Part shown: positions 1 through 64,000 of the stretch, one piece after another
How positions within the stretch are numbered: the first letter of the stretch is position 1
How the letters are laid out: every line of letters starts with the position of its first letter
NCBI GenBank assembly: GCA_008632985.1
Contig: QPGO01000107.1
Coordinates: 1-64,000 of the forward strand
Reading direction: 5' to 3'
DNA length: 64,000 nt
Source: Psammoneis japonica
Taxonomy: Eukaryota
Made by a program: the position numbers and the translations under genes
Notes under the pieces: generated by a model
Databases searched by the model: none
The model's input: the letters and a program-made list of their open reading frames with translations, nothing else
Told to the model about the DNA's origin: nothing

Positions 1-2610
1 AATACGGAACCAATGGTCCTCGACTCACATTGTCACGCCATCGATCTTAATCAAGTGACAACTACGGCGATGCATCTAACCCAAATGAACACAACCAACT
101 CAATCTTCTTCTTAAGAGGTTGAAATCGTTTTGAAAAGTTCCTCAGACGAATGCATGGGAAGCATCAGTGGATCTCATCGTGGAAAATCTGACGCGATTC
201 CACGACGCGTGAGAACCTTCTCCTATCATAGTCTTTGGAGGCGTCCAATCAAAAGGAGTTTGACCTGTTATGAAAGATTGAAGTCTTAAGAATGAAATTG
301 CTCTGAACAAGTCGCTCTGAGACTCATTGTCTAAAGAAAACAGGTCGAGTTCGACCGCATCCGACACTCAGAAGCTTAGTATAAGGTTCATACAGGTGGT
401 GTATCCTTTACCCAATATTCAGGAAATACTATTGAAGCAAGAACGTTTCATATATGTAATCTATTTGATTCAAACATGGAATGCCACCATGTCAAATAAA
501 AAAAGCACACGTCGTGCTCACACGAAAATCATGCCGTGGGGAGAAAATGAGTACTATGGACTTCCAATGAGAATCTATAGAGCCCCAGATATTTTTATAC
601 AACACTTGAGTGAACTCATAACAGGTTTGAAGTTGTCAGAACGACTATATGTGATCGTTTGTGCCTGACAAAAGTAACTTCAAAATATCACCTGTACAAG
701 TAACAGCTTAATACGGCATTCAAACGACTAGAACAGTCGCTTAGAAGGTTAACAACAAAAGTCCTTCACTATTTAACTTGAAATAAACTATCAAGACTTC
801 CATACGTAACGATATGCAATCGATTACAAAGAAAATGGAGGCGATTCAAGCAATCGCAACACGAGAAAAACGTAAAGAACACTACGACATCTCGTTGTCA
901 TACGTTACTATTATCGAGACATGTAGTCTCAACGATCTCCTGTACAATACTAGCCAAATTCACCTCAATAAAGGTCAAACGGCAAAAGTACAAGTACGGA
1001 ACGAAAAGTCTCCGAAAATATGGAGCGTATCAAATCAAAAACTATATTGTTATCATACACGGATTTCAATATTATACGTTACAACGGAAAAAAAGAACTT
1101 CTGTCCATAGTGAAAACACTTATAAAATTCCGAAATATACTGTTTGGCCAACAGATTTATACATATACGGATCATAAGACACAACGGACAAAGTCATACG
1201 TTGACAACTTCAGTCCCGAATTAGAATACAACGAGGGCAAGGCGAACATCGTCGCGATAGACGCGATCAGCCGACTTACTATAGAAAATTGAATCCTACG
1301 ACAATGTCCTACCGTTAAAACGGGATAAAGACATTCCCTCCAAATTGTCGGACGCGACATATCATACGAACACTTTTCGTGGAGGCGAGCGAGATCGAAA
1401 AATGCTCATGTCACAAGGATAAAATCGCCTTTTTAAAGGACGATTTAGGAAAAAACAGTGACAGATTGGTATACATTATACGTATCCACTTCACACTGGC
1501 AAAAGACAATCTCACAACACCCGTACGGTTGTATTGTACAATGTACGAGGCAAGACATTAAAATATACATCATGTCGACACACGAGATGATGTGCCAAAG
1601 ATCTAGAAAAAGAAAAGAAAAATGGACATTTATCCACTTAGTGCACGAAACCAGTGCCTTCGGAATGACAAAATAACACCGGTATGTCAGAAAGAAACGT
1701 CCAAATAACGATTAAAATCCAACTGATAGATGGTTGAAGTACAAAAAAAAAAATCCATAATGGAATTCATAACCATCACAGGATTGATTATCAAGACGAA
1801 ATGGTCATAATATCTTTGACCATCGTTTATTATTACTTATGAAACGTGGTAGTGCAGCAGAGCAATATGGCATATAAAGTAAGCCCGCCAAACTACATGA
1901 AATCCACAAGTAAGTAAGTGAACGCCATAATTAAGAGCGTACACTAAGTACTGGGCACGATGCTATGTACAATCGATATCAGGAAAAACACTTACTCCAG
2001 GACAATTAGTCCTTGTGTTCATATCAACAAGAACGTCAATGAGAATACTCGACGTAATACTATATATATACATATTAAGTGAGAAACAAACAATGTCACT
2101 CTCAAAAGACATTCGGAAATTGGAACGGCCCTATATTGCCTATACAAAACAACAACAGTCATTGCTAATGCACAATACAGTGAAAGTGGAGACATTATTG
2201 ACACTGTCGATGTCCGTCGAATAATCCACTTACAAATGACTCTAATGTGCAATTAGGGAGGCGAATGCAGTATGCGACTGTTATATACATATTTATGATT
2301 ATATATTATTTATATGTCAATCGTACCACAGTCGTGGATGCGTACAAAGGACAGAACGATCACACAGAGTTGATCGGATGTCGAGAATTGCAAATACGAT
2401 CGATTGACGATGTTGACATCTTACGTGTCAATAGCAATCGTATCCGGACAATCTGTTGTCACGAATATATTCTCCGAAAGGCCTTTTGTCTGTAGAAACA
2501 GTACAGAAGCTTTAGGCCATTGAGAACTCGTTCGGAGAAACCAAAAATCACAGAGCAAAATTTAATCTCATAATTTCCACTTTTCGTACACTATTCTACT
2601 TTCGTTTACA
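1..2610 (+). mobile_element. Heavily decayed Ty3/gypsy LTR retrotransposon (RT, RNase H, integrase remnants and probable 3' LTR)
   Basis: Broken-frame motifs: YPLPNIQEIL and PWG..EY..LPM...APDIF (RT), YYRDM* (about 906-926), KELLSIVKTL..FRNILFGQQI..YTDHK (RNase H), NAII..VH*V and PGQLV (integrase). Purine tract GGGAGGCGAA followed by TGCAGTATG at about 2266 is the probable LTR start. Many stops and frameshifts; right end approximate. Confidence 0.8.
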
Positions 2611-2629
2611 CTCGTTCTTCGAGCATAGT

Positions 2630-3402
2630 GCACATGCGACCACGCGTGCAAGTCCCGCGCAATTGGTCTTCGGACGCGATGCGGTTTTGTCTGTTGCCCA
2701 TCGCGCTGAGTGGAAGCACACAGAAACCAGAAAGCAGAAGCTTGTCCACTTAAACAACAAGCGTGAAAATCAGAAATGCAAGGAGCATCAACGTGCCGCA
2801 GGGCAATTGGTGCTTGTCAAACAGGAACAATCCTCTAAATGCGGTTCTGACAGCTGTGCAGGACCCGCCAGAGTTGTCTGTGTGTGTGACAACGGCACGT
2901 TGCGTGTCCAGAACGGAGCGCTGACAGATGCGCGTGATCTACGGCAGATTGTGCCCTGTCGCCAGCAAGACATCCTGTCACTTAACGGCCCTGATCATGG
3001 GGGAGTGTGCAGCATGCCTCGCTGCTGGACAACACGGCCAGACCGTGCATGAGCCTCTTGCACGTGGCAACGCAGCGTTGTCAACACGCACCTGGGAAGC
3101 ACGACCACAGGAGGGCGTGGCTCCAGGTCTTGGGCAATTCCAGAAGGATGCTAAGAGAGCGTCCGTGTGAAGCACACTGGCCCGTCGTCTGGCCCACGAT
3201 GGCAGCGTGATTCCACACGATGGCATCACTCGTGCATGGCGCGTGATGGCTTGATTCGCACGATCCATGGTGCGAACGCACGATCGATTTAATGCGATCC
3301 AAATGCGAACAAACAGGGATTTGGCAAGATTCCCCATTTGCATGATCCCATTTTCTCTGCTCTAAACTGGCTCATAATTTTCACAACGACAAAGTCGCAA
3401 CA
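2630..3402 (+). mobile_element. 3' fragment of a second Ty3/gypsy element (integrase C-terminus, PPT, 3' LTR), TpA-converted
   Basis: SPAQLVFGRD...NNKREN...GP..V..V.DNGTLR is a gypsy integrase tail. PPT GGGGGAGTG is followed by TGCAGCATG at 3008; probable LTR end ...GCAACA near 3402. Tyr replaced by Cys/His. Confidence 0.75.
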
Positions 3403-3413
3403 CATCTTCTTTT

Positions 3414-5633
3414 TCAGTGCCCAGCACATGCATGGGGCAAAAAGACATCGCAGATTCCCATCTTTTCACGAGCGACACTCAGGTCACACAGCAAAGACTC
3501 TGGGCCATTCTTTCCATGGTCTTCCAAATCAAAATCACCCTCCATCCGTTCCAAGAGTAAATCGCGCTCCTCCATTGGGACCTTCATTTCCTCCATTTGC
3601 TTCGCCGCTCCCAACTTGGCTGCCGGATGGACAAGATTACGAAGGTCAGGGTGAGCATGGATCCCCATGCCACACAGCATCAACATCTGCACAGAGTTCA
3701 TCAATCTGAACTCTCCACAATCAGCGCCTGTGTGATCCCATGTTTGGACCATGGTTTTGAACATGTCCTCGATCGCCTTGTGGTCAAATGTTGGCTTGCC
3801 AACATTGTCATTGATCCAGCCCATGATGACAGCCAGTCCACCAACAAGCAAGTCCATCAAACCGTCAAGTTTCGTCCCGCACTCTGCCACATGAACCTCC
3901 TCGAAATCGAGTCCCAGGCTCTGCATGCGTTGGTTGTTGCAATCCCCCACAATGCTGCCGAACAGCCTTGCAGCTTCTCTGAAGCAATGAAGGACACAAT
4001 CGCCAGCCACGAAAGGACGCTTCACAGCATCTGTGTTGCACAACAAGCAGCAAAAATGGGAAAATCCGGTTTGATGCCCAGCCACAATGGCGCAACAAAA
4101 GCAATCGTACACACCAACCTCATCGAGGTTGTCGATGATTGCCGAACAACTGCGCGATAAATTGGAGTCCTTCACGATGGCAAATGGAAGACGTTTCCTC
4201 GGCATGACAATGACGAGATGCTCAACTGTGTCAGACGGAAGATTTGGCTTGCCAATTTCCTCTTCCACCCACACAGAGTGAGGGTCAAGGAAAAAATCTT
4301 TGATGTTTCTGTGGGTCAGCTTGCCCGACGGAGGATGACAAGGGCCACGGTGTCTCATCATTTCTGCAGCATGTGACAGATCAAGTTTTGCAAAATGACC
4401 ACGCACACGCGATCGGAACTCGGCATGCCCATGTGCCGAACTGACACAGTTTCCAGCATTGCCTTTGGATGCAGTGATGACCTTCAACGACCAAGAGCGA
4501 CCAACAGCATCTTGCAGTGACAAGCAAAGAGCACCAGTCTTGGTGCACCCATCCATGTCACAATCCTCTTTGTCAATGTGCAGCTCGGTGTTCGAATCAA
4601 CGGATTTTTCGCCGGACGACGAGATGCACTTCACTTGAATTTCCACGCCTTCCCTTCTGGCGTGCTTGGCTCCTGCCATCTTGTGGAGCTCAGCCGCGAA
4701 AAGACCACCACGGTGCGGGTCATGGAAGGAACGCATTTCTTTCAAAGCAACAAGATTGATTTCATCCTCGCAGAGTTGCACGGCGCCCAAGATTGAGGCT
4801 GTCATCAGCTGCACATCCTTTGGAAGCTTCTCCCACTTGTCCCTGCCAAAGACAGCACCAGGCTTGTGAGCAGGTCCCACTTCAGCTGACTCACCATTTG
4901 CAACTTCGCAATTCTGGCCACAACAACCAAAACAGATCCGACAGCGCAACTTGCATTCTGGTCCATCCCTTTTTTTGTTTGGCTCGCCATGTTCCAACAC
5001 TGCACGGAGTGTCGACGACACACTGGCTCGCAGTCCAAAAAAGCATTTCTGACACATCTTGTCCATGTGTCACAAATGAGTGACCACATCGAAAAAATGA
5101 GAGGTTGACTGGGTCGGGCAAGTGATCGCAACCATCGATTCTTGTGTCGGATCATTGGGAGCTGTGCCGCTTTCAAATCCATGCATGAACTTGCGGAGGT
5201 GACTCACCAAGTGGAAATCGGAGATGCTGTGGAATGACTGGTGCTTGACACAGTTCACCTTGAAGGAACCGGAAATGGGGGTTTCCTCAAAGACAACAAG
5301 GTGAGAATGTTGTGACTTCACCTCACCCGGAATCGCAAACGGAGATGGTTCAGGAAACACTTTCACAAGCTCTTCTTTTGTGAAACTGTCTGGCAGAGGA
5401 GGAGGTGACTGACAAGTCACACTGAGGGTTGGCCACTTTGTTCGGGAACATTCAAATTGTTCCTCGAGAGTCGGCTCATCTTGGAGAATCAGCGATTCGT
5501 TCTGAGAAATGTCAGAAGGTTCGCCATCTTTGGGGTTTTTGAGGCTGGGGCTTGAGGAGCAAAGGGAGGCGGCCAAAGAGGTGGCAAGAAGAACAGAACA
5601 ATCAGAGACAAGAAGAGGAGCATGGACAATCAA
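3414..5633 (-). pseudogene. Long TpA-converted ORF of unknown function (probable transposon cargo), one internal TGA
   Basis: ORFs 5070..5633 and 3414..5066 are in frame and separated by one TGA. About 740 codons, almost no Tyr, excess Cys/His. No domain recognised. Confidence 0.45.
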
Positions 5634-5718
5634 TCAAACAACATGATGGATTCATGCCATTTGGATTTTTTCGTTTCCGAGCATTTTTCGCAACGGATGG
5701 AATTGCATTGCCTGTTTT

Positions 5719-5783
5719 GGTGTCACAAATGCGTGCGATCGTACGGTTTTGTTGGTCTGTCCATTGAACGATTTTCGATTTCG
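5719..5783 (+). repeat. 65-bp element, copy 1 (inverted copy at 8658-8722)
   Basis: GGTGTCACAAATGCGTGCGATCGTACGGTTTTGTTGGTC...GATTTTCGATTTCG matches the reverse complement of 8658-8722 at 63/65 positions. Confidence 0.9.
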
Positions 5784-5953
5784 CTGGCTTGCGTGGTCGA
5801 ACTTCAACTTGCACAGATGTCCTGTAGACTTGTGCGTGAAAACATGCCAAAATCAAATTTTCAAATTCGTGAGGGAAAAGAAGTGAAACCACTCTTTCTT
5901 CCCCTGCACCATCTCGTTGCTGCTCCTGCGGATTACGACAACAACGACGACAA

Positions 5954-6640
5954 TTGAAAATGTCGCTTGCATGTGTTGAATGTAATGAGGAGCAAGAGGA
6001 GGAGTGCATCGTCACTCTGTCTCCTTGTGGCTGCAAAATTTGTCTTCACTGCATGGTTCGTTTGCCAGCGGAAAAGACATCCCAGAGCCTGTTGCATTGT
6101 GATCAACGCGTTGCCAGCCACAAGACAGTTCGCACCATCCAAAAGAGAAATCGTGAGTCGGAAAAAAAGGAAGTCGAGTTTGAACACCCAGCTCCTGTCA
6201 AGAAAAAGAAAAAGAGGAACCCCACCAAGTCACAAATGTTGGAGTTCCTCCGGGAGAAACAAAACAACGGCACCGCATCAAGAACAATCGGAACGGATGG
6301 CCTGCCACTTACGGAGCAAGCGGCAGTTGAAACAGATGGGGATGGCAAAATGCTACACACCCCAGTTGGATTTGCAGCAGTCAATAGAAAAGGAGACATC
6401 GCTGCAAATGAAAATCAAACCAAACTTGCCATCGCGAAAATGTTCAAGAACATGTCGTCCGTGCTCTTGCCTGTGGCTACGACAGGAAACAGGGCTGAGC
6501 CGATGAGCTCAAAAAATGTGTTCAAACACCTCATGTCAGAAGAAAACAATGCGGCCATGCTTCCATCTATTTTTGCTTTCGCTGCCAATGGCACTGACAT
6601 GAACGCTTTCGTGGAGACGATGAAGAAGGGTGGGAGATGA
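5954..6640 (+). pseudogene. TpA-converted ORF with N-terminal RING-finger-like motif
   Basis: CVEC...CIVTLSPCGCKICLHC spacing resembles a RING finger, followed by a basic KKKKKR patch. Caution: Cys is inflated by Tyr-to-Cys conversion. Confidence 0.4.
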
Positions 6641-7349
6641 GGCGACTCATCGGCATTGGCTGTGGGAATGACAACGGATTTAATTGTGAGAGTTTCAAGT
6701 CAAAATGAGGTGAGTCCCGCAATCAAATGTGTGTCCAATGTTTTCATAACTCGAGAGATTCTGTCGTTGGAGACACTCTTGCCAATTTCAAAGTAACAAC
6801 ATCTGCATCAGCCACCGGCATTGCAAAAGCTTCTGAATGCACTGCAGCCTGCCTTGAACCCAAGGCAAAATTGGCGCCTAAAGATGGGGTTATGCTGACA
6901 GCCGACAACGCAGAATTGAAAATAACACATGCTAAAGATGCAGGAGGGTTTGATGGAATTCAAGGAAGATGATGTGTTTTGAGTGCTCCGGGGGGGAAGA
7001 CCTCAGTTGAGGAGCGTTCAGCTGAGCTAGATCGGTCATTCTATTTGACTGATGTCAACAATGTTGTGCTCACGGGTTGTGGAAAAGAACTGCAATAGAT
7101 GCACATTACAAGATCAGGTCACACCTCGACTTTTGTTGCCAGCAATGTTTGCGCCACTCACGGGAACAACAGAGTGGCCAATTGACAGATGTGGCAGCAT
7201 TGATGCAAAGCGCCAAAATGCACAAGCGCCAACGGTCTGGTCTCCACTTCTGCTTGGGCCTGCCGGAACTGGCGGTGGGCATTCGTCACACCGCAGATGT
7301 GGGTCGTTGCAAGGCACCAGAATTTCAATTGTTGAGTTGGTCATGCAAA

Positions 7350-8474
7350 TCAATGCAAATCACAACCATCATCATCACCACCAGATTCATCATCTTCAAA
7401 GATGGTGGCAGTGCCACTGCCGTCAGATGCTGGAGGGAGCACCCTTTTCTCCTGTAGCGACTTGCGACGGGAACGTTGCTCATCCAGGCAGAGGTTGGGG
7501 GTCCAATTCTTGGCATCCGACACGTAGCTGAGTTTGCAGTTCTGTGATTTTTCAAGGCTCTCAACAATCAAATCTGGAGCAAGATCATCCAAGCTTTGAA
7601 CTGAACCATTGTTTTTCAATGCCGCGACTGCCGGCCCAAACTGCGCAACCAAAGCATCGCGATCACGAGAGCGGAGACTAACTTTTGGGATGGAACGTTT
7701 GTTCAAGCGCGGCCTTCCAGACTTTTCAGGGGTGTGCACAGTTGAGCATGTCATCATGCACGGTTCACACCTGCCGTCAATCAATGATTCATTCTCGACA
7801 GTGACTTGAGAACAATCCATGGCGACCTTCAGGTGATGACAAGCCAAAGCCTCTGGGTGTCGTGCAGCTTGATCTCGAAGCTGCGCGTTGGATGTGGGCA
7901 TGTCAGAATGTTCAGAACGCTTTGCTGTTCCATGAAGCTTCTCATGCGATCTGGATTCTTCAACTTTCCTCTTTCGAAGGTCATCCGAGTCGAACATCCC
8001 AATGCACTTCGGAGCGGCTGGATCGCATTGACAGTTCAAGTCGGCAGATTTTGACGGAGTTACAAACTGCTTCCTCAACCTTTCCCAAGCTTCCTTTTGC
8101 TCTTCTTTCGACAGATTCAACCACCAATTTACTGCTGTCATTCGATGGCACAAGTCTGAGCTTGCCGGACCAAACAAAATGAGGCAAATCGGAAAAGCAC
8201 AATGCGTTTGTTGATCTTTCCGCTGCCTTCCGCTCTTTGGCACTTTGAAGCTCTCTTGCAAAAATTTCTGATTCTTCCACTCAGCAGCACTCCTGTCCTT
8301 TAGAGCGTCCGGCACATCAGCCTCCGTGTAAAATGTCTTGTGGTGTCGGGCGACCTTCAAATGTTTCGGTTCTGCCATGCTTGGCGGCAGCGCCACATTG
8401 CGCTCAAGCGGCTCTGGGTCTTCTTCCCCAAATGGCTCCCTTTCTTCTTCACACCCACTCACATTGATGACCAT
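7350..8474 (-). pseudogene. TpA-converted ORF of unknown function
   Basis: 374 codons with protein-like composition and an acidic tail; Tyr nearly absent. Confidence 0.35.
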
Positions 8475-8584
8475 TGCAATGAAAGAAGAGCTGCAATGCC
8501 AAGGACAGGCAGGAAAACTTCAGCGTGAGGCAGGAGCAGGGGTCGACAATGCCATGGAGCATTTCTCTGAGTGATTTGTTGGCA

Positions 8585-10010
8585 TCAATTTCTAGCATGC
8601 ATTGCGCAGAAGTGTGCGCAGACGCCACCACTTTCGCGGGAAAAAAAGTGCCAGAGCCGAAATCGAAAATCATTCAATGGACGGACCAACAAAACCGTAC
8701 GATCGCACGCATTTGTGACACCAGTTTCTTTCTTCTTGCACTGAGTGGCAAAGTCACGAAGCCTGGCTTTCCACATGGCCTCAAAATGACATCTTGCAGC
8801 CTTGCTTTTGCCGGAATTGTCAGCGGCAGAAACCACACGATCAATTTTCACACATCTTAAAAGAGTCTCATCGACATGTGTTGCGCGCATTTGTTCTCGC
8901 TCGACATCTAGCATCGACAGTCGCACAGGCTTTTCCCAAGAATTTTTGTGTTGGTGGAACAACAACTTTACAAATTCAGGGAAGGACACAGGGCATTCAT
9001 CTTTGGTCCTCTCACAGTGACCAAGAGCCAGGAAATTCTCCAAAAAGTTGGTGCGCAAGTCGATGTCTCTCGCCACATTTGCCGAACAGGGAGCACAGCC
9101 AATGGTCGCAATCACCATTCCTTTCAGGTGCGTGCGGCAGAATCTTGTCATGAAGAATCAAAAAACCAATGTGAAGGTGTTGCGCGCAACGCAAAACCTT
9201 CCCTTCAAAACTTCTCAGCTCAGTGTGCTTGACAAGTGGCTCTCCCTTTGGGTCGCACAATCCGGGATCATGGAGAAGCTTGCACAACATGGAAATCTTT
9301 GCCATCATGTTGGTTGTGGTGTCTGTTGATTTTGCCTTGTTGCCAATGACTTTCATGTCCTCCACTTTGGGAGCACGGCGGCACTCCAACGCATGAGGAT
9401 GTTTGGCGCCTTGGCTGGAACAACTCCATCCTTTTGCGGAAAGAAAGTGCAGCAAGCTCTTGCACCCAAGTTCCTTTGCAACAATGCGGTTCACAGCCAT
9501 CAGCTCTACAAAAAAATGAGGTCTGCCCTTTGACTTTTGCCACACATGGGCAAGCGCGATCCAATTCGGAGAGGGATCACAAGTGGAATCGTGGTGGAAC
9601 TGAACCTTGGATTTCACCGTCTTGATTGTCGCTTTGACACGGCTCCGCTCGTTGCCATCGATCACTCCAAAACCATTGGCAAAGAGAGATTCAAATGCGG
9701 CCTCCTCGAGGCAGGAATCATTGTTGTCTTGTAACAGAGAGGCAACCGACAAGTCATGCGGCGCCATGGTTGCTGTTCCAACACCAAAAAATCTGGTTTC
9801 TGCAGAAACACACCAGAGTGGTGCATGGGAGAAGTTGCATGCGCGCCTGGCAGGATTTGGAGTTTTAAACACAAAAACCTGCCAGACGCGCGTGCAACTT
9901 CTCCCAGGGAAATCCCACGTGAGATTGTGCCGGGAAAGGGCAGTGCAGAGTGTGGAATTGATGGAAGAAAATGTTGTGTGAAACAGCATCAGGAGAAAGC
10001 GTGCATGCAC
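8585..10010 (-). pseudogene. TpA-converted ORF(s) of unknown function, probably frameshifted
   Basis: Overlapping ORFs 9012..10010 and 8585..9151; Tyr-poor; no domain recognised. Confidence 0.3.
8658..8722 (-). repeat. 65-bp element, copy 2 (inverted relative to 5719-5783)
   Basis: Reverse complement matches 5719-5783 except for two CpG/TpG differences. Confidence 0.9.
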
Positions 10011-10849
10011 TGGAAAACAACATGGACTTCTACATGCGCGTCAAGGCACGTGAAGAACACATGGGTGCCTTCAAGTGACGCACACGAACAATCACAAAGA
10101 AACACTCGGAAATGGAGACAGCACAGAGAGAAGTCAGAAACATGGATCCAAAACAAAGTGACACACAACAGAAAAAAAAAACAACTGCAACAAGAGACGA
10201 TGAAGGCGACGGCGACGGGATCGATGAAAAAGAAGGATTCGGATGGAAAGATGCCGGAGACGGTGAAAACAGGCGGTGCCAAGACAAAGAAGGAAGAGAA
10301 AAATGGGGCGGGCAAAATGAAGAAAGAGAAAAAGAAGCCGACAACACGATGTCAAGAGGGGAGCAGCGATGCGATTCTGCATTTCGAGGGACCTCTTCCT
10401 CTCGATGATGTTCACCCAAATGCAAGAAATGCAGTGTGGCTTTTTTGGAATGGTGACGAGGAAACATCCAACGTGGCAGCAGCACATTTGAAATTCTTGC
10501 AAGAGAGCGGACAAGACATGTGGAATGAAGAGGACGATGCAGACGACTGGGCAAATTGGAGCACAGTTGTTGATTAAATGATTGGTGCACACTTTGCATG
10601 ATGAAAATTTCATTGCATGCAATTGCAATGTTTGGCTTGTCATTAAAGATCGTTGGTTGTTGTGAAAAAGGCAGAGCACAAAAATTAAAAAACATCTGTG
10701 TTCAAACATGAAGAATGGCAGGAGATTGATGATTGACCAAATGACAAAAACCGTTGTGTGTGGATGAGCAAATTTTATAATGTGGCAATGTAATTTTGTC
10801 ATGTGTGCAGACATTGCGACATCGTGCACTCTGATGTCAGTTTCTGCCT

Positions 10850-11290
10850 TGTCACAAAGTTGCCAATCTCCATTCTTGTCCAGCGGGCACTTGCTGGAGA
10901 AGACCTGAGACCAGTGTGACTTGGGAGGAACATCAAGATTTGAGAGATCTGCAAAAAGAAGACAATCAAACAAGTCCTGCAGCTGAAGAAAAAAGTCACA
11001 CACAGGGATTCCAGGAGACAGCTCTTGTGGTTTGTCATTTTCAAATTGGCAAGCAATGGACAAAGACTCAAGGGGTCTTGCTTTGGCACCACCCAGAGTG
11101 ACAATGCTGGGAAACATTGACCCAGCTTTGAAATGAAAGTGTGAGAAGAGGGGTTTGTTGGTTGGCAACCCACCACATGAGAGCTCCTCTTGCACAGCTC
11201 TGAGAAATTCATTGATCGCACTGATTGGGACACCCTGGGAGCAACAGCACAGATTCAATGTGCAGACCACAGAGATGGTTTTGCTGTTGT
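10850..11290 (-). pseudogene. Possible Plavaka/CMC-like transposase fragment
   Basis: GVPISAINEFL...PVCDFFLQLQDLFD..LFADLSNL..P...W...NGDW loosely resembles the N-terminal part of such transposases. Weak, by eye only. Confidence 0.25.
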
Positions 11291-13459
11291 GAACTTCAGG
11301 GATGATGAGATCCTCATCAGTGGAAAGGGGCTTGACTCAATCCAGTGCAGCAAAAGAACCTGGGTCAACAACAGTGGCAACCCCCTTGGCAACAAAAGGA
11401 GACACACCATCATCAAATGATTTGGAAACAAATTCTTCATTGTCCAAGTGCTGGCATTCTGAAACATCATTGGTGCCTGGCCAAACGGCAGTGCCATGAG
11501 AAGGATGTGACTCTTGCACTTGCATGACAGCACAGTTGGATCTCAATGCCCAGGGATTGTGCTGCAAGTGAACTTGTGGAGCGGATGAAGTGTCAGTCAG
11601 AGTGAGACAAACCAACCCCTGTTGCAACCATTTCAATGGGAGGGGGGACAAAGGTGGAAGAAGAGGCAATGGCATCACTGGGTTCTTGGGATTCTCCCAT
11701 TGGCAGCTCTTTGCTGTGAGCATCTGTCAATTTGTTTCCTGAAACACCGCAGCTGTGTTGAGAAAAGGAGAGTTTGCAGGGCAAATGAGTTCTGAGGGGA
11801 TGTTGAAGACCAGTTGGAAGAAAACATTTGCCACACATGGGACAATCATTTCCTGCAGCAAAGGAAGGCACCATTGTCCATGTCACAAACAGAGGGAGGT
11901 GGAGATGCATGAGAAGCAAAAATCAACAATGCAAGCCATGCGGTGAAAGCAACACATGGCAGGTGACAAGATTGTTCTGGGCAAGTCAACTTGCGAGTCA
12001 AAGTGCAAGATCATGCAATGAATTGATGCACAAGAGTGGCTGTCTTCACGCCAGTCTGCTGGGCTTGCATCAAGCAAAATGACAATTTAAGATGAATCCA
12101 ACTGACCACAATGACGGATGTTTTGTCATGCTGGCGCACATCTCAGACTTGTGTGCAACCAGATGTGGACCCATTTCTTGAGCACCCAATTTTCTGTGTG
12201 GTGCTGGGTCTGTCTCTGGCACCCCCAGCCCAAGTGGCTGCAGTGGTTTCCATTGGCCCACGCATCCTGTTGACAATGGAGCCAAACTTCCTGCCAAAAT
12301 TCATTTCAGCACCCTCCTTTTTGTTTCTTTTGACAGTTTTTGGTGGCTTGAGATTGCCAAATTTGATGACACAGCTCATCTGCATTTTCCTGCTGCTGCC
12401 TTTCTTGTTTTTGCACCTGGTTTTGATGCCAGCTGCTGGCTTTCCTCTTCATTTTTTTTTAAAGTTGCTCCTCTTCCTGGGTTTTGCTGGTCGTTTTCTT
12501 GCTCAGTTCTTTGCCTCTCTTGCACTCTTGCTTTCCATGGCTGTGTGGATTTGGCAGTGCAATCATCCTGGCTGCTGTTCTCATGCTTGTCCTTTTTTCT
12601 TGTGGGATCAACTTGCAGCAGAATGGGTTTCATGTTGACATCTTTGGCATCACATTGGTGTCTTTGGCATGTCAGCACCCTTGACAGAGGAGTTGTCAAC
12701 AAAGAATTTGTTGACAAGAGCTTGACTTGAAATCATGTTTTTTTGTTTGCATTTTTTGGGAAGTTGGTTTCATCTTGTGTGGCAGCCTTCTTGCAAGGTG
12801 AGCTGGTGCTGCCATCAGAGGTCACAATGGTGAAAACCTTGCAGTTTTCCCACACAGGAATGAACTGGATTGTCATGGTCAAACCATGCCCAAAAGACAG
12901 GTTCAAGAAGGCAAGGCACTCTGTGCTTCGCGGCACTTGCCCCATTGCCAGTTCCATCCTGGATGACCCCTGAAACAAGCTTCTGTTGCACTTGACTGAG
13001 CACTGGAGGTGTGGGTCAGATGGCACCGGCCCAGCTGGCAAAGGAGTGACAGCACTTTAAAGTTGGATTTTTTTGTGTTGGAAAAGCCTCAGCCAAGCAG
13101 CAAAAGCCCAGTGGCATGACAGCTCAGCAGAACTTCCACAGTGCTTTGACATTTCTCACATTTGTGCCAAAACTTGGCTTCATGGTGGGCCTGCCTTCCT
13201 CAACTCAACCCTCCTCTCTGCTCACATGCTGGCTTGGTTCAACAGCATGGTGGAGCAGTCACCTTCATGTGTGCTTGAGATCTTCTTGGATGAGTTGAAG
13301 AGTGGGGGCATGAGCACTTGGTCAAAGCTCAAGCACTGGCAAGTGACAGCATGCAAAAGACCCTTTGGTCACTCACCTCCCACAAACCACAGCTGCTTCT
13401 GTGTCAGCGAGTTCTTGGGTGAGGACAAGATGATGCACTCCAGCCATGAGTGGGGCTGT

Positions 13460-13730
13460 GTGTGACATTGAGAGCCCACTGATTCTGTGCACAAGCTCCA
13501 CAGCAAAACAACCAAGCAATGAATGCGCGGGCAGTTGCCAACAGAAAAAGAGGCAATTTTGTGATCATGTCTCCCAACCCACACACTCAAAGTTTGTCAT
13601 TTCCTTCCACCAATGTTGAAGAACACACCTGGCCCAGTTTTGTTCTCACAAATGTGGAAAACAGAAAGCCTTTTTTGTCTTTGCAAAGCAGGGAGCACGA
13701 AACATTTTTGTGGAAAATCACATGTGAAAA
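13460..13730 (-). repeat. Decayed homologue of the segment at about 53050-53330
   Basis: Shared GCCAACAGAAAAAGAGGCAATTTTG (25 bp identical), TTGAAGAACACACC and ACAGAAAGCCTTT in the same order; shared peptide KIASFSVG. Confidence 0.75.
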
Positions 13731-14448
13731 TCATTCGCAACATGTGACGTGATCCAAAAAACTCTTTGTGCCACAGTGCAGTGGCACAAGGTTCTGCCTG
13801 GAGCTGGAATGCATCACAGATGGCACCTGCCATGAAGGGCAGTTGTGCAGTTGGACAAGAGTGCTTGGGGGAAATCTGCTCTTTCAAGACATCCATGGTT
13901 TCTTGGTTTGGCAAAAACTGCACACCCAAGCAAGTGGAGAAGACCAGCATTGTGCACCAAGCCACTCATTTGCAAGCAAAGGTGAGGTGATTCAAAGAAG
14001 TTGGCAGCACCTCCAGGCTGCAAAGAGAGTTGCTGTGTGAGAACAAAGAGTGCTCTCTGAGCAGAAAATGAAAACACAAAATCAGCCATTTTTCGTGCAT
14101 GTGAGAAAGTGACAGCACAACACATGTGAGGGCCTTGCTTGACATTGAAAAAGCTGGAGAGTGCAAATGCACAGTGATGTTTTGTTTGTCACCTTGATGG
14201 TGTGTGCCTCCTTTTTGTTGGTGATGTTCAGAGCACATGTCGTGCCACAAAGCTCCAGCTTGTCCAGGGGCCCTTCGCTGGATTTGGAGCCATGGGGTGT
14301 GGAGAGAGCAGCATTTCTTGCCAGCTGCAGCACCCCCTTGTTGCTCAGCTGTGCACACCAAAGTGCAGCATGGCTGTGAGTTGTGTGTGCTGTGTCGGGT
14401 GCTGGCTTTGCTGTTGCAGCTGTGCCACATTAAAAAAAGACGTCGATG

Positions 14449-14530
14449 GACGGCTGATGCTCAAACGCTGGAGCTTGCAAGCAGTGGTGTCGGGGACGGC
14501 TGACACTCAAACGCTGGAGCTTGCAAGCAG
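14449..14530. repeat. Short tandem duplication (about 46-bp period)
   Basis: GACGGCTGA(TG/CA)CTCAAACGCTGGAGCTTGCAAGCAG twice; the copies differ as TG versus CA at one site. Confidence 0.8.
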
Positions 14531-15230
14531 CGCCACACACGCAAGCAGCGCCACACACACAAGCAACAAGCACTGTGCTTGCAGCAGCAGAGAGCAACCA
14601 AGTTGTGCAGAGTCATGGCATCTGAGCAGCGCACTCAACGTGGCAGCCCCTTGTTCTTTTTTGCATCACCACTGCCAGCAACAAGAGCTTCCAAGTCTGG
14701 CAGGGAGGGGCCCATGATGATGCATTGTTTCTTGCGGTTTTGGTCACGTCGAGATGCAAGAAGTCAGAACGCGAAATTTGCCCATTGTCAAGAATGCTCA
14801 ACGCCACGCGAAGGGAACCAAGCCGATCGATCCGAAAAACTGAACATTGTTGCGTTCGGCATGCAGGATTGTCACTCCTGTTGTAAACTTTAACGGTTCT
14901 GTTATTTTTACAAGCATTAATGTCTGTATATTGTTGCCTTCGGTATGCAGGATTGTCACTCCACACCACATCACATGCCATGACACACGACTCAGAAACG
15001 CGCAGTATCGTAGAGCCCTCGTACCATACTGTAGTACGAGTATTTGCTGTAATACAGTAGTCCTCGTCGGTCGTCGTCGATGTTTTCTGCACAGAACACA
15101 AAAATACATTGTTGGGAAACGTGGATCTACAAGAAGGAACAAGTCGCAGAAAAAGATGAACACCGGTCTTCTTTTCCGACAACGCTTAAGGAGAAAAAGA
15201 CGTGGCTGCGTATCAACGGCGGCCTCCACC

Positions 15231-16114
15231 ATGATGTCATCATCATCGCTAGTAGCAGTTGAGCAGGGTAATGACAAGAAAACACAAGTCAATGAGAAAA
15301 GAACACAAGTCAACGATCGCATTGCACTGCGGATGGAACTGACGAACCAAAGCAGTCTCCTCGATAATGTCGTCGTCGCCTCCGGAAGTGACAATGATGA
15401 AAGCAATCATGCTCATGATCAGCACTACGGCGCTGCTGGAGACGACGACATGATAATCCAAGAACCACCACGAAGGCTCCGCAGTTCCACAGATGATGCT
15501 ACTAGGGAACGGACGTCTCATGTGATAGAAGTTCCAACTAACACGGGTCTTCAGATGAGAAAGACGATGATGCACAAAAGATGGCAGGGAATGATGATGC
15601 CTTCCGACATCATTGCCAATCTTCTTCTGCTTCCTGTTCTGACAAAAGAACGAAACTGAAAACAACCCAAAAACTTGCCGAAACAATGATTAGCCCCGAG
15701 GTTGAAGCTGCTGCTGCGGCTGCCACTATTGCATGGCCGAGGATACCGACACAGAAATCATGTCGTAGTAGGGGACGTATATGGGGAATACCTTACAACT
15801 CCGATGACGATGAAGACGCCTATACTTCTTCAGAAGACGAGGACCAGCAAGAGCAAGACGATGCACAAAAGAAGATGGCAGGGGATGATGATGCCCCCCG
15901 AATAAATCGTCGCCCTTCTTCTTGTCGTGCTGAGACAAGAGCGAAACTGAAAGCCCAACTTGCCGAAAAGGTCAGCCCAGAGTTCGCAGATGCCTTCATG
16001 TCAAGTCCGATGATACAAACACCGACACAAACATCATGTCGTAGTGGGGGGCGTATATGGGGAATACCATACAACTCTGATGACGACGATGAAGATGCTG
16101 ATTTCCCTTATTAG
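15231..16114 (+). CDS. Hypothetical low-complexity protein with an internal duplication (frameshifted or pseudogene)
   Basis: ORFs 14847..15659 and 15581..16114 overlap. Peptides SCRS.GRIWGIPYNSDDD and MAG.DDA each occur twice (about 280-bp period). TpA content normal. Confidence 0.4.
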
Positions 16115-17039
16115 TCTCTAGCTGGACACTATCACACCATACAAAGTTGGAGGAGAGGAGTCGCTCACAACAAAGTCACCACAATTTCAATGAGTAACAG
16201 CAAATTATTGTTTCACTATTTCTAGTCGTCGACGCTTCTTGTAGTAAATCGACAATGGCCACCACCACGACGGCAATCAAACTGCTCAATAGATAATGGT
16301 TGTCCAGACTTTCCAACTTTGTCGAGCTTCGGATCGGTGGGAACAGAAAAGATCACAATTCAGTGTCACTGTGGCACGCAAGAGTTTCGATGATGATTCT
16401 CCTGTATAATTCTTTCGTTTCTGAATGGCACCAATCTCGTAACATTCTTTTACATACTCTTCTATCTAAGACAGAAATGCCGGAATGAGGTCGATATCCG
16501 ACGAACTCTACGAATCAAGGACATGGTATCAGACATCGTCATACCTTTCTGTGATGGATGTTGCTATGATTGAAAAGGAAGGAAAACATGAGAGTCATTG
16601 AAAGGTTTATGACCATATCTTGCTTCCACCATCATTTGGGAAGCTTGTTTCATGTTAAAAACGTACCTTATGAGATAAAAGGCAACACATGTCACGGATC
16701 ACGATTGGCCTCGTTGACAATGCACGAGTACACTTCCATGGCAAAGACCCGTGGATATAAATCCAAGAGTGGAATTCGCATGATTTAACAGGTCGGACGT
16801 TGTTGCATCGTAGACGGGTATTCGCTTGTGAGCAGAGGTACGGGAAGACTCAAAGAAATTGGCAACACCCGACTACAGCATCAGCACCGCCCGTTTTGGT
16901 AAAGATCGCCATGGTGAAGAGAAGAAGAGGGGCCTGCATGATGATTGAGAGTAGTAAGACGTAAGACGATGCTTGATTGATCCGTCAACTTTAACCCTTC
17001 AACCACCGGACTTGAGCAAATCTCCACGGGTGGAGATTT

Positions 17040-19763
17040 AAAAGACTGGCCACATAGAAAGGTGCTAACGGAGCTCGAAATAGCTCGTATGGTCGATTTT
17101 GAGGTATGGATACCGATGGAAAGCTCTTGATCTCAGCTCTTCAGCGATGTATGTGTCAATGGCTGGCAATGCTTCCTTGACATTTTATTAGCCATAAACT
17201 AAATTAACGGCTTGAATTGTTTACTATGAGTGTTTTGACCGTTGAGGAATTGCGCGAAATAACATACCAAGAAAGTCACGTACACAAGTTGTATAAAAGC
17301 ATATAATTTTTAAGATTATATAAGTCTATACAAATTATTAAGCACTTTACATAAGGTTCGAATTTGAAATTCTCTTGGTGGAGGCAACAAGAGCAAAAGC
17401 AAAAGCGTCACAAAAAAATGGCGCGGCCGAAACTAACCAAAGGCGTCAAGGACGATGAGGCGGCAGAAAAGTTCTACGATTGGCTTTCCGACCCTAACGA
17501 GTCTCCCATTTTCCATGAATGTTGTGTCCAGGTGACTGCAAAGAAACCTGCGAAATGTCAGTGTCTGCAGAAGCTAAGAGCAACGTTGGAGAACAACGAC
17601 ACCTCCATCGTGAAAATGTTGAGCAACTGCCTCGTGCACTTTGAAAGACTGTGGTGCACAGAAACACATGCTGCTTTTACATCCTGGATTAAATGTTCTA
17701 CTTTCATTCAGAAGCGTGCGTGCAAGGGTGATTGTCGCTGCTTTGTTTTGCCGCTGTTGAAAACTGACGACAATGACGAGGAGGAGGCGGAGGAGGGGAC
17801 GCCACCGGACGATCATCTGGTCTGCTACAGTGCCCTCCTTGCATTGCCAGGCAAAGGGAGAAAGTTCTGGAGAACCGCCAAGTTGAGTGCAAAGAGCAGC
17901 GTCTTTCCGAAACATGGTCTCAAAGGGAAGACTGGGCAGAACGCGAACAAGACGCTTGCACCCGAAATGCACACAGCCCTTCACGCACATTTTGATGACA
18001 CAAAGGAACTTTCTGAGCCACGTGCAACGAGACTGGTTAGAGAAGAGACAGGTGTCGGCTTGAGAGATGAAGACATGTGCGACTTGCCTCCCACCGTGAA
18101 AAAGCGTGGATTGCACAAACGGCACGGACAAGAAAATGGTTGGACCCTCAAATCAAACCACAAAGGCAAGTTTCTTAAGGTGGAACCAATCGAAGGAGAA
18201 GACCAGCAACCAATGTGCTCCTGGGCACAATTTTGCAAGTTCTGGAAAAAGAGCTGTCCTGAAATTGTCGTGAGAAGGCCCACTCGTGACATCTGCGATG
18301 AATGCCACAAGTTCGCAAACAGCTTCAGGATGAAAGCGATGAAAGAAAAGACGGGGGGTGAGAGCGACGACGACGAGGATGAGGAGGAGGAGAGCGATGA
18401 TGATGAAGAAGATGGAGCAGATGCAGAGGTGAGAATGAAAGAGATTGAAGAACAGGAAAATGAAATGTCACACGCCGCAAAGCACGTCGAGTGGGCTCGA
18501 AAGCAACGGACACTCGTGCAACAGCACATTTCAGAAGCGATGGAACACGCAAAAGCCGACAAGGCACACGGCAAGCAAACTTGCGCAAGGATTGGTGGCC
18601 ATTGTCAAAATGGTGGGCTTCCACATTTTGGGGCGGATCAGCCAGGGGAGATGCACTGCTTCTCTCCTTTGACGATCAATGTGATTGGGGTTGCCGATCC
18701 TGCGGGGAAAAAAGTTGTGACGGTGACGGAAGATGAGTTCAAGGATTTTTTGCATGCATGCGTCTGCCATGAGGGCACTGGCCAAAAGGGAGGTGACAAT
18801 GTTGCTTCCCTTGTGATGAAGCACTTGCATGATGGTGGATTGTTGGACATCAGCAAGGGTCCAGGCGGAAAGCTCGCATTGATTTTTGACAACTGCATCG
18901 GGCAAAACAAAAACAACATGGCATTGAGACTTGCTTCTCACCTGGTGGAACAAGGACATTTCAAAGAAGTGAGCATTGTTTTTTTGATAAAAGGGCACAC
19001 CAAGAATGCCTGTGACAGGCTCTTCAACAGCCTCAAGCAAACTCACCGTGACAAGAACATCGGCACGTTCCGCAAACTCTTGACAGCCTTGGACACCTCC
19101 GAATGCGTTCAGGTCGTTGAAGTGAAGGAGGAGGATTTTGTGGGGCATGGAGCGCATTTTGACCAACATTGCAAGAAGCACAGTGCAGTTGCGAAGCACC
19201 ACTGCTTTGAAGTGACAGATTCTTCGGAACCTGCGGTAGTGACAATGAAAGCAGCGGACGGTGAGCCAGAAGTTAGCGAGGATCTCAAGAAGAGGAAGAC
19301 AGAATCGAGCGAGCAACGAAAACAGAACTTGCAAATGTCACAACCACTTGCCTTGACAGCTCCAGGTGTCAAGGATGTCAAGAAGGTCGAGCTTTGTGCC
19401 AAGTGTCAGCCGCTTCTTGACAAGGCAGACCAAGATGAGATGTGCCCTCATCCTGGAGACGACGTCCTCAATCGCGTTGCGAAAAGCAAGAGAGAGAAGC
19501 GGAAGAACAAGCAGGCGGAGAGCACTGAGCAGATGGCGCGAAACAAGAAAAAGAAAAACCGCCAAAGCCAGCGCAGTTCTTTCGGAGAGGGATGCAAATA
19601 AAAATCAATGGCAGTCCTTGTGTGCATGTGAATTTTATGCAATGTTTTATGTTGACACTTTAATTGTTTGACATCGCTCAAAAATCTTGTAAGTGCCATT
19701 TTCTCGAAATAAATTTTGAGAGCTCGAGAGCGCGCGTTAGCACCTTTTTATGTGGCCAGTCTC
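17040..19763 (+). mobile_element. Sola-like DNA transposon with 27-bp TIRs
   Basis: AGACTGGCCACATAGAAAGGTGCTAAC (17043) matches the reverse complement of GTTAGCACCTTTTTATGTGGCCAGTCT (ending 19762) at 26/27. Flanked by ATTT on both sides; left junction imprecise by about 2 nt. Confidence 0.8.
17418..19601 (+). pseudogene. DDD transposase (Sola-like), frame open but TpA-converted
   Basis: Motifs PTRDICDEC, IFDNCIGQNKNN, FLIKGHTKNACDRLF. Only 2 Tyr in the 745-aa ORF. Confidence 0.8.
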
Positions 19764-20179
19764 ATTTGCTCCCTTGTGTCACAAATGCAGTAAATGAAGC
19801 AATTTCAGATGCGTGGATGATGTTTAATTCGCGCGATTTTGTTTTTTGGAACGCGCACTCGCCGAAAATCTCATCCATGAACAGATGTGGAGAGGAACTA
19901 AATCTCAACCTTTGACAATGCAGGTTGTCATGAATTGCTGTCACAAATGGACCAACAATGCCACACCCTTGGAGCAAATCTCCACCTTGGAGCAAATCTC
20001 CACCGGTGGAGATTTGCTCCCAACAAGCAAATGCACGTGGTGTGCTTTGCGCAGATTCTGCGCGACATGACATTTTCGTGCTGTGTTCATTGCATTGTCA
20101 CAAAATTGCATGACACGTCACACAGCAGAGCAAATCTCCACCCATGGAGATTTGCTCCCCTGGTGGTTGAAGGGTTGAG

Positions 20180-21935
20180 CTTTGCTCGGAATCAGTTCCT
20201 GACTTCTCAGCAAGGCTGTTGAACAACAAAAGAGCAGATTTTCTTTCTCTCTCCACTGAAGCTTTGGACTCCCACATGCATGTCGCAAATGCCACGAAGG
20301 CGCGGATGCAATCATCTGAGAAATGGAAATGCATTCGCAATTCTGGACAACTGAAAGTCGTTCCCATTCGTCCCCAACCTGATCCTGTCAACTCTAAAGC
20401 TTGGTGTCGTGCACCAAGACACATTTAGACGACATGCTCGTGACCATTTTGTCCTTCCTCTGCCCCTTTTTTTGCCAGTTTTTGCGTCTCATTACGACCA
20501 TGTTTGGACACCATTCCAAGATGGACACCGACAAAGACCAAGAGGAGCCCAACAACATGCACCCTTCCACATGGTTTGGCAAATGGAAGAAAGCTGAGCA
20601 CGATTGTGACAATCTTTCGGGCATTCGTCAGCAAAGCACCGGCAACTCCACCATGATCACAAATCACTGTGAGATGGCAGCGCAATCCAAAACATGCGCA
20701 CCAACCCTGAAGAGCAAGCACTTTCAACACAAGCGGGTTCTCTCTGCAGAAGCTGACTCCGTTTTGCAATTCACCGGAAGCCAACGTGTGGCAGGTGAGG
20801 ATGAAAGCCATGCACAAGTTTGACAAAAACACCATGTCTGCCGTCAAACTTTTGCTTGTTGTGGCAATTTTTCTTGCAGGTTGGGCACAACAGAATCAAG
20901 GCAGGTTGAAAGAAGGAGCAACAAAGGTCCGACATGTGCTGTCGACATTTCATTTGAGCTGGTGCTTTTTCCTGGGGATTCTGCGAATGAGAGCAAGAAA
21001 AACCCAGCGCACATGATGAGCCCAACAACGTGCTCAATTGTGGAGTGCCTCCGTCCTGTGAAACAAACTCCCAAGGCCATTGCAGGGATCGCGGTGTAAA
21101 CCCTTTCAGTTGGCAAAACCACAGCATGCTGCAGTGCTTGGCACAAAATTGCGCACGCACTTCACCGTGTTAAAAAATGGCAACCACGGCGAAAGCACGA
21201 AGGAAAGAGACAATCTGTTGTCTGCCCTGTTTAACGCTGGGATGTGTCTTGACTGTGCAAACTGATTGAATGGACATGCTTGACAATGCACAATCATTTT
21301 CCACCAAAGGAACACTTTGTCAGTTGTTCAGAGTCTCACAAAGCATCGCTGGTTAATTGCCAGTGATTTGCGCAGCAATTTGGCGAGCGACTCACCGCAC
21401 TTTGCCGTTGTGAAACAAGGATTGTCCAAAATTTTCGATTTGACATCTCCAGCAGCAAAAGTTTTGAGCTGCACAACCTTTTCATGTGTCAAGCAACAGT
21501 TGTGTGACATCAAACCGCTTGCATTGCTCATGTGGACGTTCTCCACCCCTCAAACTTTTCACCGCACTTTCATCACGTAACTTTGATTTGCAACACGGTG
21601 AAGTGTTGACACAGAATTCTGCGCAGTTTGTGTGCAGCATGTTGTGGTGGCACATCTGCCTCCTGCAGGGCGTCAGACAGAAGGTCGCTCGAAAATGAGA
21701 CCACCCAAAATCACAATGCTGACTTCTGCTGAGAGTCATGAACCAACCAAAATTAAACGCATCAAAACGAAATGCTCTTTCTTGGAATGCATCGTGTCCA
21801 ACATGGCCCAGAAACACACCAATGACCAAGAATGGAAGGGTTTGACTTTTGTCATCATTTGCTTCTGCTGCACCTTCTTTGACTGGCCTTGTTGTTGACA
21901 GCACAGTCAAGCAATCACGCCATGATGATGCGACC
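20180..21935 (-). pseudogene. Mutated duplicate of the nucleotide-sugar transporter gene at 25675-26778
   Basis: Colinear with about 25445-26732. Carries a frameshift, a deletion at GGA microhomology near 21088, an insertion, and systematic TA-to-TG/CA changes. Confidence 0.93.
21098..21648. mobile_element. About 550-bp MITE-like insertion within the transporter pseudogene
   Basis: Interrupts the alignment to the intact gene. Begins AAACCCTT; ACCACAGCATGCTGCA near the left end is an inverted match to TGCAGCATGTTGTGGT at the right end. Confidence 0.55.
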
Positions 21936-23835
21936 GACCACAACAAAAATGGGCAACATGCCACGGCACATTCATGCCCCATTTGTGATGGCTTTTGTCC
22001 ATCAATCACAACACTGTTCAATGTGTTGACAATGTTGATTGAACGGGATCTGTGGCACAAAATGCAAGATGAAATGTGGTTGCACATGTGCAGAATGCCA
22101 GTGCAATTGAGTCATCAGTCGTTGGTTTTTCGTCGTGCAGCCACAGATGCAAGCCACAAGGTGCACAGCAAAGGCTGGGAAAAGCAGAAGCACGCACAGC
22201 TGACAACAACAATGTGGTGGATTGAATGATCTCCCTCATGTTCTTCCAATTTGCACATCTCATGTGCAGAATGAAGGGGGTCATTTGGATCACTCTTTTG
22301 TCATGCATTCAGAAAGGCAAGCCATGAGGTGTCTGGTGTGAAGGATGAGGCAAAAGCAGAATTGCACATGGTTGACAAAAACATGGCAGATTGATTGACA
22401 ATGTTCGCTCTTCTCTTTGACCCATCTCATGTGCAGAATTCCTTTTTGTGTCATGTGGTCACAAATGATGCAAACCACAATGGCTCTAGAGCAAAGCCAA
22501 GGCAAAAACAGAGCCGCACATGAGCAATGTCAACATTTGTGACCCAATGGCAAAGTTCATTCTTCCCTTGCTCTGCCACAAGGGGGTGCTTTGTGTTGAT
22601 TTGTCGATGCATCCGTCATGGTTGGCGGCGGCAGAGCATGGCTTCATTTCCATTCATTCTGGTTGAATGTGGAAAAAGGCACACCCACCCTCACAAAACA
22701 AGACAGGAATTGCCACGCTGCACTCATTTTTTGTTCCTTCCCCTGACCCCTTTCAGTCGTTCCTTCCTGCCAAATTATCCTCATTTCCCGGGCATTCCCA
22801 AAAGGGCAAGGCAATTGCCCCTTGCCCTTGCCATTTTGGGGAATCCCCAAACGGGCAAAACCAAGCCAAGCACTGTGCCTGTTCCACGCAAACCTTGGCA
22901 CACAACGCACAAACCTGGGCTTCCATGGTTCCTCAAATGCCTCACTGCAGCTGGCCCACAACACAGCACACACCTCAGCTGTGACCAAACCAACATCCTT
23001 GCATCCATTGCCAGCACCTCTTCCCTTCCTGACCTGTCCCCTGCCAGTGCCACTGCCCTGTGCCAAGCCCCACCCTTCCTCAATCACCCCACTGACAACC
23101 CAGCTCTCTCTCCTGAAATCACCACTGGCCACAAATTTTTTGGCCAATGAGTTGGCAGCACCAACTTTGCTTGCACCTTTTTGGAACAAAAGGCCACCAC
23201 TGTCTGCATCAACCTCGGTGCCATCTCTCACTCCACCTCCACAACATCCAAGCCAAGAGCTTCCTGTGCCACACCTGCTGGTGTGCCACATCTCTTTCTT
23301 CCTCCTTCCTGCATGGCCCAAGAAAAACTGCACTGCCTGCACCAATGCCCAACTCTCTCCATCTGGCCTTTTTCCCACGCCACAGCTTCCTGGACCACCA
23401 TCACCCTCCACCAGATCCGGCCTCAGCGCCCAACATCAAGCCACTGCTCCCAACCAATGATGCGAGTGGGGCCTTCAAAGCCTCAGCCTCACCATCACCA
23501 AATCTCTCACTGACCAACTCCTGTGCCACTCCACCAAACTTCACACCCAACTTGCTGATCCCACTTAAAACCCTCACGTTCCCTGCTGCCCACATGACGC
23601 CGTGCCGTGCCGGCCGTTTCGCCCCATCACGCCGTCTGTGCACCACACCGCACCACTGGCAGGTGACGTTGCACTCGAACTCCTCATGAGCGACACGCGG
23701 TACCGGCGGTACCGTAGATTAGTCATGTTTTCCACCTTGTTCCACCCATCAACGATCAACGAAAACCCCTCCCACTTTCATTGTCCATCGTAATCCAGCC
23801 AAGATGTCAAGTGAGCGAAAGATCCAGTTGAAGAA

Positions 23836-24786
23836 ATGCGGAGGGTGATGAGAAAGGAGTTGACTGACTCCGAGGCTTCATGCTTGTTCTCAACGTTCAG
23901 TTCACAAGCTCTGCTGATTGCAGATGGACGTGCCAAGGATCGTGATATTGCGACTCTCTACATGAAAATCCAGCGAATGGTCAAAACGGCAACCAAGACC
24001 AAACTTGTGTCTGCTTACAGCTTCGACGGCTTGGTGCCTATGTCCTTTGGACAAGGAAGCACTGTTCTGCAATATGTGATAAACGGTTCCGAGCTTAACT
24101 GCGCGAAAATCGGCGATGTTGCGACCATCAGCAAAGAGGTTAGAGTAGCGAGACTGGTGCATGAAAACCAGCAGTGTCCTTCCGTCATGCATGTGATTGA
24201 TACCGTTGAAATCAGCGACTCAAGGCTGGCAATGATTGCTCCATTCTATCCATTGCCCCTCTCGCACATGGACATGGACGTACAGGAAAATACAGTTGTT
24301 AACATGGCCTTATGTGCATTGGCAACAATAAAGGCTTTCTCCAACAAAAATCTCTGCCATGGGGATATCAAGCCATCCAACATGATGTTTCAGGCCGGTA
24401 GTAGGACGATCGTCACGATTGACTTTGGGTCCACGGTGCAGTATGGAGAACCACTCTTGGCCACATCTCCAATGTTTGCACTGGATTGCCCAACCGAGGG
24501 ATCGCTTCACTATGATCTTGCATGTCTCGCAACATCGATCATATTCCTGCTGGGGAACAGCTTGGATGAATTTAGTTCTCGAGCGCAAGCCAGAGAGTGG
24601 CTGAAAACTCGCCAAGGCACTCACTACACAATCGCATCGCTTTGCTTGAATCCTGACGTAGAATCCGTGGATTCCATATGGCAAAGATGTAATCAGGTGG
24701 TGAATGTCATGCACGCAGATTCGGATTGGATTGTTGACTGTGATGCAGTGTGGCCGACTACTGATGTAAATTCATTAATCCACTAG
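23836..24786 (+). CDS. Protein kinase-like protein
   Basis: CAKIG (VAIK-like), HGDIKPSN catalytic loop, DFG. Normal Tyr/TpA content. True start uncertain. Confidence 0.75.
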   Translation: MRRVMRKELTDSEASCLFSTFSSQALLIADGRAKDRDIATLYMKIQRMVKTATKTKLVSAYSFDGLVPMSFGQGSTVLQYVINGSELNCAKIGDVATISKEVRVARLVHENQQCPSVMHVIDTVEISDSRLAMIAPFYPLPLSHMDMDVQENTVVNMALCALATIKAFSNKNLCHGDIKPSNMMFQAGSRTIVTIDFGSTVQYGEPLLATSPMFALDCPTEGSLHYDLACLATSIIFLLGNSLDEFSSRAQAREWLKTRQGTHYTIASLCLNPDVESVDSIWQRCNQVVNVMHADSDWIVDCDAVWPTTDVNSLIH

Positions 24787-25674
24787 AGAGTCGTCTTGGC
24801 AGAAAAATATTCGGCATATTTGGGACTGAGTATTCATTGATTTAAGCATTTCTGATTCAAAAACAACAAGTACCCAACGTCACCTCGAACAACAATGACG
24901 ATGCTACAAAGATATGTGACGAAGTCAGCAGGTGAATTTGATGCAGAGACAAGAAATTTCCCGAGAAGAAATTTGCTGTTCCATAGTGGATTCATTCAAG
25001 TTGTGTTGCCACTCTCTAGATTAAATACCGAAGTGGTTGGAGGTTTTGTAAAACTTGTGCAAGAATCGGCGCATCGACCGCTGGATAATAAGTTAGGGCC
25101 CTAGTGCTCTCAACAATTGTCTGTCAAAGTATGTTGTGTGCGACAGAACTTGGCTTAAATTCTTGCGCTGCTTTACTTTCATAGAAAATGTAGAGATGAG
25201 CTGTCGCATAACGTCTTCTTGATGCTGCAAGGTAAGTAATAAACTTTCGAGAGGACCCAATCCTCCCTGTTCGATAGTACAAGTACGGTACCGCTGTTAA
25301 CCTCTATTTTATTATGGAAGAATGCAAAAAATTCCGAGAACACCAGGCTCGACAAATTCTTATCGAAGTCGAAGCAGCTCGTGGAACGAAAGGAAGCTCT
25401 CTCTGCATTGGAATCTCAAATTACCAGAGCAAACATGTACGTCAGCGTTGCTCGGAATCAGTTCCACCTCGCAACATGGCGGGTGAGTAACAAAGGAAGA
25501 GCGTTTCTCTCTCTCTCTCTCTCTGAAGGTTTGGGCTCCCAGGTATGTCGCAAACACCACGAAGGCGCGGAGGTAGTCAATTGAGAACTGGAAATGTATT
25601 CGTAAGTCCGCTCCCATCCATCCCCAACCTGATCCCACTAACTCTAAAGCTTGATATCGTGCACAAATATACTT

Positions 25675-26778
25675 TTAGACGACATGCTCGTGACCATTTT
25701 GTCCCTCCTCTGCTCCATTTTTCGACAGTTGCGTCTTACGACTACCATGTTTGGATACTATTCCAAGATAGACACCAATAAAGACCAAGAGGAGCCCAAC
25801 AACATGCATCCTTCTACATGGTTTGGCAAATAGAAGAAAGCTAAGCACGATTGTGACAATCTTTCGGGCATTCGTCAGCAAAACACCGGCAACACCACCA
25901 TGATCACGAATCACTGTGAGATAGCAGCGCAAACCAAAATATGCGCATCCACCCTGAAGAGCGAGCACTTTCAACACAAGCGGGTTCTCTCTGCAGAAGC
26001 TAACTCCGTCTTGCAATTCACCGGAAGCCAACGTATAGCAGGTGAGGATGAAAGCCATGCACAAGTTTGACAAAAACACCATGTCTACCGTCCGAACTTT
26101 TGCTTGTTGTAGCAATTTTTCTTGCAGGTTGGGTACAACAGAATCGAGGCAGGTTGAAAGAAGGAGCAACAAAGGTCCGATATATGCTGTCGACATTTCA
26201 TTTGAGCTGGTGCTTTTTCCTAGGGATTCTGCGATTGAGAGTAAGAAAAGCCCAGCGCACATGATGAGCCCGGCAACGTACTCAATCGCGGAGTGCCTCC
26301 GCCCTGTGAAACAAACTCCCAAGGCCATTGTAGGGACAAGTTTGCATGACTTAAATGCGACTTTTACTGGATAAGAAGTGTACCGGATCGCGGTATTGCC
26401 AGAACCGTGCGATGCTGCGACACAACTTCCGACAATCAGCAATAGAATACCGGTACGTCTGCCTCCTGGAGGGCGTCGGGCAGAAGGTCGCTCGAAAATG
26501 AGACCACCCAAAATCATAATGCTGACTTCTGCTAGAGTCATGAACCAACCAAAGTCAAACCCATCAAAACGAAATACTCTTTCTTGGAACGCGTCGTGCC
26601 CAACATAGCCCAGAAACATACCGATGACCGAGAAAAGAAGGGTTTGACTTTTATCATTGTTTGCTTCTACACCTTCTTTGACTGGACTCTGTATTGACAG
26701 TGTAGACAAGCAATCGCGCCACAATGATGCGATTTTTAAGCGGAGGAGCACCCACCACTGTACTGCCGGACTCCCCAT
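25675..26778 (-). CDS. Nucleotide-sugar/PAPS transporter (UAA, SLC35B family)
   Basis: Multi-pass hydrophobic 367-aa ORF with YPVKVAFKSCKLVPTM, NLQEKL and TNARKIVTIVLSFLLF motifs. Confidence 0.88.
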   Translation of the reverse strand: MGSPAVQWWVLLRLKIASLWRDCLSTLSIQSPVKEGVEANNDKSQTLLFSVIGMFLGYVGHDAFQERVFRFDGFDFGWFMTLAEVSIMILGGLIFERPSARRPPGGRRTGILLLIVGSCVAASHGSGNTAIRYTSYPVKVAFKSCKLVPTMALGVCFTGRRHSAIEYVAGLIMCAGLFLLSIAESLGKSTSSNEMSTAYIGPLLLLLSTCLDSVVPNLQEKLLQQAKVRTVDMVFLSNLCMAFILTCYTLASGELQDGVSFCRENPLVLKVLALQGGCAYFGLRCYLTVIRDHGGVAGVLLTNARKIVTIVLSFLLFAKPCRRMHVVGLLLVFIGVYLGIVSKHGSRKTQLSKNGAEEGQNGHEHVV

Positions 26779-27458
26779 CGTTGTATTTCACTTCTCGTTG
26801 TTCTCACCTCGCGATCTTTGTGAACCAGTGGGCTCTGAATTAGTGCTTTTCGAATCGTCGCCTTCTTGGCTGTCGATTTGTTTCGCAAAAAAAAACTGAA
26901 AGCGTTACGTCCGATGCCCGCAACAATGAGAACCAAAACAACAAAATGATATCAAGAATGCGGAAGTGTCATTGGCACACAGAAAAGAAGTGACACTTTT
27001 ACTTCACCGCGCCGTTGAGTTTTGGGGGACGTCTTCGGAAGTGAGACTGTCGAAGAAAGTTACGTAGATTTTGTACTAAAACAGTCTGTCATCAGTGCGA
27101 TTGGTATTTGGACCTCTGACAGATCCTACGTGTTTTTTTTGCGTACAAATTGTACTGGAAAACCCAAACGCACTGGCGATCAGACCCTTCGACGATCTCA
27201 CTTCCAAAGACGCCCCCAGTTTCCGTTTTCGTTTTTTTTTGAAAAAAAGATCGTCTGTCATTCGCGCGCTAGCGATCCTATCGTTGTTGAAGTTTCGACA
27301 GTACATTTTGTACGTAGATTTCTACGTATCGTTTGACGTCATCGGCGGGAAGTTCTGTTCCTTCCTCCGCCTCATCCCTCATCATTCATCCATCGTCCCC
27401 TCCGCGTGTCACCTCACAAAAGGCAACCAGGACGGAAAGAACTAAACCAGAAGTGACA

Positions 27459-28888
<1,430 letters not shown>

Positions 28889-28930
28889 TGAGATTGTTTA
28901 CGTGGATGTAGGTTCTATCTTGCTACCTAT

Positions 28931-29379
28931 CTAGAGAGACTCTATGTAGTTCTAGCTAGCTTGTGACTCGAGATACCAAAGAGGATAGACACTGTGTCAA
29001 ATTCATCCAGCACGCAAGAAGGAAAAATGTGATGATTCGAAAGATGAGGATAGAGTGACGAGAAAGAAGAACATTGATTGTTACTTTTTGGTGCCGTCTC
29101 CGCTTCAAATGCTTAGTACCGGTAGCAAGATCTACAGCTACAAAAACAACAGACCTCTAGAGAGACTCTATGTAGTTCTAGCTAGCTTGTGACTCGAGAT
29201 ACCTGAGAGGATAGACACTGTGTCAAATTCATCCAGCACGCAAGAAGGAAAAATGTGATGATTCGAAAGATCAGGATAGAGTGACGAGAAAGAAGAACAT
29301 TGATTGTTACTTTTTGGTGCCGTCTCCGCTTCAAATGCTTAGTACCGGTAGCAAGATCTACAGCTACAAAAACAACAGA
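28931..29379. repeat. Tandem duplication, 226-bp period, two near-identical copies
   Basis: CTAGAGAGACTCTATGTAGTTCTAGCTAGC...CAAAAACAACAGA starts at both 28931 and 29157. Confidence 0.92.
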
Positions 29380-29840
29380 ACAACCGCCAGACCTGACGTC
29401 GCTCCGTTGCTCTCGTCGTTGAACTCCCGCCAATAATTCTGCCGACGTCGTCGCCACATTTGTCTTGCCCAAATATGTAAACCATTTTTTCTCCTTCGTT
29501 GCGATTTTTTATGCTCTTTGCAACGAATATTGGTTCGTTGCTCTTTGCATGAAAATGAAATCAAAGAGAATACGGGCTTGAAAGGTAACACTGTGCAAAA
29601 CTTTCTTAGAAATACGCTACAGCAGATGTTTCCAAAGGAAAACGTTTGTTCAACGCAAAACACAAACCACTGGTACAATCGGAAAAGATCCATTCGATCC
29701 AGTGCTATGAAACAGTCTTTAGCAAACCGGTTAGGTAGTGCCGAAGACTAAGCTCCACATCTCCCGGTCTTGTGCCATGTCAGTGGATTCCGCTGCCTTC
29801 GTCTCGTCCACCAACGTAGAGAGCAATATAACAACGCCAT

Positions 29841-30250
29841 CTACAAGCACGGGATACCAGGAGGGCACTCCGCTCCTTTGTAGGTGGTATTGTAAAGGGC
29901 TGCTCGCTGCTTGGAGAGCTCAAACATATCTGAACGTTTCGTTGTGCTCCGCGACTGTTGCATCATGGCACGCCGTTCTCGAATAATCTCATTCTCTCTT
30001 CAAGACATGCATCGTTGCATTCCTCGTCTCCTACGGCGTCGACTCGTTTCGGAGGCACAATGATTGCGAAAAACGCTGCTGCGGCCGACGCCTCTTGAAG
30101 CACGCCACGGCGGTGCTGCAGCTTGTTTCGTGGTGGTGCGTCGATGTAGGACAATGCCCGAACTGATACTGGCTTTCCGTTGTCAAAATAGATTAAAAGT
30201 AAGACTGTAATGAATAAACAGCATGAAGTCGGACGCAACAACCCCATCAT
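29841..30250 (-). CDS. Small hypothetical protein with signal peptide and RR-hydrophobic (thylakoid-transfer-like) segment
   Basis: MMGLL...hydrophobic stretch; HRRGVL..ASAAAAFFAIIVPP..VDA. After one apparent frameshift it continues RERRAMMQQSRS...AALYNTTYKGAECPPGIPCL*. Confidence 0.6.
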
Positions 30251-30559
30251 ATGGTAAGTAGTAGTTGTTATTTCTCGCTTCTCGCCATGCAAATATCATC
30301 CCAAGCAAGTCATCCCTTGCTTTTGTGCACGCTGAAGTCCTTTGGGATGGGATTTTCGAATCTGTCTTTCGACGTCATCGTTGTTTGTTGTTTCGTGTTG
30401 CTGCGGAAGTGCATGACCTTGTATGCGGTGCATAAGTGTTTTAATGATCCTCGTGTTTGAAGAGAGTGTAAAGAAACCAACTGTTGTCAGTGGATGCGTG
30501 CTGGCGTGTTCGCACCAGCAGCAGCCGCACTCGCCCCTGCAGGGATGGTGAGGGAGTCC

Positions 30560-30990
30560 AGCGACAAAGTGTGCACCCCACCCCCCAGGAACGCAAGGGA
30601 AACAAGTGCGGCAGTTTGAATGGTCAGCAGAACCACAGCGATAAAGTTTGCAGTCCCCATGAACCTCGCGAAAAGTTTGCAGTCCCCCAGGAAAGCAATC
30701 GCGCGGAGGAACCACCGCGAAAAAGTTTGTAGCCCCCAAGGAACCCCACGAGAAAGTTTGTAGCCCCCCAGGAACGCAATCGCGAGAAGTTTCTGTAGCG
30801 TCAGGATTTACTGTACAATGGAAAACTTTGTAACCCCCCAGGAACCCCCGCGCGAAATTTGTATCCCGAGGAACCCCGGCGAGAAAGTTTGTAGCCCCCA
30901 AGGAACGAAATCGCGAGAAATAGCGTCACAGGAATCACAATGGAGAACTTTGTATCCCCCCAGGAACCCCCGCGAGAATATCCCGGGAAT
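30560..30990. repeat. Degenerate minisatellite (about 30-bp units)
   Basis: Recurring AAAGTTTG(T/C)AG(C/T)CCCC.AGGAAC...CGCG units. Confidence 0.8.
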
Positions 30991-31979
30991 GGGACTCTTG
31001 CGAGACTACAGAGCTGAATGTTGCATATAGGATTCAACGGATGTGACGTAAGTATATATATATATGATCTCAAAGAGTATTAAAAATAAATAAATAGGAT
31101 CTGAAAAGCTTATATAAAAACGAGAATGACCCTCACCGAATTTTCGACGCGAAAAACGACGACGCCATGGCCATAAAAGCCGCTCGCGTTGCTCCCACAC
31201 TACTCTATGCTACAAAACCAAGGCATGAATCGGCGCGTATTATTACGAAGATGTTATATTTGCACAATCTGGATCATCCATAATAAACTTGGTACTCAAA
31301 TCGAAGGCGTACTCTTGACACCAAAAATGACGCCCTGTAGAAACCCATACAAATTCTACACAGAAATGAAATCACCAATCAACGACCCTGTTACAAACGG
31401 CGACCGGCAACGCTACACAAACAACCTCAGCAATCAACCAACATGTCACGAGGTTTGTTAGACAATGAATGAGACGACCCTATCAATAAAAGTGCCATAC
31501 CACACAAACGGCGACGACAGTGAGCGGGTCATTGTCGATGATGCGTATTTGTGCGACTCCGATGGCCACGGATTGAGAATTTCACGCTGTGGGGGTAAAA
31601 GCGAAGACACACGGGCAGACGAAAAATGCATGACCTTCGGTCATGCATATTCAAAATCTTAGTATATATGAGTAAATAATTGAACTTGGACAAATCTAAG
31701 ACGTTTTCGACATAACGGGAAAAATAATATTATTTTTATTAGAGAACGTATGAAACTAAGATTTTGGCGCGCGCAGACCGCCGACCGTTTGATCATCGCA
31801 GATCGCGATACTGTAATCCAACGGCAGACACCAACACAAAAGGAGCGAATGACAATGCGACTTTGACTTGACGGCATCACATCTTGAGCAGGTCCTACAG
31901 TAATATTTCGAGATATTTGGGTCTCTCTAAGAATAGAATCAAAGCGAGCGACGCAGGAAAAAATAAAGGCAATATCAAA

Positions 31980-33386
<1,407 letters not shown>

Positions 33387-34019
33387 CTTTGAAGGGTTTT
33401 TGAAAGTTTACATTTATTTCGCTTGTCGCTGCACTGTAGGCTAAGCCCACTGCATCATCTTTGATCGTCTGCACTGTTTAAACTTGAACTTTTCCGATAT
33501 ATGGCTGCTTCTCTTGCAAGGTAGTGTGTGTATGGTTGCACTGTGATTAAAAGTAGAAGGTCGCGTTGAGAAAAGGTCCTTGCCACGTCGCCTAGATCTT
33601 TGCGATACAGGACCACAATACAACAGCGTGGACAACAGCATCATAGCGGAAGAACGATACTAGTTCCTATACTGTAGATATGCATCGCGAGCAGCGCAAG
33701 CCTATGATCTAACCACCATCGTCGACTCTCGTTTGTACCGTAGGTAGGCGCGAAGGACCAGATCTCTAGAGTAGTAGACTCTAGAGAGCATCTTTGAAGA
33801 GAAGGATGATTCCTCAGACCTCAGACCGTACCAGTAGGCCGGTTGATGGACAGATACACTACGACACCCCCCAAATAAACATCGCAACACATCATCCCAA
33901 TAACATCGCATTATTGTTGCAGCAGGGAGCAGCTTCGTAAAGTTGGCAAAGTGACAACCGTCCAGCACCCATCTGCAAGGCATTTCAGCACAGATTGGCT
34001 TCTACAATAGCACGCTGCG

Positions 34020-35339
34020 ATGGAGACGGTTTTGACGAGTGCTAAAAAGGCAGTGTGGACAGATGCATCCTATTGGAGAAATCTTGCTTGCGGTACTTTG
34101 ACGATTGATGACAGCGACAATAAAAACAACAATGATGCAACCCATGGGGTGAATGCACCAGAAATAAGTGAGAAAGAGGGAACAAGAAGGCGACAGCGGC
34201 TCGTCGAGGATGGCTATGTTCTGGTTGACGATCGTATTGATGTTGAGCTTGCAGAACGACTCACAGAAGTAGTTACCACGATGCATCGAAAGTATGGCTA
34301 TCCGGCTACCTTTATACTGCTTTATGATGAAGTGTGGGAGATTGCGCGGGTTGCTAGGCAGATAATGGGAGCATCTATACATGCATCGAACGAATTTAAC
34401 TTTGATGTGTTGGCCTGGTTCATTGATCCTTCGGAACACTCGGCTGGATTTAGTCCACATCGTGACAGACAACCAGCTACAGTGGCAGACAGCTTTCACA
34501 AAGACAAACAAGCCAAGTATGTGACCATGTGGATGGCTTTAGCAGATGCGACACCCGAAAACAGTTGTCTTTATGTAATTCCAAAACCTTTTGATCCAGG
34601 GTACACAAACGGCGATGAAGATCAAGATCCAATGGCTCGCGCCCTTTCCACCAAGCAGTCGTTTCAGTACATTCGAGCACTCCCTCGCCAAGCAGGCCAA
34701 TCCGTCCTTTTCACACATCGAATCATGCACTGGGGGTCACGAGGTAATCCAGAGGCCTCTCCTAATAAGCCGAGGGTTGCTATATCGTTTGTAGCAAGCG
34801 ATCCGGAATTTGAAAGGCCCTACGTTTCGTCAGACTACTTTACGCAGGACAAGAACCCACCCTTTCACATTCGTTTGTTGATTGTGTGTTCTCAACTTTT
34901 GATATATCATGAACGCTTTGATCTTCCTAAAGAGTGCGTCCGGGCTTGTTATGAATATTGCAAAGAACACAGCAATGAACTGGACGAGGCGTACAGGCAA
35001 AAGGTATTTGTGGAGTTTGTCAAGGCAATGAGAGAAGCTACGGATAGAGACGACAAACAAGACAGTGCAACAGTAGGAGAAAACTCAGCAGAAGCTGAAA
35101 ACCATCTGGAAAATGACACTGATGGCGATGACAAGGACGAAGACGCAATGCTTGAAGAGATGCTTGATGCAGAAGCTGGTGGGTACGGGGAGTTTGGGGA
35201 CGATTACGATGAAGTTGCAAGCAATGATGGCGAAGCTGAAAATACTACCTCAAAAGAAGATGACTCTGAAGGAGAAGAAGAAAGTGAAATTATATTCGGG
35301 ATCGATTCTCAGCCCGACTCAAAAAAGAGAAAGACGTAG
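34020..35339 (+). CDS. Phytanoyl-CoA dioxygenase (PhyH) family 2OG-Fe(II) oxygenase
   Basis: PHRD (HxD), WMALADATPENSCLYVIP and distal HWGS; acidic tail. Confidence 0.8.
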   Translation: METVLTSAKKAVWTDASYWRNLACGTLTIDDSDNKNNNDATHGVNAPEISEKEGTRRRQRLVEDGYVLVDDRIDVELAERLTEVVTTMHRKYGYPATFILLYDEVWEIARVARQIMGASIHASNEFNFDVLAWFIDPSEHSAGFSPHRDRQPATVADSFHKDKQAKYVTMWMALADATPENSCLYVIPKPFDPGYTNGDEDQDPMARALSTKQSFQYIRALPRQAGQSVLFTHRIMHWGSRGNPEASPNKPRVAISFVASDPEFERPYVSSDYFTQDKNPPFHIRLLIVCSQLLIYHERFDLPKECVRACYEYCKEHSNELDEAYRQKVFVEFVKAMREATDRDDKQDSATVGENSAEAENHLENDTDGDDKDEDAMLEEMLDAEAGGYGEFGDDYDEVASNDGEAENTTSKEDDSEGEEESEIIFGIDSQPDSKKRKT

Positions 35340-35359
35340 ATTTGTCAATGTTAAGATCA

Positions 35360-36756
35360 TTATGCATTACGGAAGACAGCGAGTATGCCCAGTACATCTT
35401 TCCCTCTGTTTTTCCTGATGGGCCTTATCTGCATCATGAGAACATCAAATCCACAGTCAACGGCAAGGCCCTCAAGGTAGCTCCGTTTGTGAGCAAATCT
35501 CGCACAATCCTGCAGAATGTAGGGATGCTCTCCCGCTACATCTTCCTCCAGAAACTCGGTTGTAAAGGCAAAAAGGCCTCCATTATCCTCAAGAACATGG
35601 CGAATGGACGAAAAGAGTCCACTCAAGTCACCAAGATATACCAATACGTCACATGAAACTATGAGATCGAACCTGTGGGGAAAGTCGTTATCGGCTTTAC
35701 GGAAAACGTCCAGCACATCTGAGATGACAAGTTTCTCGTAACATTTTCGTTGCTTGGCCTTTTCAATCATTTCTGGTGATAAATCAACGCCAATCATGTA
35801 TTGAACACAATCCCGAAACGCCGCTCCGCTAAGACCGGTACCGCAACCCAAATCAATCGCGTTTTCGGCCCACACACTTCCAGGCTCTTCCAAAGCCGCA
35901 TCCACTAATTGTCGCAATTTTGCCGGAGTCTCATAGTTCAACTTATCAACTAGCATGTCATCAAACTTGGCAGCAAAGGATGAGTAGAGGGAAACAACGT
36001 ATTCCTCGGGACACCGATCAATCCCAGCCACATATCTGGAACTCGTTCCGTCTTCCATGGTACCGTCTGCACCATCCAGGGTGGCCAGCCAGAACTTTGC
36101 CTTTTTCGAGAGTGGGTTGCTCGCAGGAAGATTATCACAAGCTTTCAGCAAGTGGCTTTTCGATCTCGGTCTATGCATTTCACTAGGAAGCATTTTCCGA
36201 AAAAAGAGTCCCAGTCTAAACTCCACTTGTCCGAGATACCGCTGCGCGTTTGCGGTTTTGGCATTGTCTCCCCACAATTTTTCAAGTTTATCACATACTC
36301 TCTGATACAAGGCTGCTTCCATACCACTTAGATCCCTTCTTGACGGATGCTCCGGTGAAGTACGTCTAAGCTTGCACGTCTTGGCTTCCTCTCTCTGGGC
36401 TCGACAAGCAAACGGCACAAGCTCCCAACGTACGCAGTTTCTTCTTCAAACGACTTTAGGTTTTTATCCGATACATACAATTCTACTGCCCGAATTAAAG
36501 ATTCCATGCGTTCCGTATGAATGGGGGAGGCCACCGAAAGGGCGGCATAACCGTTTGGCTTGTTGGGTGACAATTGAATGGCACGACGAGCCGAGGCAAG
36601 CGCCTCACGTTTGAGTCGATCCCTCTTTTTGCAATCTGGTAATACCTTTACTCGCTCACTCAATAAACACGAAAGACGAGCCGTCGCTTTTCCATTACGC
36701 GGTCGTTCCTTGAGAAAGGAGCGAATGGACTCTTCTTCTGCACTTGGCGTCGTCAT
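35360..36756 (-). CDS. Class I SAM-dependent methyltransferase with TPR-like N-terminus
   Basis: IDLGCGTGLSG, GVDLSPEM, DLIVSCDVLVYLGDL, RFAH. The N-terminal ORF 36328..36756 joins through an apparent frameshift. Confidence 0.82.
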
Positions 36757-37090
36757 GGTTGAATGAATGAATGAATGATTCTATCTTCTGGCGTCATTTT
36801 GTTCTTTCTTATTTTTGGGTTTCCATTTTCCAGCCCCGACATTGATGACCTCACCGGACATTTGAGTTCACAATGATTAGTCGATTCCACGGCAGATATG
36901 GTATGGCATGTACGGTATGACCTTTGGGGTCGGAGAGAAGTTCCAGAATGGTACCATAACCTCTACCTATAATGAGGCGACGACGACCAAACGACGATCG
37001 ATCACCAGCCAACAGCGCCAAGCGCCAAGAGCGAAAAAAGAAAAACGCCTCAGCGATGTTATTATTTCACATACATCACCACCAAAGAGA

Positions 37091-38968
37091 ATGTCGACTC
37101 TATTTGGGAAAGCAAAGCGAAAACGTTCCAAACAGGAGTCAAACGAGGACTCTTCCGAGAAAGTTTCGGATTCCTCGAGTTGCTTAGCGACCGAAGGATC
37201 AAGCAACAAAACAACACAACATGCCGTTGCGACAACATCCATTGTGTCGTCGTTTGAAGACCTTGGACTCTCTCCGCCTCTTGTAGCGACATGTCGTGGT
37301 TTGGGGTTTGTCAAACCGACTCCAGTACAACGAACTGTCATTCCATTTCTTCTCCGGGAAGAATCGTCACATGTTTTATGCCTGGCCAGTACAGGAAGTG
37401 GAAAAACAGCAGCGTTTGTATTACCGGCTCTGCATCGACTGGCAGCAGATCCGTATGGGATATTTGCGGTAGTCTTGACACCGACTCGTGAACTCGCCAA
37501 ACAAATACACCAACAGGTATTGGCACTTGGCTCGGCCTATCGAGTCCAGTCGGCCCTTGTTGTGGGGGGTCTCGATGCGACGCGGCAATCTTGTGAACTG
37601 GACAATAAGCGTCCTCATTTCTGTGTTGCCACGCCGGGGAGATTGGCCGAGTTGCTTCGTGGGCCTCAACCACCCAAACTAAAGCATGTACGATATTTAG
37701 TGTTGGACGAAGCGGATCGTCTGTTGGCAAGCAAAAGTGGCTTTGAACGTGATGTAGCAGAGCTGCTATTGCACATTACTACGACTACCAAAACACAGCA
37801 TGGTTCTGAAGATCAATCCACCAAAGTAGTACCGCAACGACGACAACAATGTCAAACGCTCTTGTTCAGTGCCACGTTGACACGAAGCCTAGAGAGTATT
37901 GAAGAAATGGCTGGAGCAGGACTAGGTCGGCTGCCGTTGCGAAAGTTTGTCATTCAAGAAGGCGGCGAATCAGCCAAAAGGAGAAAACTCAACCTCACCA
38001 AGGAACCACCGAGCGAAACCGGTGACACACAACCCGAGACAGAATCATCATTGGAGGAAATTGAGACCTCAATGATCCCCCAAATACCAGCTGGGTTGAA
38101 GCAGGAATACATGTTTATGCCATCTCGAGTACGCGATGCTTATTTGTTGGCAACCATTCGAAGCCTCATGACGAATGGTGGCCGTCGCGGAGGAGATGCT
38201 GGCGAAAGGTCTGGAAGCGGATGGACAATGAAGGATGTCGAAAGTGACGACGAGGAAGAGGAAATAATGAAGGCTCGATCAGCGATTGTGTTTGTATCTA
38301 CTTGCGAACGTGCCGCCATGGTTTCAGGCATTTTGTCACAAGTAGGCGTCGAAAACGTTGCGCTTCATTCACTCCTTTCTCAAAACAGACGACTGGCTGC
38401 ATTGGGAAAATTCAAATCTCAACACGTGCGTGTCTTGGTGGCAACGGATGTCGCATCTCGTGGATTGGACATTCCTACGGGTACGTATAATCACGGAGTT
38501 TTGAAGAAGATAGCCGTCAGCTATCGTTGCAGGTTTGATGTCTTCGTTGTCTCCTCACACGTTTCGACGATTTTTGTGTTGCTGTCGTGTCTATTATTAG
38601 TTGATTTGGTACTCAATTCGGAACTCCCCCGTCGTTCTGTCGATTATGTTCATCGTGTGGGCCGAACCGCACGAGCGGGAAGACGAGGTCGAGCCATTAG
38701 TTTTGTCGCCGAAACGGATGTGGCTCTTGTCCATGCCGCAGAAAGGATGAGTGGTAGGCCATTGGAAAAATGCACAGATGTCACTGACGATATGGCTTTG
38801 AAGATGCTCGGTCCAGTCACAAAGGCTGCTAGGCTTGCTAAAATGAAACTTTTGGATATTGGATTTGACGAACTTGTCAAGAAAATGAAGGAACGCAAGG
38901 CGCGTGACAGAAAGGAGCGGGAACGAACAGAGAGGGCTCTTCGGAAGTTTGATGTTTCATCTAAGTAA
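37091..38968 (+). CDS. DEAD-box RNA helicase (DBP8/DDX49-like), one intron at about 38480-38600
   Basis: KPTPVQ, TGSGKT, PTRELA, TPGR, DEAD, SAT, ASRGLDIP and HRVGRTARAG motifs; GT-AG intron between motifs V and VI. Confidence 0.92.
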   Translation: MSTLFGKAKRKRSKQESNEDSSEKVSDSSSCLATEGSSNKTTQHAVATTSIVSSFEDLGLSPPLVATCRGLGFVKPTPVQRTVIPFLLREESSHVLCLASTGSGKTAAFVLPALHRLAADPYGIFAVVLTPTRELAKQIHQQVLALGSAYRVQSALVVGGLDATRQSCELDNKRPHFCVATPGRLAELLRGPQPPKLKHVRYLVLDEADRLLASKSGFERDVAELLLHITTTTKTQHGSEDQSTKVVPQRRQQCQTLLFSATLTRSLESIEEMAGAGLGRLPLRKFVIQEGGESAKRRKLNLTKEPPSETGDTQPETESSLEEIETSMIPQIPAGLKQEYMFMPSRVRDAYLLATIRSLMTNGGRRGGDAGERSGSGWTMKDVESDDEEEEIMKARSAIVFVSTCERAAMVSGILSQVGVENVALHSLLSQNRRLAALGKFKSQHVRVLVATDVASRGLDIPTGTYNHGVLKKIAVSYRCRFDVFVVSSHVSTIFVLLSCLLLVDLVLNSELPRRSVDYVHRVGRTARAGRRGRAISFVAETDVALVHAAERMSGRPLEKCTDVTDDMALKMLGPVTKAARLAKMKLLDIGFDELVKKMKERKARDRKERERTERALRKFDVSSK

Positions 38969-39326
38969 TAAAGCATGAACTGGACACTCCTACCGAGCAA
39001 TAGACTTGCTTCCCAGATTTACTGTACTGTAGTTCCAGAAGCGCCGAGGCTCTTAGTGAGAGCGTTTTGTAGAAGTCGAAACGCGCGGGGGAGGCACAGA
39101 ATTGCAATGCTCTTGCGGCACTGCGAGAGGGCTTACTAGCCCACGGAGGCGGAATCTGACCACACCTCATGTGGCGTAAAGAGCTAAATCGTTTTTGTGG
39201 ATTCACAGATTTGGTTCAAGTTTCTAAGACAACTACTTCCACATACATGCAATTCTCATAGACCTCCCCGTTGGGATTGAATCCTCATTCAAATCCTCCG
39301 ATGAATTCAAGACGTTTTCTGTTTCT

Positions 39327-41540
39327 TCAAGGCTGACTCCGCTTCTGCCTTGGCAATGCGACCCTCCACAAACCTTTCAAATTCCGCGCATGCCCAAGCA
39401 ACCCCCCATTGGCCAGTGATGAGTCGGAGATAAGAGTGTCACCATCGACAAACCTCACTACCATGTCCAAATTTACGTAGTCTTGGCAATCGTTTACGCC
39501 TTTTTCCAAAGTTTCGTGGTACTCTTTCCTCTCTCGTTTGACGCGATCATCCACACTCTCTTTGAGCTCATTCGTCCAAGCTTCACCGGAGAGTTCCTTT
39601 CCAGTTAAGTCCTTCACGATTTCAAGGAAAGGCCGAGAATTACCGCATTCCCAATAAGCTTTGGTTAGAGTTGGACCAACCTCTGGGTTATCTACAATGT
39701 AGCCGTACTTTTTCTTAAAGAACTCGCGAGTCTGGTGAACGCTCATTTCGTCAAGCTACAAAGACACAAGGGGCGAACAGAGTACCGTAAGTAAATAAAG
39801 AGCCACAGGCGCAAGCGAATACAACAATCATGCAACACATCACGCACCCTGTATCCCTGGTAGTAACAACTGGCTTCATCACTAACAATGTGAGGAACGC
39901 TTAGAAGAGGTCGAGGACAAAAGCCACCTTGAATAGATATTTCTATCTCGTCCGCGAGTTTCTGAATCGCATCTGCGGTAAGCTCGCTCTCTGGAAGCTC
40001 GTAGAGGGCTTTTTCAAAGTAAGAGACAGAAAGCATCGCACGGAGTTGGAACACCTGGAATGGGTGGGTGGCAAGGATTTCCTCCTCGATGATCTCGAAC
40101 GGAAGAGGCTTTCCATTTAAATCACGGGCATACTTTGCCTCCAGGCTGCGTCGCTTACAAGGGAATCAAGAAACATACTCTGATTCTCAGCATATGCCAC
40201 AGATGTTGGTGCCCTCTCTTGACTGAAAAGAGGTGACGGCTGCTTGATGTTTGCAAAGTGGCTTGCATGGCCTGCCTCATGCATGAGCGTTGTCAACTCA
40301 GTTAGGCCACTTCCAACAGCTGAGGGGTCAGCAAGTGACGTAAAATTGGCTACAGACGGCTGCCAAATTCCACCGGGCTTCACCCATGCTGGCGTAGGCC
40401 AATGACAAAACCCATTGCTATACTTCTTGGGCCGATCAAGCAGGTCTAGATTCATTGTTGCACCAGAGTATGATATGCCAAGGGCAGCGTAGGAACGAAT
40501 GTATCGCTCCACGGACTTTGAAAACGGGAAATAAGGATCCTGCAAACAAGCGGGCGTTGTGAGACTAAGGTGAGACGCAGAGAACTTGCATTCTCCGTTC
40601 TCCGTGTACATTTCATTGTATTGCTTACCAACTTCTTAATGACCGACCCAGCCATCATAAAAGACGTATTCCATGGTTCTAATGCCTCTTTCCCGAAGCG
40701 CCGCTCGAGTTCTTTCCTTCCTTCTTCCATCAATGGGCGAGTGCTCTTTTCCAAATCATCAAGAATCTCAAAGAGTCTGGCTTTTCCAAAGCCCTCCGCA
40801 TTGGTGACCTTGTAGTCATAGTAGTCTACGAAACCCAACTTCTTTGCCATTTTGTTTCGCAGCTTGACAATGTCGACGAATCCGTTAGAACAAACAAAAG
40901 GTCCGATAGACCGAAGACCTTCGTAAGCAGCTTTGCGTGTATTTTCGTCAGCATTTGTGCGCATGAGATTCCGAAGCCCGACGGATGACAAGGCTTGGAA
41001 GGTACCATCTTGAGGCGAAGTGTAGCCTAGTTTCATCTCATTCCTGGCCTGTTCGAGGTCGCTTTCGATTTTACTCGTTTCTTCCCTGATGGTCTTGGCT
41101 TCGGTGGATTCAGACATATCATTGCACTTGCACGTGCGTATGATAACATCAAGAGTCTTGGTCAAATCTTCAATGCCGTCAAGACCCTTTAAGGAAGCTT
41201 GGTGCGACTCGGCCTCCTTCAACATTTTCGGATCCGACAAGAGATCTTCCATTTCCTTCTTTGTCTGCGAGAGAAGTTCAGACGAGAACTGCTTGTCATC
41301 GGTATCCGAGAGCGCCATCCTCGTACCCCAAAACTGCTCCTCAAACGCCAAGTGCTTTGCAGCGTAATCATCGTTGAAACGATCCACAAATGCCTGAGCT
41401 AAAGCAACTACACTGCCTTCAGAGTCTGTTGCCGACATGATAGAGACGATGTTCGTTGTGACAACAGGTACGACTCCAATGGCAACTGCGGCAAAACAGA
41501 GATAACACCGGCTATCCAGCAGTTCCGGCAATTTTTTCAT
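39327..41540 (-). CDS. M3 family metallopeptidase (oligoendopeptidase-like), with introns
   Basis: RNKMAKKLGF.DYY, DLLDRPKKYSNGFC, HEAGH zinc motif, AENQSMF and YYQGY across ORFs 40452..41540, 40117..40611, 39743..40054 and 39327..39746. Ends approximate. Confidence 0.85.
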
Positions 41541-42862
41541 GTTCGTGGCCGGTTAAAGGAAAAGAGAAAAAAAGAGGGGATTCGACCGTTGAACACACAC
41601 ACAATTGACCATGCAACCAGGGCCAGAGTTGCACTGGCTTCTTTTGGTCCAGGGTGGTTGCTGCAGGTGCAAAGAGATGTGACACTGAGTGTGTGCCACC
41701 AAGCTGAGCAGCCCAGCTTGGGTGTCAGCCAAGCCCTGCCAGGCCAGCTGCCCTGGCTCCAGCTCTGCTCTTCCCAGTGTGCGCGAATTGTTGAAGGAGC
41801 ACCACATTGACTCAAAGGCTGTGTTTTGAGTGGGGTAGAGAGAAAAAAATGTCATCTTGACTGGTGCTTGCTTCAGACCCTGCATCATGAGTGCAAGCTC
41901 CTCTTGAGAAATGAGCAAGAACAGCCATTTTTGGTGCCTCTCTTTGGCTGCCCACTTGGCATTGCCAACAAATCTTGAGCCGAACTTCGCTCACAGTTTC
42001 TTCACTCTTCAACCACAAAAGCAGGTTCAACTTTTTCTTTGTGACCGGGGTTGCTGTTGCAGACACAAATGGTGGGCACATGCCATGTGGCTGCTTGGCG
42101 ACAAGAATGTGATGCCAAGCATGTGATGCTGCACACCAAGGAGCCAAGCAGCCCAGCTCAGCTTTGAATGGAGCCCCAGGACAGCAGCCAACTCTGGGTG
42201 ATTTCAGCATGGTTTGCTTGTTCAAGCTGTGCTGCACTCACCCCACAATGCTCTGTGTTGTGGTGGCTTCTTGTTGCAAGCCATGGCTGAGTCAGCAGCC
42301 AGCCAGGGCCCATCTTGCAAAGGCCACACACACATGTTGACCCTGTGCAAAGCTGTGTGAGGGGCCAGGCGCAGGAATTTGAAACAATGGCTTCACAGCC
42401 ATTGGCCCCAAGTTGTCATTTGGTTGGGAGCCATTGCTGAGGGGCTGTGAAGTGTGGGGTTGCGAGCCCAGCCAGGAGCTCACACTCTGTCACAAAGTGC
42501 TGCCACAGCTGTCTTTGCATTGCAGCCAGCCAGGTGTGGTTGACCCCAAGTTGGCACTTGATTTAGAGTGACTGTCAAGGAGCTGTGAAGTGTGGGGTTG
42601 GGCAGTCCAGCCAGCTCACACTCTTTGCTGACAGCAGAAAGAGCTGTCGCAGCTGTCCTTGCATTGTGGTGCCAGCCAGGTGCACACATGGCCAGAGCAG
42701 CCTTGGCACATCCCGCTGACAAAGCTGGCAAAGATGGCGACTCTTGTGGTTGAGCCACCCAGCATGCAGGAGGTCTGGGCACACTCCTGGGAAGTCAAAT
42801 GGGAAGGAGGGCTCAGCATTGCCGCCAGTGGCCGTGCCAGGCACAAATGTCAGCTTGTCTTG

Positions 42863-43139
42863 TGACAGAAAATTGAAGGCAAATGGCAAGAATTCAAACA
42901 ATGACTCCTTGCTGCTGTCTAAATGGCAGATGAGTCTCCGCTCAGAGACCGTTGCAGGAGCCGAAAGACATGCAAGTCGGCACAATCGGGCTGCTGTTGT
43001 TGTTCTTGTGAGCCTTGTGGCTCGAAAGCAAACTACATCGCGCGTGAACGCGCGGAACTAAAGCACACAAAACTGTGCACGGCAAACTAAACAGCGCGCG
43101 ACACTTCGCGCGCACCCAAATCCTGTTCAAATCCTGTCA
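42863..43139 (-). repeat. Copia 3' LTR (277 bp)
   Basis: Direct repeat of 49703-49980 with TG...CA termini. Confidence 0.95.
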
Positions 43140-46100
43140 CTCCCCAGTTTGCTTGAGGAGCCACAGAAACAGATTCAACTTCGGATGGAATGAAGTTCCA
43201 GAACATGAGGGGGCGGAGAAGGTCCCAGATTTGGGAGCAACCCCAATGCTTGCTGAGAATGTCAGCAGGGTTGCGGGAGCCTTCGATGAAGTGGAACTCA
43301 AGGTGGCCAGAGGCAATTGCCTCACGCACACGGTGGAACGACAGTGCGGTGTGTCGCTTGTGTAACTTGGAGTGCGGGATGGTGGCACTGTCTACAACCG
43401 ACTTGTTGTCACCGAACATGCAACTAACGTTACGGATCGGGACGCCAAGGTGGCGCAGGGTGATGCGCAGGTCGACAATCTGCTCAACACAAGTCCTTGC
43501 GGCAACAAATTCAGACCCGCAGGTCGCAGTCTCCACGGTGGCTTGTTTCTTAGAGAACCAATCAGCCGGGAATTTGTTGAGGAAGTGGAGCATTCCCATG
43601 ACAGAGCGTCCGGTGAGCATGCAATGGTGCAAGTTTGCATCGACGCAGTGGGTGGCAGTGACGAACTTGCCAAGGGGCGGTGGAGCATCCTTCAGGATCA
43701 TCTCTTCTGCTTCACCATGCACGGAATGCATCCATTCATAGGCCGGAGCAGGGAGATCCGAATGGTCGGGCTCTTCCGTGCGAACGCGGAGAGCACCGTG
43801 TCGCATCTTGGAGAGGTGCCCACAGACGCGTTTGGCACGATCCAAGTGGCCTTGACGGGGCGCAGCTCGGAAGCTAGAGAGTGACATGACGGCCGTGGTG
43901 ATGTCAATTCGACCAAGGGACACTGCCCATTGGAGTGAACCAACAAGAGACTGGAACTTGTGAATGCCATCGGGTCCCAGCAGTTCGGAAGTGTCCAGTT
44001 CGGGGTGGTCACCCTTCTCTAGAGGTGACAGGGCGTTGGTGGCAGGTTTCTCCCCAAACAGTCGGGCACAGCTGTCGACCATGCGCTCGATGTACTTGCG
44101 CGGAGACAGGCACAAGGTTCCGTCAGGTTCCCGGGAAAAGTCGCAACCCAGATGGAACTCAATGGGTCCCGCACCCTTGAGCTTGAACTTGTGCTTTTCC
44201 GTGAGAGTGTCGACGAAAGATTGAGGGTCCTTCATGGCAATGGCGAGGTCATCCACACAAACGGCAATGCATTCACAGTGGTCGCCGTTCCTGCGCATCC
44301 AAATGTCGGGTTCGGCGCGGCAGGGGAAGAAGCCTTCAGCTCGCAGGCAGTCGGCGAAGCGCTCGTGCCAGCGGAGACCGGAGCTGCGCAGTCCATGCAG
44401 TGCCTTGTGGATGACAAGGATGTGTCCTTCGAGTTTGCCGAACTGGGGTCCAGCTGCAATGTAAAGCTTCTCCTTGGTGGTGGCTTCAAGGCAGGCATTG
44501 CCAATGTCGGTGGCCCATGTCTCCAACTCGTTGAGTTCGGCCAGGAAAATCATCAGCCGAAGGCCACGGAGGGAGACTGCTCCGGAGCAGACACTGTCGA
44601 CAGGTACGTCCGTGAGGTGCCCGTCGGCTACGAGTCATGCCTTGTGGCGACCGTCGTGTTTCACGTCGCACACCAGGTGCACTCGGATCTTCTTGTGTCC
44701 CGCAGGAGGAGTGGAAGACTTGAAGGGCCCGCAGTCATGGAAGACTTCGCATTCGTCGAGTTGGTCCATCTCGAGATTAGTTGCGTCTCCCCACTTGCGG
44801 TTGCCGTTGCGTTCGTCTGGTGACATGGCGTGTTTGCAGTTCCGGGGAACTTCGCATCCACACTTGCAGCGAGGTGCAGTGCGGAAGGAGCGAAGCTTGG
44901 CTTGGTTGGCCATGCGAAACAGCTTCTTTTGGCACCTCGCGATGGTGCGGAACCGCTTCCAGCCATCCGTGTCGAGGAGTCCGTTCTCTCGTGCACAGAT
45001 GGCACAGGTGACGGGGTCATCCTTGGCGATGATGGCAAGAGGCTCGGACGTGATCTCCCCACTTTCCCATTCAAGCATGATGTTGTAGCTGGAGCCTTTC
45101 CAGGTTGGGTGGTGAGGCTTCAGAGGTCCTTCGTGTGACACGATGCGTCGAAATTTCCAAACAGTGGTGTCTTCATCTTCTTGCTCAATGTGATTCATGA
45201 TGTCATTGCAGGCAAGGACTTCCTCGCACTCGTCATTGTTGACAGAGCAGACGAACTTAGTGAGCTCGGGATTGCCGTTCACTTTCCATTCGTGGTCTTC
45301 GACGGCCTTGACGATGCGAGCTCTGTGGCGTTGTCCGTCCTCTTGTGGCTGCATGAGGAAGGTGCGTCCAATGATGTCTTGCGGATCGAAAACTGGCATC
45401 TTGGGTGTCCTGATCTCCCCATCAGGAGAGTCGACGGGGTTGTCGTCATGGCGAGATTTGATGATGGGTTCAGGTGGCTCCCCATCAGGAGGATCAAGAT
45501 GCAGGTTTCGAACGGCAGGATCGGGGGTAGCGGAGCGGACGTTGGACCGGCAGAGGATCTTCTGAGTCTCGTCAGATAGAATCTTGAAGGTCATCTGGTG
45601 GCCGACGTGCTCAGCAATGCCAACGAAGCATCCACGCAACTCACGGGATTCGGACGGCCAATCGGAGTCATCGAGGTGGAAGCACACGGGTTCCCACCAG
45701 TGAAAGCGAAGCAATGGGCTGATGTCCGGGGTGGAGCCAGTGAGAGTCTCGAGGGGCGTGCGCCAGTGGAGACGTGGGGACGCTGCATGGTTGAGCATGA
45801 AGCACACGCACATGAGCGCCAGCAGCCATGTGTGGGCGGGCGAACCAAAACGATCCATGACAGTGTTCGCCATGCACTTCACGGTCTGGCATCGACGCTC
45901 GGCAAAGTTTTGGTGTTGCTGGTGAGGCTCACTTTGCCAGCTAGAGATGAAGAGGGCGCGTAGGATCCCGAGCACTTTGTTGCTGATCTCAACTTGAGCA
46001 CGGTCTCTAATGAGTTTGGATGGGGCACCACGTTCACGGATCTGATCCTCGAGTGTGTTGACAAACTCTTTGTCCGTCTCAGTGCCGCAGACGTCAGTGA

Positions 46101-48756
46101 CGGTAGACTCGGTGCCAACAAACAGTTGGGCGCTGGTGCAACCAGAGTCGACGGCCGGGGTGTCGGCACAAACGGTGTCAGTGGCGACAGGCTCGTTGCG
46201 GCGGTGCACGTTAAGGGCGGGGTTGGGTGATTTGTAGGCTTTGCGAAGGTGTGTGCCGGCGGGCATGCGGGCGTGCTGCGTGGTGCAGTCAAAAGTACGA
46301 CGGACCGCATCGGCAGGTGGGAAGCCAAAGTGAGGCCGAAGAGACTCGAAGGGGGGGTCCTTGGGCTGTACAGTGCGCTCCGGAGGTGGAACGTCATCGC
46401 CCTGGGGGCCAATCGCATGCAGATGACACTCGTAGAACACGTCGTCGTTCGGAAGGAGGTGATCATCGAGGGCGGACGCGTGATCGGCAGACAAGGAAGC
46501 GGACATGATGGTCTCGTTGACAACGACACGATGACGGCAGTTGCCGCATTCGTCAAACAGGTTGGCAGTGGGATCGTCCTGTGGGTCAGAGATCGCGTCG
46601 CACCACTGGTCGTCGTCAGTGACAGAGTGATCGAGGACGGAAGGGTCCCATGTGTGATCACCGGTGAGGATGACATGGGGCAGGGTGTCCCATTCGGCGT
46701 CAGTGTAAGGTCGCATGGCAACACAAGGCAGGCCAGCCTTGATGTCAATGGGGGTGACACAGCCATCAGGAGTGGCAATGCGTTGCAAGCCGTTGGGCAC
46801 CTTGACAGAGCGATCGTTGACATCCTGTTTGCACCATTCAAGCTGGCCACAGGAATGGATGGTCTTGCCCTTGCCCGTGCATGCGCACTGATGGAGGATG
46901 GCAATGACGGGACCACGCTGGGTCTCAATGACGGCACCAGCGGTGACAATGGGGATGTCCACCAATTGATGATCGTCAATGCCCTGAACGTCGACTTGGC
47001 GAGAGGTGCGTGCAATGACGCGAACGTCGTCGCCAGCAATGCTGCCGTTGGCCCCACGATCGACTAGAGCGCCAGTGCGTGTGGAGCGATGAGCAGAGGC
47101 AGAGCAAATGACATTGTGGTTGTCAACGCGGCGGCAAGTGCGGCCGTTAAGTTCCATGTCATCTGCAGAAGCTGGCGGGGTAGAGGAAGCGGCGGATGGC
47201 CCCGGTCGACTGGCATTGGGGGCTTGGTTAGGAGACAACAGACGTTGCAGATCACCGGGTGGCAGTGGCTTGCGCTTGGTGAGGTGCGCCAGGATGGGAT
47301 CATCCGAAGTGGCGTCCACATGTGGAGCGGAGTCACCAGAGTCAGCAGGAGTCGTGTTGGACAAGTTGACATCACCGTCACTCCCAAGGCGTTGGTCGTG
47401 AAGGTTGGCCGTAACAGACTCATGGCAGTTGCTGGCTCGCGGGTTGCGGGGAGGTGGACGAGAATGCTCAAGGATGATCGCCTTGGAGGAATCGGGCAAC
47501 GAATCCCAGAGCCGTTGGTGGTCGGGAGGGAGACGTCTCCATTGGACACCGGTGAGGCTGGGACCGCGGGTGCAGGCAGCATTGGCTTGAAGGACGTCAA
47601 CGTCGCTGTCAATGTCGTAGAACACATCGTCGGACGGTTCCTCGGAGCAGACGTCGTGTGCGTGTGTGGCGCGTCGGGGAGCTCGAGGTGTCGTCTTGGG
47701 TTGAAACGTGCTGTCGCACTGAGCTGCCGCGGAGAGGAGCAAGCCACAGCATTGATCGCATGTGAGGCTCTTGCCACTCTGCGTACGATGCTGATCAGCT
47801 TGGTTCTTGACAGCACGGAGTTCCTCGACAGGGTGCACAGCATTCTCGAGCATGACGCGCTTCTGTCCTTCAGAGAAGTGGTCACTGGCCGGGATGAGTG
47901 CCTCGCACTTGCGCAACTGATCTTGCCAATGAAGGATGAACCCGTGGGTCGGACCTTTCCAAGTGCCATCACCAAGACGCTCGGTGGTGAGGTGCGTGAG
48001 CAGGGTGGAGGACTCGACAGATGCGTGGGTGGAGGCAAGCGCGCACTCAGACAAGGAGCGGCAGACAGTCTGTGCGTCAGAAGACCCCACATTTTCGCGA
48101 ATGAGAGCCTTGCCCTTGTCGGTGAGAAGGATGCGTTCGAAGACGGCGAACATGTGCTTTTGCTGTTCAGCAAAGAGCAGTTTGTCTTCGGGGCTGGTCG
48201 GTTTGTACGACGAGTCTAGAATGCACTCGACGTCTTGGGCACGGGCTTGTGCCACAAGTGAGGTGTGCCAAGTGTGCCACTGCTTGTCGGATTTGAGAGC
48301 CGTGAAAGTGGTGGGATCACGCTTGATGCCTCGCTTGAAGTCCCGCACCGGGTCGCGTGCCTTGGTCGGGTTGGTGACATGTGGAGGTGCAAGGGGTGAG
48401 CTGCCGATGGACACAGAAGACATGCAGTCGGGGCTGAGGCGGCAGGCAAGGAACTCGTCATGCGTGAACAAAGAGGAGTCGTTGGCAACGTCAAGACCTT
48501 TGTGTGCTTTGACAATGTGCAGACTGACCAGTGCTGCTAACATGTTCTCACAACCACGGGGCAAAGGGATCACATTGGCGCCGTTGTCGCACTCAAGCGA
48601 GTCGATTTGGGACGGCATGAACGTGGACAGTTCCTGACGCGAGTCCGTGCCGTCTTGGGCCAAAGCCAAACGAAGAGGACTCCCAGCACCTTGGGCAAGC
48701 ACGGTTCCAACCACGTGCTCGAAACCATCGGTTTGTTGCTGACGAGTGAGAACCAT
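43087..48756 (-). pseudogene. Copia gag-pol polyprotein, single frame with one internal stop, TpA-converted
   Basis: Protease LVDRGANG; integrase VATDT, RDRAQ, QNFAER; RT VKHDGRHKA*LVADG, DIGNAC, KALHGL, AVCVDDL; RNase H CVDA, GSEF, GDN, NPADILSK. The TGA at 44635-44637 is probably from CGA. Confidence 0.93.
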
Positions 48757-49702
48757 GGCAGACAAAAGTGGTGTCAGGATGATCAATTCTGGTTGGGAAG
48801 CGAAGGTGGACTCGAAACTTGGGTGAGAACAGACTTGACTTGAAACAGACTTGACTTGAAATCTTGAACTGTCTTAAAATCAGAAGTCGCCGGGCTTTGT
48901 CATCCCGTTCGTTGTCAAGTGCTAAACTTCCCATCCGGTCCGTAGAGTTGTGCCGGCACGTCCGAACCCGCAGCCAGTGGCGCTTTGGGTTGCTTGCGAG
49001 CGGAGCAGCGGGTTGCAAACCCCTGCAGGTGAGCTGACCAGAGGTGGACAAGACCCCCGAACCGTTCTTATTTTTTACATCGGTTGGATTTCCCGATCAG
49101 GCTGGCCAGTTGATGCAGGCGTCAGGCGCTGTGGACGAACGAACAAACGCGGGAAAGCACCCTCGCCCCAACGTGGGGCTGCAATCACGGCTGCTTGCTC
49201 TCACAGTCGTCCTCGTGGACCTGGTGGAACTGTGGAGCACCAGCAGTCCAGGGTAGATCAGGTGCAATGGACTCGGTGTGCTTGTAGAGTGGCAGCAAAA
49301 CCGCAGTCCGAAGAGTGGGTGCAGGTTCTTGGCCGTGAAGACATGTGTGTATGTGCACACATGTCTTCAGCGACGAAGATCCTTGAACATGTAGGGTTCT
49401 TGACCGTTAACCGATGAACAGGTATGTCAAGGGATGAGGATCAAGGACAGACTTGGATGTGACCGTTGAATGTATGTCTTCAGCGATCAAAGGCAGCACA
49501 ATCAATCCAGACATCCAGCGGTGAGGAGACTTGACGGTGACGTCAACTTCCTGCCGATGCCCTGGCATTGAATGCGCGCAGACTTGCCGATGTATGTAGA
49601 GTGTATACGGAGGTCCACGTAGAATTGAAATAGCGTCGTTGGTAAATCAACGACGACGATGGCGGTTGCTCAATGGGTTGACAATGAGCAAGACTGTCAA
49701 TC

Positions 49703-49980
49703 TGACAGAAAAATTGAAGGCAAATGGCAAGAATTCAAACAATGACTCCTTGCTGCTGTCTAAATGGCAGATGAGTCTCCGCTCAGAGACCGTTGCAGGA
49801 GCCGAAAGACGTGTAAGTCGGTATAATCGGGCTGCTGTTATTGTTCTTGTGAGCCTTGTGGCTCGAAAGCAAACTACATCGCGCGTGAACGCGCGGAACT
49901 AAAGCACACAAAACTGTGCACGGTAAACTAAACAGCGCGCGATGCTTCGCGCGCACCTAAATCCTGTTCAAATCCTGTCA
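49703..49980 (-). repeat. Copia 5' LTR (278 bp)
   Basis: Direct repeat of 42863-43139. Confidence 0.95.
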
Positions 49981-51057
49981 TCTTGAGAGAGATTTGAGCC
50001 CACACAGCCCCGAGTTGGGTGTCTTGGCTGGCAAGTTAGAAAGCATTCTTGAGCACATTTTGGGATGTGGGCAGCACTGTCACCAAGAGAGCTGTTCTGC
50101 AGAGGAAGAGGGAAACAGGCAACAACATTTTGCAAGAGCTGTTTTTGTGTCAATGGTCGGGTGGGATGGGGCAGCATCTGGACTTTGACGGAGCATTTGG
50201 TGGACAAAGCTTGAGCACAGAGAGCTGTCCACTCAAGCTCCACAAGTGGCACATTTCAAAGGTGACACCAATGTGTTCATGCATCAACATGCCTCAAGCT
50301 GCAAGTCACACAAAAAACCACCACCAACCTTTCTCAACCAACCACCATCATGGACAGAACAGGTCAAGAGGCTCGAAACAAGAGTGATTGCTTCATTGAC
50401 TCTCTTCTTGTTTCATGCATTCAAGAGCTTGTTCTTGTCCTTCTCAAATGTTTGTTGTGCATTGTTGTCTCTTTTAATTCAAGTGCAAAGAGGAGTCACT
50501 TTTCTTGTTTCTGTCTCTTGAGATGTTGTTGGTTGTTGAGTGATGCAATTTTTGTTGCTTGTCACATTTTTGGAAATGTTGGCAAACCCGATCACTGCTT
50601 GATTGTCAACCCATTTGCTGTTTTAAGTCTCCATGGCACAAAACACCATAATTCCAGAGCCCTCAATTGTTTCATCAAACGCAGTGCTTTGAAACACGTC
50701 CAACATCAACTCGACTCAGTTGAAATCCCAGTTTGTGGGCGATGAAAAATCACGAATGTCAAACAAATGGCTGCTTTCGACATCAAGATCCCCGAGTTCA
50801 ATCCAAATGTGACGGCACGCCTCACAGCTCATGGCCATGACACACACAAGCATGCCTTGTTGTTGTCATCGCGTGTGCTCGCATCGAAAATGCCGATGGA
50901 TCAAAGTTCAGGAAAAGGATGGAATGCAAATTCATTTGTGCATTCACTGGAGTGGCATTGGCGTAATGACATTCACGGCAGAAGCGATCAAAAATCCTCA
51001 CTCATCATTGACATTTCTGCATTGCTCAGAATTTGAAATCTGACCACCACCGTCAAG

Positions 51058-51175
51058 CATTTGGCTTTCTTTGTGTCGAAGTGGAAACGACACTTGACGA
51101 TTTACACCAACCATTTAGCTTTCTTTGTGTCGAAGTGGAAATGACACTTGACGATTTACACCAACCATTCAGCTT
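51058..51175. repeat. 54-bp tandem repeat (about 2.2 copies)
   Basis: GCTTTCTTTGTGTCGAAGTGGAAA(C/T)GACACTTGACGATTTACACCAACCATT twice. Confidence 0.9.
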
Positions 51176-51532
51176 ACTTTGGCTCAAAGTCAGACAATGA
51201 GATTGGGTCATGGGCTTGTCATCAACCAGCCACGAGCATGAAATCTTTACCGCAGTTCCTCCCAGCCAGATGGAAGAAGAGAAAAGGAAAAGGAAGGAAA
51301 AAACAAACATTGGTGAAGGTTTGAAAGGGTGCGCTGCAGCACCGTAGTGCATGCAGCAGTGAAGACGGACATAGACAGGCACAGACGTGCTGCGTCCTGA
51401 TGCGTTGGGCATGTGGAATTTGGTGCGAAGTGTCACACGTTTGCGTGCGCAGAAGGATGTGGATCGCCAACGGCTGGAATAAAGCAGCACACCACACAGC
51501 AGTCAGTGCAGCTCTGTCATCACGGCGCTAGA

Positions 51533-53005
51533 ATGGCGGAGGACAACATCATTGCGTCTGGCAAAGCAGAGGATGTGGCAGCTCCGGAAGTCATGGCAGA
51601 ACTCACGGGCGCCGAAGGCGCGGCGGCAGCTGCCATGACTGCACTTGGCGCCGAGGGAAGTGCCGAGGGTGTGTCCGTCGAGTCCGAACGCGCAAGGATG
51701 TCGGAGAAGCCGGCGCAGTCCCAAACTGAAAAGAGGGAGAAAGCCGTGCTGCCAGAGCCAACCTTTCAAATTTGTGGTTGGAATGAAGCACAGCAGCTGG
51801 GTCACACCGCTGAGCAGCTCCTTGAGGCCGGTTGCAAGATCGAGTTGGTGGGTGATCAGGCCACCTTTGTGAAACCGGAGGTCCTGCCTTTTTGCAGCGG
51901 CAAAAGCGAGGAGGCAGCCAAGCCCGCGGCCAAAGTGGTCACGAAAGCAACGGCGGAAGAGGAAGAAGAAGGAAAGCAATTTCCGGACCCCAACGAGCCG
52001 TCATTCGACTTGTGGGACTGGGTGTTGCGGCACGAAAAATCCGACAATTTCCAGGAGTCCATGTGCCTGATGAAGGATGCGCCAAACAATCCCGACCTCT
52101 GGTTCCCCGCGCTGGGAGAACTGGGGTGCATCAGGAGCGACCCTGAAGCCGTCGCGAATGCTCACGGCGAACACTGCAAGTGGGTGTGGAGGTGCCGCAC
52201 GGAAGTCGGTGAGAGGGGCATCCCAGACTCGACGCCGAAGAGCAACAAAGTGTTCAAGACCACCGTCGAGGCTTTCGAAGTGGGGTGGTTGCTCACACTG
52301 GTCCACCTCGTGAAGAGAGTGAGCACAGAAGTGTGCACATTTGGATGAGGTGCCGTGTCACTTCAACCTGCGTTGTTTTGCCTCGAAAAGTCCGTTCGCT
52401 CCGCAGGCCCCAAGGAGGTGGAGGTGGGCGAGCTGCGCATGTCACAACGGAGGGGCAAAGGCATTGGTTTTTTTGCTTTGCACCAGTTCCAGAAAGGCAG
52501 TGCGGTTGGAATCTACGTGGGCCCCAGGGTGCCCGGTGCGACGAGGAGCCACTCGTGGTGCGACCATGACAGCAAGTTTGGAGAAGACCACAGCATGTGC
52601 TGCTCCACCATCCGTGACAGCGAGGGCCACTGCGTCACAGTGGAGCCAAAACCGCTTGATTTTAGCGGTCCAGGGAACAAGAATTCCCATCCACTCTACC
52701 TCGGAATGCACTGTGTGAACAATGCCACCGAGTCGTTCAAGGACAAGAAGAAGATCAAGGCAAGCCAACATGCGGACAACAACTGCGAGTTCTACAACGA
52801 CGGGTGCTTGGCAGTCACGAAGCGAATCATGCCCAGGGAGGAATTTCTCTCCAGATGCAACTTGGACGAATCGGAGAAGAAGAAGAAGAAGAGGAAGGCA
52901 ATGTCGGGTGCCATGAATCGGAAGAAGAAATCGCGTCTACTCCCCAAGTTGGGGGGGAGAAGCTCTGCGTCTGGCAAAACGTTTGCCGTGCAGTGTGCTC
53001 TGTAA
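51533..53005 (+). pseudogene. SET-domain-like protein (probable Helitron cargo), one internal TGA
   Basis: ORFs 51413..52348 and 52355..53005 are in frame. C-terminal GIGFFALHQFQKGSAVGIYVG...MHCVNN...NNCEF..DG....TKRIMPREEFLSRC follows SET motif order. Confidence 0.6.
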
Positions 53006-53615
53006 ATTAGCAGCACAGGACGGGTTCCAGTCCCAGGTGGGACTTTTTGTGACATTGGGCCTGCAGAATTCTACGTGCGAGCTCCGCAGTAAAATCATTG
53101 AGCAATGGACATGTGAATGATCGCCAACAGAAAAAGAGGCAATTTTGCGAACGTGTCTCCTCCTCCACACTTGAAGTGCATTCTTTACAGTGTGCCCGGG
53201 CATGTTCTTTAGACATTGAAGAACACACCCAGCGCATTTTTGTTGACACAAGTGCAGATGACAGAAAGCCTTTGGCTTCGCAAAACAGGCAGTGTGGAAC
53301 AATTTTTTATGATGGAACACGCAGAAATGTGCGTGCGAAACATGCGACGGATGACAAAAAATAATTGTGTCACAGTTCAGCAGTGCGAGGTCCCACCTAG
53401 AGCTGGAACAAGTCACAGTGTGTTGGTGTTTTTCAGCGAAACTGTGGCATTAGTTGGAAAGGCGCAGCCCTGGTTGTGGTTCGAAAAATGGGAACGAGGA
53501 AGAACAGAAAGTCGGCAAATTTGCGCAAATCCAGCAAATTGGCAGGTGCCTGCACAGTCGCCTGAGCACAGAAAGTCAGCAAATTTACGCAAATTTAGCA
53601 AGTTATTTTGCGCTG

Positions 53616-55085
53616 TCACAGTCGCCTGAGAATGGTCTCTTCCTCTAGAGAAAGGGGGATTGAATTGTCACTCTTGCCCACCACAGCACTCTTCAGGTGG
53701 AGAGACACACAGAAGAACTCGTCGTTTGAGTTTGTCCTGCTGGAGATGCAGCGGCACTTGGTGGGGTTAAAAATGATGACATCACCAAGCCGGAGTGCAA
53801 TGGAGATGCCTTCGGCGGGGAAGCAGAAGTGCGCCACAATCCCGTCATTCATGGTGTGGCTGCCGGACGGAGGGACTCCCACCACGGTGACCACTGACAG
53901 GAAGAAGTCCTGGCCCCAATGGGTGTTGAGGAAGACATTGCGCCCAGCCGCCAGAGAGGAGAAAATGCCATCTGACCGCACCAGGGATTTCCAGTTGTGA
54001 AACTTTTTGACACGAGTGATGCCCTTGAGGATGGCACAGTCCACGCACTCATTGACAAGGTGCTCCATGCATGAAAGAAGTCTGGTGAGGTGGTGAGTGT
54101 GTTGGTCGGCTGTGCCAGGCTGCTTGCAAGAAATTCGAGCGTCTCTCGTGGCAGCCAGGCCAATCGTGGAATGCTTGCTCCTGTCCGTCTCCATGAAGGT
54201 AACGCGTTGTTTGCTGTGCACGGTGGACTGGGCGGTGCAGCATTCTAGTGCTTCGAGCGCTCGGCACTGAGCAACCAGTTCTGCTGGGTTGGGGGAGCTG
54301 AACACCACAGCAGAACGCGGCAGCAGGGTGCAGGTGTTGTCGCAGCGGCAACCGTCCAAGCCAAAGAAAGGCTTCAGATCGAGCACAGGGTCACAGACGA
54401 CCAGAGGAGCCAATTCGGCAAAGTCAATGTCAGCAAGACAAGGTGGTGCAGGCTGAGTGCAGTCGCCATCACAAACTAGAGTGCGGTCAGCTACGCAGTG
54501 CATGGAGAGACTCTCAGTGGCGCACGGTGCGAGTGGAACGAGGCGAGCAATCTTGGATGTTTTCCTGCTGGCGCGGCTGCGGATTCGCCTGCGGCTGCGG
54601 TGGGCCTTACGAAGTGGCGGTTGAGCCCTCAACACGTTCTCATGTGTCCTGGCATGCATTGACGATGCGGTGTTCGCAGAGAACGTGTGTGCGAACTCAC
54701 CGGCAAATGTTCCGCTGCTTGACACTGTCACTGTTGTCTCAACAGTGCCCAAAGCAGAACTCTGTCGACAGGGACCGGTGGACTCCAGGGGAGTGGGGTC
54801 AAAACCCAATCGAGAGATGTGTCTGCTTTCCATTGCCTCAAGAGCACCCAAAGCAAAACTCTGTTGACAGGGACCGGCGGACTCCAGGGGAGTGGAGTCG
54901 AAACCCAATCGCGAGAAGCATTTGCTTGTTGTCGGGCTGTGAGCTGCACGTCCCAAACCCCCACACTGTCGAGACCGGCTGTAACTTGATCGCGACAAGT
55001 GCTTGTCATTGGCAGGACGACGCAGCGAGGCACGAGGCAGTTGCAACATGGTGTGTCTCAATTTGAAATGTGTTTCAAAATGCAA
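53616..55085 (-). pseudogene. 2OG-Fe(II) dioxygenase, TET/JBP-like C-terminal domain (degenerate)
   Basis: NTHWGQDFFLSVV...HFCFP..GISIALRLGDVIIFNP..CRCISS...CVSLHLK fits a DSBH layout, with altered HxD and distal His positions. An in-frame 99-bp repeat lies at 54747-54917. Confidence 0.5.
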
Positions 55086-55379
55086 TGACGGAAGTGTTGT
55101 CGCGTTGTTTTTGTCTCCGCGGAGGGAGGATCATCCCACGGCAATCTCAGCACGAGTTCTCGCGTAGAAGTGCGTTGCGTGCCATGCCAGCTCGTGCGTT
55201 TGAATTGCACGGACACACAAGTGCGGCAACGATGAGAAGCAGGCCGAGATTCAAAACAAATTTTATCGCCCAAAGGCGTCTCATTGTTTCAACGCATCCA
55301 CATGTCTGTTTAAAATGACTTCATGCATCGCTCCATGCGCAGGTAGAGGTGGCACGCCGCGTTTGAAAATTTCGCGCGC

Positions 55380-56366
55380 ATGGAGGGCGCGACGGCACTT
55401 TTACGCATTCTGCGCACGTCACAGTTTGGTTTGGAAACGCGACGTCTGGTCAAACCCGCTGCAAGCAAGGTTGATGTTGCCACAAGGTTGGATGCGATGA
55501 ACCATCGTTGCAGAAGTGTGAGGGAGTTTTATCTTCAAACGGCTCCGGACTCCGTGTTCCAGAGCAGGCGTGTCTCCGGAGACGGAAGCAGATCTTCGCA
55601 CGGCGGCGAAGTTGGCTTCGCTTTGAGCAGCGAAGTGTTTTTGAACGAATGCCTTCTTGGCGTGAATCACACCTGCGATGCATCTGTCGACATGGGCGGG
55701 GGAGTTGCCGGACCCAGCATCGGGCTCAAGTTACTTCGTCGCCGTTGCACCGTGGTGAGCATCGAGGCCGACCACGATCATCACCAAGAGGCTGTACGTT
55801 GGGCTCATTGTGCTGGCCTTCACTCGAACGGCGGGTTAGAGTTGATCAACAAGTCATTCTTGGACAAGAGGCTGGCTCCTTTGTGGAAAAAGAAAGGACT
55901 CAAGGTGTTCTTCAACAACTGCAACTCCCGCATGGTCGACGACAAGAACACACAGCAGAAGGCAGAGGCGATGCTTTCGAAGTTGTGTCGTGCTGGGACC
56001 GTGGTGGTGGCGCTAGATCCGCTGTTCGCGTCGCACGCAGGAGAGTGGATGTGCGAGTCCTTCACGGCGGATTGCCATGATGGCGACTTTTTGTGGCACA
56101 GCGGAGACGTGAAACATCTCGTCTTCCACAAGCACACCAAGAAAGAGGAGACTTCTCAGTCAACCAGCCAGCACGTGCGACATCCCACTCCGACACACTT
56201 GGAACGGAAGCATTTGCCCATCGCGAAATGGCCAATTTTACTTAAGAACTCAACTGAACTGTTTTTTTGCCATCACTGTGCTGGACGTCACATGCCAGTT
56301 GCTCCACTCAATTCGCCATTGCTTCGCGGTGACGACAAGTTGTCGTCGGAGATGGTGCACACTTGA
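55380..56366 (+). pseudogene. Class I methyltransferase, DOT1-like (degenerate)
   Basis: GGE...D..VDMGGGVA (motif I), VVSIE, SFLD, KVFFNN, L..LCRAGTVVVALDP resemble the DOT1 motif series (GE, DLGSG, GIE, F.NN, G..IVS). Confidence 0.55.
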
Positions 56367-56455
56367 AGAGACAGAGGAAAGCTGAGTTGCAATCGACACT
56401 TGGTTTGCCAAACATTTACAAATTCACACTGCACCGGCAAAAAAAAAAAAACAAC

Positions 56456-57328
56456 TCAGTCTTCGTCACTGTCCTGAAGCACCAAGTCGTCATCGACGTT
56501 CAGGTCAACTTCGCAGTTGAGCTCGACATCATCGTTGGCCTCTTCTCCAGCTTCTTCTGCCGGAGCTCCAATGAGACGACAGAGTTCCACAGGCAACGAC
56601 CCCTCGTAGAAGCAACTGTGAAGCAAGTTCTTGTTTTGGGCGCACCAACCGATGTGAAACTGACCACCTTCCTTCTGAAGCTCGGCAAGCGCCGCCTCGT
56701 TGCCGATCACTTCGGACCAAACAGCATCCTTCATCCAGAAGAAGTCGTCTTCAACGAAGACCTCGGTGTTGTTCTCAGGGTCATCGTTGAGCTGCTTCGC
56801 AATGCACTTCCCAAGGCCGCGCACTTTAGCATCGGTTGGGACTTCTTCGAGGAAGATGAAGAAGAGACGCACGGCGCAGTTCTTGGCGTTCGTCTGCAAC
56901 TCGCCTTCATGAACCCACCTGCCAGCATGAGGGTGGAATCTGACTTGAACCGCCCACGGAGTCCTGCTGCGAAGGTTGTCAAACAGAACCTTCTCCGACC
57001 AAACATTGGCCAAAAGGGGATTCTTGGCTTGGAGACAAAAAACGACGCCTTTCTTGTGGCCGACAGTGACGGTGGCGCAGCGCAGGAGGGCGTCCTTGTC
57101 GGAATGGCTGCCATTGTCAGAACCAGCGGATTTGGAAAGCTTGAACCCGTGCTTGGCAAGGTGGTCTTCCGGTTTAAGGTCGTCGTTGGTCAAGCCGTTG
57201 GTCTTGCGGGGCGGACTTAGTTTCTTCAACAGAGCATCAGAAAACTTCGTCTTTGCCTTCTTCTGTTTGGTTTCGGCGACTTTGGCTTTCGCAGCCGGGG
57301 AGGTCGTTGTGTTTCTTTTGCGTGCCAT
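56456..57328 (-). pseudogene. TpA-converted ORF of unknown function, basic N-terminus and acidic tail
   Basis: MARKRNTTTSP... about 290 codons with a single Tyr. Confidence 0.4.
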
Positions 57329-57870
57329 CGAATCAGTCGGAGAGAAATTGTGGGAACAAAAAGTGCGATCGTTCAGAAGTGCCAAGAAAGACCCAGCAGA
57401 GCTGTGCACATCATGCCAAGGAGAACTGGCAACGTCAGCAACTAGATCCAAACACGTCAAACTGCAACAAGGTGACCTTCCAGGTGTCAGCACTTGCAAG
57501 TGGTGTGTGGACTCAATTTGAACAAAACAGGTGCAAGGATCAGAGCACGCAAAGTCGCACTGAGTTCACTGAAAATGCGCAAAATCACGCGCAATTCCGT
57601 CCGTGCTTCATGTGTGTTTCAGCCGTTGCTGCCGCGCGGCCATCGCTCACGAAATCTAGTCGCCAAACGGTCGACGCCATCGCTGTCACTGCTGTGCCGG
57701 CAGTCAGCTAAGGTGGGCCCATCACCCATTTGGAGGATTCGCGCGCACTTTGGAAACACCAATGACATCAATCGCATTGTCGTTGCCACACGACTGACTC
57801 AACTGCCCCGCCACTCGTTAAAGCGTGATTCCACGGAATTTGCGCAAAGCTGCGCCCACCACCAAGATTG

Positions 57871-57975
57871 CCGAAACAACTTGAACAAGATCCGAATCTT
57901 GCCCCATGGAATGTTCAGAGCAGATGGTCGAAACAACTTGAACAAGATCCAGATCTCATCCCATGGGATGTTCAA
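57871..57975. repeat. 57-bp tandem duplication
   Basis: CGAAACAACTTGAACAAGATCC....CCCATGG.ATGTTCA twice. Confidence 0.8.
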
Positions 57976-58159
57976 CGTCGACGAAACTGAGTGGGATGTC
58001 GTGCGTCTGGTGCAAAGAAGGACGTGGGAGGAACGCACACGTCACTCTTCCGTCAAGGTGAAAGAGGCACACTTTCGTCTCACTTTTTTGTGACAGAACC
58101 TTTGCGCAAGAAAAACGAAAAGCATCCAACTGCGGTGATTGGGCCACACTGATCACAGT

Positions 58160-58810
58160 TCTCAGTTCTCACAGTGACCTGGCAACGCAGGTTGTGAGAT
58201 GACGCACAAGCTCAGCTGCGGTGGCTGGACGACACCAGTCGCAGCTCTCACAGAGACCTGATCGCACAGGTTGTGAGAACACGACACAACGCTGCGGTGA
58301 TCGGATGGCACCGACGCAGTTCATCAAGCAACTGATTCACTTGGCTGCGGTGACTGGACGACACCAGTCGCAGCTCTCACAGTGACCTGATTGCACAGGT
58401 TGTGAGCAAACAACACAGCGCTGCACCTCGCAATGCAGGTTGTGAGACAACGCACAAGCTCAGCTGCGGTGACTGGACGACACCAGTCGCAGCTCTCACA
58501 GAGACCTGATCGCACAGGTTGTGAGAACACGACACAACGCTGCAGTGATCGGGCAGCACCGACGCAGTTCGTCAAGCAACCAATTGGCTCGGCTGCGGTG
58601 ACTGGACAGCACCAGTCGCAGTGCTCACAGCGACCTGATTGCACAGGTTGTGAGAAGACGACACAGCGCTGCGGTGAACGGATGGCACCAACGCGGTTCG
58701 TTGATCAACTGGACAGAACCACTGCGGTGACTGGACGACACCAGTCGCAGTGCTGCAGGTGGTGAGAAAACACACATCACTGTGGTGATTGGATGGCACC
58801 GATCGCAGCT
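58160..58810. repeat. Array of about five 119-129-bp hairpin-containing units upstream of RepHel
   Basis: Core CTGCGGTGACTGGACGACACCAGTCGCAG at about 58215, 58344, 58463, 58592 and 58721. Confidence 0.88.
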
Positions 58811-58895
58811 TCACGGTGATCGCACTGAAAAAACAACTGTTTTTGCTGAGTGACTTCTTGAAATTTGTTGAGTCAAAGTGCCAGCTTAAATTAAA

Positions 58896-61800
58896 ATGGA
58901 CGAGGCCAACTCCCGTGTTTGTGGTGCAATCAATGGAAAGTTTGAGATGCTTTGTCTGCATGGAGATGGAGAATTTAGACCACACGTGTGTTCAGTCTGT
59001 GACGTTCTGCTGAAACCTAGAGAAGTTTGCTGCTTGCCGCTCGAAACATTGGAATCAGCAAGAAACTCACTCACCCCTTCAGACTGGAACAGCGCATCTG
59101 ATCGTCTCAAGTCCTGCCACACTGTAGAGCATGAAGATGCTGATTGGATCAAAGACCTGCTGCTTTCTCCCCGTGCCCAACACGTGGCACAGGAAGACAG
59201 ACGACGCGTCGACGGATTCACTTGCTGCAGCGAATGCCGAAGAAGCCTGGGAAGAGCCGTTGTGCCAATGCACGCGACAGCAAACAACTGCTGTTTCGGT
59301 GCCCCGCCGCACGAACTGTTGTCTCCAACCAAAGTAGAATTGGCAATGCTCACACCAGTGAAAACATGTGGATGCTGCTTCAGTTGCCTTGGTGGCAAAC
59401 AGAAGAAGCTTCAGGGAAGTCTGATGTGCTACAAAGTCAAGATGCAACGCATCGTAAGAACTGTTGTGCACTTCGACGTGCTGAATTTACATCAGAGTGT
59501 GATTGCACTGATGACTGGAAAGATGACTCCGGAGCAAAGACAACTTGTGCGTTCAAAGAACAGAATTAGGATGCACTGCATGCCAAGGGCAATGGAATGG
59601 CTGTTGCACCACAACCAAGAGTGGGTGTGCCAACAGATGAATCTAGATGAAGTCAGGCGCAATCTGCGGAATCCCGCACTTGTTGACAGCACCAGCGAAG
59701 AAGAAGGAGAAAATGCGAACATTGAGACCTCAGAGTCATTTCATGTTTGCTTTCCTGATGGAACCATGTCTCCTGCGACCGGTGGTCAGCGCAACCTGGG
59801 CTGCTTCAAAGATCTTGTGCATGAAGCTGCTGCCAACGGATTTGATTTAGAGGTGCAAGCGCAGTTGTCCAAAGAATCTGCGAGTGATTTCAAAGGCAAC
59901 AACTTCATTGGCGCGTGTCTGCTGCAGTTTCCTTTTGGCAGAGGAGGAATCAATGAGACGAGAATGAAGAAAGACGGAAGTCTCACAGATGGCACCAACC
60001 TTGCACACCATGCCGACCACTTGGCATGGATTTCCCAGCCTCACTTCCATGAGCAGCTCTTCGTGTTAATGTGCTGCAACTTGACAATGAAGCAAAGGAT
60101 GCTGCAGAGCGCAGGGTGGAAAGTCAGGGACAAGAATCAGGCTGCACAGTTTGCAAACGAACTGACAGTGGACGATGTGGACAGAGCTGTTTGTGATCAC
60201 AACTTGGGCGAGAGAAGAGATTGTGGACTCGGGCACCACTTTTTGCGTGCACTCGACGTTGCATCTGCGTCTCTGCCACACAGCAACGAAGCAGCAAAGA
60301 AAATGAGGAGAAACGCCAAAACTTGTCAGCATCATTTTGGCCAGGGTGGCATTTTCTTAACCGTCAGTCCGGACGATGCAAATTCGTTTCTTGTGCAACT
60401 GCACTCGGGTGTCATCCTGGACCCAAACGAAGACGTGACACAACTGACGGACGAAATTCTTGCTGGCAGGGCTGAGCAACGCAATGAACTGCGTCTGAAG
60501 TTTCCCGGTCTGACAGCCTTTGCATTCGAGTGCTTGTTTGACATTGCAACAGAAGAGGCAGTGGGTTGGGATCTGAGTGCTGACCAACCAAGAGAAAACT
60601 TTAACTTCTACATTGGCAGGCCAGCCGCATTTTTAGCCACAGTCAAGGAGCAGGGACGTCCAACAGCACACGGACACATGCAGATCTGGTTCGCATCGAT
60701 CAACAATGCAAGAGAGAAACTGCATTTGCCAACAAGACAGATCCGACGTGAAGGTGCTGAGTGCCTTGCCAACATGGTTCAGAAGATCTGCAGCACGGAG
60801 CTAATCTGCAGTGAGGACTTCAGCACCAACGCGTTGCGTGAAGCATTCGATCATGACTGCACAGTGCCAAAAATGTGTCGCACCTCTCCAAAAGCAGCAG
60901 ACGACCAACAGCTGAGAAGCCTGAGGCACAAAGACGGCCAGCAGTCGAAGAACGGAATGTTTGCTTGTTGTCGTCACTGCACCAAGTGCTGGACAAACGT
61001 CGAGTTTGTAGAAAGCTTTTTACAGTCACGGCACCGTGCACCTGGCCTGACTCACTGTCCAGACAACCATGCAAAGCAACTAAAAGCAATGTGTGTACAG
61101 TGCCAGCGAAGTGGTCCGCAAGGGACAACAGAGGCACACACACCGGACGCAGCTTACAACCATCACATGCACGTTACGAAGTCATGTTTTCCCAAATGCG
61201 CAGAGTCACGTAAAATGCGTAAAAAAACCCCACACGAGGAACTGGACACGCAGTCAAGGAAAAGGAAACGAGAGGAGCTCAAACCAGGTGACTGCCGTCA
61301 CAGGCAACCAGCTGCTTCGTGTCCAAATGATTTGGCAAGGAACGCAGATGACACTCAGATAAAGTGGTTCAGCTGGGATGGAACTTTTGCGCATCGGTGC
61401 ATGAAGGAAGTTGTTCCGAAGAGGAGAAAGTGCAATGCTTTTCAAAACGTGTCGTGCCCTGCAACAAGCAGATCAAAACTGACATGCAACACAAACATTG
61501 CTTCATTGATGCCTGGACCGTCCACTCAATGCACGATTGAGTGCATCCTAAAAGATGCCCAGAAAGATGACACTGCATCGTACGACGAAGTGCTTCGAAC
61601 TACGAACAGGACAGCGACGGAATTACAGAAACACGCATCTGATGCATCGGAAGCAATCAGACGTCTCACATGGGGTGCTCACTCGCACAACAAGACGAGC
61701 GTCATTGGACCACCACTTGCGTCTTACACAAGAAGGAACGGAAGCCGTTTCATCGAATCTCATTTGACCGCATGGGGCCCCTTGAAAGACATTGTCAGCA

Positions 61801-64000
61801 CACTAGAAAGAGATGAAGTGTCTGCGACTGCAGCCCATTTTGGCGATGCACCGTTCTTCCAATGCCAGGCCTTGCACTGCCCATGTCGTCCAACAGCACT
61901 GGAGAATCTCAGTCCGTTTGCGTTTTTTAGTGAGTGCGAAGTTCTTTGCAACACAAGGAAAAATGAACACGGCATGATGATGTTCGACAACAGAGCGCAC
62001 GGGCACCCATCTCACAATTCAATGAAGAATGAGTTTCTTCAAGGTGTCAGACAGCGACAGCAACCGCGATTGTTGAAAGCACTTCAGTGTGATTTTCCTG
62101 ATGCAGCCAAGTTTGGCAGTTGCCTTGCAGATCTGCAGCAACCAACAACACCAGACAAAGAATTGCACTGCAAGTTGGCATTGGCCTTGTTTGCGCCTTG
62201 CAGAACAATGATGGAACTCAAACCAACAACCCATGCACACCTGCGTGAATTCCAACTCTCCGCAGCAGCCGGTGTTGTTGCAGAGGAAAACTTGAACTTC
62301 TTGCAGAACCTGCAGGATGCTAAGTCCAACTGCCTTCATCTCAAAAGCACATCTGACGATCTGCAAAGAAAGACGGAGCAATTTAGACCTGCTGACGTTG
62401 CGTTTGACTGTCACAAAAGTGACAAGGAAGAAGGTCTTTCAGGTGCCGTTCAGGGTCAACCACTGGATGCACTCTTGGAAGAAATGGCAGAGCAGCCAGA
62501 AGACGATGACATTGGGTTGAGCGACCAAGCAGTTGTTCCTGCACATTTGAGCGGCAAACGTGCAAGACAGAAAGGTTCACACATGGGTGGCTGCAAATGC
62601 TTGGCAGACATGCACACTGACCCACCAAACGAGGAAAGCCAGGTCAATGAACGACAACTTTTTGAGAATCTAGAGGGCGGCGATGACACCGATGAGGAAG
62701 ACCAGAATGAAGGAGTGCAACAACACATCCACAGCAGACCTCTGTCAAGAGACGACATTGTTCAAGCGATGCTGACTAGAACGCAAAGAACAAGAAGGTC
62801 GTTTGAGGACATGACAGGTTTGGAAGAACACGTCGATGTACGTCAAGCAAACGGATCTGCAGCAAGTGTCGTAGACTGGGCTGGGAAAGCAAGACTGGAC
62901 AGGCAACAGCAGCGTGCCTTTGAAATTCTAGCAGGAACCTTTGTGCTCACTTGCTGCCAAGACGCTCTTCAAGACGAGATGTCACGCAATGGACTCAACA
63001 GGAGAAACAGCAGACACAAATTCGCAACAAACCTTCGCCGATTGAAGAAACTCGTGGAAGTGCAAAGACGCAGAACGTTGCAACTTGTGTGTTTTTTACA
63101 TGGTGCAGGTGGAAGTGGCAAATCAACCACAGTGGACCTCGTCGTGGAATGCGGAAGAGAGCATTGCTCGCTTGTTGAGCAGCCGTTCACAACAAGCACA
63201 ATCAGAGTGACTGCACTGACCGGAGTGGCTGCGACTGTTCTCAAAGGGGGCACAATCCACCGAGTTGCACACCTTGTGAGAAGAAAGCAAATGGCCGAAG
63301 AGCAAATTGAAGCATGGTCAGACACGAGACTTTTGGTGGCAGATGAGATTTCTTTTGCAAGCAAGAGAGAACTGGAAAAACTCCATGAGAATTCAACAGC
63401 ATTGAAGAGCGAACCAAGCAAGCCGTGCGGTGGCATCAACATTGTTTTCGCAGGTGACCTCAGGCAACTAGAACCAGTCGGAAAAGGAGTGAAACCACTG
63501 TGCAAAGATGCATGTCCCGAGTTTCACGAGTGGATCAACTGCTGCACAGAACTTCGTGGTGCGCGCAGGTTCAAAGACGATCCATCATGGGGAAAACTGC
63601 TCAAGAGATTCCGCACTGGTGAGATTGCAGTTGACGATGTAGAGCACATCAACGAACGAGCAGTTCAGAACGAAGATGATCTGCCCAGTGACCTCCGCCA
63701 TGCCACGTGCGCAAATAAGGACAGAGATGCAATCAACACTGGCCTGTTCGAAAAAAGAGCAGAAACACTGCATGGAAGAGATGGAGACGTCCTTGACTCA
63801 ATGTTGATTTTCAGTGACGACTTGCAGGTGCAGAATGGCACGAGACTCTGCCAACCATTTCTGGTTTGCAACAGCTTCTGGAACAACTGTGGTGAAGGAG
63901 ACGTTGTCATGCAATCAGGAAGAATGGATCCAGTCTTGTGAATTTGCAGAAGATGCAGAGTCATGACACCTTTCAACGAAAATGCAGCAAACGGTCAAGC
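58896..64000 (+). mobile_element. Helitron Rep/helicase (HUH endonuclease plus PIF1 helicase), TpA-converted, runs off the window
   Basis: FPFGRGG, FLTVSPDD, EQGR..AHGHMQIW (HUH), CNTNI...CTIECILK (YxxxY position), GAGGSGKS, DEIS, GGINIVFAGDLRQLEPV, RFKDD. The TGA at 63939-63941 is probably secondary. 5 Tyr in 1681 aa. Confidence 0.9.

Follow-up and report, generated by a model that had tools for sequence, protein, structure and literature searches.

Loss of TpA dinucleotides from transposons of the diatom Psammoneis japonica, a signature previously reported only for one unrelated alga

Why should long parts of one contig be almost without the dinucleotide TpA while the genes between them look ordinary? 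The question is raised by the window analysed here, the first 64,000 nucleotides of contig QPGO01000107.1 of Psammoneis japonica. A DEAD-box helicase of the window has diatoms as all 11 organism-named matches among its best 120, with a top identity of 74%. Per kilobase, the observed/expected ratio (O/E) of TpA is 0.00–0.26 at 3–15, 18–24 and 42–64 kb, with one exception of 0.46 at 49–50 kb, and 0.45–0.92 across 0–3, 15–18 and 24–41 kb. Within the depleted parts, the per-kilobase O/E of TG and CA is 1.2–2.0. Four depleted blocks (40.6 kb) were delimited, and their edges, at about 14.8, 17.45, 19.6–19.8, 23.7 and 41.6 kb, are sharp to 100 bp or less in 100-bp profiles:

2630–14800, no strand: TpA-depleted block 1, 58 TpA versus 788 expected, O/E 0.074
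17450–19600: TpA-depleted DUF7869 block, 13 TpA versus 128 expected
19800–23700, no strand: TpA-depleted block 2b, 14 TpA versus 249 expected, O/E 0.056
41600–64000, no strand: TpA-depleted block 3, reaching the window end, 178 TpA versus 1212 expected, O/E 0.147

These blocks hold 263 TpA (O/E 0.111), and the gene-bearing normal parts (23 kb) hold 1055 (O/E 0.626). TpA density falls from 41–76 per kb in normal parts to 3.6–7.9 per kb in depleted parts, and the density of TG and CA together rises from 134–149 to 173–214 per kb. On the forward strand TG and CA are even, for example 2040:2085 in block 3. A sequence-only reading had described the blocks as TpA-poor and TG/CA-rich, the host-gene island as TpA-normal and both products as present on one strand. 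This description holds, both products being raised equally, except that its block at 17.4–23.7 kb is not continuous and contains a TpA-normal stretch at 19.6–19.8 kb.

Block 1 consists of multi-copy repeats (summed contig depth 90–1305 versus about 51 for single copy); CpG is nearly absent too at about 11–14.8 kb (CpG O/E 0.11–0.13 at 11–14 kb), and 38 overlapping open reading frames (ORFs) searched against Pfam gave zero matches. Block 2b holds the right end of an insertion, a host-gene duplicate and further repeats. In block 3, CpG O/E is also low, about 0.19, at 41.6–42.86 kb, and two elements are recognizable:

42863–49980, reverse strand: copia-type LTR retrotransposon, 278-bp LTR pair, 96.4% identical
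42863–43139, reverse strand: copia 3' LTR, 6 TpA and 1 CpG lost relative to the 5' LTR in the LTR alignment
43087–44634, reverse strand: copia RT/RNase H ORF, RVT_2
49703–49980, reverse strand: copia 5' LTR, TpA kept, an unmutated island
58890–63941, forward strand: Helitron Rep/helicase ORF, a dead copy, with Helitron_like_N, PIF1 and DUF6570

The element classes that the sequence-only reading had named as unrelated thus stand for copia (RVT_2), Helitron (Helitron_like_N and PIF1) and a DUF7869 TIR element; its 'gypsy' and 'Sola-like' assignments gained no confirmation. Among 89 further ORFs of the depleted blocks, only a UAA-transporter fragment exceeded the curated Pfam cut-off, and two other weak matches (E 0.002–0.005, scores under the cut-offs) look like chance.

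A duplicated host gene provides an internal reference for the change. The two copies are as follows:

20178–21933, reverse strand: mutated UAA-transporter duplicate, 87% identical to 25444–26732
25444–26787, reverse strand: intact UAA-transporter gene, taken as unmutated reference, 370-aa ORF, Pfam UAA E 1e-46

The intact copy is TpA-normal. The duplicate, which has a Pfam UAA match at 20428–20895 on the reverse strand (E 5.5e-11), includes non-coding sequence that is also affected, and it had rightly been singled out as carrying the signature: at the 43 TpA of the intact copy it has kept 2 and now shows 21 CA, 18 TG, 2 GA and 0 CG. The product at each site is TpG or CpA, never both. Across the alignment, the 128 mismatches in 1170 aligned bases comprise 39 of TpA decay, 15 of CpG decay and 74 others, and the rate of TpA loss is far above background.

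The time of the change can be read from two insertions. The following features make up the composite insertion at 17–20 kb:

16991–16994, no strand: left target-site duplication, TTAA, read directly
16995–20174, forward strand: composite TIR transposon insertion with piggyBac-type ends, 13-nt terminal inverted repeats at 16995–17007 and 20162–20174
16995–17450, no strand: upstream non-coding part of the insertion, TpA-normal and very dense, 3–12 TpA per 100 bp
17043–17070 and 19735–19762: inner TIR pair, 28 nt, read in the sequence
17420–19601, forward strand: DUF7869 ORF of the inner element, Pfam DUF7869, E 6e-20
19600–19800, no strand: downstream non-coding part of the inner element, TpA-normal, 8 TpA in 200 bp
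20175–20178, no strand: right target-site duplication, TTGA, read directly

The insertion lies in the window's haplotype and is missing from the second allele, in which a contig joint 16993>20178 (runs X1 and X2) skips 3184 bp and reads TTAA across the joint. Since target-site duplications are identical at creation, TTAA on the left versus TTGA on the right records one TpA>TpG change after insertion. Similarly, the two LTRs of the copia element differ at 9 positions in 278 bp, all explicable by TpA or CpG decay: TA in the 5' LTR is CA (5) or TG (1) in the 3' LTR, with one CpG change, one CA/TG double and no further substitutions. Two LTRs of one insertion are thus unlike each other, and the changes therefore followed integration. 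Comparison with the insertion-free haplotype is weaker than it appears, as, among six C(A)/T(A) differences, the paralog marks only two as changes on the window's side, while at three it has C like the window and one is without an outgroup. Collectively, these comparisons show that the direction is TA to TG or CA, in the chromosome and after insertion.

The encoded proteins carry the same record. Tyr accounts for 0.3%, Cys for 4.3% and His for 4.6% of residues in the transposon ORFs, versus 2.4%, 2.3% and 2.2% in host ORFs, and the open frames of the depleted elements span 515–1683 codons, as expected because TA to TG or CA cannot yield an in-frame stop. Against 120 copia relatives of 55–70% identity (median about 65%), in columns where 80% or more of them share the residue, the window's element has kept Tyr in 1/15 columns (Cys 9, His 4, Phe 1) versus 253/271 for other residues (p=3e-14), and its YVDD box now reads CVDD. 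For the Helitron, 25 columns have Tyr in each of the two closest relatives, and the window's copy keeps it in 3/25 (Cys 12, His 5); both Tyr of the YxxKYxxK motif are replaced by Cys. In the DUF7869 ORF, 0/7 conserved Tyr are kept (His 4, Cys 3), and other conserved residues are 80–100% kept except Val (7/11) and the small classes Ile (1/2) and Met (0/1). The frames thus remain open, but their Tyr codons now specify Cys or His and catalytic tyrosines have disappeared. The relatives themselves are not TpA- and Tyr-free, with median Tyr of 4.7% (copia, 120 proteins), 2.6–3.5% (Helitron, 4) and 3.8% (DUF7869, 150). Moreover, 3/120 database copia relatives share the Tyr to Cys or His damage in differing patterns, and 4/80 related metagenomic copia loci from other assemblies are damaged likewise; TpA O/E in damaged relatives is 0.02–0.33. 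In one such comparison (L038 versus L077), 77 TpA became 15 kept, 30 CA and 19 TG. The proposal of a chromosomal, TpA-specific A:T to G:C mutator aimed at mobile DNA is therefore supported by the paralog, the LTR pair, the target-site duplication and the protein outgroups.

The change is symmetric between strands and sensitive to the surrounding tetranucleotide. TG and CA are interleaved at random (runs z 0.6–0.9), flanking bases do not predict the changed strand (21 versus 22), and Cys:His replacements are 38:34; the strands are hit equally, site by site. No G preference and no C preference was seen at the 3' neighbour of TpA sites. With the gene-bearing parts standing in for the ancestral transposon context, an unpolarised test gave 20/358 RTAY versus 112/174 YTAR sites surviving (p=3e-28); relative to the same parts, ATAT survives at 0/99, ATAC at 1/88 and CTAT at 2/69, and TTAA at 37/50 and CTAG at 24/36. 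Polarised sites in the window agree, with RTAY kept at 0/16, mixed contexts at 1/25 and YTAR at 5/10 (p=6e-4). RTAY is thus lost fastest and YTAR slowest, although in L038 all five YTAR sites are converted, counter to this sparing.

What is spared bears on how the targets are chosen. Host genes, the copia 5' LTR, both non-coding parts of the TIR element and a MITE keep their TpA:

27022–27234, no strand: high-copy MITE in the gene island, 8 TpA, O/E 0.51, undepleted

The two 100-bp bins covering most of the 5' LTR hold 9 TpA versus 0–2 in adjacent depleted bins. In the inner TIR element, TpA loss is limited to about 17450–19600; the ORF's stop codon is overlapped by AATAAA, and many TpA upstream (16995–17450) stand in RTAY contexts. 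The MITE has visible inverted ends and a summed depth of about 4100 versus about 50, and a contig joint 27022>27234 suggests its empty allele. Repeat-targeting in the sense of fungal repeat-induced point mutation (RIP), as the sequence-only reading had it, gains no support here, with the intact paralog untouched and this high-copy MITE undepleted. Targeting may instead track the transcribed body of silenced elements rather than copy number, possibly guided by nascent transcripts, small RNA or chromatin. However, selection may have preserved ends fit for transposition in already mutated copies that were mobilised in trans; this could account for part of the contrast between element body and ends, which would then be no evidence on targeting.

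The depletion is real in diatom transposons and was previously reported only for one unrelated alga; our literature search found no report of TpA hypermutation in diatoms. The earlier statement that no pathway was described is outdated by a bioRxiv preprint of April 2026 (Mettrop et al., bioRxiv 10.64898/2026.01.13.699255), which describes exactly such a signature, a TpA hypermutation, in the integrated NCLDV and virophage DNA of Bigelowiella natans and leaves the enzyme unnamed. According to the preprint, only A:T to G:C changes occur, only at TpA, with TpG and CpA both as products; foreign DNA alone is affected, with sharp regional contrast, and RT and DDE domains are overrepresented in clusters that are poor in TpA and rich in CpA and TpG. 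The host here is a diatom (Stramenopila) rather than a chlorarachniophyte (Rhizaria), and the targets are three transposon classes and a gene duplicate rather than viral insertions. Depletion is near saturation here (O/E 0.06–0.15) versus a Rho of 0.45 for the B. natans NCLDV region, and B. natans was studied with mutation-accumulation lines, whereas the diatom signature is known from sequence. Relative to the preprint sections consulted, our data add the tetranucleotide context, site-level strand symmetry, the spared element ends, 5' LTR and MITE, and the loss of catalytic tyrosines.

We consider it probable that the same process as in B. natans operates here, a targeted nuclear hypermutation of TpA, A:T to G:C, in transposon bodies and sequence caught up with them; its role would be genome defence. 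DNA adenine deamination is our best guess at the chemistry: an enzyme would convert adenine to hypoxanthine in 5'-TA-3', reading DNA as a duplex tetranucleotide. The sequence alone fits an adenine or a thymine lesion alike. A thymine lesion is the less likely rival: at TpA of silenced DNA, an oxygenase of the TET/JBP type would produce 5-hydroxymethyl- or 5-formyl-uracil, and the oxidised base would mispair with G and give T>C. Because the TpA step reads the same on both strands, the observed products and their strand symmetry fit thymine as well as adenine. Moreover, a preference for RTAY over YTAR without any strand-specific influence of the flanks is expected more of enzymes acting on double-stranded DNA than of deaminases acting on single strands. 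Dinoflagellate 5-hydroxymethyluracil is found preferentially at TpA and TpC, and 5-formyluracil can pair wrongly with G, but we know of no report of 5-hydroxymethyluracil in diatoms. The B. natans authors prefer adenine deamination, likewise as a hypothesis (bioRxiv 10.64898/2026.01.13.699255).

The remaining explanations are each far less probable than a thymine lesion. Hyper-editing of transposon dsRNA at UA by an ADAR-like enzyme, followed by copying into DNA, is highly improbable: the DUF7869 depletion does match its ORF and probable transcript, but ADAR is a metazoan family, the changes also reach the Helitron, the TIR element, a target-site duplication and the host-gene duplicate including its non-coding sequence, the LTR pair of a single insertion is not identical, the strands are changed equally, and the 3' G preference is missing. 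The favoured 5' U of ADAR, cited in the same preprint, would fit. A sequencing or assembly artefact, in which a base-caller reports G in place of A, or C in place of T, at modified TpA of transposon DNA, seems hardly credible. Modified bases cause systematic nanopore miscalls, and the runs covering the stretch come from one sample with unrecorded platform; yet Logan contigs (exact 31-mers of raw reads) have the window's letters, those of run X1 showing them beside the other allele (all-depth 87.8 versus 51 at 20224). Run X1 is from the same sample as the likely assembly source and therefore lends no independent support. Furthermore, the paralog sites are TG or CA, never CG, with 2/43 still TA, a pattern that a strand-specific miscall mix would not give, four metagenome loci and three or four database proteins are damaged likewise, and in B. 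natans the changes were called from Illumina reads, according to the preprint. We give as little credit to native composition, by which the elements evolved to avoid TpA, for example under a UpA-cutting RNase or TA-cutting nuclease, and function as they are. Their frames are open, which is expected anyway, and Phe at 4/17 conserved Tyr columns of one metagenomic locus (L014, TpA O/E 0.02) could be conservative replacement. Against this, Tyr has given way to Cys and His, the residues that the mutation itself produces, and not to Phe; the Helitron YxxKYxxK and RT YVDD tyrosines are gone; the signature extends equally to non-coding DNA, a pseudogene and one LTR of the pair; and the relatives' Tyr content is normal.

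Compared with known systems, the TpA erasure is a mirror image of RIP in Neurospora and other fungi. In both, dense transitions at a single dinucleotide inactivate chromosomal mobile DNA with some leakage to adjacent sequence, but RIP converts CpA to TpA, raises AT, makes stops and strikes every copy of a duplication, whereas here TpA becomes CpA or TpG, GC rises and no stops arise. ADAR and AID/APOBEC likewise deaminate repeats or invaders enzymatically with a 5' neighbour preference (U or T for ADAR); ADAR acts on RNA, however, and AID/APOBEC on single-strand cytosine, usually in strand-coordinated clusters, unlike the strand-symmetric changes at chromosomal A:T pairs, unclustered at saturation, seen here. 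The tRNA adenosine deaminases TadA/ADAT2, and with them the laboratory adenine base editors, share the context, as A34, their natural target, stands directly behind the invariant U33 (5'-UA-3'), but the diatom sites have no 3'-C preference, and a duplex-like RTAY/YTAR effect is, to our knowledge, no TadA property. According to reports cited in bioRxiv 10.64898/2026.01.13.699255, amphioxus and trypanosome ADAT2 also touches DNA. Finally, deamination of 5-methylcytosine at CpG also ends in TpG/CpA but cannot erase TpA. CpG decay marks sub-blocks at 11–14, 22–23 and 42–43 kb (O/E 0.11–0.3) and many metagenomic relatives; blocks with CpG O/E of 0.8–1.1 are already at TpA O/E of 0.1–0.2, and CpG O/E lies below 0.25 at many related loci whose TpA is normal. 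TpA decay and CpG decay are separable.

TpA observed/expected (O/E) ratios, calculated per kilobase, are 0.00–0.26 across 3–15, 18–24 and 42–64 kb of the window, with one exception of 0.46 at 49–50 kb, and 0.45–0.92 across 0–3, 15–18 and 24–41 kb. Within the depleted parts, TG and CA both reach 1.2–2.0. Summed by block, there are 263 TpA in 40.6 kb of depleted DNA (O/E 0.111) and 1055 in 23 kb of gene-bearing DNA (O/E 0.626). The TpA-poor, TG/CA-rich blocks described in the sequence-only reading are thus borne out by both the per-kb and the block ratios. TpA drops from 41–76 per kb in normal DNA to 3.6–7.9 in depleted DNA, and TG plus CA rises from 134–149 to 173–214 per kb. Based on these counts, the fall in TA is offset by the gain in TG and CA, to which CpG loss contributes a smaller share; the TpA deficit of about 35–70 per kb equals most of the gain. 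The GC content of the depleted blocks is 0.49–0.53, compared with 0.38–0.47 elsewhere, and 100-bp profiles place their borders within 100 bp or less. Frames in the transposable element (TE) blocks differ from host frames in Tyr (0.3% vs 2.4%), Cys (4.3% vs 2.3%) and His (4.6% vs 2.2%) content.

The delimiter of the TpA process halts right at gene borders. The depleted blocks stop within about 50–100 bp of the first codons of host frames, at 41552–41600 (M3 peptidase), 14800–14850 (ORF 14844–15659) and 23700–23815 (kinase). At the left end, positions 1–2600 are AT-rich (GC 0.38) and TpA-rich (O/E 0.83), contain short frames only and directly adjoin the first depleted block; an RT_RNaseH match at 972–1289 lies below threshold (23.4 bits, cut-off 24.8). 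This stretch may be what is left of an old retroelement that escaped TpA mutation. The features on which the comparisons rest are as follows.

2630–14800, 17450–19600, 19800–23700 and 41600–64000: TpA-depleted blocks
16991–20178: terminal inverted repeat (TIR) insertion, 3.18 kb, composite, with outer ends CCC...GGG (piggyBac-type) and a TTAA target site
Outer element of this insertion: contains the inner element, plus a 14-nt GAGCAAATCTCCAC-type motif as repeated palindromes
17043–17070 and 19735–19762: the inner element's own 28-nt TIRs, with the DUF7869 ORF inside
17420–19601, plus strand: DUF7869 ORF
20178–21933, minus strand: mutated duplicate of the UAA-transporter gene
25444–26787, minus strand: intact UAA-transporter gene
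42863–49980, minus strand: copia element, with its 3' LTR at 42863–43139 and its 5' LTR at 49703–49980
Gene island: host genes for a kinase, the UAA transporter, ALAD, spermidine synthase, a PhyH-type dioxygenase, a methyltransferase, a DDX49/Dbp8-type helicase and an M3 peptidase

Pfam identifies the copia reverse transcriptase (RT), the Helitron Rep/helicase, the DUF7869 ORF and a UAA-transporter fragment inside the blocks. Among the labels assigned from sequence alone, copia and Helitron are upheld by these matches, while gypsy and Sola-like receive no Pfam confirmation. When 89 further ORFs of at least 110 aa in the depleted blocks were compared with Pfam, the UAA fragment alone passed the curated cut-off; matches to DUF1922 (E 0.0045) and an F-box beta-propeller (E 0.0023) fell under it and look like chance. 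A 1412-aa frame upstream of the copia RT has no Pfam match, and 3417–5069 on the minus strand gives a weak RAG1-like Atlas lead (recognition 1768, 143 shared features). In the gene island, the DDX49/Dbp8-type helicase has diatoms as 11 of 11 organism-named matches among its best 120, with a top identity of 74%; the named relatives are Asterionellopsis, Epithemia, Cylindrotheca, Nitzschia, Pseudo-nitzschia, Chaetoceros, Mayamaea and Bacillariaceae sp. On this basis the source of the window is a diatom that lacks proteins in the collection searched, and not Bigelowiella natans. The island also contains a 226-bp unit in tandem duplicate (28930–29379, 98% identity), and there is a single N at 27712.

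To polarise the changes, we compared the duplicated transporter gene with its intact paralog, the two LTRs with each other, the target-site duplication with the empty allele, and the protein frames with their relatives. The duplicate is 87% identical to the intact gene. Among the 43 TpA of the intact gene, 2 are kept in the duplicate, 21 have become CA, 18 TG, 2 GA and none CG; this retention (2/43) stands against 0.60–0.95 for the 15 other dinucleotides in the alignment. The 128 mismatches in 1170 aligned bases comprise 39 cases of TpA decay, 15 of CpG decay and 74 others. The copia LTRs, identical when inserted, now differ at nine positions, every one a transition at TpA or CpG. At six of them the 5' LTR has TA where the 3' LTR has CA (5) or TG (1); the rest are one CpG change and one adjacent CA/TG double, with nothing else over the 278 bp. 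Four TpA survive in both LTRs, three of them as CTAA. The target-site duplication of the TIR insertion reads TTAA to the left of the element and TTGA to the right, and the empty allele (16993 joined to 20178 in contigs of both sequencing runs, X1 and X2) reads TTAA.

The protein comparisons point the same way. Of the 15 copia RT/RNase H columns in which at least 80% of 120 relatives share Tyr, one still has it (Cys 9, His 4, Phe 1), compared with retention at 253 of 271 columns equally conserved for other residues (p=3e-14), and the YVDD box reads CVDD. In the Helitron, 3 of the 25 columns with Tyr in both closest relatives keep it (Cys 12, His 5), and both Tyr of the relatives' YxxKYxxK motif, which we take to be the catalytic Tyr pair of the Rep nuclease, are Cys. 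The DUF7869 frame, aligned with 30 of the 150 relatives listed (the longest among the first 55), keeps none of its seven conserved Tyr (His 4, Cys 3); other residue types are mostly 80–100% kept, the exceptions being Val (7/11), Ile (1/2) and Met (0/1). The relatives themselves are not Tyr-free, a case that had been raised as fatal to the mutational reading: their Tyr content is normal, with a median of 4.7% for copia and 3.8% for DUF7869, and 2.6–3.5% for Helitron. Collectively, the four polarisations indicate that the elements were once normal, recently functional genes damaged almost only at TpA, and the claim of a TpA-specific A:T>G:C mutation gains support from paralog, LTR pair, target-site duplication and protein outgroups alike. 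Change from TA to TG or CA creates no new in-frame stops, since TAA and TAG themselves contain TpA and TGA arises only from TAA; the long open frames in the blocks are therefore uninformative on function.

A sequencing or assembly artefact is unlikely, because X1 contigs carry the same bases, the products show one change per site and the same damage appears in other assemblies. Logan contigs of X1 (with the caveat that this run, of unrecorded platform, derives from the one sample that is probably also the source of the assembly) show the window's letters next to an alternative allele (all-depth 87.8 vs 51 at 20224), and copy differences in this run amount to 392 transitions vs 78 transversions. 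In the paralog, the products are strictly one change per site. Among the 120 copia relatives, Cys or His occupies the conserved Tyr columns of three proteins, at 11/19, 7/19 and 6/19. Furthermore, 80 related loci from public metagenome contigs include four with TpA O/E of 0.02, 0.13, 0.33 and 0.33; these carry Cys or His at 12, 13, 5 and 10 of 17 Tyr columns, in patterns that all differ, and 11 other related loci that were checked do so at 0–1. One metagenomic copia locus, L038, compared with its 78% identical relative L077, retains 15 of 77 TpA, with 30 changed to CA and 19 to TG. The run X2 skips the GT..AG introns 24929–25018 and 25091–25185 and thus behaves like RNA; most depleted blocks are uncovered in it.

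Survival of TpA varies with its flanks. Relative to gene-bearing DNA, the survivors are fewest at ATAT (0/99), ATAC (1/88), CTAT (2/69) and GTAT (6/85) and most frequent at TTAA (37/50), CTAG (24/36) and CTAA (26/44); pooled, RTAY gives 20/358 vs 112/174 for YTAR (p=3e-28). At polarised sites of the window, 0/16 RTAY, 1/25 mixed and 5/10 YTAR are kept (p=6e-4). L038 agrees for RTAY (3/30 kept) vs mixed sites (12/29), but its YTAR sites are all converted (0/5 kept). These counts indicate that the duplex tetranucleotide matters for TpA conversion. No corresponding rule was found for the strand changed: the base at -2 has no bearing on it (21 vs 22), and neither has the base 3' to the altered A (C 13, T 12, G 10, A 3). 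TG and CA interleave at random in whole blocks (runs z 0.6–0.9), 17 runs were counted by hand in the paralog vs about 20.4 expected, and Cys and His products number 38:34. The earlier observation of both products on one strand accordingly holds, and they are balanced and randomly interleaved. To the right of the insertion, CA accounts for each of the first six polarised products, a post hoc observation (p ~0.03) that is only a hint.

The process also appears fast. In the LTR pair, 7–8 of 22 TpA copies have changed and there are zero other non-CpG changes in 2 x 278 bp, which implies a TpA change rate at least tens-fold above background. Recency is indicated only by the TTGA target-site duplication and by the insertion being polymorphic. 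CpG O/E is 0.56–0.79 over the blocks, compared with 0.06–0.15 for TpA; some blocks still have CpG O/E of 0.8–1.1 at TpA O/E of 0.1–0.2, and both dinucleotides are lost only at 11–14.8, 22–23 and 41.6–42.9 kb. Many metagenomic copia relatives, including L030, L033, L040, L043, L054 and L073, have CpG O/E of 0.04–0.25 and high TG/CA with normal TpA. Judged by composition, loci of the latter type represent ordinary 5mC decay without the TpA process, the two processes being separable across hosts. The TpA process is both faster than CpG decay and separable from it.

Regarding targeting, the confinement of the effect to mobile DNA stands (O/E 0.111 vs 0.626), but the aim at repeats proposed alongside is not borne out as a trigger based on copies. 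A 213-bp MITE with inverted ends in the gene island (27022–27234) has a summed depth of about 4100 vs 50 (~80-fold) and a contig joint hinting at an empty allele, and it retains 8 TpA (O/E 0.51); the intact paralog likewise keeps its TpA. Because the high-depth MITE is undepleted and the intact paralog untouched, targeting is not by copy number. Moreover, the bodies of elements are changed and their ends spared. Depletion within the TIR insertion, which is polymorphic (X1 and X2 contigs join across it), spans only about 17450–19600, that is, the ORF from just past its ATG to the stop codon, with which an AATAAA overlaps. TpA is normal in the 450 bp upstream of the ORF (16995–17450), at 3–12 per 100 bp and with many RTAY, and in the 200 bp downstream (19600–19800; 8 TpA). 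Similarly, the copia 5' LTR is an unmutated island amid saturated DNA, whereas the 3' LTR has lost 6–7 of its 11 TpA. We lean towards recruitment that requires local transcription or nascent RNA, by which promoters and the untranscribed U3 of the 5' LTR would escape; selection among copies mobilised in trans is a possible alternative explanation of the spared ends.

Host sequence adjoining the insertion can apparently be caught by mutation as well, although the evidence is only suggestive. Between the window and the insertion-free allele there are 13 differences in 276 bp right of the insertion, compared with 7 in 2453 bp left of it. Among nine of the 13 that were listed, six are T(A) in the insertion-free allele and C(A) in the window, and two are CpG in the insertion-free allele. 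With the paralog as outgroup for the six, two are securely window-derived, three ambiguous and one without outgroup; the reading of all six as window-derived TpA losses was rejected, only two being so polarised. In the insertion-free allele, 14541–16993 and 20178–20453 lie on one X2 contig, which has a minus-strand intron at 16564–16666; the TIR insertion may have split a transcribed region.

The claim that no described pathway fits gives way to a direct precedent. The accessible part of a preprint on B. natans (Mettrop et al., bioRxiv 10.64898/2026.01.13.699255) reports that 231 of 302 new single-nucleotide mutations in mutation-accumulation lines fell in two integrated viral regions, that all but one of those in the viral regions were A>G or T>C and all were at TpA, that the rate was ~6e-7 per site per generation, ~1000-fold over background and in some lines only, and that 324 TpA-poor coding sequences were enriched in RT and DDE domains. 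As far as that part of the preprint goes, the two cases share nearly exclusive A>G/T>C changes at TpA, the making of both TpG and CpA and confinement to integrated foreign or mobile DNA; in contrast, the window's host is a distant diatom lineage, the targets are transposons of three classes, and depletion is near saturation. This preprint was the single relevant paper in our literature search, which found no diatom report; PMC11884799, in its accessible text, is unrelated to TpA hypermutation. On the sequence evidence, we regard the window signature as real and of the same kind as the TpA hypermutation described only months ago, now in a second, distant lineage; the site rules and the targeting clues appear to be new here, though other context or motif data of the preprint may overlap with the tetranucleotide rule.

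Known systems fail to account for the signature, as the sequence-only reading had held for repeat-induced point mutation (RIP), 5mC decay and ADAR editing, and the direction of change, the CpG ratios and the DNA-transposon and LTR evidence bear this out. Fungal RIP changes C to T at CpA, makes TpA and leaves DNA AT-rich, whereas here the direction is opposite and GC goes up; it also mutates every copy of a duplicated segment, unlike the window, where the intact paralog and the ~80-fold-depth MITE are undepleted. Decay of CpG would yield TpG and CpA, but TpA is far more depleted than CpG, and CpG decay is a separate second process. ADAR-type editing fixed by retrotransposition would act on RNA copies before integration, with a 3' neighbour preference of G > C, A > U and strand-clustered edits; the window shows no such preference, its TG and CA are unclustered, and changes are found in DNA transposons and in the target-site duplication. 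APOBEC-type editing was rejected alongside it. More broadly, RNA edits copied back by reverse transcription cannot be the general cause, since DNA transposons, the target-site duplication and LTR–LTR differences are all affected.

The simplest chemistry would be deamination of adenine to hypoxanthine in 5'-TA-3'. TadA/ADAT2 enzymes naturally act on A34, which follows the invariant U33, and would on that basis favour TA. The sequence data fit equally well with a thymine route, in which a TET/JBP-type oxygenase produces 5hmU or 5fU; the duplex-like RTAY/YTAR effect, for which no strand-specific flank rule was seen, points if anything towards an enzyme recognising double-stranded DNA. Adenine deamination is also proposed by the B. 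natans authors in the accessible part of their preprint (bioRxiv 10.64898/2026.01.13.699255). We raise, tentatively and as something we would not yet bet on, a natural A:T>G:C editor of double-stranded chromosomal DNA acting at RTAY-type TpA in diatoms, and perhaps in all SAR. Silenced transposons and viruses would recruit it to their bodies during transcription, which would make it an ancient defence arm running opposite to RIP and the first natural base editor of DNA adenine (or thymine) to have a defined duplex motif.

If confirmed genome-wide, this would be a second, very distant algal lineage with the TpA-specific A:T>G:C hypermutation first seen in 2026, and the process would come to resemble a widespread eukaryotic means of killing mobile DNA, not a one-species curiosity. 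Diatoms are major primary producers, ecologically important and with TE-rich genomes. To our knowledge, no natural enzyme making A:T>G:C changes in DNA has been characterised, and adenine base editors for laboratory use had to be evolved, so such an enzyme would be of interest to genome engineers and to those working on mutation spectra and genome defence. Handles for an enzyme search are RTAY over YTAR, either strand equally, one change per site, and bodies not ends.

The process raises GC, removes Tyr codons and leaves frames open, so that gene callers predict Tyr-free 'proteins' from dead elements, a systematic annotation trap. In public sets, predictions of this Tyr-free kind number 3 among 120 copia relatives and 1 among 150 for DUF7869. 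The public database proteins P0207, P0134, P0194 and P0316 are nearly Tyr-free, with Cys and His in excess; they are translations of TpA-mutated dead transposons with open frames. Finally, a copia relative on a 2766-bp metagenome contig (L014, TpA O/E 0.02) carries, besides Cys and His, Phe in 4 of the 17 columns where Tyr is conserved, and might represent a lineage with conservative Tyr replacement, an element becoming immune to the mutator.

Follow-up and report, generated by a model that had tools for sequence, protein, structure and literature searches.

The window, that is, the whole stretch of 64,000 nucleotides analyzed here, contains an intact transporter gene (copy B), a degenerate duplicate of it about 5 kb away (copy A), several mobile elements and long segments poor in the dinucleotide TpA. 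The features referred to below are listed with their strand where one applies.

2629..14882: TpA-poor segment, observed/expected TpA 0.07; CpG observed/expected 0.11-0.13 in its 11-14 kb part
16995..20174, plus strand: piggyBac-like DNA transposon with inverted-repeat termini CCCTTC.../...GAAGGG (CCC...GGG)
17702..23687: TpA-poor segment with copy A, 29 TpA in 5,986 nt; observed/expected TpA 0.08, CpG 0.58
20174..21088, minus strand: 3' block of copy A, a frameshifted pseudogene fragment matching copy B 25440-26336
20175..20178: right target-site duplication of the piggyBac-like element, reading TTGA; the left copy, 16991-16994, is still TTAA
21089..21647: TpA-poor 559 nt in copy A in place of 114 nt of copy B
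21648..21932, minus strand: 5' block of copy A, matching copy B 26451-26731
25440..26731: duplicated span of copy B from the local alignment blocks, extending from beyond the stop almost to the N-terminus
25678..26787, minus strand: copy B, an intact 370-codon stop-to-stop frame from the ORF list (Pfam PF08449, 1.2e-46)
41515..49247: TpA-poor segment, observed/expected TpA 0.14, spanning the body and 3' LTR of the LTR retrotransposon
42863..49980, minus strand: LTR retrotransposon, LTRs 42863-43139 and 49703-49980
49962..61007: TpA-poor segment, observed/expected TpA 0.13
58890..63938, plus strand: Helitron-like 1,683-codon open frame (Pfam Helitron_like_N, PIF1 and DUF6570) with 0.3% Tyr
61243..63995: TpA-poor segment within the Helitron ORF, observed/expected TpA 0.11

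The copy B frame, in which codon 4 is the first Met, encodes a UAA/SLC35B3-like nucleotide-sugar or PAPS transporter: it matched the UAA profile over positions 3-309 of 311, and its homologues (n = 111, the top ones 55-57% identical) are named by their sources as SLC35B3-type diatom PAPS transporters (PAPS transporter B3). The Pfam match and the named diatom homologues bear out an earlier note, made from the sequence alone, that had called this a host transporter gene. The note had placed the duplicated pair at 25751-26336 and about 20504-21088. The pair is indeed located there, but the duplication extends beyond those bounds in two alignment blocks with 88.8% identity over 1,174 aligned bases. 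The 5' block of copy A carries an in-frame TGA derived from CGA. Between the blocks, copy A 21089-21647 and copy B 26337-26450 do not align; the copy A stretch is probably an inserted repeat, and the summed contig word depth of its bins (about 530-570, versus about 50-65 in host-gene bins) is in line with this, although suggestive only. Copy A is a dead partial duplicate of the SLC35B3-like gene, adjoining the piggyBac-like transposon within a repeat-rich block.

According to the earlier note, all 21 TpA sites of copy B in 25751-26336 are changed in copy A, 12 to TG and 9 to CA. This count is exact; the three sites given as examples were found at copy B positions 26034/26036, 26181/26183 and 26221, and the 585 nt of copy A at 20504-21088 contain no TpA. 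Over the whole alignment, 39 of the 43 TpA of copy B were converted (21 to CA, 18 to TG), two were kept, two became GA and none became CG, and the aligned bases of copy A contain four TpA in total. Transitions to G/C had occurred at 39 of the 88 A/T bases lying in TpA versus 16 of 525 outside (Fisher p = 1.5e-24), and 39 of the 55 A/T>G/C transitions in copy A fell within TpA. The TG and CA products are interleaved, at times only 2 nt apart, indicating that either strand was hit. The non-coding flanks of copy A were also converted at TpA, while 31 of the 39 converted sites lie inside the transporter ORF, where 24 of them alter the residue. TA in copy A facing CA in copy B was seen at one site only, giving at most one candidate change in copy B versus 39 in copy A.

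Transversions between the copies numbered 36 in the 1,174 bases, with two at the 43 TpA. CpG sites had decayed only in part, as the earlier note had remarked: changes affected 17 of 114 CpG bases and, among the 447 remaining G/C bases, 24 (p = 0.002). This decay, of the 5mC-driven type, is a second and weaker process acting on the same DNA as the TpA loss. The association of the two could point to error-prone repair in the style of phase 2 of antibody hypermutation, triggered by the repair of 5mC deamination in methylated repeats, since polymerase eta makes A>G errors at WA and favours TA. However, ApA was spared, AA having become AG in only 3 of 111 cases in the alignment compared with the near-complete conversion of TpA; AA/TT is over-represented in the TpA-poor segments (observed/expected 1.2-1.3); and such complete conversion with so few transversions at TpA is unlike a polymerase error spectrum. 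The ApA result in particular disfavours a polymerase-eta-like enzyme, and we regard its involvement as very unlikely.

The direction of change was determined with 100 diatom-type transporter homologues as outgroups, scoring the 22 columns in which at least 50 of them aligned. The copy B residue was the commoner in 17 columns and the copy A residue in 5 (columns 40, 71, 189, 234 and 337), all of them poorly conserved. In the 10 columns with one residue in at least 62 outgroups, six of them Tyr, copy B agreed in every case, whereas copy A had His, Cys, Pro, Ala or Val, residues found in 0-8 outgroups. The TpA to TG/CA direction, which the earlier note had deduced from the intact ORF, is thus supported, and ancestral Cys or His at these sites, which would have spoken against it, was not found among the 100 homologues, since they match copy B at all conserved columns. 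The transposon genes behave likewise. In the DUF7869 ORF of the piggyBac-like element, 18 columns have Tyr in at least 2 of 4 homologues; the window has His at 7, Cys at 6 and Tyr at none. At 12 conserved-Tyr columns of the Copia reverse transcriptase, it has Cys at 7, His at 3, Tyr at 1 and Phe at 1. These comparisons indicate that TpA is the ancestral state at the converted sites, and the paired design gives an outgroup-supported direction that is beyond the reach of composition statistics alone.

The opposite direction, in which a fungal RIP-like C>T change at CpA made the TpA of copy B from original CA and TG kept in copy A, would produce the same pattern of TA in one copy and CA or TG in the other, and in two copies no more than 5 kb apart. 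It is refuted by the outgroup test and has a negligible probability: besides the agreement of the outgroups with copy B at every conserved column and the His and Cys of two transposon genes where homologues have Tyr, it would require an ancestor devoid of TpA over 585 nt, copy B is an intact ORF without RIP-type stops, and TAA and TAG are depleted rather than gained in the affected DNA.

Segmentation of the window with a two-state HMM on P(A|T) yielded five TpA-poor segments totalling 39,772 nt (62% of the 64 kb), with TpA observed/expected ratios of 0.07-0.14 compared with 0.52-0.83 in the normal segments and 0.58 in the host-gene segment at 23701-41513. Diatom-type metagenome loci (16 loci, 70 windows of 1 kb) gave ratios from 0.30 to 0.98. 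The segment borders are sharp at the scales of 250-nt bins and of the HMM. In an earlier hand segmentation of the TpA-poor DNA (39,215 nt), CA and TG had observed/expected ratios of 1.56 and 1.52. The five TpA-poor segments contain piggyBac-like, Copia and Helitron remains. GC content is 0.515 in TpA-poor and 0.459 in normal DNA, and about 0.04 of this 0.056 increase would be explained by the TpA frequency loss of 0.039; CpG observed/expected is 0.69 versus 1.01, and TAA plus TAG occur at 4.1 versus 18.8 per kb. A 5' T is obligatory for conversion, and CTAG and TTAA are the most resistant contexts. The 5' ends of two elements were spared (16995-17352 and 49254-49980), and none of the explanations tested accounts for this uneven targeting.

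In some long-read assemblies, modified motifs give rise to systematic consensus errors of the A>G type, and heavily modified heterochromatic DNA might have been mis-called at TpA by a long-read base-caller. This is hard to believe here, because k-mer contigs from run X1, which are independent as a method although the sample may be the same as that of the assembly, agree with the TpA-free sequence of the window at 11947-13051 (4 differences), 13068-14173 (5) and 23281-23690 (4), and Tyr-less Copia reverse transcriptases are also encoded in metagenome assemblies of unrelated origin from ENA and JGI. Moreover, the frameshifts, insertion, CpG decay and transversions of copy A mark it as truly diverged sequence.

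The mobile elements give information on timing. The piggyBac-like element has a TTAA target-site duplication (left TTAA, right TTGA) and CCC...GGG termini, both of them features of piggyBac transposons. DUF7869 (6e-20) is the sole Pfam match of its ORF (17419-19598), which is TpA-poor (13 TpA); 33 TpA are retained in the first 360 nt at the 5' end of the element. Contigs of runs X1 and X2 contain the empty-site joint 16993>20178, and the window letters flanking the joint suggest that the unfilled site was a single TTAA. The unequal target-site duplication reflects one TpA>TpG change after insertion. The LTR retrotransposon is flanked by a 5-bp duplication (TCTTG at 42858-42862 and 49981-49985) and contains a Copia reverse transcriptase ORF at 43090-44634. 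Its LTRs differ by nine substitutions, eight at inferred TpA, one at CpG and none elsewhere, with TpA counts of 4 versus 10, implying a large excess of TpA substitution. Since both LTRs derive from one cDNA, these changes followed integration, and together with the target-site duplication they indicate that the change occurs in DNA after integration. When the window is compared with the X1/X2 contigs, 29 of the 40 differences with the best support have TG or CA in the window and TA in the contig, which would represent other copies or alleles.

ADAR-like A-to-I hyperediting of double-stranded RNA, fixed by reverse transcription, would make copy A an edited retrocopy. The 114 nt of copy B absent from copy A would suit a retrocopy, and ADARs favour a 5' U, a preference argued in the Discussion of a recent preprint (bioRxiv 10.64898/2026.01.13.699255). 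Nevertheless, a single cDNA strand would give one type of product and not interleaved TG and CA, LTRs copied from one cDNA differ, the conversion of a target-site duplication and of DNA transposons (piggyBac-like and Helitron) is not expected, and the non-coding flanks of copy A were converted as well. We therefore consider RNA editing highly improbable.

Sequence comparison establishes here what the signature is, which way it runs, that it is confined to these segments and that it arose after integration, and the best reading, which we consider likely, is a chromatin-targeted, TpA-specific A:T>G:C mutator of repeat DNA. In repeat-rich blocks of this diatom genome, a DNA-level process would turn TpA into TpG or CpA, each site undergoing a single A:T>G:C transition on one strand or the other; conversion would abolish the target, hence the lack of a CG product. 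The process would be nearly complete, far faster than background substitution and active post-integration, with copy B and the adjacent host genes left unaffected. Genes hit by it would acquire missense changes but no stops (Tyr to His or Cys, ATA-Ile to Met or Thr, CTA/TTA-Leu to Pro or Ser), and long false ORFs would arise because TAA and TAG vanish. We infer that it serves as a genome defence against silenced mobile DNA.

As to the chemistry, there is about an even chance that a deaminase converts adenine to inosine at 5'-TA-3' in DNA. An ADAT2/TadA-like enzyme is an attractive candidate because its natural tRNA target, A34, is always preceded by U33. Because the TpA site is a palindrome, an A>G change is indistinguishable from T>C on the opposite strand, and a thymine-modification process matches the sequence equally well. 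The same targeting could thus act through a modified thymine (5-hydroxymethyluracil or base-J-like) mispairing with G, or through deamination of N6-methyladenine at TpA, free adenine not being the substrate. The sequence itself offers nothing against this, 5-hydroxymethyluracil is enriched at TpA in dinoflagellates, and the CpG decay shows that base modification occurs in the TpA-poor segments. On the other hand, eukaryotic 6mA is found at ApT in active genes and not at TpA in silent DNA, and we know of no modified-base mutator that reaches about 90% conversion. A modified base is unlikely, although less so than the other alternatives.

To our knowledge, repeat-directed point mutation has so far been treated as essentially fungal. 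RIP of ascomycetes is likewise a hypermutation of dinucleotides that depends on context, inactivates repeats where they lie and leaves blocks of distinct composition, but it converts CpA to TpA, gaining TpA and stops, whereas here TpA is lost and TAA and TAG are erased; it also mutates both duplicate copies, whereas copy B keeps its 43 TpA and copy A bears the changes. AID/APOBEC and ADAR of animals resemble the process as editing-type innate defences with a short sequence context, but AID/APOBEC deaminates cytosine, unlike the A:T>G:C change in DNA seen here, and the substrate of ADAR is RNA, with a preference for a 3' G.

A:T>G:C change at TpA is a second chemistry, with one report so far, a 2026 preprint on a chlorarachniophyte. 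In a mutation-accumulation experiment with Bigelowiella natans, all hypermutations were at TpA, to TpG or CpA, at about 1000 times background, and the regions measured were integrated giant-virus and virophage inserts with mild depletion (Rho TpA 0.45) (Mettrop et al., bioRxiv 10.64898/2026.01.13.699255). The signature there is the same as here, TpA being changed exclusively to TpG or CpA and on either strand; it is limited to local foreign or mobile DNA in an otherwise normal genome, is far faster than background and produces TpA-depleted, CpA/TpG-enriched clusters, whose coding sequences are enriched in transposon domains (reverse transcriptase, DDE endonuclease). The systems differ in host, a rhizarian there and a stramenopile here; in degree, viral inserts at Rho 0.45 contrasting with transposons and a host pseudogene at 0.07-0.14; and in that the rate was measured directly there and is deduced from paired sequences here. 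Sparing of element 5' ends and a hierarchy of flanking bases are not described in the Results and Discussion of that preprint.

No report of TpA hypermutation in a diatom was found in the literature searched. That the signature comes close to saturation in transposons of a diatom, one of the major primary producers of the ocean, suggests, on the evidence of one 64-kb window and metagenome proteins, that the system is widespread in SAR lineages. It would account for the GC-enriched, Tyr-less, stop-poor "ORFs" that mislead gene prediction in such genomes, and the LTR pairs, target-site duplications and host-gene pair with known ancestor provide clean natural material for an enzyme hunt. A more speculative proposal, which we hold as possible but doubtful, is that diatoms have a chromatin-guided DNA adenine-deaminase defence, RIP in mirror image. 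It would remove all TpA from silenced mobile DNA and, starting at an inserted transposon, would also reach the unique DNA next to it (in this case the host-gene duplicate), perhaps on one allele only, and would spare element promoters. Sparing of promoters would imply co-transcriptional or small-RNA targeting. If true in both a stramenopile and a rhizarian, the defence would be an ancient immune system common to SAR and would represent a DNA adenine editor of natural origin specific for TA, which would also interest genome engineers. Action on one allele may be reflected in a contig without the piggyBac-like insertion, in which 13 of 276 bases in copy A do not match the window, as against only 7 of about 1,850 across the insertion site.

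The duplicated transporter gene is present as an intact copy (copy B), a minus-strand open frame of 370 codons that matches the Pfam UAA family (1.2e-46), and as a copy whose ORF is frameshifted and interrupted (copy A). Copy B has 111 homologues with top identities of 55-57%; those that are named belong to diatoms (Skeletonema, Stephanodiscus) and are labeled at source as SLC35B3-type PAPS transporters. Local alignment of the two copies gave two blocks.

Blocks of homology between the transporter copies
20174-21088 of copy A, aligned to 25440-26336 of copy B
21648-21932 of copy A, aligned to 26451-26731 of copy B

Between these blocks copy B has 114 nt and copy A has 559 nt in their place. 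No further homology was found to the right of A 21933 or to the left of the transposon adjoining copy A (A up to 16993 compared with B up to 25450).

The earlier note had claimed that all 21 TpA sites of copy B at 25751-26336 were changed in copy A, with TG at 12 of them and CA at 9, and this count was reproduced exactly; TpA is absent from A 20504-21088. Over the 1,174 aligned bases, which are 88.8% identical, copy A contains 4 TpA in total against 43 in copy B. Two of the 43 were kept, 2 became GA and the others were hit on either strand, giving CA at 21 sites and TG at 18. None became CG, which is explained by a single hit per site, since a site once hit is no longer TpA. Transitions to G/C affected 39 of 88 A/T bases within TpA compared with 16 of 525 outside it (p = 1.5e-24). 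The decay of CpG noticed earlier is also real, although milder than the loss of TpA (17 of 114 CpG bases changed versus 24 of 447 other G/C, p = 0.002). ApA was unaffected, with AG in copy A at 3 of 111 sites. Polymerase-eta errors at WA motifs and an edited retrocopy were each considered as explanations and rejected.

The direction of change, from TpA to TG or CA, had been deduced from the intact ORF, and was analyzed here by aligning copy B with 100 homologues. Inside the ORF lie 31 of the 39 converted sites, 7 synonymous and 24 residue-changing, and 22 of the latter fall in columns with at least 50 aligned outgroups. The commoner outgroup residue was that of copy B in 17 of these columns and that of copy A in 5. 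The contrary columns are weakly conserved, with B versus A counts of 4 vs 6 (column 40), 2 vs 23 (column 71), 0 vs 1 (column 189), 8 vs 11 (column 234) and 11 vs 29 (column 337). Where at least 62 outgroups shared one residue, all 10 columns sided with copy B.

Residues at the ten conserved columns
Columns 61, 170, 251, 289 and 340: Tyr in copy B and outgroups, His in copy A
Column 283: Tyr in copy B and outgroups, Cys in copy A
Columns 226 and 319: Leu in copy B and outgroups, Pro in copy A
Column 153: Thr in copy B and outgroups, Ala in copy A
Column 91: Met in copy B and outgroups, Val in copy A

Cys or His as the ancestral state was not found among the 100 homologues. The earlier note was correct in both observation and interpretation. 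The transporter pair serves as a clean internal control for hypermutation that erases TpA in mobile and adjacent diatom DNA.

The transposon ORFs of the window are poor in Tyr (0.2-0.6%, versus 1.6-3.8% in host ORFs) and contain 4.3-5.4% His and 3.3-5.6% Cys; in mutated ORFs His and Cys are about equally frequent. Four homologues of the DUF7869 transposon ORF have 3.3-4.2% Tyr, and at the 18 columns with Tyr in at least two of the four the window ORF has His at 7, Cys at 6, Phe at 2, Asp, Met and Leu at 1 each, and Tyr at none. Relatives of the Copia reverse transcriptase (RT) have a median Tyr content of 3.9% (150 best representatives), and at 12 conserved-Tyr columns the RT of the window has Cys 7 times, His 3 times, and Tyr and Phe once each. 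An origin as foreign DNA that is natively TpA-poor was considered as an explanation of the depletion and rejected. Among the same 150 best representatives, four (P0284, P0322, P0325 and P0340, all from metagenome assemblies of ENA and JGI) have less than 1% Tyr (0-0.5%), and most of the conserved-Tyr columns that they cover are occupied by His or Cys; elements mutated in a similar way are therefore present in other public data.

Two classes of DNA are visible in 1-kb windows, and a two-state HMM separated five TpA-poor segments.

TpA-poor segments (HMM) and their observed/expected TpA
2629-14882: 0.07
17702-23687: 0.08
41515-49247: 0.14
49962-61007: 0.13
61243-63995: 0.11

Together they make up 39.8 of the 64 kb, and the normal segments have TpA ratios of 0.52-0.83. 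When the window was segmented by hand, the 39,215 nt of poor DNA showed CA 1.56, TG 1.52 and CpG 0.69, with CpG at 1.01 in normal DNA. In the HMM segments GC was 0.515 in poor versus 0.459 in normal DNA, and the TpA frequency loss of 0.039 would explain about 0.04 of this 0.056 rise. The poor segments contain the DUF7869 transposon ORF, the Copia RT and a Helitron. Host genes occupy the normal segment 23701-41513 (kinase-like, the transporter, ALAD, spermidine synthase, PhyH, methyltransferase, helicase and M3/M2-type peptidase). The DEAD-box helicase gene among them (36881-38965) shares 56-61% identity with pennate diatom proteins (Epithemia, Cylindrotheca, Nitzschia, Pseudo-nitzschia) and 68% with a transcript from taxon 33640, listed as 'Asterio...', which we take to be probably Asterionellopsis. 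These matches place the window in a diatom and not in Bigelowiella. Through this gene 16 diatom-type metagenome loci were matched, in which 70 1-kb windows had TpA ratios of 0.30-0.98; no TpA-poor stretch was found in these loci (lowest 1-kb value 0.30), which are short and gene-dense and serve as a baseline only, being uninformative on the repeats of relatives.

Some sub-blocks of the window (11001-14000, 22001-23000, 42001-43000 and 50001-51000) are depleted in CpG (observed/expected 0.11-0.43) as well as in TpA and are made largely of CA/TG steps; they are probably the oldest and most methylated repeats. A 66-nt inverted-repeat pair (5718-5783 and 8658-8723, 2.9 kb apart, 97% complementary) lies within a poor segment; its two mismatches are of CpG/TpG type, and the pair probably represents the termini of a further DNA transposon.

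The process creates no stop codon and removes TAA and TAG, which occur 4.1 times per kb per strand in poor and 18.8 times in normal DNA, TGA being at about 20 in both; hence long false ORFs arise. The longest reads 1,412 codons (44638-48873, minus strand), with others of 394 and 383 codons in overlapping frames on both strands. No Pfam match was obtained for the 1,412-codon frame or for 9 of 11 other frames tried, and the remaining two gave K-cyclin_vir_C (0.1) and DUF668 (0.26), both far short of cut-offs. We treat these frames as false ORFs left by stop-codon loss, and such ORFs would mislead gene callers.

Surviving TpA in the poor DNA was counted by tetramer and set against the counts in normal DNA.

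TpA-containing tetramers
ATAT: 0 in poor, 99 in normal DNA
ATAC/GTAT: 0 in poor, 180 in normal DNA
ATAG/CTAT: 7 in poor, 115 in normal DNA
TTAA: 33 in poor, 53 in normal DNA
CTAG: 24 in poor, 36 in normal DNA

At the 39 converted sites a strong dependence of strand choice on flanking bases was not seen; the +1 base was C 14, T 12, G 10 and A 3 for the hit A, and T 13, C 11, G 8 and A 7 for the unhit A. Tetramer counts and strand choice tentatively point to 5'-A-T-A*-Y as the favored target, with C at -2 and A on the 3' side disfavored, a preference that depends on the ancestral composition of the repeats.

Logan contigs of runs X1 and X2, from one sample that is possibly that of the assembly, were compared with the window. 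The search for sequencing runs gave three entries, all belonging to a single sample and study, and no RNA holder among them. X1 contigs match TpA-free DNA at 11947-13051, 13068-14173 and 23281-23690 with 4-5 differences each, which argues against a base-calling artefact. At 29 of the best-supported 40 of 357 differing places the window has TG or CA and the contig TA; other copies or alleles therefore retain TpA lost here. In copy A (54.5 at 20374-21040), as in host-gene bins, the summed contig word depth was about 50-65; in the poor segments outside copy A it was mostly 100-12,000, suggesting that copy A is unique and the remaining poor DNA multi-copy. One X2 contig lies on copy B at 25674-26354 with 27 differences and 3 gaps, diverges from the window past 26354 and there resembles neither copy; the transporter segment may thus have a third copy at another place in the genome. 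An assembly gap of one N at 27712, just upstream of the transporter gene, adjoins bins in which contig word depth is high (26377-27700).

Two insertions bear on the timing of the changes and show a rapid process that acts on DNA already integrated.

Insertions
42863-49980: LTR retrotransposon, 5-bp target-site duplication TCTTG, LTRs of 277 and 278 nt
16995-20174: piggyBac-like element, CCC...GGG termini, flanked by TTAA on the left and TTGA on the right

The two LTRs differ by 1 indel and 9 substitutions and, since both were copied from one template, these differences arose after integration. At 6 substitutions the left LTR has CA or TG and the right TA. An adjacent pair, ACAC versus ATGC, fits an ancestral ATAC hit on one strand in the left LTR and on the other in the right; one substitution is a CpG change and none lies elsewhere. 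The left LTR retains 4 TpA and the right 10. For the piggyBac-like element, X1 (depth 51) and X2 (depth 61.9) contigs join 16993 to 20178 and so skip 3,184 nt, with breaks that fall exactly at the ends of the transposon, and the insertion-free form was therefore present as DNA in the sample. Judging from the window letters that flank the joint, the unfilled site would be a single TTAA; the right copy of the target-site duplication has therefore undergone one TA to TG change. The X2 empty-site contig differs from the window at 13 places in 276 nt of copy A (20178-20453) and at 7 in about 1,850 nt across the insertion site.

The sole matching report found in a full-text literature search is a preprint on Bigelowiella natans (bioRxiv 10.64898/2026.01.13.699255); the search, with most subscription journals outside its scope, returned no report of the TpA signature in diatoms or other stramenopiles, and a term search of the available preprint text gave no mention of diatoms. 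According to that text, 231 of 302 new mutations in mutation-accumulation lines fell in integrated giant-virus and virophage regions, at about 6e-7 per site per generation or approximately 1000 times background, and its authors state that all GC-biased mutations in both regions were TpA to TpG or CpA (10.64898/2026.01.13.699255). They also describe 124 TpA-depleted clusters, with reverse-transcriptase and DDE domains enriched in TpA-depleted coding sequences, and propose an ADAT2-like DNA adenine deaminase (10.64898/2026.01.13.699255). We file the diatom TpA loss with this very recently described kind of hypermutation. Whether a DNA adenine deaminase acts in the diatom too is, in our judgment, close to an even call, the main rival being a route through a modified base.

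Copy B has the same sequence as copy A and yet is untouched, indicating that homology alone is not the trigger. The diatom process differs in this from RIP, which is homology-triggered and which was considered as an explanation and rejected. Location matters for targeting: copy A adjoins the piggyBac-like element and lies among repeats. The bodies of both insertions are almost free of TpA, whereas their promoter-proximal ends have normal TpA density. In the piggyBac-like element the 5' terminal region (16995-17352) contains 33 TpA versus 13 in the 2.2-kb ORF, in which the loss is gradual over the first 300-400 nt, and in the LTR element the 5' LTR with about 450 nt of leader (49254-49980) has normal TpA. 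The spared 5' ends would fit co-transcriptional or small-RNA-guided targeting; alternatively, protection of nucleosome-free promoters would fit them. The ends of the piggyBac-like element carry three copies of a 31-nt palindromic motif of the type GGAGCAAATCTCCAC...GTGGAGATTTGCTCC (19989-20019, 20128-20158 and 17014-17039), and its right end seems to have an extra, duplicated terminal segment.

Follow-up and report, generated by a model that had tools for sequence, protein, structure and literature searches.

Our analysis indicates that the copia-type element at 42863..49980 of contig QPGO01000107.1 of the diatom Psammoneis japonica was, very probably, hypermutated from TpA to CpA or TpG at the DNA level after its integration, on both strands and in a domain-wise manner. 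The element was studied within its 64-kb surroundings (positions 1 to 64,000 of the contig), referred to here as the window. In the proposed scenario, it would have inserted into an older repeat of the diatom genome, and A:T>G:C changes at TpA would have followed on either strand along most of its length, including the 3' LTR and ending ~630 bp before the 5' LTR is reached. The target would be the double-stranded DNA of the chromosome, within repeat-rich domains that have sharp borders, and the rate may have been at least ~150 times that of background substitution and above that of the accompanying CpG decay.

Structure and insertion of the element

The element lies on the minus strand of the window, and the following features were recognized:

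42858..42862, unstranded, left target-site duplication TCTTG, identical to 49981-49985
42863..43139, minus strand, 3' LTR of 277 bp with TG..CA ends; the converted copy, with 4 TA left and 8 of 9 inferred changes
43087..44634, minus strand, open frame P0002 of 515 aa, copia-type reverse transcriptase (RT) and RNase H region (Pfam RVT_2)
43140..43148, minus strand, polypurine-like tract adjoining the 3' LTR, ACTGGGGAG in element orientation, as read from the sequence
44635..44637, minus strand, in-frame TGA splitting the polyprotein; CGA in 96% of the family read depth
44638..48873, minus strand, open frame P0001 of 1412 aa, gag-like region plus a presumed part for protease and integrase; no match in Pfam or PDB
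49061..49702, minus strand, leader (5' UTR), part of the unconverted island according to TA class counts
49703..49980, minus strand, 5' LTR of 278 bp with TG..CA ends; nearly unconverted, with 10 TA left and at most one inferred change
49981..49985, unstranded, right target-site duplication TCTTG, identical to 42858..42862

The insertion is intact, with a perfect 5-bp target duplication (TCTTG) on both sides, and a paralogous contig carrying the empty site joins position 42857 to 49981 with one TCTTG only. Because the open frames and the RVT_2 match are on the minus strand, the right copy (49703-49980) was assigned as the 5' LTR of the element. Its LTRs, their TG..CA ends, the 5-bp duplication and the RVT_2 domain are those of a copia-type (Ty1/copia) LTR retrotransposon. 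No second copy of the LTR or of the element was found within the 64-kb window.

The frame P0002 matched PF07727 (RVT_2) with E=3.2e-18 (66.7 bits, the cut-off being 31.6), a family present in all 120 homologues listed, and its YVDD motif reads CVDD. For P0001, upstream of the RT, no Pfam family was found at E<=0.001 or at E<=5, and no integrase was detected in the PDB sequence search; the domain may be masked by the extensive Tyr>Cys/His damage. Since 96% of the family depth carries CGA, the TGA separating the two frames represents a CpG>TpG change that this copy has alone or shares with a minority of the family.

Direction, strands and extent of the TpA changes

The conserved Tyr positions of the polyprotein reveal the direction of the changes. 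At 26 columns with conserved Tyr, the element has Cys in 16 cases, His in six, Tyr in two, and Trp and Phe in one each, and the Tyr content is 0.47% of its residues against 4.59% in the 120 homologues listed. Within the RT region, 13 of the 35 differences at 288 conserved columns are Tyr>Cys/His, and Tyr>Cys changes are also seen at conserved columns 1222-1375 of P0001. The RT region of the element contains 8.4 TA per kb, that of 28 unconverted relatives 51.6 +/- 13.3. Judging from the Tyr>Cys/His replacements at 22 of the 26 columns, TA>CA/TG is the direction of change in the element body. By the destruction of Tyr codons and of TAA and TAG stops, frames become long and open but dead, and the GC content is raised.

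A polarized control is provided by a duplicated fragment of a host gene, as the intact parent gives the ancestral state:

20178..21933, unstranded, duplicate of part of a host transporter gene, within a TA-poor block; 39 of its 43 TA converted
25444..26787, minus strand, intact parent gene in normal DNA, SLC35B3/UAA-type transporter with a 370-aa frame

In the copy, 21 of the 43 TA became CA, 18 became TG, two became GA and two were retained. The reverse change (CA/TG>TA) was found only once, and 90-95% of the CA and TG dinucleotides were retained. TA>CG was never seen, which suggests that the process ends once TpA is gone. The copy lost 15 of 55 CpG, and 64% of CpG was retained versus 5% of TpA. 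The parent gene, located ~5 kb away, is untouched: it kept all 43 TA and the 370-aa frame, whereas the copy lost 41 TA. As the changes in this dead sequence are confined to TpA, neither GC-biased gene conversion nor selection against UpA was accepted as their cause.

Both strands were altered, since CA as well as TG outcomes occur (21:18 in the duplicate; 16 Cys to 6 His in the element). The sense-strand ratio of A>G to T>C in the element is 21:7 (P=0.0125), i.e., ~3:1, and 5:1 in the LTR alone. Because of this bias, absent from the duplicate, a strand- or transcription-linked component is possible. A role of the 3' neighbour in choosing the strand received no support in the duplicate (CA to TG of 8:6 at RTAR and 3:3 at YTAY), and runs tests gave no significant sign of strand-coordinated clusters (P=0.17, n=39; P=0.45, n=22).

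These observations bear on a reading with the opposite direction, in which cytosine deamination resembling repeat-induced point mutation (RIP) would have changed CpA to TpA in the 5' LTR. The dinucleotide pair would be identical, and among mutators directed at repeats RIP is the classic case. For some diatoms, RID-related DNMT4 enzymes are described in the available part of a published study (PMC9998398). We consider this reading scarcely conceivable: the direction is set by the Tyr>Cys/His replacements and by the duplicate (39 TA>CA/TG against one reverse change), the affected DNA is GC-rich and TA-poor with frames that are open instead of filled with stops, and the gene copy that still functions is unaltered, unlike in RIP.

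The changes extend over entire domains of the window. TA-poor blocks are located at 2.9-14.7, 17.5-23.5 and 41.5-64 kb, with borders that are sharp at the 250-bp scale, and conversion covers non-element flanks and whole multi-element domains. Converted blocks (39.2 kb in all) contain 6.1 TA per kb, compared with 46.1 per kb in normal DNA (22.3 kb), and the TpA observed/expected ratio (O/E) of 0.0-0.2 in the affected DNA of the window is near saturation. The GC content is 55-60% in the element versus 45-49% in nearby genic DNA; reading frames in the affected DNA are long and open, with few stops. Relative to normal DNA, the survival of TA ranged from 0 for ATAT and ATAC and 0.04 for ATAG up to 0.38 for CTAG and 0.40 for TTAA. 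Thus, RTAY sites are preferred over YTAR sites by the conversion process.

A repeat at 1-2.6 kb was not converted at all; therefore, being a repeat is insufficient for attack. A Pfam comparison of eight frames from the repeat on the left (0.3-5.6 kb) gave nothing beyond a sub-threshold RT_RNaseH match. From its recognizable motifs, we presume that the conversion border at 2.6-2.9 kb falls inside a single gypsy-like element. Within the copia-type element, only the 5' LTR and ~630 bp of the leader escaped, forming a contiguous tract of ~900 bp: of the 26 TA present in 49061-49980, 12 belong to the fast-converting classes, compared with 2 of 44 elsewhere in the element (Fisher P=5e-5).

The LTR pair and the timing of mutagenesis

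The LTRs of one element are identical at insertion. Those of the present element are 96.4% alike, with nine differing bases and one A-run indel:

42970 A / 49811 G, CA versus CG
42973, C/T (left/right), TA on the right
42981, C/T (left/right), TA on the right
42983, C/T (left/right), TA on the right
42999, G/A (left/right), TA on the right
43083, C/T (left/right), TA on the right
43102-43103 CA / 49943-49944 TG, two-base difference
43117, C/T (left/right), TA on the right

All nine differences are transitions. A preliminary description of this DNA had reported the substitution sites, the single A indel and the absence of transversions, all of which are confirmed here, the TG/CA site being counted as two bases. 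Its statement that six sites carry TA in the 5' LTR (right) and CA or TG in the 3' LTR (left) is correct in element orientation. The chance of at least 6 of 9 differences falling at TpA is P=1e-5, with TpA bases making up 7.2% of the right LTR; under a looser null that accepts any transition making or destroying TpA (22% of positions), P = 0.006.

Taking the direction from the element body and the host-gene duplicate, the inferred LTR changes are divided 8:1 between the 3' and the 5' LTR (P=0.039). Six of the ten TA were converted in the 3' LTR versus none of ten in the 5' LTR (Fisher P=0.011), and the three TA of the fast class were all converted in the former and all retained in the latter. 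No change was found at the 256 other positions of the LTR, which gives a rate ratio of at least ~150 and agrees with the earlier view of an element that is young yet largely converted.

Because the insertion is intact and the empty site has a single TCTTG, the LTR differences are most simply explained as post-integration changes, and the proposal that the mutagenesis followed the insertion is thereby upheld. The LTR pair would provide no date for the mutagenesis if the element had arrived converted in both LTRs, mobilized in trans from a mutated master, and its 5' LTR and leader had later been overwritten by an unmutated copy through gene conversion or patch repair. This would fit the arrangement of the unconverted part as a single tract of ~900 bp whose end coincides with the outer limit of the 5' LTR, and donor copies exist, as the family is very abundant.

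The copies of the family argue against a converted master. Reads and contigs of four runs were aligned to the element, giving 14,778 aligned contigs and 529 variant places, 40 of which were listed, all of them outside the LTRs; the runs come from one sample and may be the source data of the assembly itself, so that they do not represent independent confirmation. No RNA run containing sequence of the element was found among the matches listed. Among the 31 listed entries for the element, 25 of 26 transitions toggled between TA, CG, CA and TG. At least five of the variant places listed have TG in the element and CA in other copies, which indicates independent hits in different copies. At 44258, 44819 and 49544, the element carries CA or TG and 82-100% of the family depth carries TA. 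Conversions thus vary by copy, and that at 49544 is a private TA>CA change inside the unconverted island, where there is at least one such change. Furthermore, a copy whose polyprotein has CVDD and a stop is unable to provide enzymes of its own, and the host-gene duplicate shows chromosomal action regardless of the LTRs. Overwriting of a converted arrival is, in our opinion, unlikely.

A technical origin of the pattern was also considered, namely, a base modification at TpA that is misread in repeats, or an assembly join of two copies at ~49.06 kb. The family is highly repeated, the runs with its sequence all derive from one sample, and the longest contigs listed over the island from runs X2-X4 differ from the window by 5-7%. 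A misread palindrome should yield CG and mixed TA, but among the 43 TA sites of the duplicate 0 CG and 2 TA were seen. A T-run indel and a CA/TG alternative, and not a break, account for the loose ends at 49074, and the target duplication is perfect. The signature is present in 3 of 50 contigs from other metagenomes, and Illumina sequencing of mutation-accumulation lines shows the process in Bigelowiella natans, according to the available text of the preprint (Mettrop et al., bioRxiv 10.64898/2026.01.13.699255). We therefore regard an artefact as very unlikely.

The three metagenomic relatives with the signature have a TpA O/E of 0.13-0.31 and Tyr>Cys/His replacements at 13/17, 14/17 and 6/14 columns, whereas four unconverted ones retained 15-17 of 16-17 Tyr columns; the signature also occurs in 3 of the 120 database homologues listed. 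Many relatives are CpG-poor with normal TpA (e.g., L007, L010, L038 and L049). End-repeat pairs were available for seven metagenomic relatives, but five of them are 100% identical overlaps of contig ends (103-127 bp) and are uninformative. In the closest metagenomic relative, L001, used as a control, the LTR pair of 537 bp has 20 differences, two of them TA-type, and the pair of L009 has four differences, none TA-type.

The remaining alternative places the editing before integration, with a deaminase acting on the RNA genome or on single-stranded cDNA in the style of APOBEC3G on HIV, which would produce a gradient from low at the 5' end to high at the 3' end and spare the early-copied 5' LTR. 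The observed polarity agrees with this, the 5' LTR and leader having been spared and the body and 3' LTR altered, as does the 3:1 excess of sense A>G. By the scheme of reverse transcription, RNA editing before integration leads to identical LTRs, but the LTRs differ at six TA sites. Editing of minus-strand cDNA predicts only sense T>C, but sense A>G dominates and both occur. The duplicate was altered equally on the two strands, non-element flanks and multi-element domains were converted as well, and strand-coordinated clustering is absent. In B. natans, moreover, the available preprint text describes a process that affects resident single-copy DNA in culture. Because both strands are altered, editing of RNA or cDNA before integration is unsupported, as the preliminary description had argued for RNA, and we judge it highly improbable. 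Hypermutation of chromosomal DNA after integration is thus the preferred reading.

Proposed mechanism and comparison with known systems

The chemistry may involve deamination of the adenine 3' of T by an ADAT/TadA-like enzyme, as proposed for B. natans, and some marking of the domains for attack would be part of the explanation. More broadly, and as a tentative proposal, diatoms, perhaps together with other members of the SAR supergroup, may possess a dedicated, domain-targeted DNA-editing defence that acts on duplex (R)TA(Y) and turns one A:T pair into G:C, a GC-raising mirror image of fungal RIP. Transposons might be killed by it through the loss of Tyr codons, TATA-like and other TA signals while their frames are left open, and the sparing of the 5' LTR and leader could reflect domain marking by chromatin or RNA guidance instead of sequence. 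Shared ancestry with the Bigelowiella system, if true, would imply an old eukaryotic mechanism of genome immunity. Since diatoms include genetically tractable species, the search for the deaminase or the targeting pathway is directly testable.

The process appears widespread, as it is seen in diatom LTR retrotransposons, in a host-gene duplicate and in 3 of 50 environmental relatives, and TpA loss shapes the repetitive part of the genome in an ecologically dominant group of algae. LTR pairs allow the process to be dated and its rate estimated without experiments. In practice, long open frames in which Cys and His have replaced Tyr will be a source of error in gene prediction, in protein databases and in the dating of insertions from LTRs; in the present element, LTR divergence is almost entirely hypermutation and not clock-like substitution.

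RIP of ascomycete fungi is similar in being a transition-only repeat mutator at the DNA level that acts on the CpA/TpA pair, inactivates transposons and can be read in LTRs and duplicates. It differs in that RIP makes TpA, AT-rich DNA and stops, whereas here TpA and stops are removed and GC is raised. RIP mutates both copies of a duplication, but here the intact gene copy 5 kb away was spared and at least one repeat in the window was unaltered.

Editing of retroelements by APOBEC3 or ADAR occurs before integration, is strand-polar and leaves both LTRs alike. The likeness lies in the deaminase-type transition hypermutation, and a 5' T/U preference fits adenosine deaminases. In contrast, the LTRs differ here, both strands are altered and DNA other than retroelements is affected.

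Decay of CpG also feeds CpA and TpG, and is represented here by the CG/CA site of the LTRs, the CGA-derived TGA and the CpG lost from the duplicate. It is a separate and slower process in this DNA, as judged by the retention of 64% of CpG versus 5% of TpA. CpG methylation of diatom transposons is described in the available part of the published account (PMC9998398).

The closest known system is that of B. natans, where TpA hypermutation was reported once before, in a 2026 preprint; here, it is found in a diatom. In mutation-accumulation lines of B. natans, two integrated viral regions acquired 231 new mutations, 230 of which were A>G or T>C, each of them at TpA, at a rate ~1000-fold above background, and the long-term trace consists of reduced TpA together with elevated CpA+TpG; an ADAT2-like deaminase was only proposed, and a 5' U preference of ADAR is stated (Mettrop et al., bioRxiv 10.64898/2026.01.13.699255, as far as its text is available). 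As the signature matches, the process itself is not new, and the novelty is lower than initially assumed, since that preprint already shows it directly. The words "LTR," "retrotransposon" and "diatom" are absent from the available text of the preprint, and our literature search found only this preprint and no diatom report of TpA hypermutation, of LTR targets, of near saturation or of an RTAY preference.

The two cases share A>G/T>C changes at TpA that give TpG or CpA depending on the strand, a restriction to certain stretches of foreign origin and, by the available description, a normal rate elsewhere. They differ in the host, a chlorarachniophyte (rhizarian) versus a diatom (stramenopile), and in the targets, which are viral regions there and LTR retrotransposons, nested repeat islands and a host-gene duplicate here. 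The TpA O/E given in the accessible text for the NCLDV region is 0.45, compared with 0.0-0.2 in the window. New mutations were seen directly in the B. natans lines, whereas in the present study the timing is derived from an LTR pair and a gene duplicate. Beyond what is described for B. natans, our analysis adds a tetranucleotide hierarchy with RTAY as the fastest class, sharp borders within a single element and LTR-based timing.

Anatomy of the element and its insertion site

The long open frames of the copia-type retrotransposon lie on the minus strand, which makes the right-hand LTR the 5' LTR of the element; the placement of TA in the 5' LTR by the preliminary description is thus correct in element orientation.

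Features of the element
42863-49980, minus strand: whole element, 7,118 bp, with direct repeats as its ends
42863-43139: left LTR (3' LTR), 277 bp, starts with TG and finishes with CA
49703-49980: right LTR (5' LTR), 278 bp, starts with TG and finishes with CA
Both sides of the element: target duplication TCTTG, identical copies
44635-48873, minus strand: P0001, open frame of 1412 aa
43087-44634, minus strand: P0002, open frame of 515 aa

P0002 matched the copia-type reverse transcriptase of Pfam (RVT_2, E=3.2e-18); P0001 had no match in Pfam or among PDB sequences, and an integrase-before-reverse-transcriptase order is without support there. Next to the 3' LTR lies a purine stretch that reads GGGGAG in the orientation of the element, and no second copy of the LTR or of the element was found within the 64-kb window. 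A single TGA (44635-44637, minus strand) separates the two frames and is the sole stop inside the polyprotein. It is CGA in 96% of the depth of the family (other copies of the element), and represents a CpG>TpG change outside the TpA process.

A 641-bp contig of the sequencing run X2 joined position 42857 straight to 49981 with one TCTTG (42442-42857 + 49981-50224), its left arm showing 24 letter mismatches and 29 gap positions relative to the window. This contig represents a paralogous site that lacks the element, confirming the insertion as well as the target duplication; the existence of such a paralogue also means that the insertion target is itself repeated sequence. Left of the insertion, the TA- and CpG-depleted flank holds tandem-like units (42402-42682) at a spacing of ~138 bp, with a 61-nt core 75–79% alike.

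Spectrum, direction and extent of the changes

Nine base differences and one A-run indel separate the two LTRs, and every base difference is a transition, so that the preliminary description (six TA versus CA/TG, one CG/CA and one TG/CA pair, transitions only) was accurate.

Base differences between the LTRs (positions in the left LTR)
CA/TG left, TA right: 42973, 42981, 42983, 42999, 43083, 43117 (six sites)
CA left, CG right: 42970 (one site)
CA left, TG right: 43102-43103 (adjacent pair)

In the right LTR, 7.2% of bases belong to a TpA, giving P=1e-5 for at least six of nine differences there, and P=0.006 when any TpA-making or -destroying transition is counted (22% of positions). The overlapping 537-bp LTR pair of L001, the closest metagenomic relative, served as a control and had two of 20 differences of the TA type.

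The direction TA>CA/TG was set by tyrosine codons, a host-gene duplicate and relatives, rather than by other family copies at the LTR sites. Since TAY>TGY and TAY>CAY correspond to TA>TG and TA>CA, tyrosine loss gives the direction. At 26 conserved-Tyr columns, defined with 120 homologues (55–70% identical, one from the diatom Cylindrotheca), the element has Cys at 16, His at six, Tyr at two, and Trp and Phe at one each; the catalytic YVDD has become CVDD. Tyrosine accounts for 0.47% of residues in the element versus 4.59% in the homologues, and cysteine for 3.58% versus 1.18%. The reverse-transcriptase region has 8.4 TA per kb, versus 51.6 ± 13.3 in 28 unconverted relatives.

The duplicate is a transporter-gene fragment within a TA-poor block (20178-21088 and 21649-21933), 87% identical to 25444-26336 and 26452-26732 of the functional copy. 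The 43 TA of the latter correspond in the duplicate to 21 CA, 18 TG, two GA and two kept TA, with one change from CA/TG to TA and none from TA to CG. CA and TG were 90–95% kept, and CG 64% kept, with 11 now CA and four TG. Lying 5 kb from an untouched parent and lacking 41 of its 43 TA, the duplicate is a clean polarized record of the mutational spectrum.

TpA observed/expected ratios fall to 0.0–0.2 at about 2.9–14.7, 17.5–23.5 and 41.5–64 kb, versus 0.45–0.9 in genic DNA, and CpA/TpG ratios in the depleted blocks reach 1.4–1.9; the 39.2 kb of converted blocks hold 239 TA, versus 1028 in 22.3 kb of normal DNA. At a resolution of 250 bp the borders are sharp, and they adjoin genes. At the left end of the window, an AT-rich repeat at 1–2.6 kb (38–44% GC, normal TpA, a weak RT_RNaseH match) is untouched, a result that runs counter to an attack on repeats as such. 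TpA is gone from ~2.6–2.9 kb, and an open frame (2516-3052) spans this border, which suggests a conversion border within one element, a tentative reading based on recognizable motifs. Both TpA and CpG are lost (0–3 each per 250 bp, CpA/TpG ratio 1.8–1.9) at 11000-14250, 22250-23500, 42000-42750 and 50000-50750. With both decay processes complete, these blocks presumably belong to the oldest layer of repeats, and the copia element sits within one of them. In the normal genic DNA, two adjacent 224-bp copies (28930-29379, 98.7% identical) lie near a porphobilinogen-synthase-like frame. The sole N of the window (27712) falls within an open frame.

TA survival by tetranucleotide (converted blocks relative to normal DNA; partly confounded by the differing ancestry of repeats and genes)
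ATAT 0
ATAC 0
ATAG 0.04
ATAA 0.09
GTAC 0.09
CTAC 0.16
GTAA 0.27
CTAA 0.31
CTAG 0.38
TTAA 0.40

RTAY is lost ahead of YTAR. Within the element, the fast class makes up two of the 44 TA remaining left of 49060 versus 12 of 26 in 49061-49980 (P=5e-5), and the 5' LTR with ~630 bp of leader is therefore an unconverted island in a converted domain. Such an island could also arise by gene conversion or from an assembly switch, and the longest contigs listed for the runs X2–X4 over it, all from one sample like every run with the sequence, are 5–7% unlike the window; the loose ends at 49074, however, represent a T-run indel and a CA/TG alternative.

Timing and substrate of the conversion

The two LTRs of such elements are copied off one minus-strand template and are alike on integration. 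Here, with direction taken from lines outside the LTRs, eight of the nine changes fall in the 3' LTR and one in the 5' LTR (P=0.039), and six of ten TA were converted in the 3' LTR versus none of ten in the 5' LTR (P=0.011). With 0 of 256 other LTR positions changed, the rate ratio is at least ~150. Each of the three fast-class TA of the LTR was converted in the 3' copy and is still TA in the 5' copy; the TA that both copies share, four in number, are slow-class CTA, and the CA/TG double site would be ATAC, the fastest class, if its ancestor was TA. Because the LTRs were alike at integration and the target duplication is intact, conversion of the 3' LTR in the chromosome, after insertion, is the simplest reading.

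Over the element, run X1 shows 433 transition versus 75 transversion places. Among the family variants listed out of 529 places, 31 lie in the element, none of them in the LTRs (nine listed outside the element were dropped); 26 of the 31 are transitions, 25 of which toggle among TA, CG, CA and TG. At 44258, 44819 and 49544 the window has CA/TG and 82–100% of the family depth has TA; at 43426 the window has TA and 81% has TG; five further sites are TG in the window and CA in other copies. The copies were therefore converted largely independently of one another, and the conversions did not descend from a converted master. Together with the target duplication and the 8:1 split, this supports the earlier proposal that the LTR pair dates the mutagenesis to after insertion, in DNA.

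Both strands were affected (21:18 in the duplicate, 16:6 at Tyr codons) without strand-coordinated clustering (P=0.17 and 0.45), and as TA never became CG, a single hit ends the susceptibility of a site. The pattern is consistent with numerous separate hits on chromosomal DNA in duplex form; a single pass over RNA or single-stranded cDNA does not account for it. The earlier case against RNA editing before reverse transcription holds, as both strands were hit and the LTRs are unlike. Pointing the other way, Tyr codons and LTR sites taken together give a 3:1 excess of sense-strand A>G in the element (21:7, P=0.0125). APOBEC3G-like editing of cDNA before integration would give a gradient with the 5' end spared and the 3' end hit, which is the polarity seen, but it predicts the strand opposite to the dominant one.

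Mechanism, host and likeness to known systems

The window records a chromosomal, TpA-specific A:T>G:C conversion that is post-insertion, confined to bounded repeat domains, flank-dependent and active on either strand. An adenosine deaminase acting here would follow the logic of tRNA U33-A34. An ADAT/TadA-like enzyme would deaminate the adenine 3' of T, a mechanism to which we give about an even chance; such deaminases typically prefer a 5' U/T, according to the main text of bioRxiv 10.64898/2026.01.13.699255. A thymine-directed modification mispairing with G is the alternative, and because TA is palindromic, A>G and T>C look the same in sequence.

The intact SLC35B3/UAA-type transporter gene (25675-26787, minus strand) has only diatoms as named relatives (Coscinodiscus wailesii, 55% identity; Skeletonema, Cyclotella and Stephanodiscus, 45–49%), with no identical protein in the database. 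These relatives place the host among the diatoms, and the window therefore does not come from Bigelowiella natans.

Three of 50 metagenomic relative loci carry the signature, and the process thus occurs in environmental diatom-like genomes outside this assembly: L028 (1-1943), L026 (1-1884) and L012 (1-2759) have TpA ratios of 0.13, 0.27 and 0.31 and Tyr>Cys/His at 13/17, 14/17 and 6/14 conserved columns. The remaining 47 range from 0.52 to 1.02, and four that were checked keep 15–17 of 16–17 Tyr. Among the 120 database homologues, P0085, P0012 and P0072 show it as well; P0072 has six His and no Cys at conserved Tyr columns, a one-strand pattern versus the mixed pattern of the element.

Fungal RIP runs in the opposite direction with the opposite outcome, and here, unlike in RIP, the functional copy of the duplicated gene was spared. 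CpG decay is parallel to the TpA process yet separable, many relatives being CpG-poor with normal TpA. Our full-text literature search found one relevant paper (bioRxiv 10.64898/2026.01.13.699255), whose main text does not contain the words diatom, LTR or retrotransposon. As reported there, mutation-accumulation lines of the chlorarachniophyte B. natans gained 302 new nuclear mutations, of which 231 fell in two integrated viral regions, at a rate ~1000x the one elsewhere in the genome; 230 of the 231 were A>G or T>C, all at TpA. Domains of reverse transcriptases and transposases were enriched in TpA-poor, CpA+TpG-rich clusters, and its authors propose an ADAT2-like adenine deaminase. The window shares the spectrum, both-strand use and regional confinement, i.e., all testable defining features in that text. 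The process is thus already in print for another lineage; the present window adds a new host group and a new class of target, together with the degree of saturation, the hierarchy of contexts and the timing by LTRs.

Follow-up and report, generated by a model that had tools for sequence, protein, structure and literature searches.

Tyrosine loss in transposon-rich blocks of a probable diatom contig points to TpA hypermutation of inserted DNA

Results and discussion

TpA-poor blocks alternate with ordinary DNA

The window (the whole 64-kb stretch of DNA that was analysed) contains three blocks in which the dinucleotide TpA is depleted far beyond chance, at 2750 to 14880 (D1), 17500 to 23560 (D2) and 41555 to 64000, the window end (D3). 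Their borders were drawn from TA positions and counts per 250 bp, together with binned observed/expected ratios (rho) in the case of D2. In the TA-poor 2-kb bins rho(TA) is 0.02-0.30, and the observed/expected ratios of CpA and TpG are raised to 1.28-1.91 and 1.19-1.88, respectively. D1 reaches 0.02-0.15 (2-kb bins, 4001-14000), and every 2-kb bin of 42001-64000 in D3 lies at 0.09-0.30, with a GC content that rises to 0.49-0.595. The host-gene block between D2 and D3 (23560 to 41555) has ordinary TpA (rho 0.42-0.71; 2-kb bins, 24001-42000) and serves as an internal control; at its boundary with D3, near 41.5 kb, the number of TA per 250 bp falls from 7-8 to 0-3. Block borders and element ends do not match; the left border of D2, for example, lies about 0.5 kb within a transposase-like element, away from the element end.

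Proteins encoded in these blocks are poor in tyrosine and rich in cysteine and histidine, as the initial annotation of this DNA had proposed. An open reading frame (ORF) screen of the window gave Tyr/(Cys + His) ratios of 0-0.17 for 44 ORFs in TA-poor blocks versus 0.08-1.0 (median 0.45) for 14 ORFs outside them, most of which lie within the host-gene block. The 13 D1 ORFs that reach 180 amino acids or more all have ratios of 0-0.06, and a Pfam search of ten long D1 ORFs returned no match to a recognisable protein family.

Mobile elements and a duplicated host gene

D3 holds a Ty1/copia-type long terminal repeat (LTR) retrotransposon (42863 to 49980, reverse strand; Pfam RVT_2, 3.2e-18), approximately 9 kb of TA-poor DNA without annotation, and a Helitron ORF. 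The copia LTRs (42863-43139 and 49703-49980; TG...CA ends) form a self-BLAST pair (278 bp, 96.4% identical), flanked by a perfect 5-bp target-site duplication, TCTTG (42858-42862 and 49981-49985). The polyprotein frame (43090 to 48873, reverse strand) runs for 1928 codons with one in-frame TGA, at 44635-44637, and has 9 Tyr, 69 Cys and 92 His in 1928 amino acids; tyrosine makes up a median of 3.83% (range 2.86-4.52%) of 120 homologues, from a set of 757 of which the closest is 70% identical. The Helitron RepHel ORF (58890 to 63941, forward strand; Pfam DUF6570, Helitron_like_N and PIF1) encodes 1683 amino acids with 5 Tyr, in agreement with the 5 in 1681 counted earlier. We found 46 homologues, and in the 35 used for column analysis and for the tyrosine range, tyrosine content is 2.8-4.7%.

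A transposase-like ORF of 748 amino acids (17355 to 19601, forward strand) is identified solely by its Pfam match to DUF7869 (6.3e-20; 2229 homologues) and is accompanied by inverted repeats at 17014-17070 and 19735-20158. The initial annotation had called it 'Sola-like', with 2 Tyr in 745 amino acids, and had placed it within 43087 to 63941; the tyrosine count stands, and the location does not.

D2 also spans a TA-poor duplicate of a host gene. The reference copy (25444 to 26787, reverse strand), of normal composition, belongs to the UAA/PAPS-transporter family (its homologues carry Pfam PF08449), and its best named match is from Coscinodiscus wailesii (55%), with Skeletonema, Cyclotella, Stephanodiscus and Thalassiosira next. 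These homologues of a single host gene are the basis on which a diatom origin of the contig is considered likely. The duplicate (20178 to 21933) consists of two blocks, 20178-21088 and 21649-21933, which are 86-87% identical to 25444-26336 and 26452-26732.

Conserved tyrosines are replaced and reading frames stay open

We scored alignment columns as conserved for tyrosine when at least 70% of homologues carry it. In copia, 47 such columns read Tyr in 4 cases, Cys in 28, His in 10, Phe in 4 and Trp in 1; in the Helitron, 22 columns read Tyr in 3, Cys in 12, His in 4 and Phe in 3; and the seven DUF7869 columns kept none (Cys 3, His 4). Pooled over these three unrelated families, 7 of 76 conserved tyrosines are kept, with 43 Cys, 18 His, 7 Phe and 1 Trp in place of the others. 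Other residues are largely retained in the same alignments (77-100% in copia; 75-100% for most residues in the Helitron, with lower values for Ile, 6/17, Thr, 11/19, and Val, 12/19).

The individual motif changes noted initially are all present in the translations. In the copia reverse transcriptase (RT), YVDD reads CVDD, GNAY reads GNAC and KALYGL reads KALHGL, each at a column that is Tyr in 60 of 60 homologues, and TYGSE reads TCGSE, at a column that is Tyr in 58 of 60. The Helitron Rep YxxxY reads CTIEC, so that both catalytic tyrosines (amino acids 881 and 885) are Cys, at positions where both ends are Tyr in 35 of 35 homologues. Relatives thus carry tyrosine, and not the Cys or His found here, at these sites.

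Tyrosine is erased because it is the sole amino acid for which TA is obligatory in the codons (TAT and TAC). The proposed conversion of TAY to TGY or CAY is borne out by the homologue columns, the gene duplicate, the LTR pair and the ORF screen; the suggestion that transposase tyrosine codons are themselves the target needs widening, because the TpA dinucleotide is struck in any frame and in non-coding DNA, including the duplicated host-gene fragment and unannotated DNA. A change of TA to CA or TG cannot yield TAA, TAG or a new in-frame TGA, and it removes TAA and TAG, so long frames survive in dead genes. Erasure of TAG and of many TAA stops, claimed at the outset, is visible in the six-frame counts over 42001-64000 (TAA 116, TAG 117, TGA 878). 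The lone in-frame TGA of copia stands where all 60 homologues have Arg, in keeping with the suggested origin of internal stops from CGA, and the surplus of TGA has a further, direct origin in the conversion of TAA to TGA. Long ORFs do persist, but the accompanying claim of spurious ORFs in all six frames was overstated, since stops in other frames are still frequent (25.3 versus 35.6 per 1000 codons). Dead transposon genes therefore look intact, the gene-annotation hazard to which the initial annotation had drawn attention.

Direction and timing of the changes

The two copies of the transporter gene establish the direction of change. The 43 TA of the normal copy are read in the duplicate as TA (2), CA (21), TG (18) and GA (2), and the remaining 15 dinucleotides are 60-95% unchanged; because the normal copy keeps TA where the duplicate has CA or TG at 39 of 43 sites, the change ran from TA to CA/TG. 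CG is 64% unchanged, with 11 read as CA and 4 as TG, and CpG observed/expected falls to 0.12-0.53 in some 2-kb bins of the window. This CpG decay is a separate, weaker process beside the loss of TA: the interior of the young copia element has almost normal CpG (0.88-0.96) yet TpA of 0.13-0.18, which lets the two processes be told apart, with TA loss by far the quicker.

The copia LTRs establish the timing. Over 278 bp they differ by nine substitutions and one indel. At six of the substitutions one LTR has TA and the other CA or TG, two make up a single site with CA versus TG, and one is CG versus CA. LTRs are identical at insertion and eight of the nine differences are at TA sites, so the TA changes postdate integration. 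The 5' LTR and leader (49.0-50.0 kb) retain 26 TA per kb, and the interior 6-10 per kb.

We give almost no credence to selection, in which these families would be functional and would have evolved away from TA, perhaps as protection from a nuclease that cuts at TA or to keep their RNA stable. TpA is mildly low in most genomes, and the host genes here are themselves at 0.42-0.71, but selection of this kind does not account for the replacement of catalytic and invariant tyrosines, for tyrosine contents above 2.7% in all 120 copia and 46 Helitron relatives, for the loss of 41 of 43 TA from a duplicate whose functional host copy kept them, or for LTRs that diverged at TA sites after insertion.

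Sequence context and the RNA-editing alternative

Residual TA depends on its neighbours. The ratio of NTAN frequency in TA-poor to normal DNA is 0 for ATAT (none left), 0.024 for ATAC, 0.041 for CTAT, 0.089 for GTAC, 0.37 for TTAA and 0.39 for CTAG; by the base 3' of the A it is 0.038 for T, 0.128 for C, 0.209 for G and 0.249 for A, a preference derived from 4-mer counts that presupposes elements which began with host-like 4-mer frequencies. In the paired copies, the 3'-neighbour preference was not significant (11 versus 9 informative sites). At lost tyrosine columns Cys exceeds His (43:18; binomial p = 0.002), an excess that local context explains only in part; the host-gene duplicate is without such a strand bias (CA 21, TG 18).

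The excess of Tyr-to-Cys, that is, of sense-strand A to G, is what might be expected of RNA editing followed by copying back, in which ADAR-like A-to-I hyperediting of double-stranded RNA is fixed by reverse transcription and integration, and copia does pass through an RNA intermediate. ADARs favour a 3' G, unlike the order T > C > G or A seen here. LTRs copied from one template nevertheless differ at TA sites, which places the changes after integration, and the changes reach the Helitron, the DUF7869 element, the gene duplicate and unannotated DNA to the same degree, on both strands. We therefore consider this route very improbable, even though ADARs, too, favour a U immediately 5' of the A that is read as G, as the Discussion of a preprint on Bigelowiella natans points out (Mettrop et al. 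2026, bioRxiv 10.64898/2026.01.13.699255).

A model of TpA hypermutation and its chemistry

The data are likely to reflect a DNA-level, post-insertion, block-restricted hypermutation of TpA to CpA/TpG in silenced transposon-rich stretches; this confidence attaches to the process, with the enzyme excluded. Once an element has integrated, the A of a TA step on either strand would come to be read as G, giving TG, or CA if the other strand is struck. Hypermutation goes nearly to saturation inside a block and spares neighbouring genes; it favours TA with T on its 3' side, next C, and last G or A, and ATAT is lost completely. The resulting wholesale change of Tyr to Cys or His destroys the catalytic tyrosines of RT (YVDD) and Helitron Rep (YxxxY) and leaves the transposon proteins dead. 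The TA specificity, the direction, the timing after insertion, the reach over DNA of any kind, the block limits and the effects on proteins come directly from the sequence comparisons, and the chemistry and the targeting are inferred. What marks a block as a target is probably its chromatin state or small RNA, more than the duplication of a sequence.

For the chemistry, we give about an even chance to conversion of adenine to inosine in DNA by an ADAT2/TadA-type polynucleotide adenosine deaminase that requires a 5' T. The same block-restricted process could instead act on thymine, a T of TpA that is enzymatically modified in silenced DNA (by hydroxylation or otherwise) mispairing with G to give T to C, with A to G arising on the other strand. 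A>G and T>C are inseparable in double-stranded sequence, CA and TG each make up a large share of the products (21 and 18 in the gene duplicate), and the best context, ATAT, is self-complementary, all of which would suit thymine chemistry. In dinoflagellates, 5-hydroxymethyluracil occurs in DNA with a preference for TpA and TpC, but this base pairs with A and is only weakly mutagenic, and we know of no thymine-modifying system in diatoms. In the B. natans system the sole candidate proposed is an ADAT2-like adenosine deaminase, put forward there as a hypothesis and not as a test. Thymine chemistry is thus doubtful, though not negligible.

Comparison with known systems

The mutational phenomenon itself has already been described in the chlorarachniophyte B. 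natans, where (bioRxiv 10.64898/2026.01.13.699255) integrated viruses show localised TpA-to-CpA/TpG hypermutation, the same changes arise de novo in mutation-accumulation lines, and TpA-depleted coding sequences are enriched in reverse transcriptase and DDE endonuclease domains. Common to that system and ours are the TpA target, the CA/TG products on both strands, the increase in GC and a reach limited to mobile or foreign DNA, the remaining genome being spared. The host there is a rhizarian and here a probable diatom (a stramenopile); the targets there are giant-virus and virophage inserts and here transposons and a duplicated gene fragment; depletion here is near saturation (rho(TA) 0.02-0.3), compared with 0.45 in the B. 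natans NCLDV region; and events there were caught de novo, whereas here the process is read from sequence differences. Diatom occurrence and the protein-level consequences are absent from the preprint text, in which the terms tyrosine, stop codon, open reading, diatom and stramenopile do not appear, and our literature search found no report of TpA hypermutation in diatoms or of its tyrosine and open-frame consequences.

Repeat-induced point mutation (RIP), known from Neurospora and other fungi, is alike in producing defence-like transitions at one dinucleotide in transposons, with a ratio signature. It is opposite in sense, changing CpA to TpA (C to T), enriching AT and creating many stops, whereas here TpA is lost, GC rises and the process cannot make stops; RIP also mutates both copies of a duplication, whereas here one gene copy is saturated and the other untouched. 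Animal ADAR hyperediting and APOBEC3 are likewise directed at viral or mobile nucleic acid and leave clusters of deaminase-type transitions whose 5' neighbour is fixed, but they act on RNA or reverse-transcription intermediates before integration, in contrast to the integrated chromosomal DNA of all kinds affected here, and APOBEC gives C to T, unlike the A>G/T>C at TA. Decay of methylated CpG, the second and weaker process in the window, shares the excess of CpA and TpG in silenced repeats; it cannot remove TpA.

Related contigs and the possibility of artefact

Contigs of four sequencing runs (X1-X4) cover the stretch; all four were made from a single sample, from which the assembly probably also came, and are not independent of it. 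Over 41001-61000, X1 yields 19739 contigs. Transitions dominate its differences from the window overwhelmingly (A>G 170, G>A 161, C>T 153, T>C 148; each transversion 5-26). Among 40 of 762 differences listed for other copies, 7 have TA elsewhere and CA/TG in the window and 4 the reverse.

Modified bases cause systematic miscalls on some long-read platforms, so a modification in transposon chromatin might make TA be called as TG or CA, and the platform behind the assembly and these single-sample runs is not on record. We consider such a sequencing or assembly artefact unlikely as the cause. The effect is near complete and ends abruptly against normal DNA within a single contig; every TA has one definite product, CA or TG, that varies between LTRs and between copies; thousands of separately assembled contigs match (5187 of the 19739 from X1 are at least 99% alike); and a metagenome contig from other studies has the same pattern. 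In B. natans, these same changes appeared as de novo mutations in Illumina data.

The metagenome contig (L001), an environmental sequence unrelated to the window, carries the signature locally: across a DUF7869 ORF poor in tyrosine, rho(TA) is 0.13-0.25, it stands at 0.86-0.92 for the next 2 kb, and then it is 0.07.

TpA depletion is confined to blocks that carry mobile DNA

Dinucleotide counts in 2-kb bins reveal that two kinds of DNA alternate along the window. The observed/expected ratio of TpA, rho(TA), is 0.02-0.15 at 4001-14000, 0.07-0.12 at 18001-24000 and 0.09-0.30 at 42001-64000, against 0.42-0.71 in the ordinary-gene bins at 24001-42000; in the TA-poor bins CpA and TpG stand at 1.28-1.91 and 1.19-1.88 (observed/expected). 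TA counts per 250 bp place the limits of the TA-poor blocks, which we call D1, D2 and D3, at about 2.75, 14.9, 17.5, 23.6 and 41.6 kb, and GC content reaches 0.49-0.595 in D3, the last of them. The three transposable elements described below sit in TA-poor blocks, and the 18-kb host-gene block between D2 and D3 stays normal. Element ends and block limits do not coincide: D2 starts about 0.5 kb inside one element (encoding a DUF7869 protein) and then extends across the adjoining gene fragment.

The element at 42863-49980 (minus strand) is classified as a predicted Ty1/copia LTR retrotransposon from its 278-bp LTRs with TG...CA ends, a perfect 5-bp target site duplication (TSD; TCTTG), an RVT_2 match (3.2e-18) and 757 homologues (best 70% identity), the full-length ones aligning over 97% of the query segment with 59-70% identity. 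The RepHel ORF at 58890-63941 (plus strand) is a putative Helitron member by descent, as judged from its Helitron_like_N and PIF1 domains (it also has DUF6570). The third element, outside the interval covered by the initial annotation, which had called its product 'Sola-like', contains an ORF of 748 aa at 17355-19601 (plus strand) with DUF7869 as its sole Pfam match, and has inverted repeats at 17014-17070 and 19735-20158. Several copies of a palindromic motif, roughly 16-31 nt long (GGAGCAAATCTCCACC with its complement), lie at the right end of this element (19964-20165), and one copy lies at its left end (17014-17039). The six-frame Pfam search of the approximately 9-kb interval between the copia element and the Helitron (50001-58900) found no credible family (one chance-level match, E = 0.052), and none of the 10 long ORFs in D1 had a Pfam match.

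TpA sites were converted to CpA or TpG in place

The direction of change can be read from a gene duplicate. Self-BLAST identifies 20178-21088 and 21649-21933, in D2, as a duplicate (86-87% identical) of a transporter gene 5 kb away in the host-gene block (25444-26732), and we compared the two copies over these two blocks (1,170 aligned bases), leaving out the spacer (identity is 80% with the unalignable spacer included). Only 2 of the 43 TA sites in the normal copy are still TA in the duplicate; the others read CA (21), TG (18) or GA (2), so that 39 of 41 altered sites went to CA or TG. TA is thus unchanged in 5% of cases versus 60-95% for the other 15 dinucleotides. The normal copy, whose product is a conserved protein, gives the ancestral state, so the direction is from TA to CA or TG. 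The duplicate may be a captured or transduplicated fragment. Its start lies 20 bp beyond the DUF7869 element's final inverted-repeat arm (20158-20178).

CpG decay is a second, weaker process: in the same comparison 64% of CG sites are unchanged, with 11 reading CA and 4 TG. The interior of the copia element has near-normal CpG (0.88-0.96) and a TpA of only 0.13-0.18, from which it follows that TA loss is much faster than CpG decay. Some TA-poor bins (10001-14000, 22001-24000 and 42001-44000) are strongly low in CpG (observed/expected 0.12-0.53), and the composition suggests that older TA-poor blocks also went through methylation-type CpG decay.

The timing of the changes can be judged from the LTRs of the copia element, as the two LTRs of a retrotransposon are identical at integration. 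They now differ by nine substitutions and one indel, and eight of the nine substitutions are at TA sites: in six, the copy at 49703-49980 has TA where the other LTR has CA (five) or TG (one), two more form a single site that reads CA in one LTR and TG in the other, and the ninth is CG versus CA. At least 11 TA were present in the LTR at insertion, of which one LTR lost seven and the other one (8 of 22 TA copies altered, versus 1 non-TA substitution in 278 bp). The LTR differences at TA sites, together with the intact TSD, indicate that a normal copia element integrated and was then mutated in place as DNA. Adenosine editing of ADAR type, fixed by retrotransposition, would act before integration, leave both LTRs sharing the edits and exempt DNA-only elements; here the LTRs differ at TA sites, and the Helitron and the DUF7869 transposase (DNA transposons) are hit equally. 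The LTR comparison rules out RNA editing before integration as the main source. Other copies from the same sample (contig runs X1-X4) depart from the window almost solely by transitions; by context, 40 of 762 variant rows comprise 11 differences of TA versus CA or TG (either way round), 12 of CpG type, 10 further transitions and 7 transversions.

Two further explanations were considered and rejected. GC-biased gene conversion would not be specific to TA, and an alternative genetic code does not account for a change that affects non-coding DNA and both strands.

Conserved tyrosines are replaced while reading frames stay open

The initial annotation had proposed that tyrosine codons of the transposases were erased (TAY to TGY or CAY) with frames remaining open. 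We examined this at conserved columns (at least 70% agreement among homologues) in three alignments, using the first 60 listed homologues longer than 1,700 aa for copia, all 35 homologues longer than 1,500 aa among P0242-P0283 for the Helitron, and the 43 homologues of 650-900 aa among the top 57 for DUF7869. Of 47 conserved Tyr columns in copia, 4 are kept and the rest read Cys (28), His (10), Phe (4) or Trp (1); of 22 in the Helitron, 3 are kept, with 12 Cys, 4 His, 3 Phe and no Trp; and none of the 7 in DUF7869 is kept (3 Cys, 4 His, no Phe or Trp). Replaced conserved tyrosines thus became Cys or His in 61 of 69 columns over the three families. Other residue types are largely retained, each at 77-100% in copia and in 101 of 109 non-Tyr conserved columns of the DUF7869 protein; Ile is also low in the Helitron (6 of 17 kept, with 6 replaced by Val and 3 by Thr), which fits the TA in ATA codons and at T|A junctions between codons.

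The individual motifs read as originally described. In copia, YVDD, GNAY, KALYGL and TYGSE appear as CVDD, GNAC, KALHGL and TCGSE at columns that are Tyr in 60 of 60 homologues (58 of 60 for TYGSE), and the Rep motif of the Helitron reads CTIEC where both tyrosines are Tyr in 35 of 35. Since both catalytic tyrosines read Cys, RepHel would be a dead copy. Low tyrosine content is not a family trait, in that none of 120 copia and 46 Helitron homologues falls below 1.5% Tyr; this homologue content serves as the intact-relative baseline, a scan of genome contigs with P0117 having found no intact copia relative. Overall, the initial observation is confirmed and its interpretation is supported, with the refinements given here.

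TAA and TAG are impossible products of TA to CA or TG, and an in-frame TGA can arise only from TAA, itself a stop; the process therefore makes no new stop, and an open frame stays open under any load of hits. The suggestion that residual TGA stops derive from CGA holds for the one in-frame stop of copia, a TGA where 60 of 60 homologues have Arg. In six frames, 42001-64000 has 116 TAA, 117 TAG and 878 TGA (25.3 stops per 1,000 codons), versus 297, 324 and 660 (35.6 per 1,000 codons) in the host-gene block. The 40.6 kb of TA-poor DNA contain 44 stop-to-stop ORFs of 180 aa or more, many of which overlap genuine frames on one strand or the other; the remaining 23.4 kb contain 14. The proposed screen by the ratio Tyr/(Cys+His) works inside the window, with values of 0-0.17 in the 44 TA-poor ORFs versus 0.08-1.0 (median 0.45) in the 14 others, and provides a cheap means of marking affected genomes and metagenome contigs (Tyr-poor, Cys/His-rich ORFs with a ratio below about 0.2). 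The annotation hazard is practical: hypermutated elements retain frames of 1,400-1,700 codons plus overlapping ORFs, which gene callers will call as proteins. Dating by LTR divergence would likewise overstate the age of such elements unless TA sites are masked.

Flanking-base preference, strand and element ends

Residual TA sites are unevenly distributed over their flanking bases. Presupposing host-like starting 4-mer frequencies of the elements, the ratio of residual to normal NTAN is 0 for ATAT (none left), 0.024 for ATAC/GTAT, 0.089 for GTAC and 0.37-0.39 for TTAA and CTAG; grouped by the base 3' of A, it is 0.038 for T, 0.128 for C, 0.209 for G and 0.249 for A. A paired comparison with the gene duplicate gave no significant 3'-neighbor effect (11 versus 9 informative sites; 17 better, 14 worse, 8 ties). 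The order TAT > TAC > TAG ~ TAA, with ATAT fully erased, is a specificity that can be checked against candidate deaminases.

At replaced tyrosine columns Cys exceeds His by 43 to 18 (p = 0.002), an excess that the context rule explains in part, since a pyrimidine always follows the sense-strand A of TAY. The ratio is still 20:9 where a pyrimidine is offered on both strands, and when sites are divided by preceding base (20:9 versus 20:5) the difference lies in the expected direction only; the gene duplicate exhibits no strand bias (21:18). A sense-strand preference of the hypermutation is suggested by these counts but not established.

The 5' ends of two elements are less TA-depleted, and promoter-proximal DNA may be spared. 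The copia 5' LTR and leader (49000-50040) keep 26 TA per kb versus 6-10 in the interior, and the left end and inverted repeat of the DUF7869 element (17014-17500) have 15-20 TA per 250 bp versus 0-4 in the body.

The signature in other contigs

One cluster (P0359), at 0.49% Tyr and 9.6% Cys+His, is an outlier among 150 DUF7869-family representatives. In its two metagenome contigs, L001 (1-6024) and L002 (1-4206), rho(TA) is 0.13-0.25 over the DUF7869 ORF and 0.86-0.95 over the next 2 kb, and falls again to 0.07 in the last kilobase of L001; this pattern places the block-wise signature in at least one other organism. No Pfam family was found for the ORF at 2907-4142 in the TA-normal part of L001.

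These contigs also bear on whether modified bases in the source DNA could have produced the signature as a sequencing artefact. Runs X1-X4 are contigs of one sample, and the sequencing platform is not on record, which leaves that explanation some room; however, each site has a definite, copy-specific CA or TG outcome, block borders are sharp, contigs match, and an independent environmental contig carries the same signature, so that we regard an artefact as very improbable.

The copia family (42335-50338) is hugely abundant in the source sample, with a summed contig depth of 68,000-130,000 versus about 1,500-6,300 in most other bins. In all, 19,739 contigs match 41001-61000 at 85-100% likeness, and copia was assembled even in three very small runs.

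Relation to known systems and possible mechanism

Fungal repeat-induced point mutation (RIP) changes C to T at CpA, makes TpA, enriches AT and creates many stops. Here, in contrast, TpA is destroyed, GC rises to 0.49-0.595, and TAA and TAG are depleted. RIP also mutates both copies of a duplicate, whereas 25444-26732 keeps its 43 TA and only 20178-21933 is mutated; with one gene copy saturated and the other untouched, the mechanism is not of the RIP repeat-induced type. The process works as a mirror image of fungal RIP, yet behaves differently from RIP in both of these comparisons.

A much closer counterpart is Bigelowiella natans, in which two integrated viral regions are reported to mutate at approximately 1,000 times the rate of the remaining genome; nearly all changes are A to G or T to C, every one falls on TpA, and TpA-depleted coding sequences are enriched for reverse transcriptase and DDE domains (bioRxiv 10.64898/2026.01.13.699255). 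The window matches every sequence-testable feature of that account (A:T to G:C transitions, TpA on either strand, mobile DNA only), and we conclude that the same kind of system, first described in 2026, operates here on different targets and in another lineage. For ongoing mutation, seen as de novo events in B. natans, the window offers indirect evidence, in the LTR changes at TA sites and in the TA-site differences between copies in the sample. Relative to the preprint, the host lineage, the transposon and gene-duplicate targets, the near saturation, the flanking-base preference, the LTR proof of action after insertion, and the tyrosine and open-frame consequences are new. The text of the preprint contains none of the terms tyrosine, stop codon, open reading, diatom or stramenopile (bioRxiv 10.64898/2026.01.13.699255), our literature search found no report of TpA-directed hypermutation for diatoms, and a study of diatom copia elements (Maumus et al. 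2009, PMC2806351) has no mention of dinucleotide, hypermut-, point mutation, RIP or degenerat-. The lineage is indicated by the host transporter gene (25675-26778), whose best named homologue is from Coscinodiscus wailesii (55% identity), followed by Skeletonema, Cyclotella, Stephanodiscus and Thalassiosira (39-49%). This one gene points to an ochrophyte host, most likely a diatom, rather than to Bigelowiella; a protein-atlas comparison of a host helicase was taxonomically uninformative.

For B. natans, the proposed enzyme is an ADAT2-like DNA adenosine deaminase (bioRxiv 10.64898/2026.01.13.699255). For the present system, we give adenine deamination in DNA roughly an even chance of being the chemistry, the main alternative being a thymine-directed reaction. 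ADAT/TadA enzymes naturally act on tRNA position A34, which always follows U33; this would give an enzyme of this family a built-in requirement for a 5' T. Targeting is probably by chromatin state or small RNA.

TpA-directed, GC-increasing hypermutation was first reported in 2026, for viral inserts in one chlorarachniophyte; its near saturation on transposons of a probable diatom, and its occurrence on an unrelated environmental contig, suggest a widespread eukaryotic genome defense mirroring fungal RIP. A bolder reading, which we hold tentatively and consider rather unlikely with all of its parts taken together, is that a TpA-specific DNA adenine-deamination defense is an old genome immunity shared across the SAR supergroup and possibly wider, that chromatin state or small RNA directs it at any silenced DNA, that it works fast enough for a transposon to be saturated shortly after insertion, and that it is biased toward the sense strand, which would imply action on transcription-exposed single-stranded DNA. 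If this were true, the missense-only logic (tyrosines killed, stops never made) would be a general and so far unrecognized annotation problem, with long 'intact-looking' dead genes in algal annotations and marine metagenomes.

Other repeats in the window

A short, very high-copy repeat at 53007-53673, where depth in run X1 spikes to 82,904, is 66% similar to a D1 stretch at 13450-13809, and diverged tandem repeats, 75-85% identical and offset by about 130-380 bp, occupy 58177-58800, directly upstream of the Helitron ORF. The host-gene block has a single N at 27712, inside an ORF, and a perfect-register 224-bp tandem duplication (98.7% identity) at 28930-29379, downstream of a putative porphobilinogen-synthase-like ORF (28346-28891).

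Follow-up and report, generated by a model that had tools for sequence, protein, structure and literature searches.

The window, by which we mean the whole 64,000-nucleotide stretch of Psammoneis japonica DNA that was analysed, holds near its right-hand end four open reading frames (ORFs), referred to here as G1 to G4, followed by the replication-initiator/helicase ORF of a Helitron (RepHel). A tandem-repeat block and a nested insertion lie among them. The features are as follows.

51533..53005, plus strand: G1, 491 codons in one frame, broken by a single in-frame TGA (52346-52348), with a SET-like C-terminal ORF (52349-53005)
53014..53413, no strand: MITE-like nested insertion of 400 bp, separating G1 from G2 at their 3' ends
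53616..55130, minus strand: G2, predicted TET/JBP-fold 2-oxoglutarate/Fe(II) dioxygenase (first Met at 55049; catalytic domain at about 53619-54533)
55380..56366, plus strand: G3, predicted class I SAM-dependent methyltransferase, divergent from G2
56456..57565, minus strand: G4, ORF of 369 codons without a family match (about 290 aa when counted from its first Met, at 57328)
58130..58813, no strand: tandem repeats (unit lengths about 129 and 248 bp) immediately before the RepHel start codon
58896..63941, plus strand: RepHel, 1681 aa, identified with Pfam

The RepHel protein of Helitrons combines an HUH-type Rep nuclease with a PIF1-like 5'-3' helicase and supports rolling-circle ("peel and paste") transposition. 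The identification of the largest ORF as a Helitron RepHel, made in the preliminary description, was borne out by Pfam matches above the cut-offs for DUF6570 (E 1.3e-10; 42.3 bits, cut-off 24.3), Helitron_like_N (E 2.1e-8; 35.0 bits, cut-off 28.9) and PIF1 (E 1.6e-13; 51.2 bits, cut-off 25.9), and AAA_30 and AAA_19 also scored above theirs. By these matches, a Rep/HUH nuclease and a PIF1-like SF1 helicase are fused in one ORF, the combination by which a Helitron is recognised. The helicase match ends at profile position 162 of 223, the ORF itself ends 59 bases before the end of the window, and the 3' end of the Helitron falls beyond it. Because the ORF keeps only 0.3% Tyr, loss of the catalytic Tyr of Rep is likely in this copy. 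Helitrons begin with TC and end with CTRR preceded by a subterminal hairpin, and they insert between A and T without target duplication. Inspection of 41400-42870 and 49960-51560 by eye revealed no such termini (5' TC, 3' CTRR, hairpin); the ends would have been altered by TpA mutation.

G2 lies 3.8 kb upstream of RepHel. A representative search placed it in a family of 625 clusters at E<=1e-3 (352 at E<=1e-10), whose named members are hypothetical proteins of the diatoms Seminavis robusta and Fragilaria crotonensis. The AF2 model of G2, computed from 59 sequences, reached a pLDDT of 90.6 and a pTM of 0.90. Among the Foldseek matches listed, ranks 1-22 were all TET/JBP proteins (best CcTet, E 2e-7), and the best 16 PDB entries obtained with VIA-align were likewise all TET/JBP (Z 17.5-13.1), whereas AlkB, FTO and ABH3 reached at most 11.6. 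Human TET2 gave a Z score of 17.5 (252 residues aligned, r.m.s.d. 3.8), followed by CMD1 (14.8), NgTET1 (14.7) and CcTet (14.3), and the Atlas score was 0.96. The double-stranded beta-helix core and the TET-type N-terminal extension are common to G2 and these four enzymes (205-257 residues aligned), but sequence identity with the solved TET/JBP enzymes is only 8-13%, and no Cys-rich or CXXC parts were seen in G2. Judged by the model, G2 is clearly a TET/JBP-fold dioxygenase gene. The TET/JBP-like assignment proposed earlier thus held for the fold, but it found no counterpart in Pfam: none of the 51 family members scanned matched any Pfam family at E<=1e-3, and 10 of 59 members showed Tet_JBP below threshold (best E 0.0023) and 11 of 59 Cupin_2. 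The family profile retrieved nothing from the PDB at E<=1. A family so confidently TET-like in predicted fold, yet unannotated, is therefore a useful target for annotation and biochemistry. Known substrates of TET/JBP enzymes are 5mC, T or 6mA.

The relatives of G2 keep the H-x-D...H iron triad (H in 58/58, D in 57/58 and H in 58/58). Unlike them and the solved TET/JBP enzymes, the copy in the window retains only the first His and has G207 (GGC) and R261 (CGC) at the other two iron-binding positions. At G207, R261, H279 and H121, the relatives carry D, H, Y and Y in 57, 58, 55 and 55 of 58 sequences, respectively. As read from these residues, the copy in the window is inactive, though the family qualifies as a dioxygenase family by its triad.

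By its sequence, G3 is certainly assignable to the class I SAM-dependent methyltransferases. It has the Gly-rich motif I, invariant in all three sequences compared, and its strand 2 ends with an acidic residue. A single close homologue, P0001 (53% identity, E 1.9e-71), has Tyr at positions where G3 has Cys or His, and a single metagenome scan yielded three further relatives (L001-L003), which are one gene with 33% identity. When a three-sequence profile was compared with the PDB, its matches to generic class I methyltransferases were confined to the region of motif I (2b25, E 0.0024; 2gpy, E 0.006; 3bus, E 0.022), with DOT1 at E 1.2. From the DOT1-like methyltransferase of the preliminary description, the class I methyltransferase survived, but DOT1 was reached only below the cut-off and only through L001, whose ORF matched Pfam DOT1 (PF08123) at E 3.3e-4 with 20.7 bits against a 23-bit cut-off (profile positions 38-179 of 205). 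The best PDB match of L001 was 9ne1, an H3K79 methyltransferase (E 0.0058). Neither the G3 ORF nor P0001 matched the DOT1 profile in Pfam, and the AF2 model of G3 (pLDDT 38.9) was unusable. These matches suggest that G3 is possibly DOT1-related. The metagenomic relatives are the only ones of G3 for which neighbouring genes could be read; they lie on a 4.3-kb contig with an adjoining LIM/Costars gene and no RepHel.

The N-terminal half of G1 is acidic, Ala-rich and without a family match, and its C-terminal part is the SET-like ORF of 218 aa. Residues 20-185 of this ORF gave a language-model lead in Atlas with a score of 0.95, a value that, according to the tool itself, about 1 in 100 shuffled proteins reaches or exceeds; of the 30 matches, 28 fell in sets with PF00856 (SET). 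By eye, the translation of G1 contains look-alike motifs in the order GxG...YxG...N-rich...EExxxxC(Y?), with Cys at the expected Tyr position. We take the SET signature order to be GxG, YxG, an N-H-type pseudoknot motif and an ELxF/YDY-type motif with the catalytic Tyr. The ORF had no Pfam match up to E 10, none in NCBIfam or among PDB sequences, and no homologue by word search. The earlier SET assignment has its support in the Atlas lead and these motifs, but not in profile or PDB matches or in length, which 69% of shuffled sequences reach; G1 is probably a SET-type lysine methyltransferase. The G4 protein has a basic N-terminus rich in Lys and Ala. Its ORF, the length of which was reached by 1.3% of the shuffles, matched nothing in Pfam, NCBIfam or the PDB.

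G1 to G4 are compact, intronless and alternating in orientation, with spacers of about 210 bp between G1 and G2 (MITE removed) and about 250 bp between G2 and G3, and with 90 bp between the stop codons of the convergent G3 and G4; RepHel follows G4 after 1.3 kb. Genes in the window are largely intronless. Over about 7.4 kb upstream of RepHel, the ORFs lie where the preliminary description had placed them, and they exceed what chance produced in 300 shuffles preserving dinucleotides. In order of rank, the five longest ORFs have 504, 369, 339, 315 and 295 aa; the shuffles reached at most 453, 315, 258, 249 and 215 aa at these ranks. The longest ORF per shuffle had a mean of 244 aa and a 95th percentile of 336 aa. 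The length of an ORF does not mark it as a gene in TpA-depleted DNA, where only TGA stops remain and long ORFs arise by chance, and profile searches fail because the Tyr codons are gone. Long antisense ORFs of 254 and 295 aa overlap G2 and G4. No host gene or other transposase was found between G1 and RepHel in the ORF list or with Pfam.

The depletion of TpA reported earlier was confirmed (rho 0.13 in 51533-64000 versus 0.59 in the host block 24001-41500). The accompanying statement that the region is CpG-rich was not, as CpG rho is 0.81 (0.87 in the cassette of G1 to G4 and 0.70 in RepHel) versus 0.99 in host DNA; in the left flank of the element it is 0.16 and 0.48 compared with 0.87 in the cassette. 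The common mutational state had also been taken as a sign of one large element. It is not specific, because every repeat in the window has it (TpA rho 0.03-0.21), including the unrelated copia element as well as the blocks of repeats in 4-14 kb and 18-24 kb. Where the window differs from other copies between 50 and 64 kb, 13 of the 25 best-supported differences are TG or CA in the window versus CG elsewhere. Deamination of 5mC leaves this pattern, and the element therefore seems to be a target of methylation. The copy in the window cannot act, because G1 carries the in-frame stop, two iron ligands of G2 are gone and its ORFs retain no more than 0.2-0.6% Tyr.

The element is multi-copy. In run X1, the contigs of which extend to about 500 bases over the element, all bins of 51.3-52.7 and 54-64 kb had a summed depth of about 2,300-5,300 and apparently single variants a depth of about 35-70, although contig depth does not equal copy number according to the tool's own warning. 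Summed depth was about 7,000 at 50.0-51.3 kb, 70,000-220,000 over copia and 61,000 over the bin containing part of the MITE (52672-53338). The MITE has terminal inverted repeats that are imperfect and about 22 bp long, and its target duplication is 5 bp (CACAG); a relative with 66% identity lies at 13450-13809. Two contigs with a summed depth of 1104, whose shorter side covers only 27 letters, join 53013 directly to 53414, the G1/G2 junction without the insertion. Other copies therefore lack the MITE, which is outside the ancestral unit.

G1 to G4 probably travel with the Helitron as one unit. Their compact order and the contig depths of 1024-1104 at the G1/G2 junction, in G4 and in RepHel speak for this indirectly. 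Adjacency is weak evidence for it, because unrelated elements are often nested here, as are copia (target duplication TCTTG) and the MITE. Such common nesting would suit an arrangement, possible in our view but doubtful, in which at least two separate units, mobile or of viral origin, adjoin, G1 to G4 coming from another repeat (a non-autonomous element, a fragment of an integrated genome of giant-virus or virophage type, or another transposon with its transposase outside the window) beside a Helitron made of RepHel alone, which would have inserted next to the cassette or been inserted beside. The 1.3 kb between G4 and RepHel, with its 0.7-kb tandem-repeat block, could hold the 5' end of the Helitron, in which case the cassette would lie outside it, and Helitron termini escaped recognition by eye in the two segments named above. 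Nevertheless, the depth of consensus-like contigs is nearly equal across this gap, with 1069 for a G4 contig (56496-56788, 1 mismatch in 293) and 1024 for a RepHel contig (60016-60433), and there is no step in summed depth at 58 kb. A viral source for the cassette would agree with the Nucleocytoviricota clusters that are nearest to the SET-like part in Atlas, with the one of three Atlas clusters listed for G2 that is 80% viral, and with the TpA hypermutation of integrated viral DNA described for Bigelowiella natans in the accessible part of a preprint (10.64898/2026.01.13.699255). However, Pfam detected no capsid, polymerase, integrase or second transposase in 50-58.9 kb, and five scans of viral contigs contained no relatives of G1, G2, G3, G4 or RepHel.

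It is improbable that G1 to G4 are host genes or their duplicates, captured by the Helitron or situated in a repeat-rich region, and now decayed pseudogenes with no role in counter-defence. Gene capture is a known habit of Helitrons, the relatives of G2 are ordinary hypothetical proteins in S. robusta and F. crotonensis, and the L002 relative of G3 is a longer, Tyr-normal gene beside the LIM/Costars gene. The cassette genes, however, are whole domains with their own orientations and short spacers instead of exon fragments, all parts are multi-copy in run X1, no paralogue occurs elsewhere in the window, and random capture would be unlikely to bring three enzymes for chromatin or DNA marks together within 5 kb. 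More improbable still is that part of the cassette is an artefact and that the SET-like ORF, G4 and the N-terminal half of G1 are not genes, for although the shuffles readily produce long ORFs, antisense ORFs overlie G2 and G4, and the SET-like ORF and G4 are without homologues or profile matches, the observed ORFs at ranks 2-5 exceed the maxima of all 300 shuffles, G2 and G3 have homologues, and an Atlas score like that of the SET-like ORF, with its SET-bearing matches, is rare among shuffled proteins.

We favour, with a probability of about 0.5, the reading that a single degenerate copy of an autonomous, multi-copy element of the Helitron family from a eukaryotic alga or protist begins at about 51.3-51.5 kb and extends past 64 kb. 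The element would comprise RepHel and four intronless accessory genes upstream of it, encoding a SET-like protein, a TET/JBP-fold dioxygenase, a class I methyltransferase and a basic protein. "Giant", the term used for it in the preliminary description, is relative; the unit seen here spans at least 12.5 kb. In an intact copy, the dioxygenase might oxidise a DNA pyrimidine, either methylated or plain and most probably 5mC, and thereby erase or block the host's silencing mark on the element, and the two methyltransferases could change marks on histones or other chromatin proteins to the same end. The copy in the window is a fossil: host TpA-specific hypermutation (TpA to CpA/TpG) has removed nearly all its Tyr codons, CpG decay has brought more changes, and the MITE has inserted between G1 and G2. 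We infer the identities of the SET and DOT1 genes, the five-gene unit and the anti-silencing role. A bolder version is tentative: a three-enzyme module (TET/JBP-fold, SET-type and DOT1-related) with the basic protein might be the own cargo of an autonomous, non-fungal Helitron of an alga or protist, with which it rewrites its DNA and histone marks, and the host might have answered with CpG methylation and TpA hypermutation and so killed the copy. If true, a multi-layer epigenetic arms race could be read in one locus.

Most known cases of transposons with enzymes that counter their silencing come from fungi (TET/JBP) and oomycetes (SET). Helitrons carrying TET genes are already described in fungi: in the accessible part of that report, TET/JBP proteins are encoded by the Helitron1 and Helitron2 families of Puccinia graminis, Pezizales and Agaricus bisporus (PMC12730594). 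These fungal elements resemble the present one in joining a RepHel Helitron with a TET/JBP-type dioxygenase passenger, and the same role, clearing the element of silencing marks based on methylation, is proposed for them (PMC12730594, accessible part). Counter-defence against silencing is a reasonable reading by analogy with the one given there for TET-carrying transposons (PMC12730594, same part). In contrast to the fungal Helitrons, the named relatives of G2 are diatom proteins, its family has no significant Pfam Tet_JBP match, two methyltransferase genes and a fourth gene stand beside the dioxygenase, the copy is dead, and the placement of the genes within Helitron ends is presumptive. The same portion of that report mentions HarbingerS and MuDR transposons of Phytophthora with SET histone methyltransferase genes, likewise DNA transposons bearing a SET-type methyltransferase and read as manipulating their own chromatin state (PMC12730594). 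They use DDE transposases and not the HUH/helicase type found here, where SET rests on a language-model lead and motifs (PMC12730594 for Phytophthora, accessible part). If our reading is true, this Helitron from outside the fungi, which combines a TET/JBP-fold enzyme with two methyltransferases, would extend the range of hosts as well as the repertoire of such elements, and it would suggest that DNA methylation and histone marks act as defences in an algal lineage that has been little studied.

In the literature searched, as far as its accessible parts extend, near-complete, repeat-specific TpA loss was found once, in the viral inserts of B. natans, where integrated viral DNA is the target of TpA-specific hypermutation (10.64898/2026.01.13.699255). 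According to the accessible part of that preprint, those inserts have the same signature as the window, namely TpA changed only to CpA/TpG and depleted, with an excess of CpA and TpG, in foreign or repeated DNA but not in host genes (10.64898/2026.01.13.699255). Here, by contrast, transposons are affected, the loss being seen on the Helitron, copia, the MITE and other repeats, and it is deeper, with rho 0.03-0.21 compared with 0.45 in the B. natans NCLDV insert (10.64898/2026.01.13.699255, accessible part). The scarcity of introns in the window may also mean that its organism is not B. natans. The preprint proposes adenine deamination as the source of the TpA changes, and its accessible part mentions neither Helitrons nor TET (10.64898/2026.01.13.699255). 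We consider it very improbable that a cellular member of the TET/JBP-like family instead starts the change from TpA to CpA/TpG by oxidising the thymine of TpA. An LTR pair in the window shows that TpA loss acts after insertion.

The last of three repeat blocks in the window (4-14 kb, 18-24 kb and 41.58-64 kb) holds the Rep/helicase ORF of a Helitron (RepHel), preceded by a cassette of four genes, G1 to G4. We read this region as a fossil Helitron copy, next to which lie two genuine genes, one of TET/JBP fold and one for a methyltransferase, together with a probable SET gene. The preliminary description had proposed a giant Helitron with a chromatin-modifier cassette; RepHel, the TET/JBP-fold gene and the methyltransferase gene are retained from it, but its argument from mutational state and its CpG richness are not.

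Features of the window
17355-19601, + strand: 748-aa ORF matching DUF7869 (E 6.3e-20), in a TpA-depleted block
24-41.5 kb: host genes (UAA sugar transporter, spermine synthase, PhyH, methyltransferase, DEAD-box helicase, peptidase)
42863-49980: copia-type LTR retrotransposon; LTRs 42863-43139 and 49703-49980, TG...CA ends, 5-bp target duplication TCTTG; ORFs of 1412 and 515 aa on the - strand, with RVT_2
51533-53005, + strand: SET-like gene (G1)
53014-53413: MITE-like element of 400 bp; target duplication CACAG, imperfect terminal inverted repeats of about 22 bp
53616-55130, - strand: TET/JBP-like dioxygenase gene (G2)
55380-56366, + strand: 'DOT1-like' methyltransferase gene (G3)
56456-57565, - strand: gene of a basic protein (G4), first Met at 57328
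58896-63941, + strand: RepHel

The 1681-aa RepHel ORF is indeed that of a Helitron, as first described: DUF6570, Helitron_like_N and PIF1 were all matched above the Pfam cut-offs. Immediately 5' of its start, at 58130-58813, lie tandem repeats whose units measure about 129 and 248 bp and match at 81-90%; they may be a promoter, a subterminal repeat of a Helitron end, or a satellite.

ORF length is poor evidence of a gene in the repeats of this genome. Chance ORFs are long there because the loss of TpA takes out TAA and TAG, and in 300 dinucleotide-preserving shuffles of the 7.5 kb at 51401-58895 the longest ORF had a mean length of 244 aa and a 95th percentile of 336 aa. An ORF of 218 aa, the length of the SET-like one, was attained by 69% of the shuffles. 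Long ORFs upstream of RepHel nevertheless outnumber the chance expectation, since the five longest observed (504, 369, 339, 315 and 295 aa) exceed the shuffle maxima of ranks 1-5 (453, 315, 258, 249 and 215 aa). The real genes are themselves overlapped by long antisense ORFs, for example at 54302-55066 (+) and 56333-57220 (+).

The TET/JBP-like character of G2 stands on its predicted fold, whereas profile searches gave no Pfam match at 1e-3. Direct Pfam, NCBIfam and PDB sequence searches found nothing for G2, and a word-indexed search with its TET-like part found no homologue. A complete HMMER search of 1.84 billion representatives revealed a family whose size is 625 proteins at E<=1e-3, falling to 352 at E<=1e-10 and to 2 at E<=1e-30, with 42% identity for the best relative. 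Those members that carry names are hypothetical proteins from two diatoms, Seminavis robusta and Fragilaria crotonensis, and one from a Comamonadaceae MAG. None of 51 family members matched Pfam at 1e-3, and at E<=5 Tet_JBP was touched by 10 of 59 (best 0.0023) and Cupin_2 by 11 of 59. The family profile had no match among PDB sequences, and a check for fusions found no Pfam domain at 1e-3 in 18 long relatives. An AlphaFold2 model of the last 305 residues, built together with 58 relatives, reached a pLDDT of 90.6 and a pTM of 0.90. Every row that Foldseek listed for this model between ranks 1 and 22 was CcTet, CMD1, TET2 or NgTET1 (E 2e-7 to 1e-5, TM 0.41-0.51), and VIA-align placed TET2 on top (Z 17.5, 252 residues, rmsd 3.8), followed by CMD1, NgTET1 and CcTet at 14.8-13.1 and then AlkB, ABH3 and FTO at <=11.6. 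Because TET/JBP structures rank first in both searches, the model assigns G2 a TET/JBP-like fold, in a sequence family outside the Pfam model. 2OG oxygenases bind iron through a known triad, H-x-D...H, whose residues are kept in 58/58, 57/58 and 58/58 family members. In the window copy Gly stands for the Asp and Arg for the distal His, and two positions with conserved Tyr carry His. Because the Asp and the distal His of the triad are replaced, this copy is presumably inactive.

G3 is, judged by its sequence, certainly a class I SAM methyltransferase, but its kinship with DOT1, as first described, is possible and unproven. A DAO match in the direct Pfam, NCBIfam and PDB searches (E 0.022) was discarded as noise. 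The word-indexed search returned one match, a close homologue with 53% identity that has Tyr at 6 of the 9 positions where the window copy has Cys or His. A metagenome scan with the G3 alignment found three loci of one distant gene (33% identity), on contigs of <=4.3 kb from which RepHel is absent. Its protein is longer than G3 and a LIM/Costars gene adjoins it. At one of these loci (L002, 1-1710, +) the protein reaches at least 569 aa with normal Tyr content; its G3-like methyltransferase domain is N-terminal, and further on comes another stretch that weakly resembles a methyltransferase (MTS, E 0.025). It is only this distant relative that approaches DOT1, at 20.7 bits against the Pfam cut-off of 23 (E 3.3e-4, hence below the cut-off) and with a DOT1 structure as its top PDB match (E 0.0058). 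In a three-sequence G3 profile only the motif I region aligns, to generic class I methyltransferases, with DOT1 at E 1.2. An AlphaFold2 model from three sequences had a pLDDT of 38.9, too low for a fold search.

G1 is a single frame that a TGA at 52346-52348 divides into ORFs of 315 and 218 aa. It had no match in Pfam, NCBIfam or PDB sequence searches, and the word-indexed search gave no homologue of the SET-like ORF. The C-terminal part of G1 has an Atlas score of 0.95, and 28 of 30 neighbours lie in SET-bearing cluster sets; several of the SET-bearing neighbours come from giant viruses and haptophytes. By eye, this part carries motifs that resemble those of SET proteins and follow the expected order; Cys occupies the place of the would-be catalytic Tyr. 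On this evidence we consider G1 probably a SET gene. The G4 product, about 290 aa from its first Met, has a basic, Lys/Ala-rich N terminus, and Pfam, NCBIfam and PDB sequence searches detected no family for it.

The preliminary description took a shared TpA-poor, CpG-rich state of the ORFs as consistent with one large element, whose linkage it derived from adjacency. TpA is indeed depleted (rho 0.13), but CpG is not enriched (rho 0.81 versus 0.99 in host DNA). The argument for linkage fails because TpA loss is common to every repeat in the window: the blocks at 4001-14000, 18001-24000 and 41580-64000 have a TpA rho of 0.03-0.21 and a CpA/TpG rho of 1.3-2.0, and the host-gene block at 24001-41500 has a TpA rho of 0.59. 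This host block consists of ordinary eukaryotic genes with long ORFs, mostly without interruption; the only N in the window lies within it at 27712. Tyr makes up 0.2-0.6% of the five ORFs and of the copia element, versus 1.6-2.4% of two host ORFs. The hypermutation acts in place, after insertion, since 8 of the 9 substitutions between the copia LTRs (96.4% identical) are TA versus CA/TG, with TA counts of 4 and 10. Fungal RIP runs in the opposite direction to this TpA to CpA/TpG change. The signature matches that reported for viral DNA integrated in Bigelowiella natans, for which the preprint 10.64898/2026.01.13.699255 proposes an ADAT2-like adenine deaminase, with no mention there of Helitrons or TET. 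The window differs in that transposons are affected and TpA loss is much deeper; its genes are largely intronless, which suggests an organism other than B. natans.

We probably have one mobile unit in G1-G4 and RepHel, at a probability of roughly 0.5-0.55. Orientation alternates from gene to gene along the five, which are intronless and closely spaced, and neither a host gene nor a second transposase was found among them in the ORF list or with Pfam. No paralogue of the cassette proteins occurs in window 1-50000 (tblastn, E<=0.01), and viral contigs scanned with all five contained no relative. A sequencing run (X1), possibly of the very sample that yielded the window assembly, shows the region to be multi-copy, with 19,110 short contigs matching 44-64 kb. 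Their summed depth, which is not copy number, is 70,000-220,000 over copia and about 7,000 at 50.0-51.3 kb; all bins of 51.3-52.7 and 54-64 kb lie at 2,300-5,300, and the depth does not change abruptly across the G4/RepHel gap. One consensus-like contig has a depth of 1069 in G4 and another a depth of 1024 in RepHel; single variants lie at about 35-70. A joint 53013>53414, connecting G1 to G2 without the MITE-like element, has a depth of 1104, its shorter side being only 27 letters; joints with a shorter side of 22-26 letters (e.g. 49980>59348, 49981>53219) were set aside as unreliable. The short side of this joint counts against a single unit, as does the fact that no contig of this run bridges genes over the cassette and RepHel. 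Runs X2 and X3 contain next to none of the words sampled from the window. The MITE-like element is present at very high copy number in run X1, where the bin that contains it has a summed depth of 61,000, and a relative with 66% identity occurs at 13450-13809.

Copia sits inside an older CpG-poor repeat, its empty site being visible in a run X1 contig, and its TCTTG duplication implies that the flanking pieces 41580-42862 and 49981-51400 were contiguous before its insertion. Because this flank differs from the cassette in CpG rho (0.16 and 0.48 versus 0.87) and in depth, it suggests a left boundary of the element near 51.3-51.5 kb. Also against linkage, no Helitron end was recognised by eye in the searched sequence, the 3' end lying beyond the window; a 5' end could be concealed in the 1.3 kb that precede RepHel and contain the tandem repeats. 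Among the best-supported 40 of 709 differences considered between the window copy and run X1 contigs, 25 fall within 50-64 kb, 13 of them TG/CA in the window versus CG elsewhere and 4 CA/TG versus TA elsewhere; in this best-supported set, the CpG decay of 50-64 kb is private to the window copy. The TG/CA-versus-CG differences are a 5mC deamination footprint, which hints at CpG methylation of the element, the mark that a TET enzyme would attack.

Helitrons move when their HUH nuclease nicks, the helicase peels one strand off and a circular intermediate re-inserts. RepHel would have mobilised an intact element by these steps, and the cargo genes would have kept it expressed. The G2 enzyme would act on the element's DNA by oxidising 5mC or a different base, and the SET-like G1 and class I methyltransferase G3 products would reset histone or chromatin-protein marks. 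We propose these roles on the basis of the folds and of the reasoning already applied to TET+ transposons in fungi.

The principle is already known, since PMC12730594 describes fungal TET/JBP genes within eleven DNA-transposon lineages, including Helitron1 and Helitron2, and refers to SET genes carried by the HarbingerS and MuDR elements of Phytophthora. New aspects would be a host outside the fungi, a dioxygenase family that the Pfam model does not cover, and the presence of two methyltransferases alongside it. Among the titles listed in literature searches, none was on a Helitron with a TET/JBP, SET and DOT1 trio.

Elsewhere in the window, large ORFs at 3414-5069, 7350-8519, 9012-10040 and 10134-11336 had no Pfam match, and the nearby DUF7869 ORF probably marks another DNA transposon.
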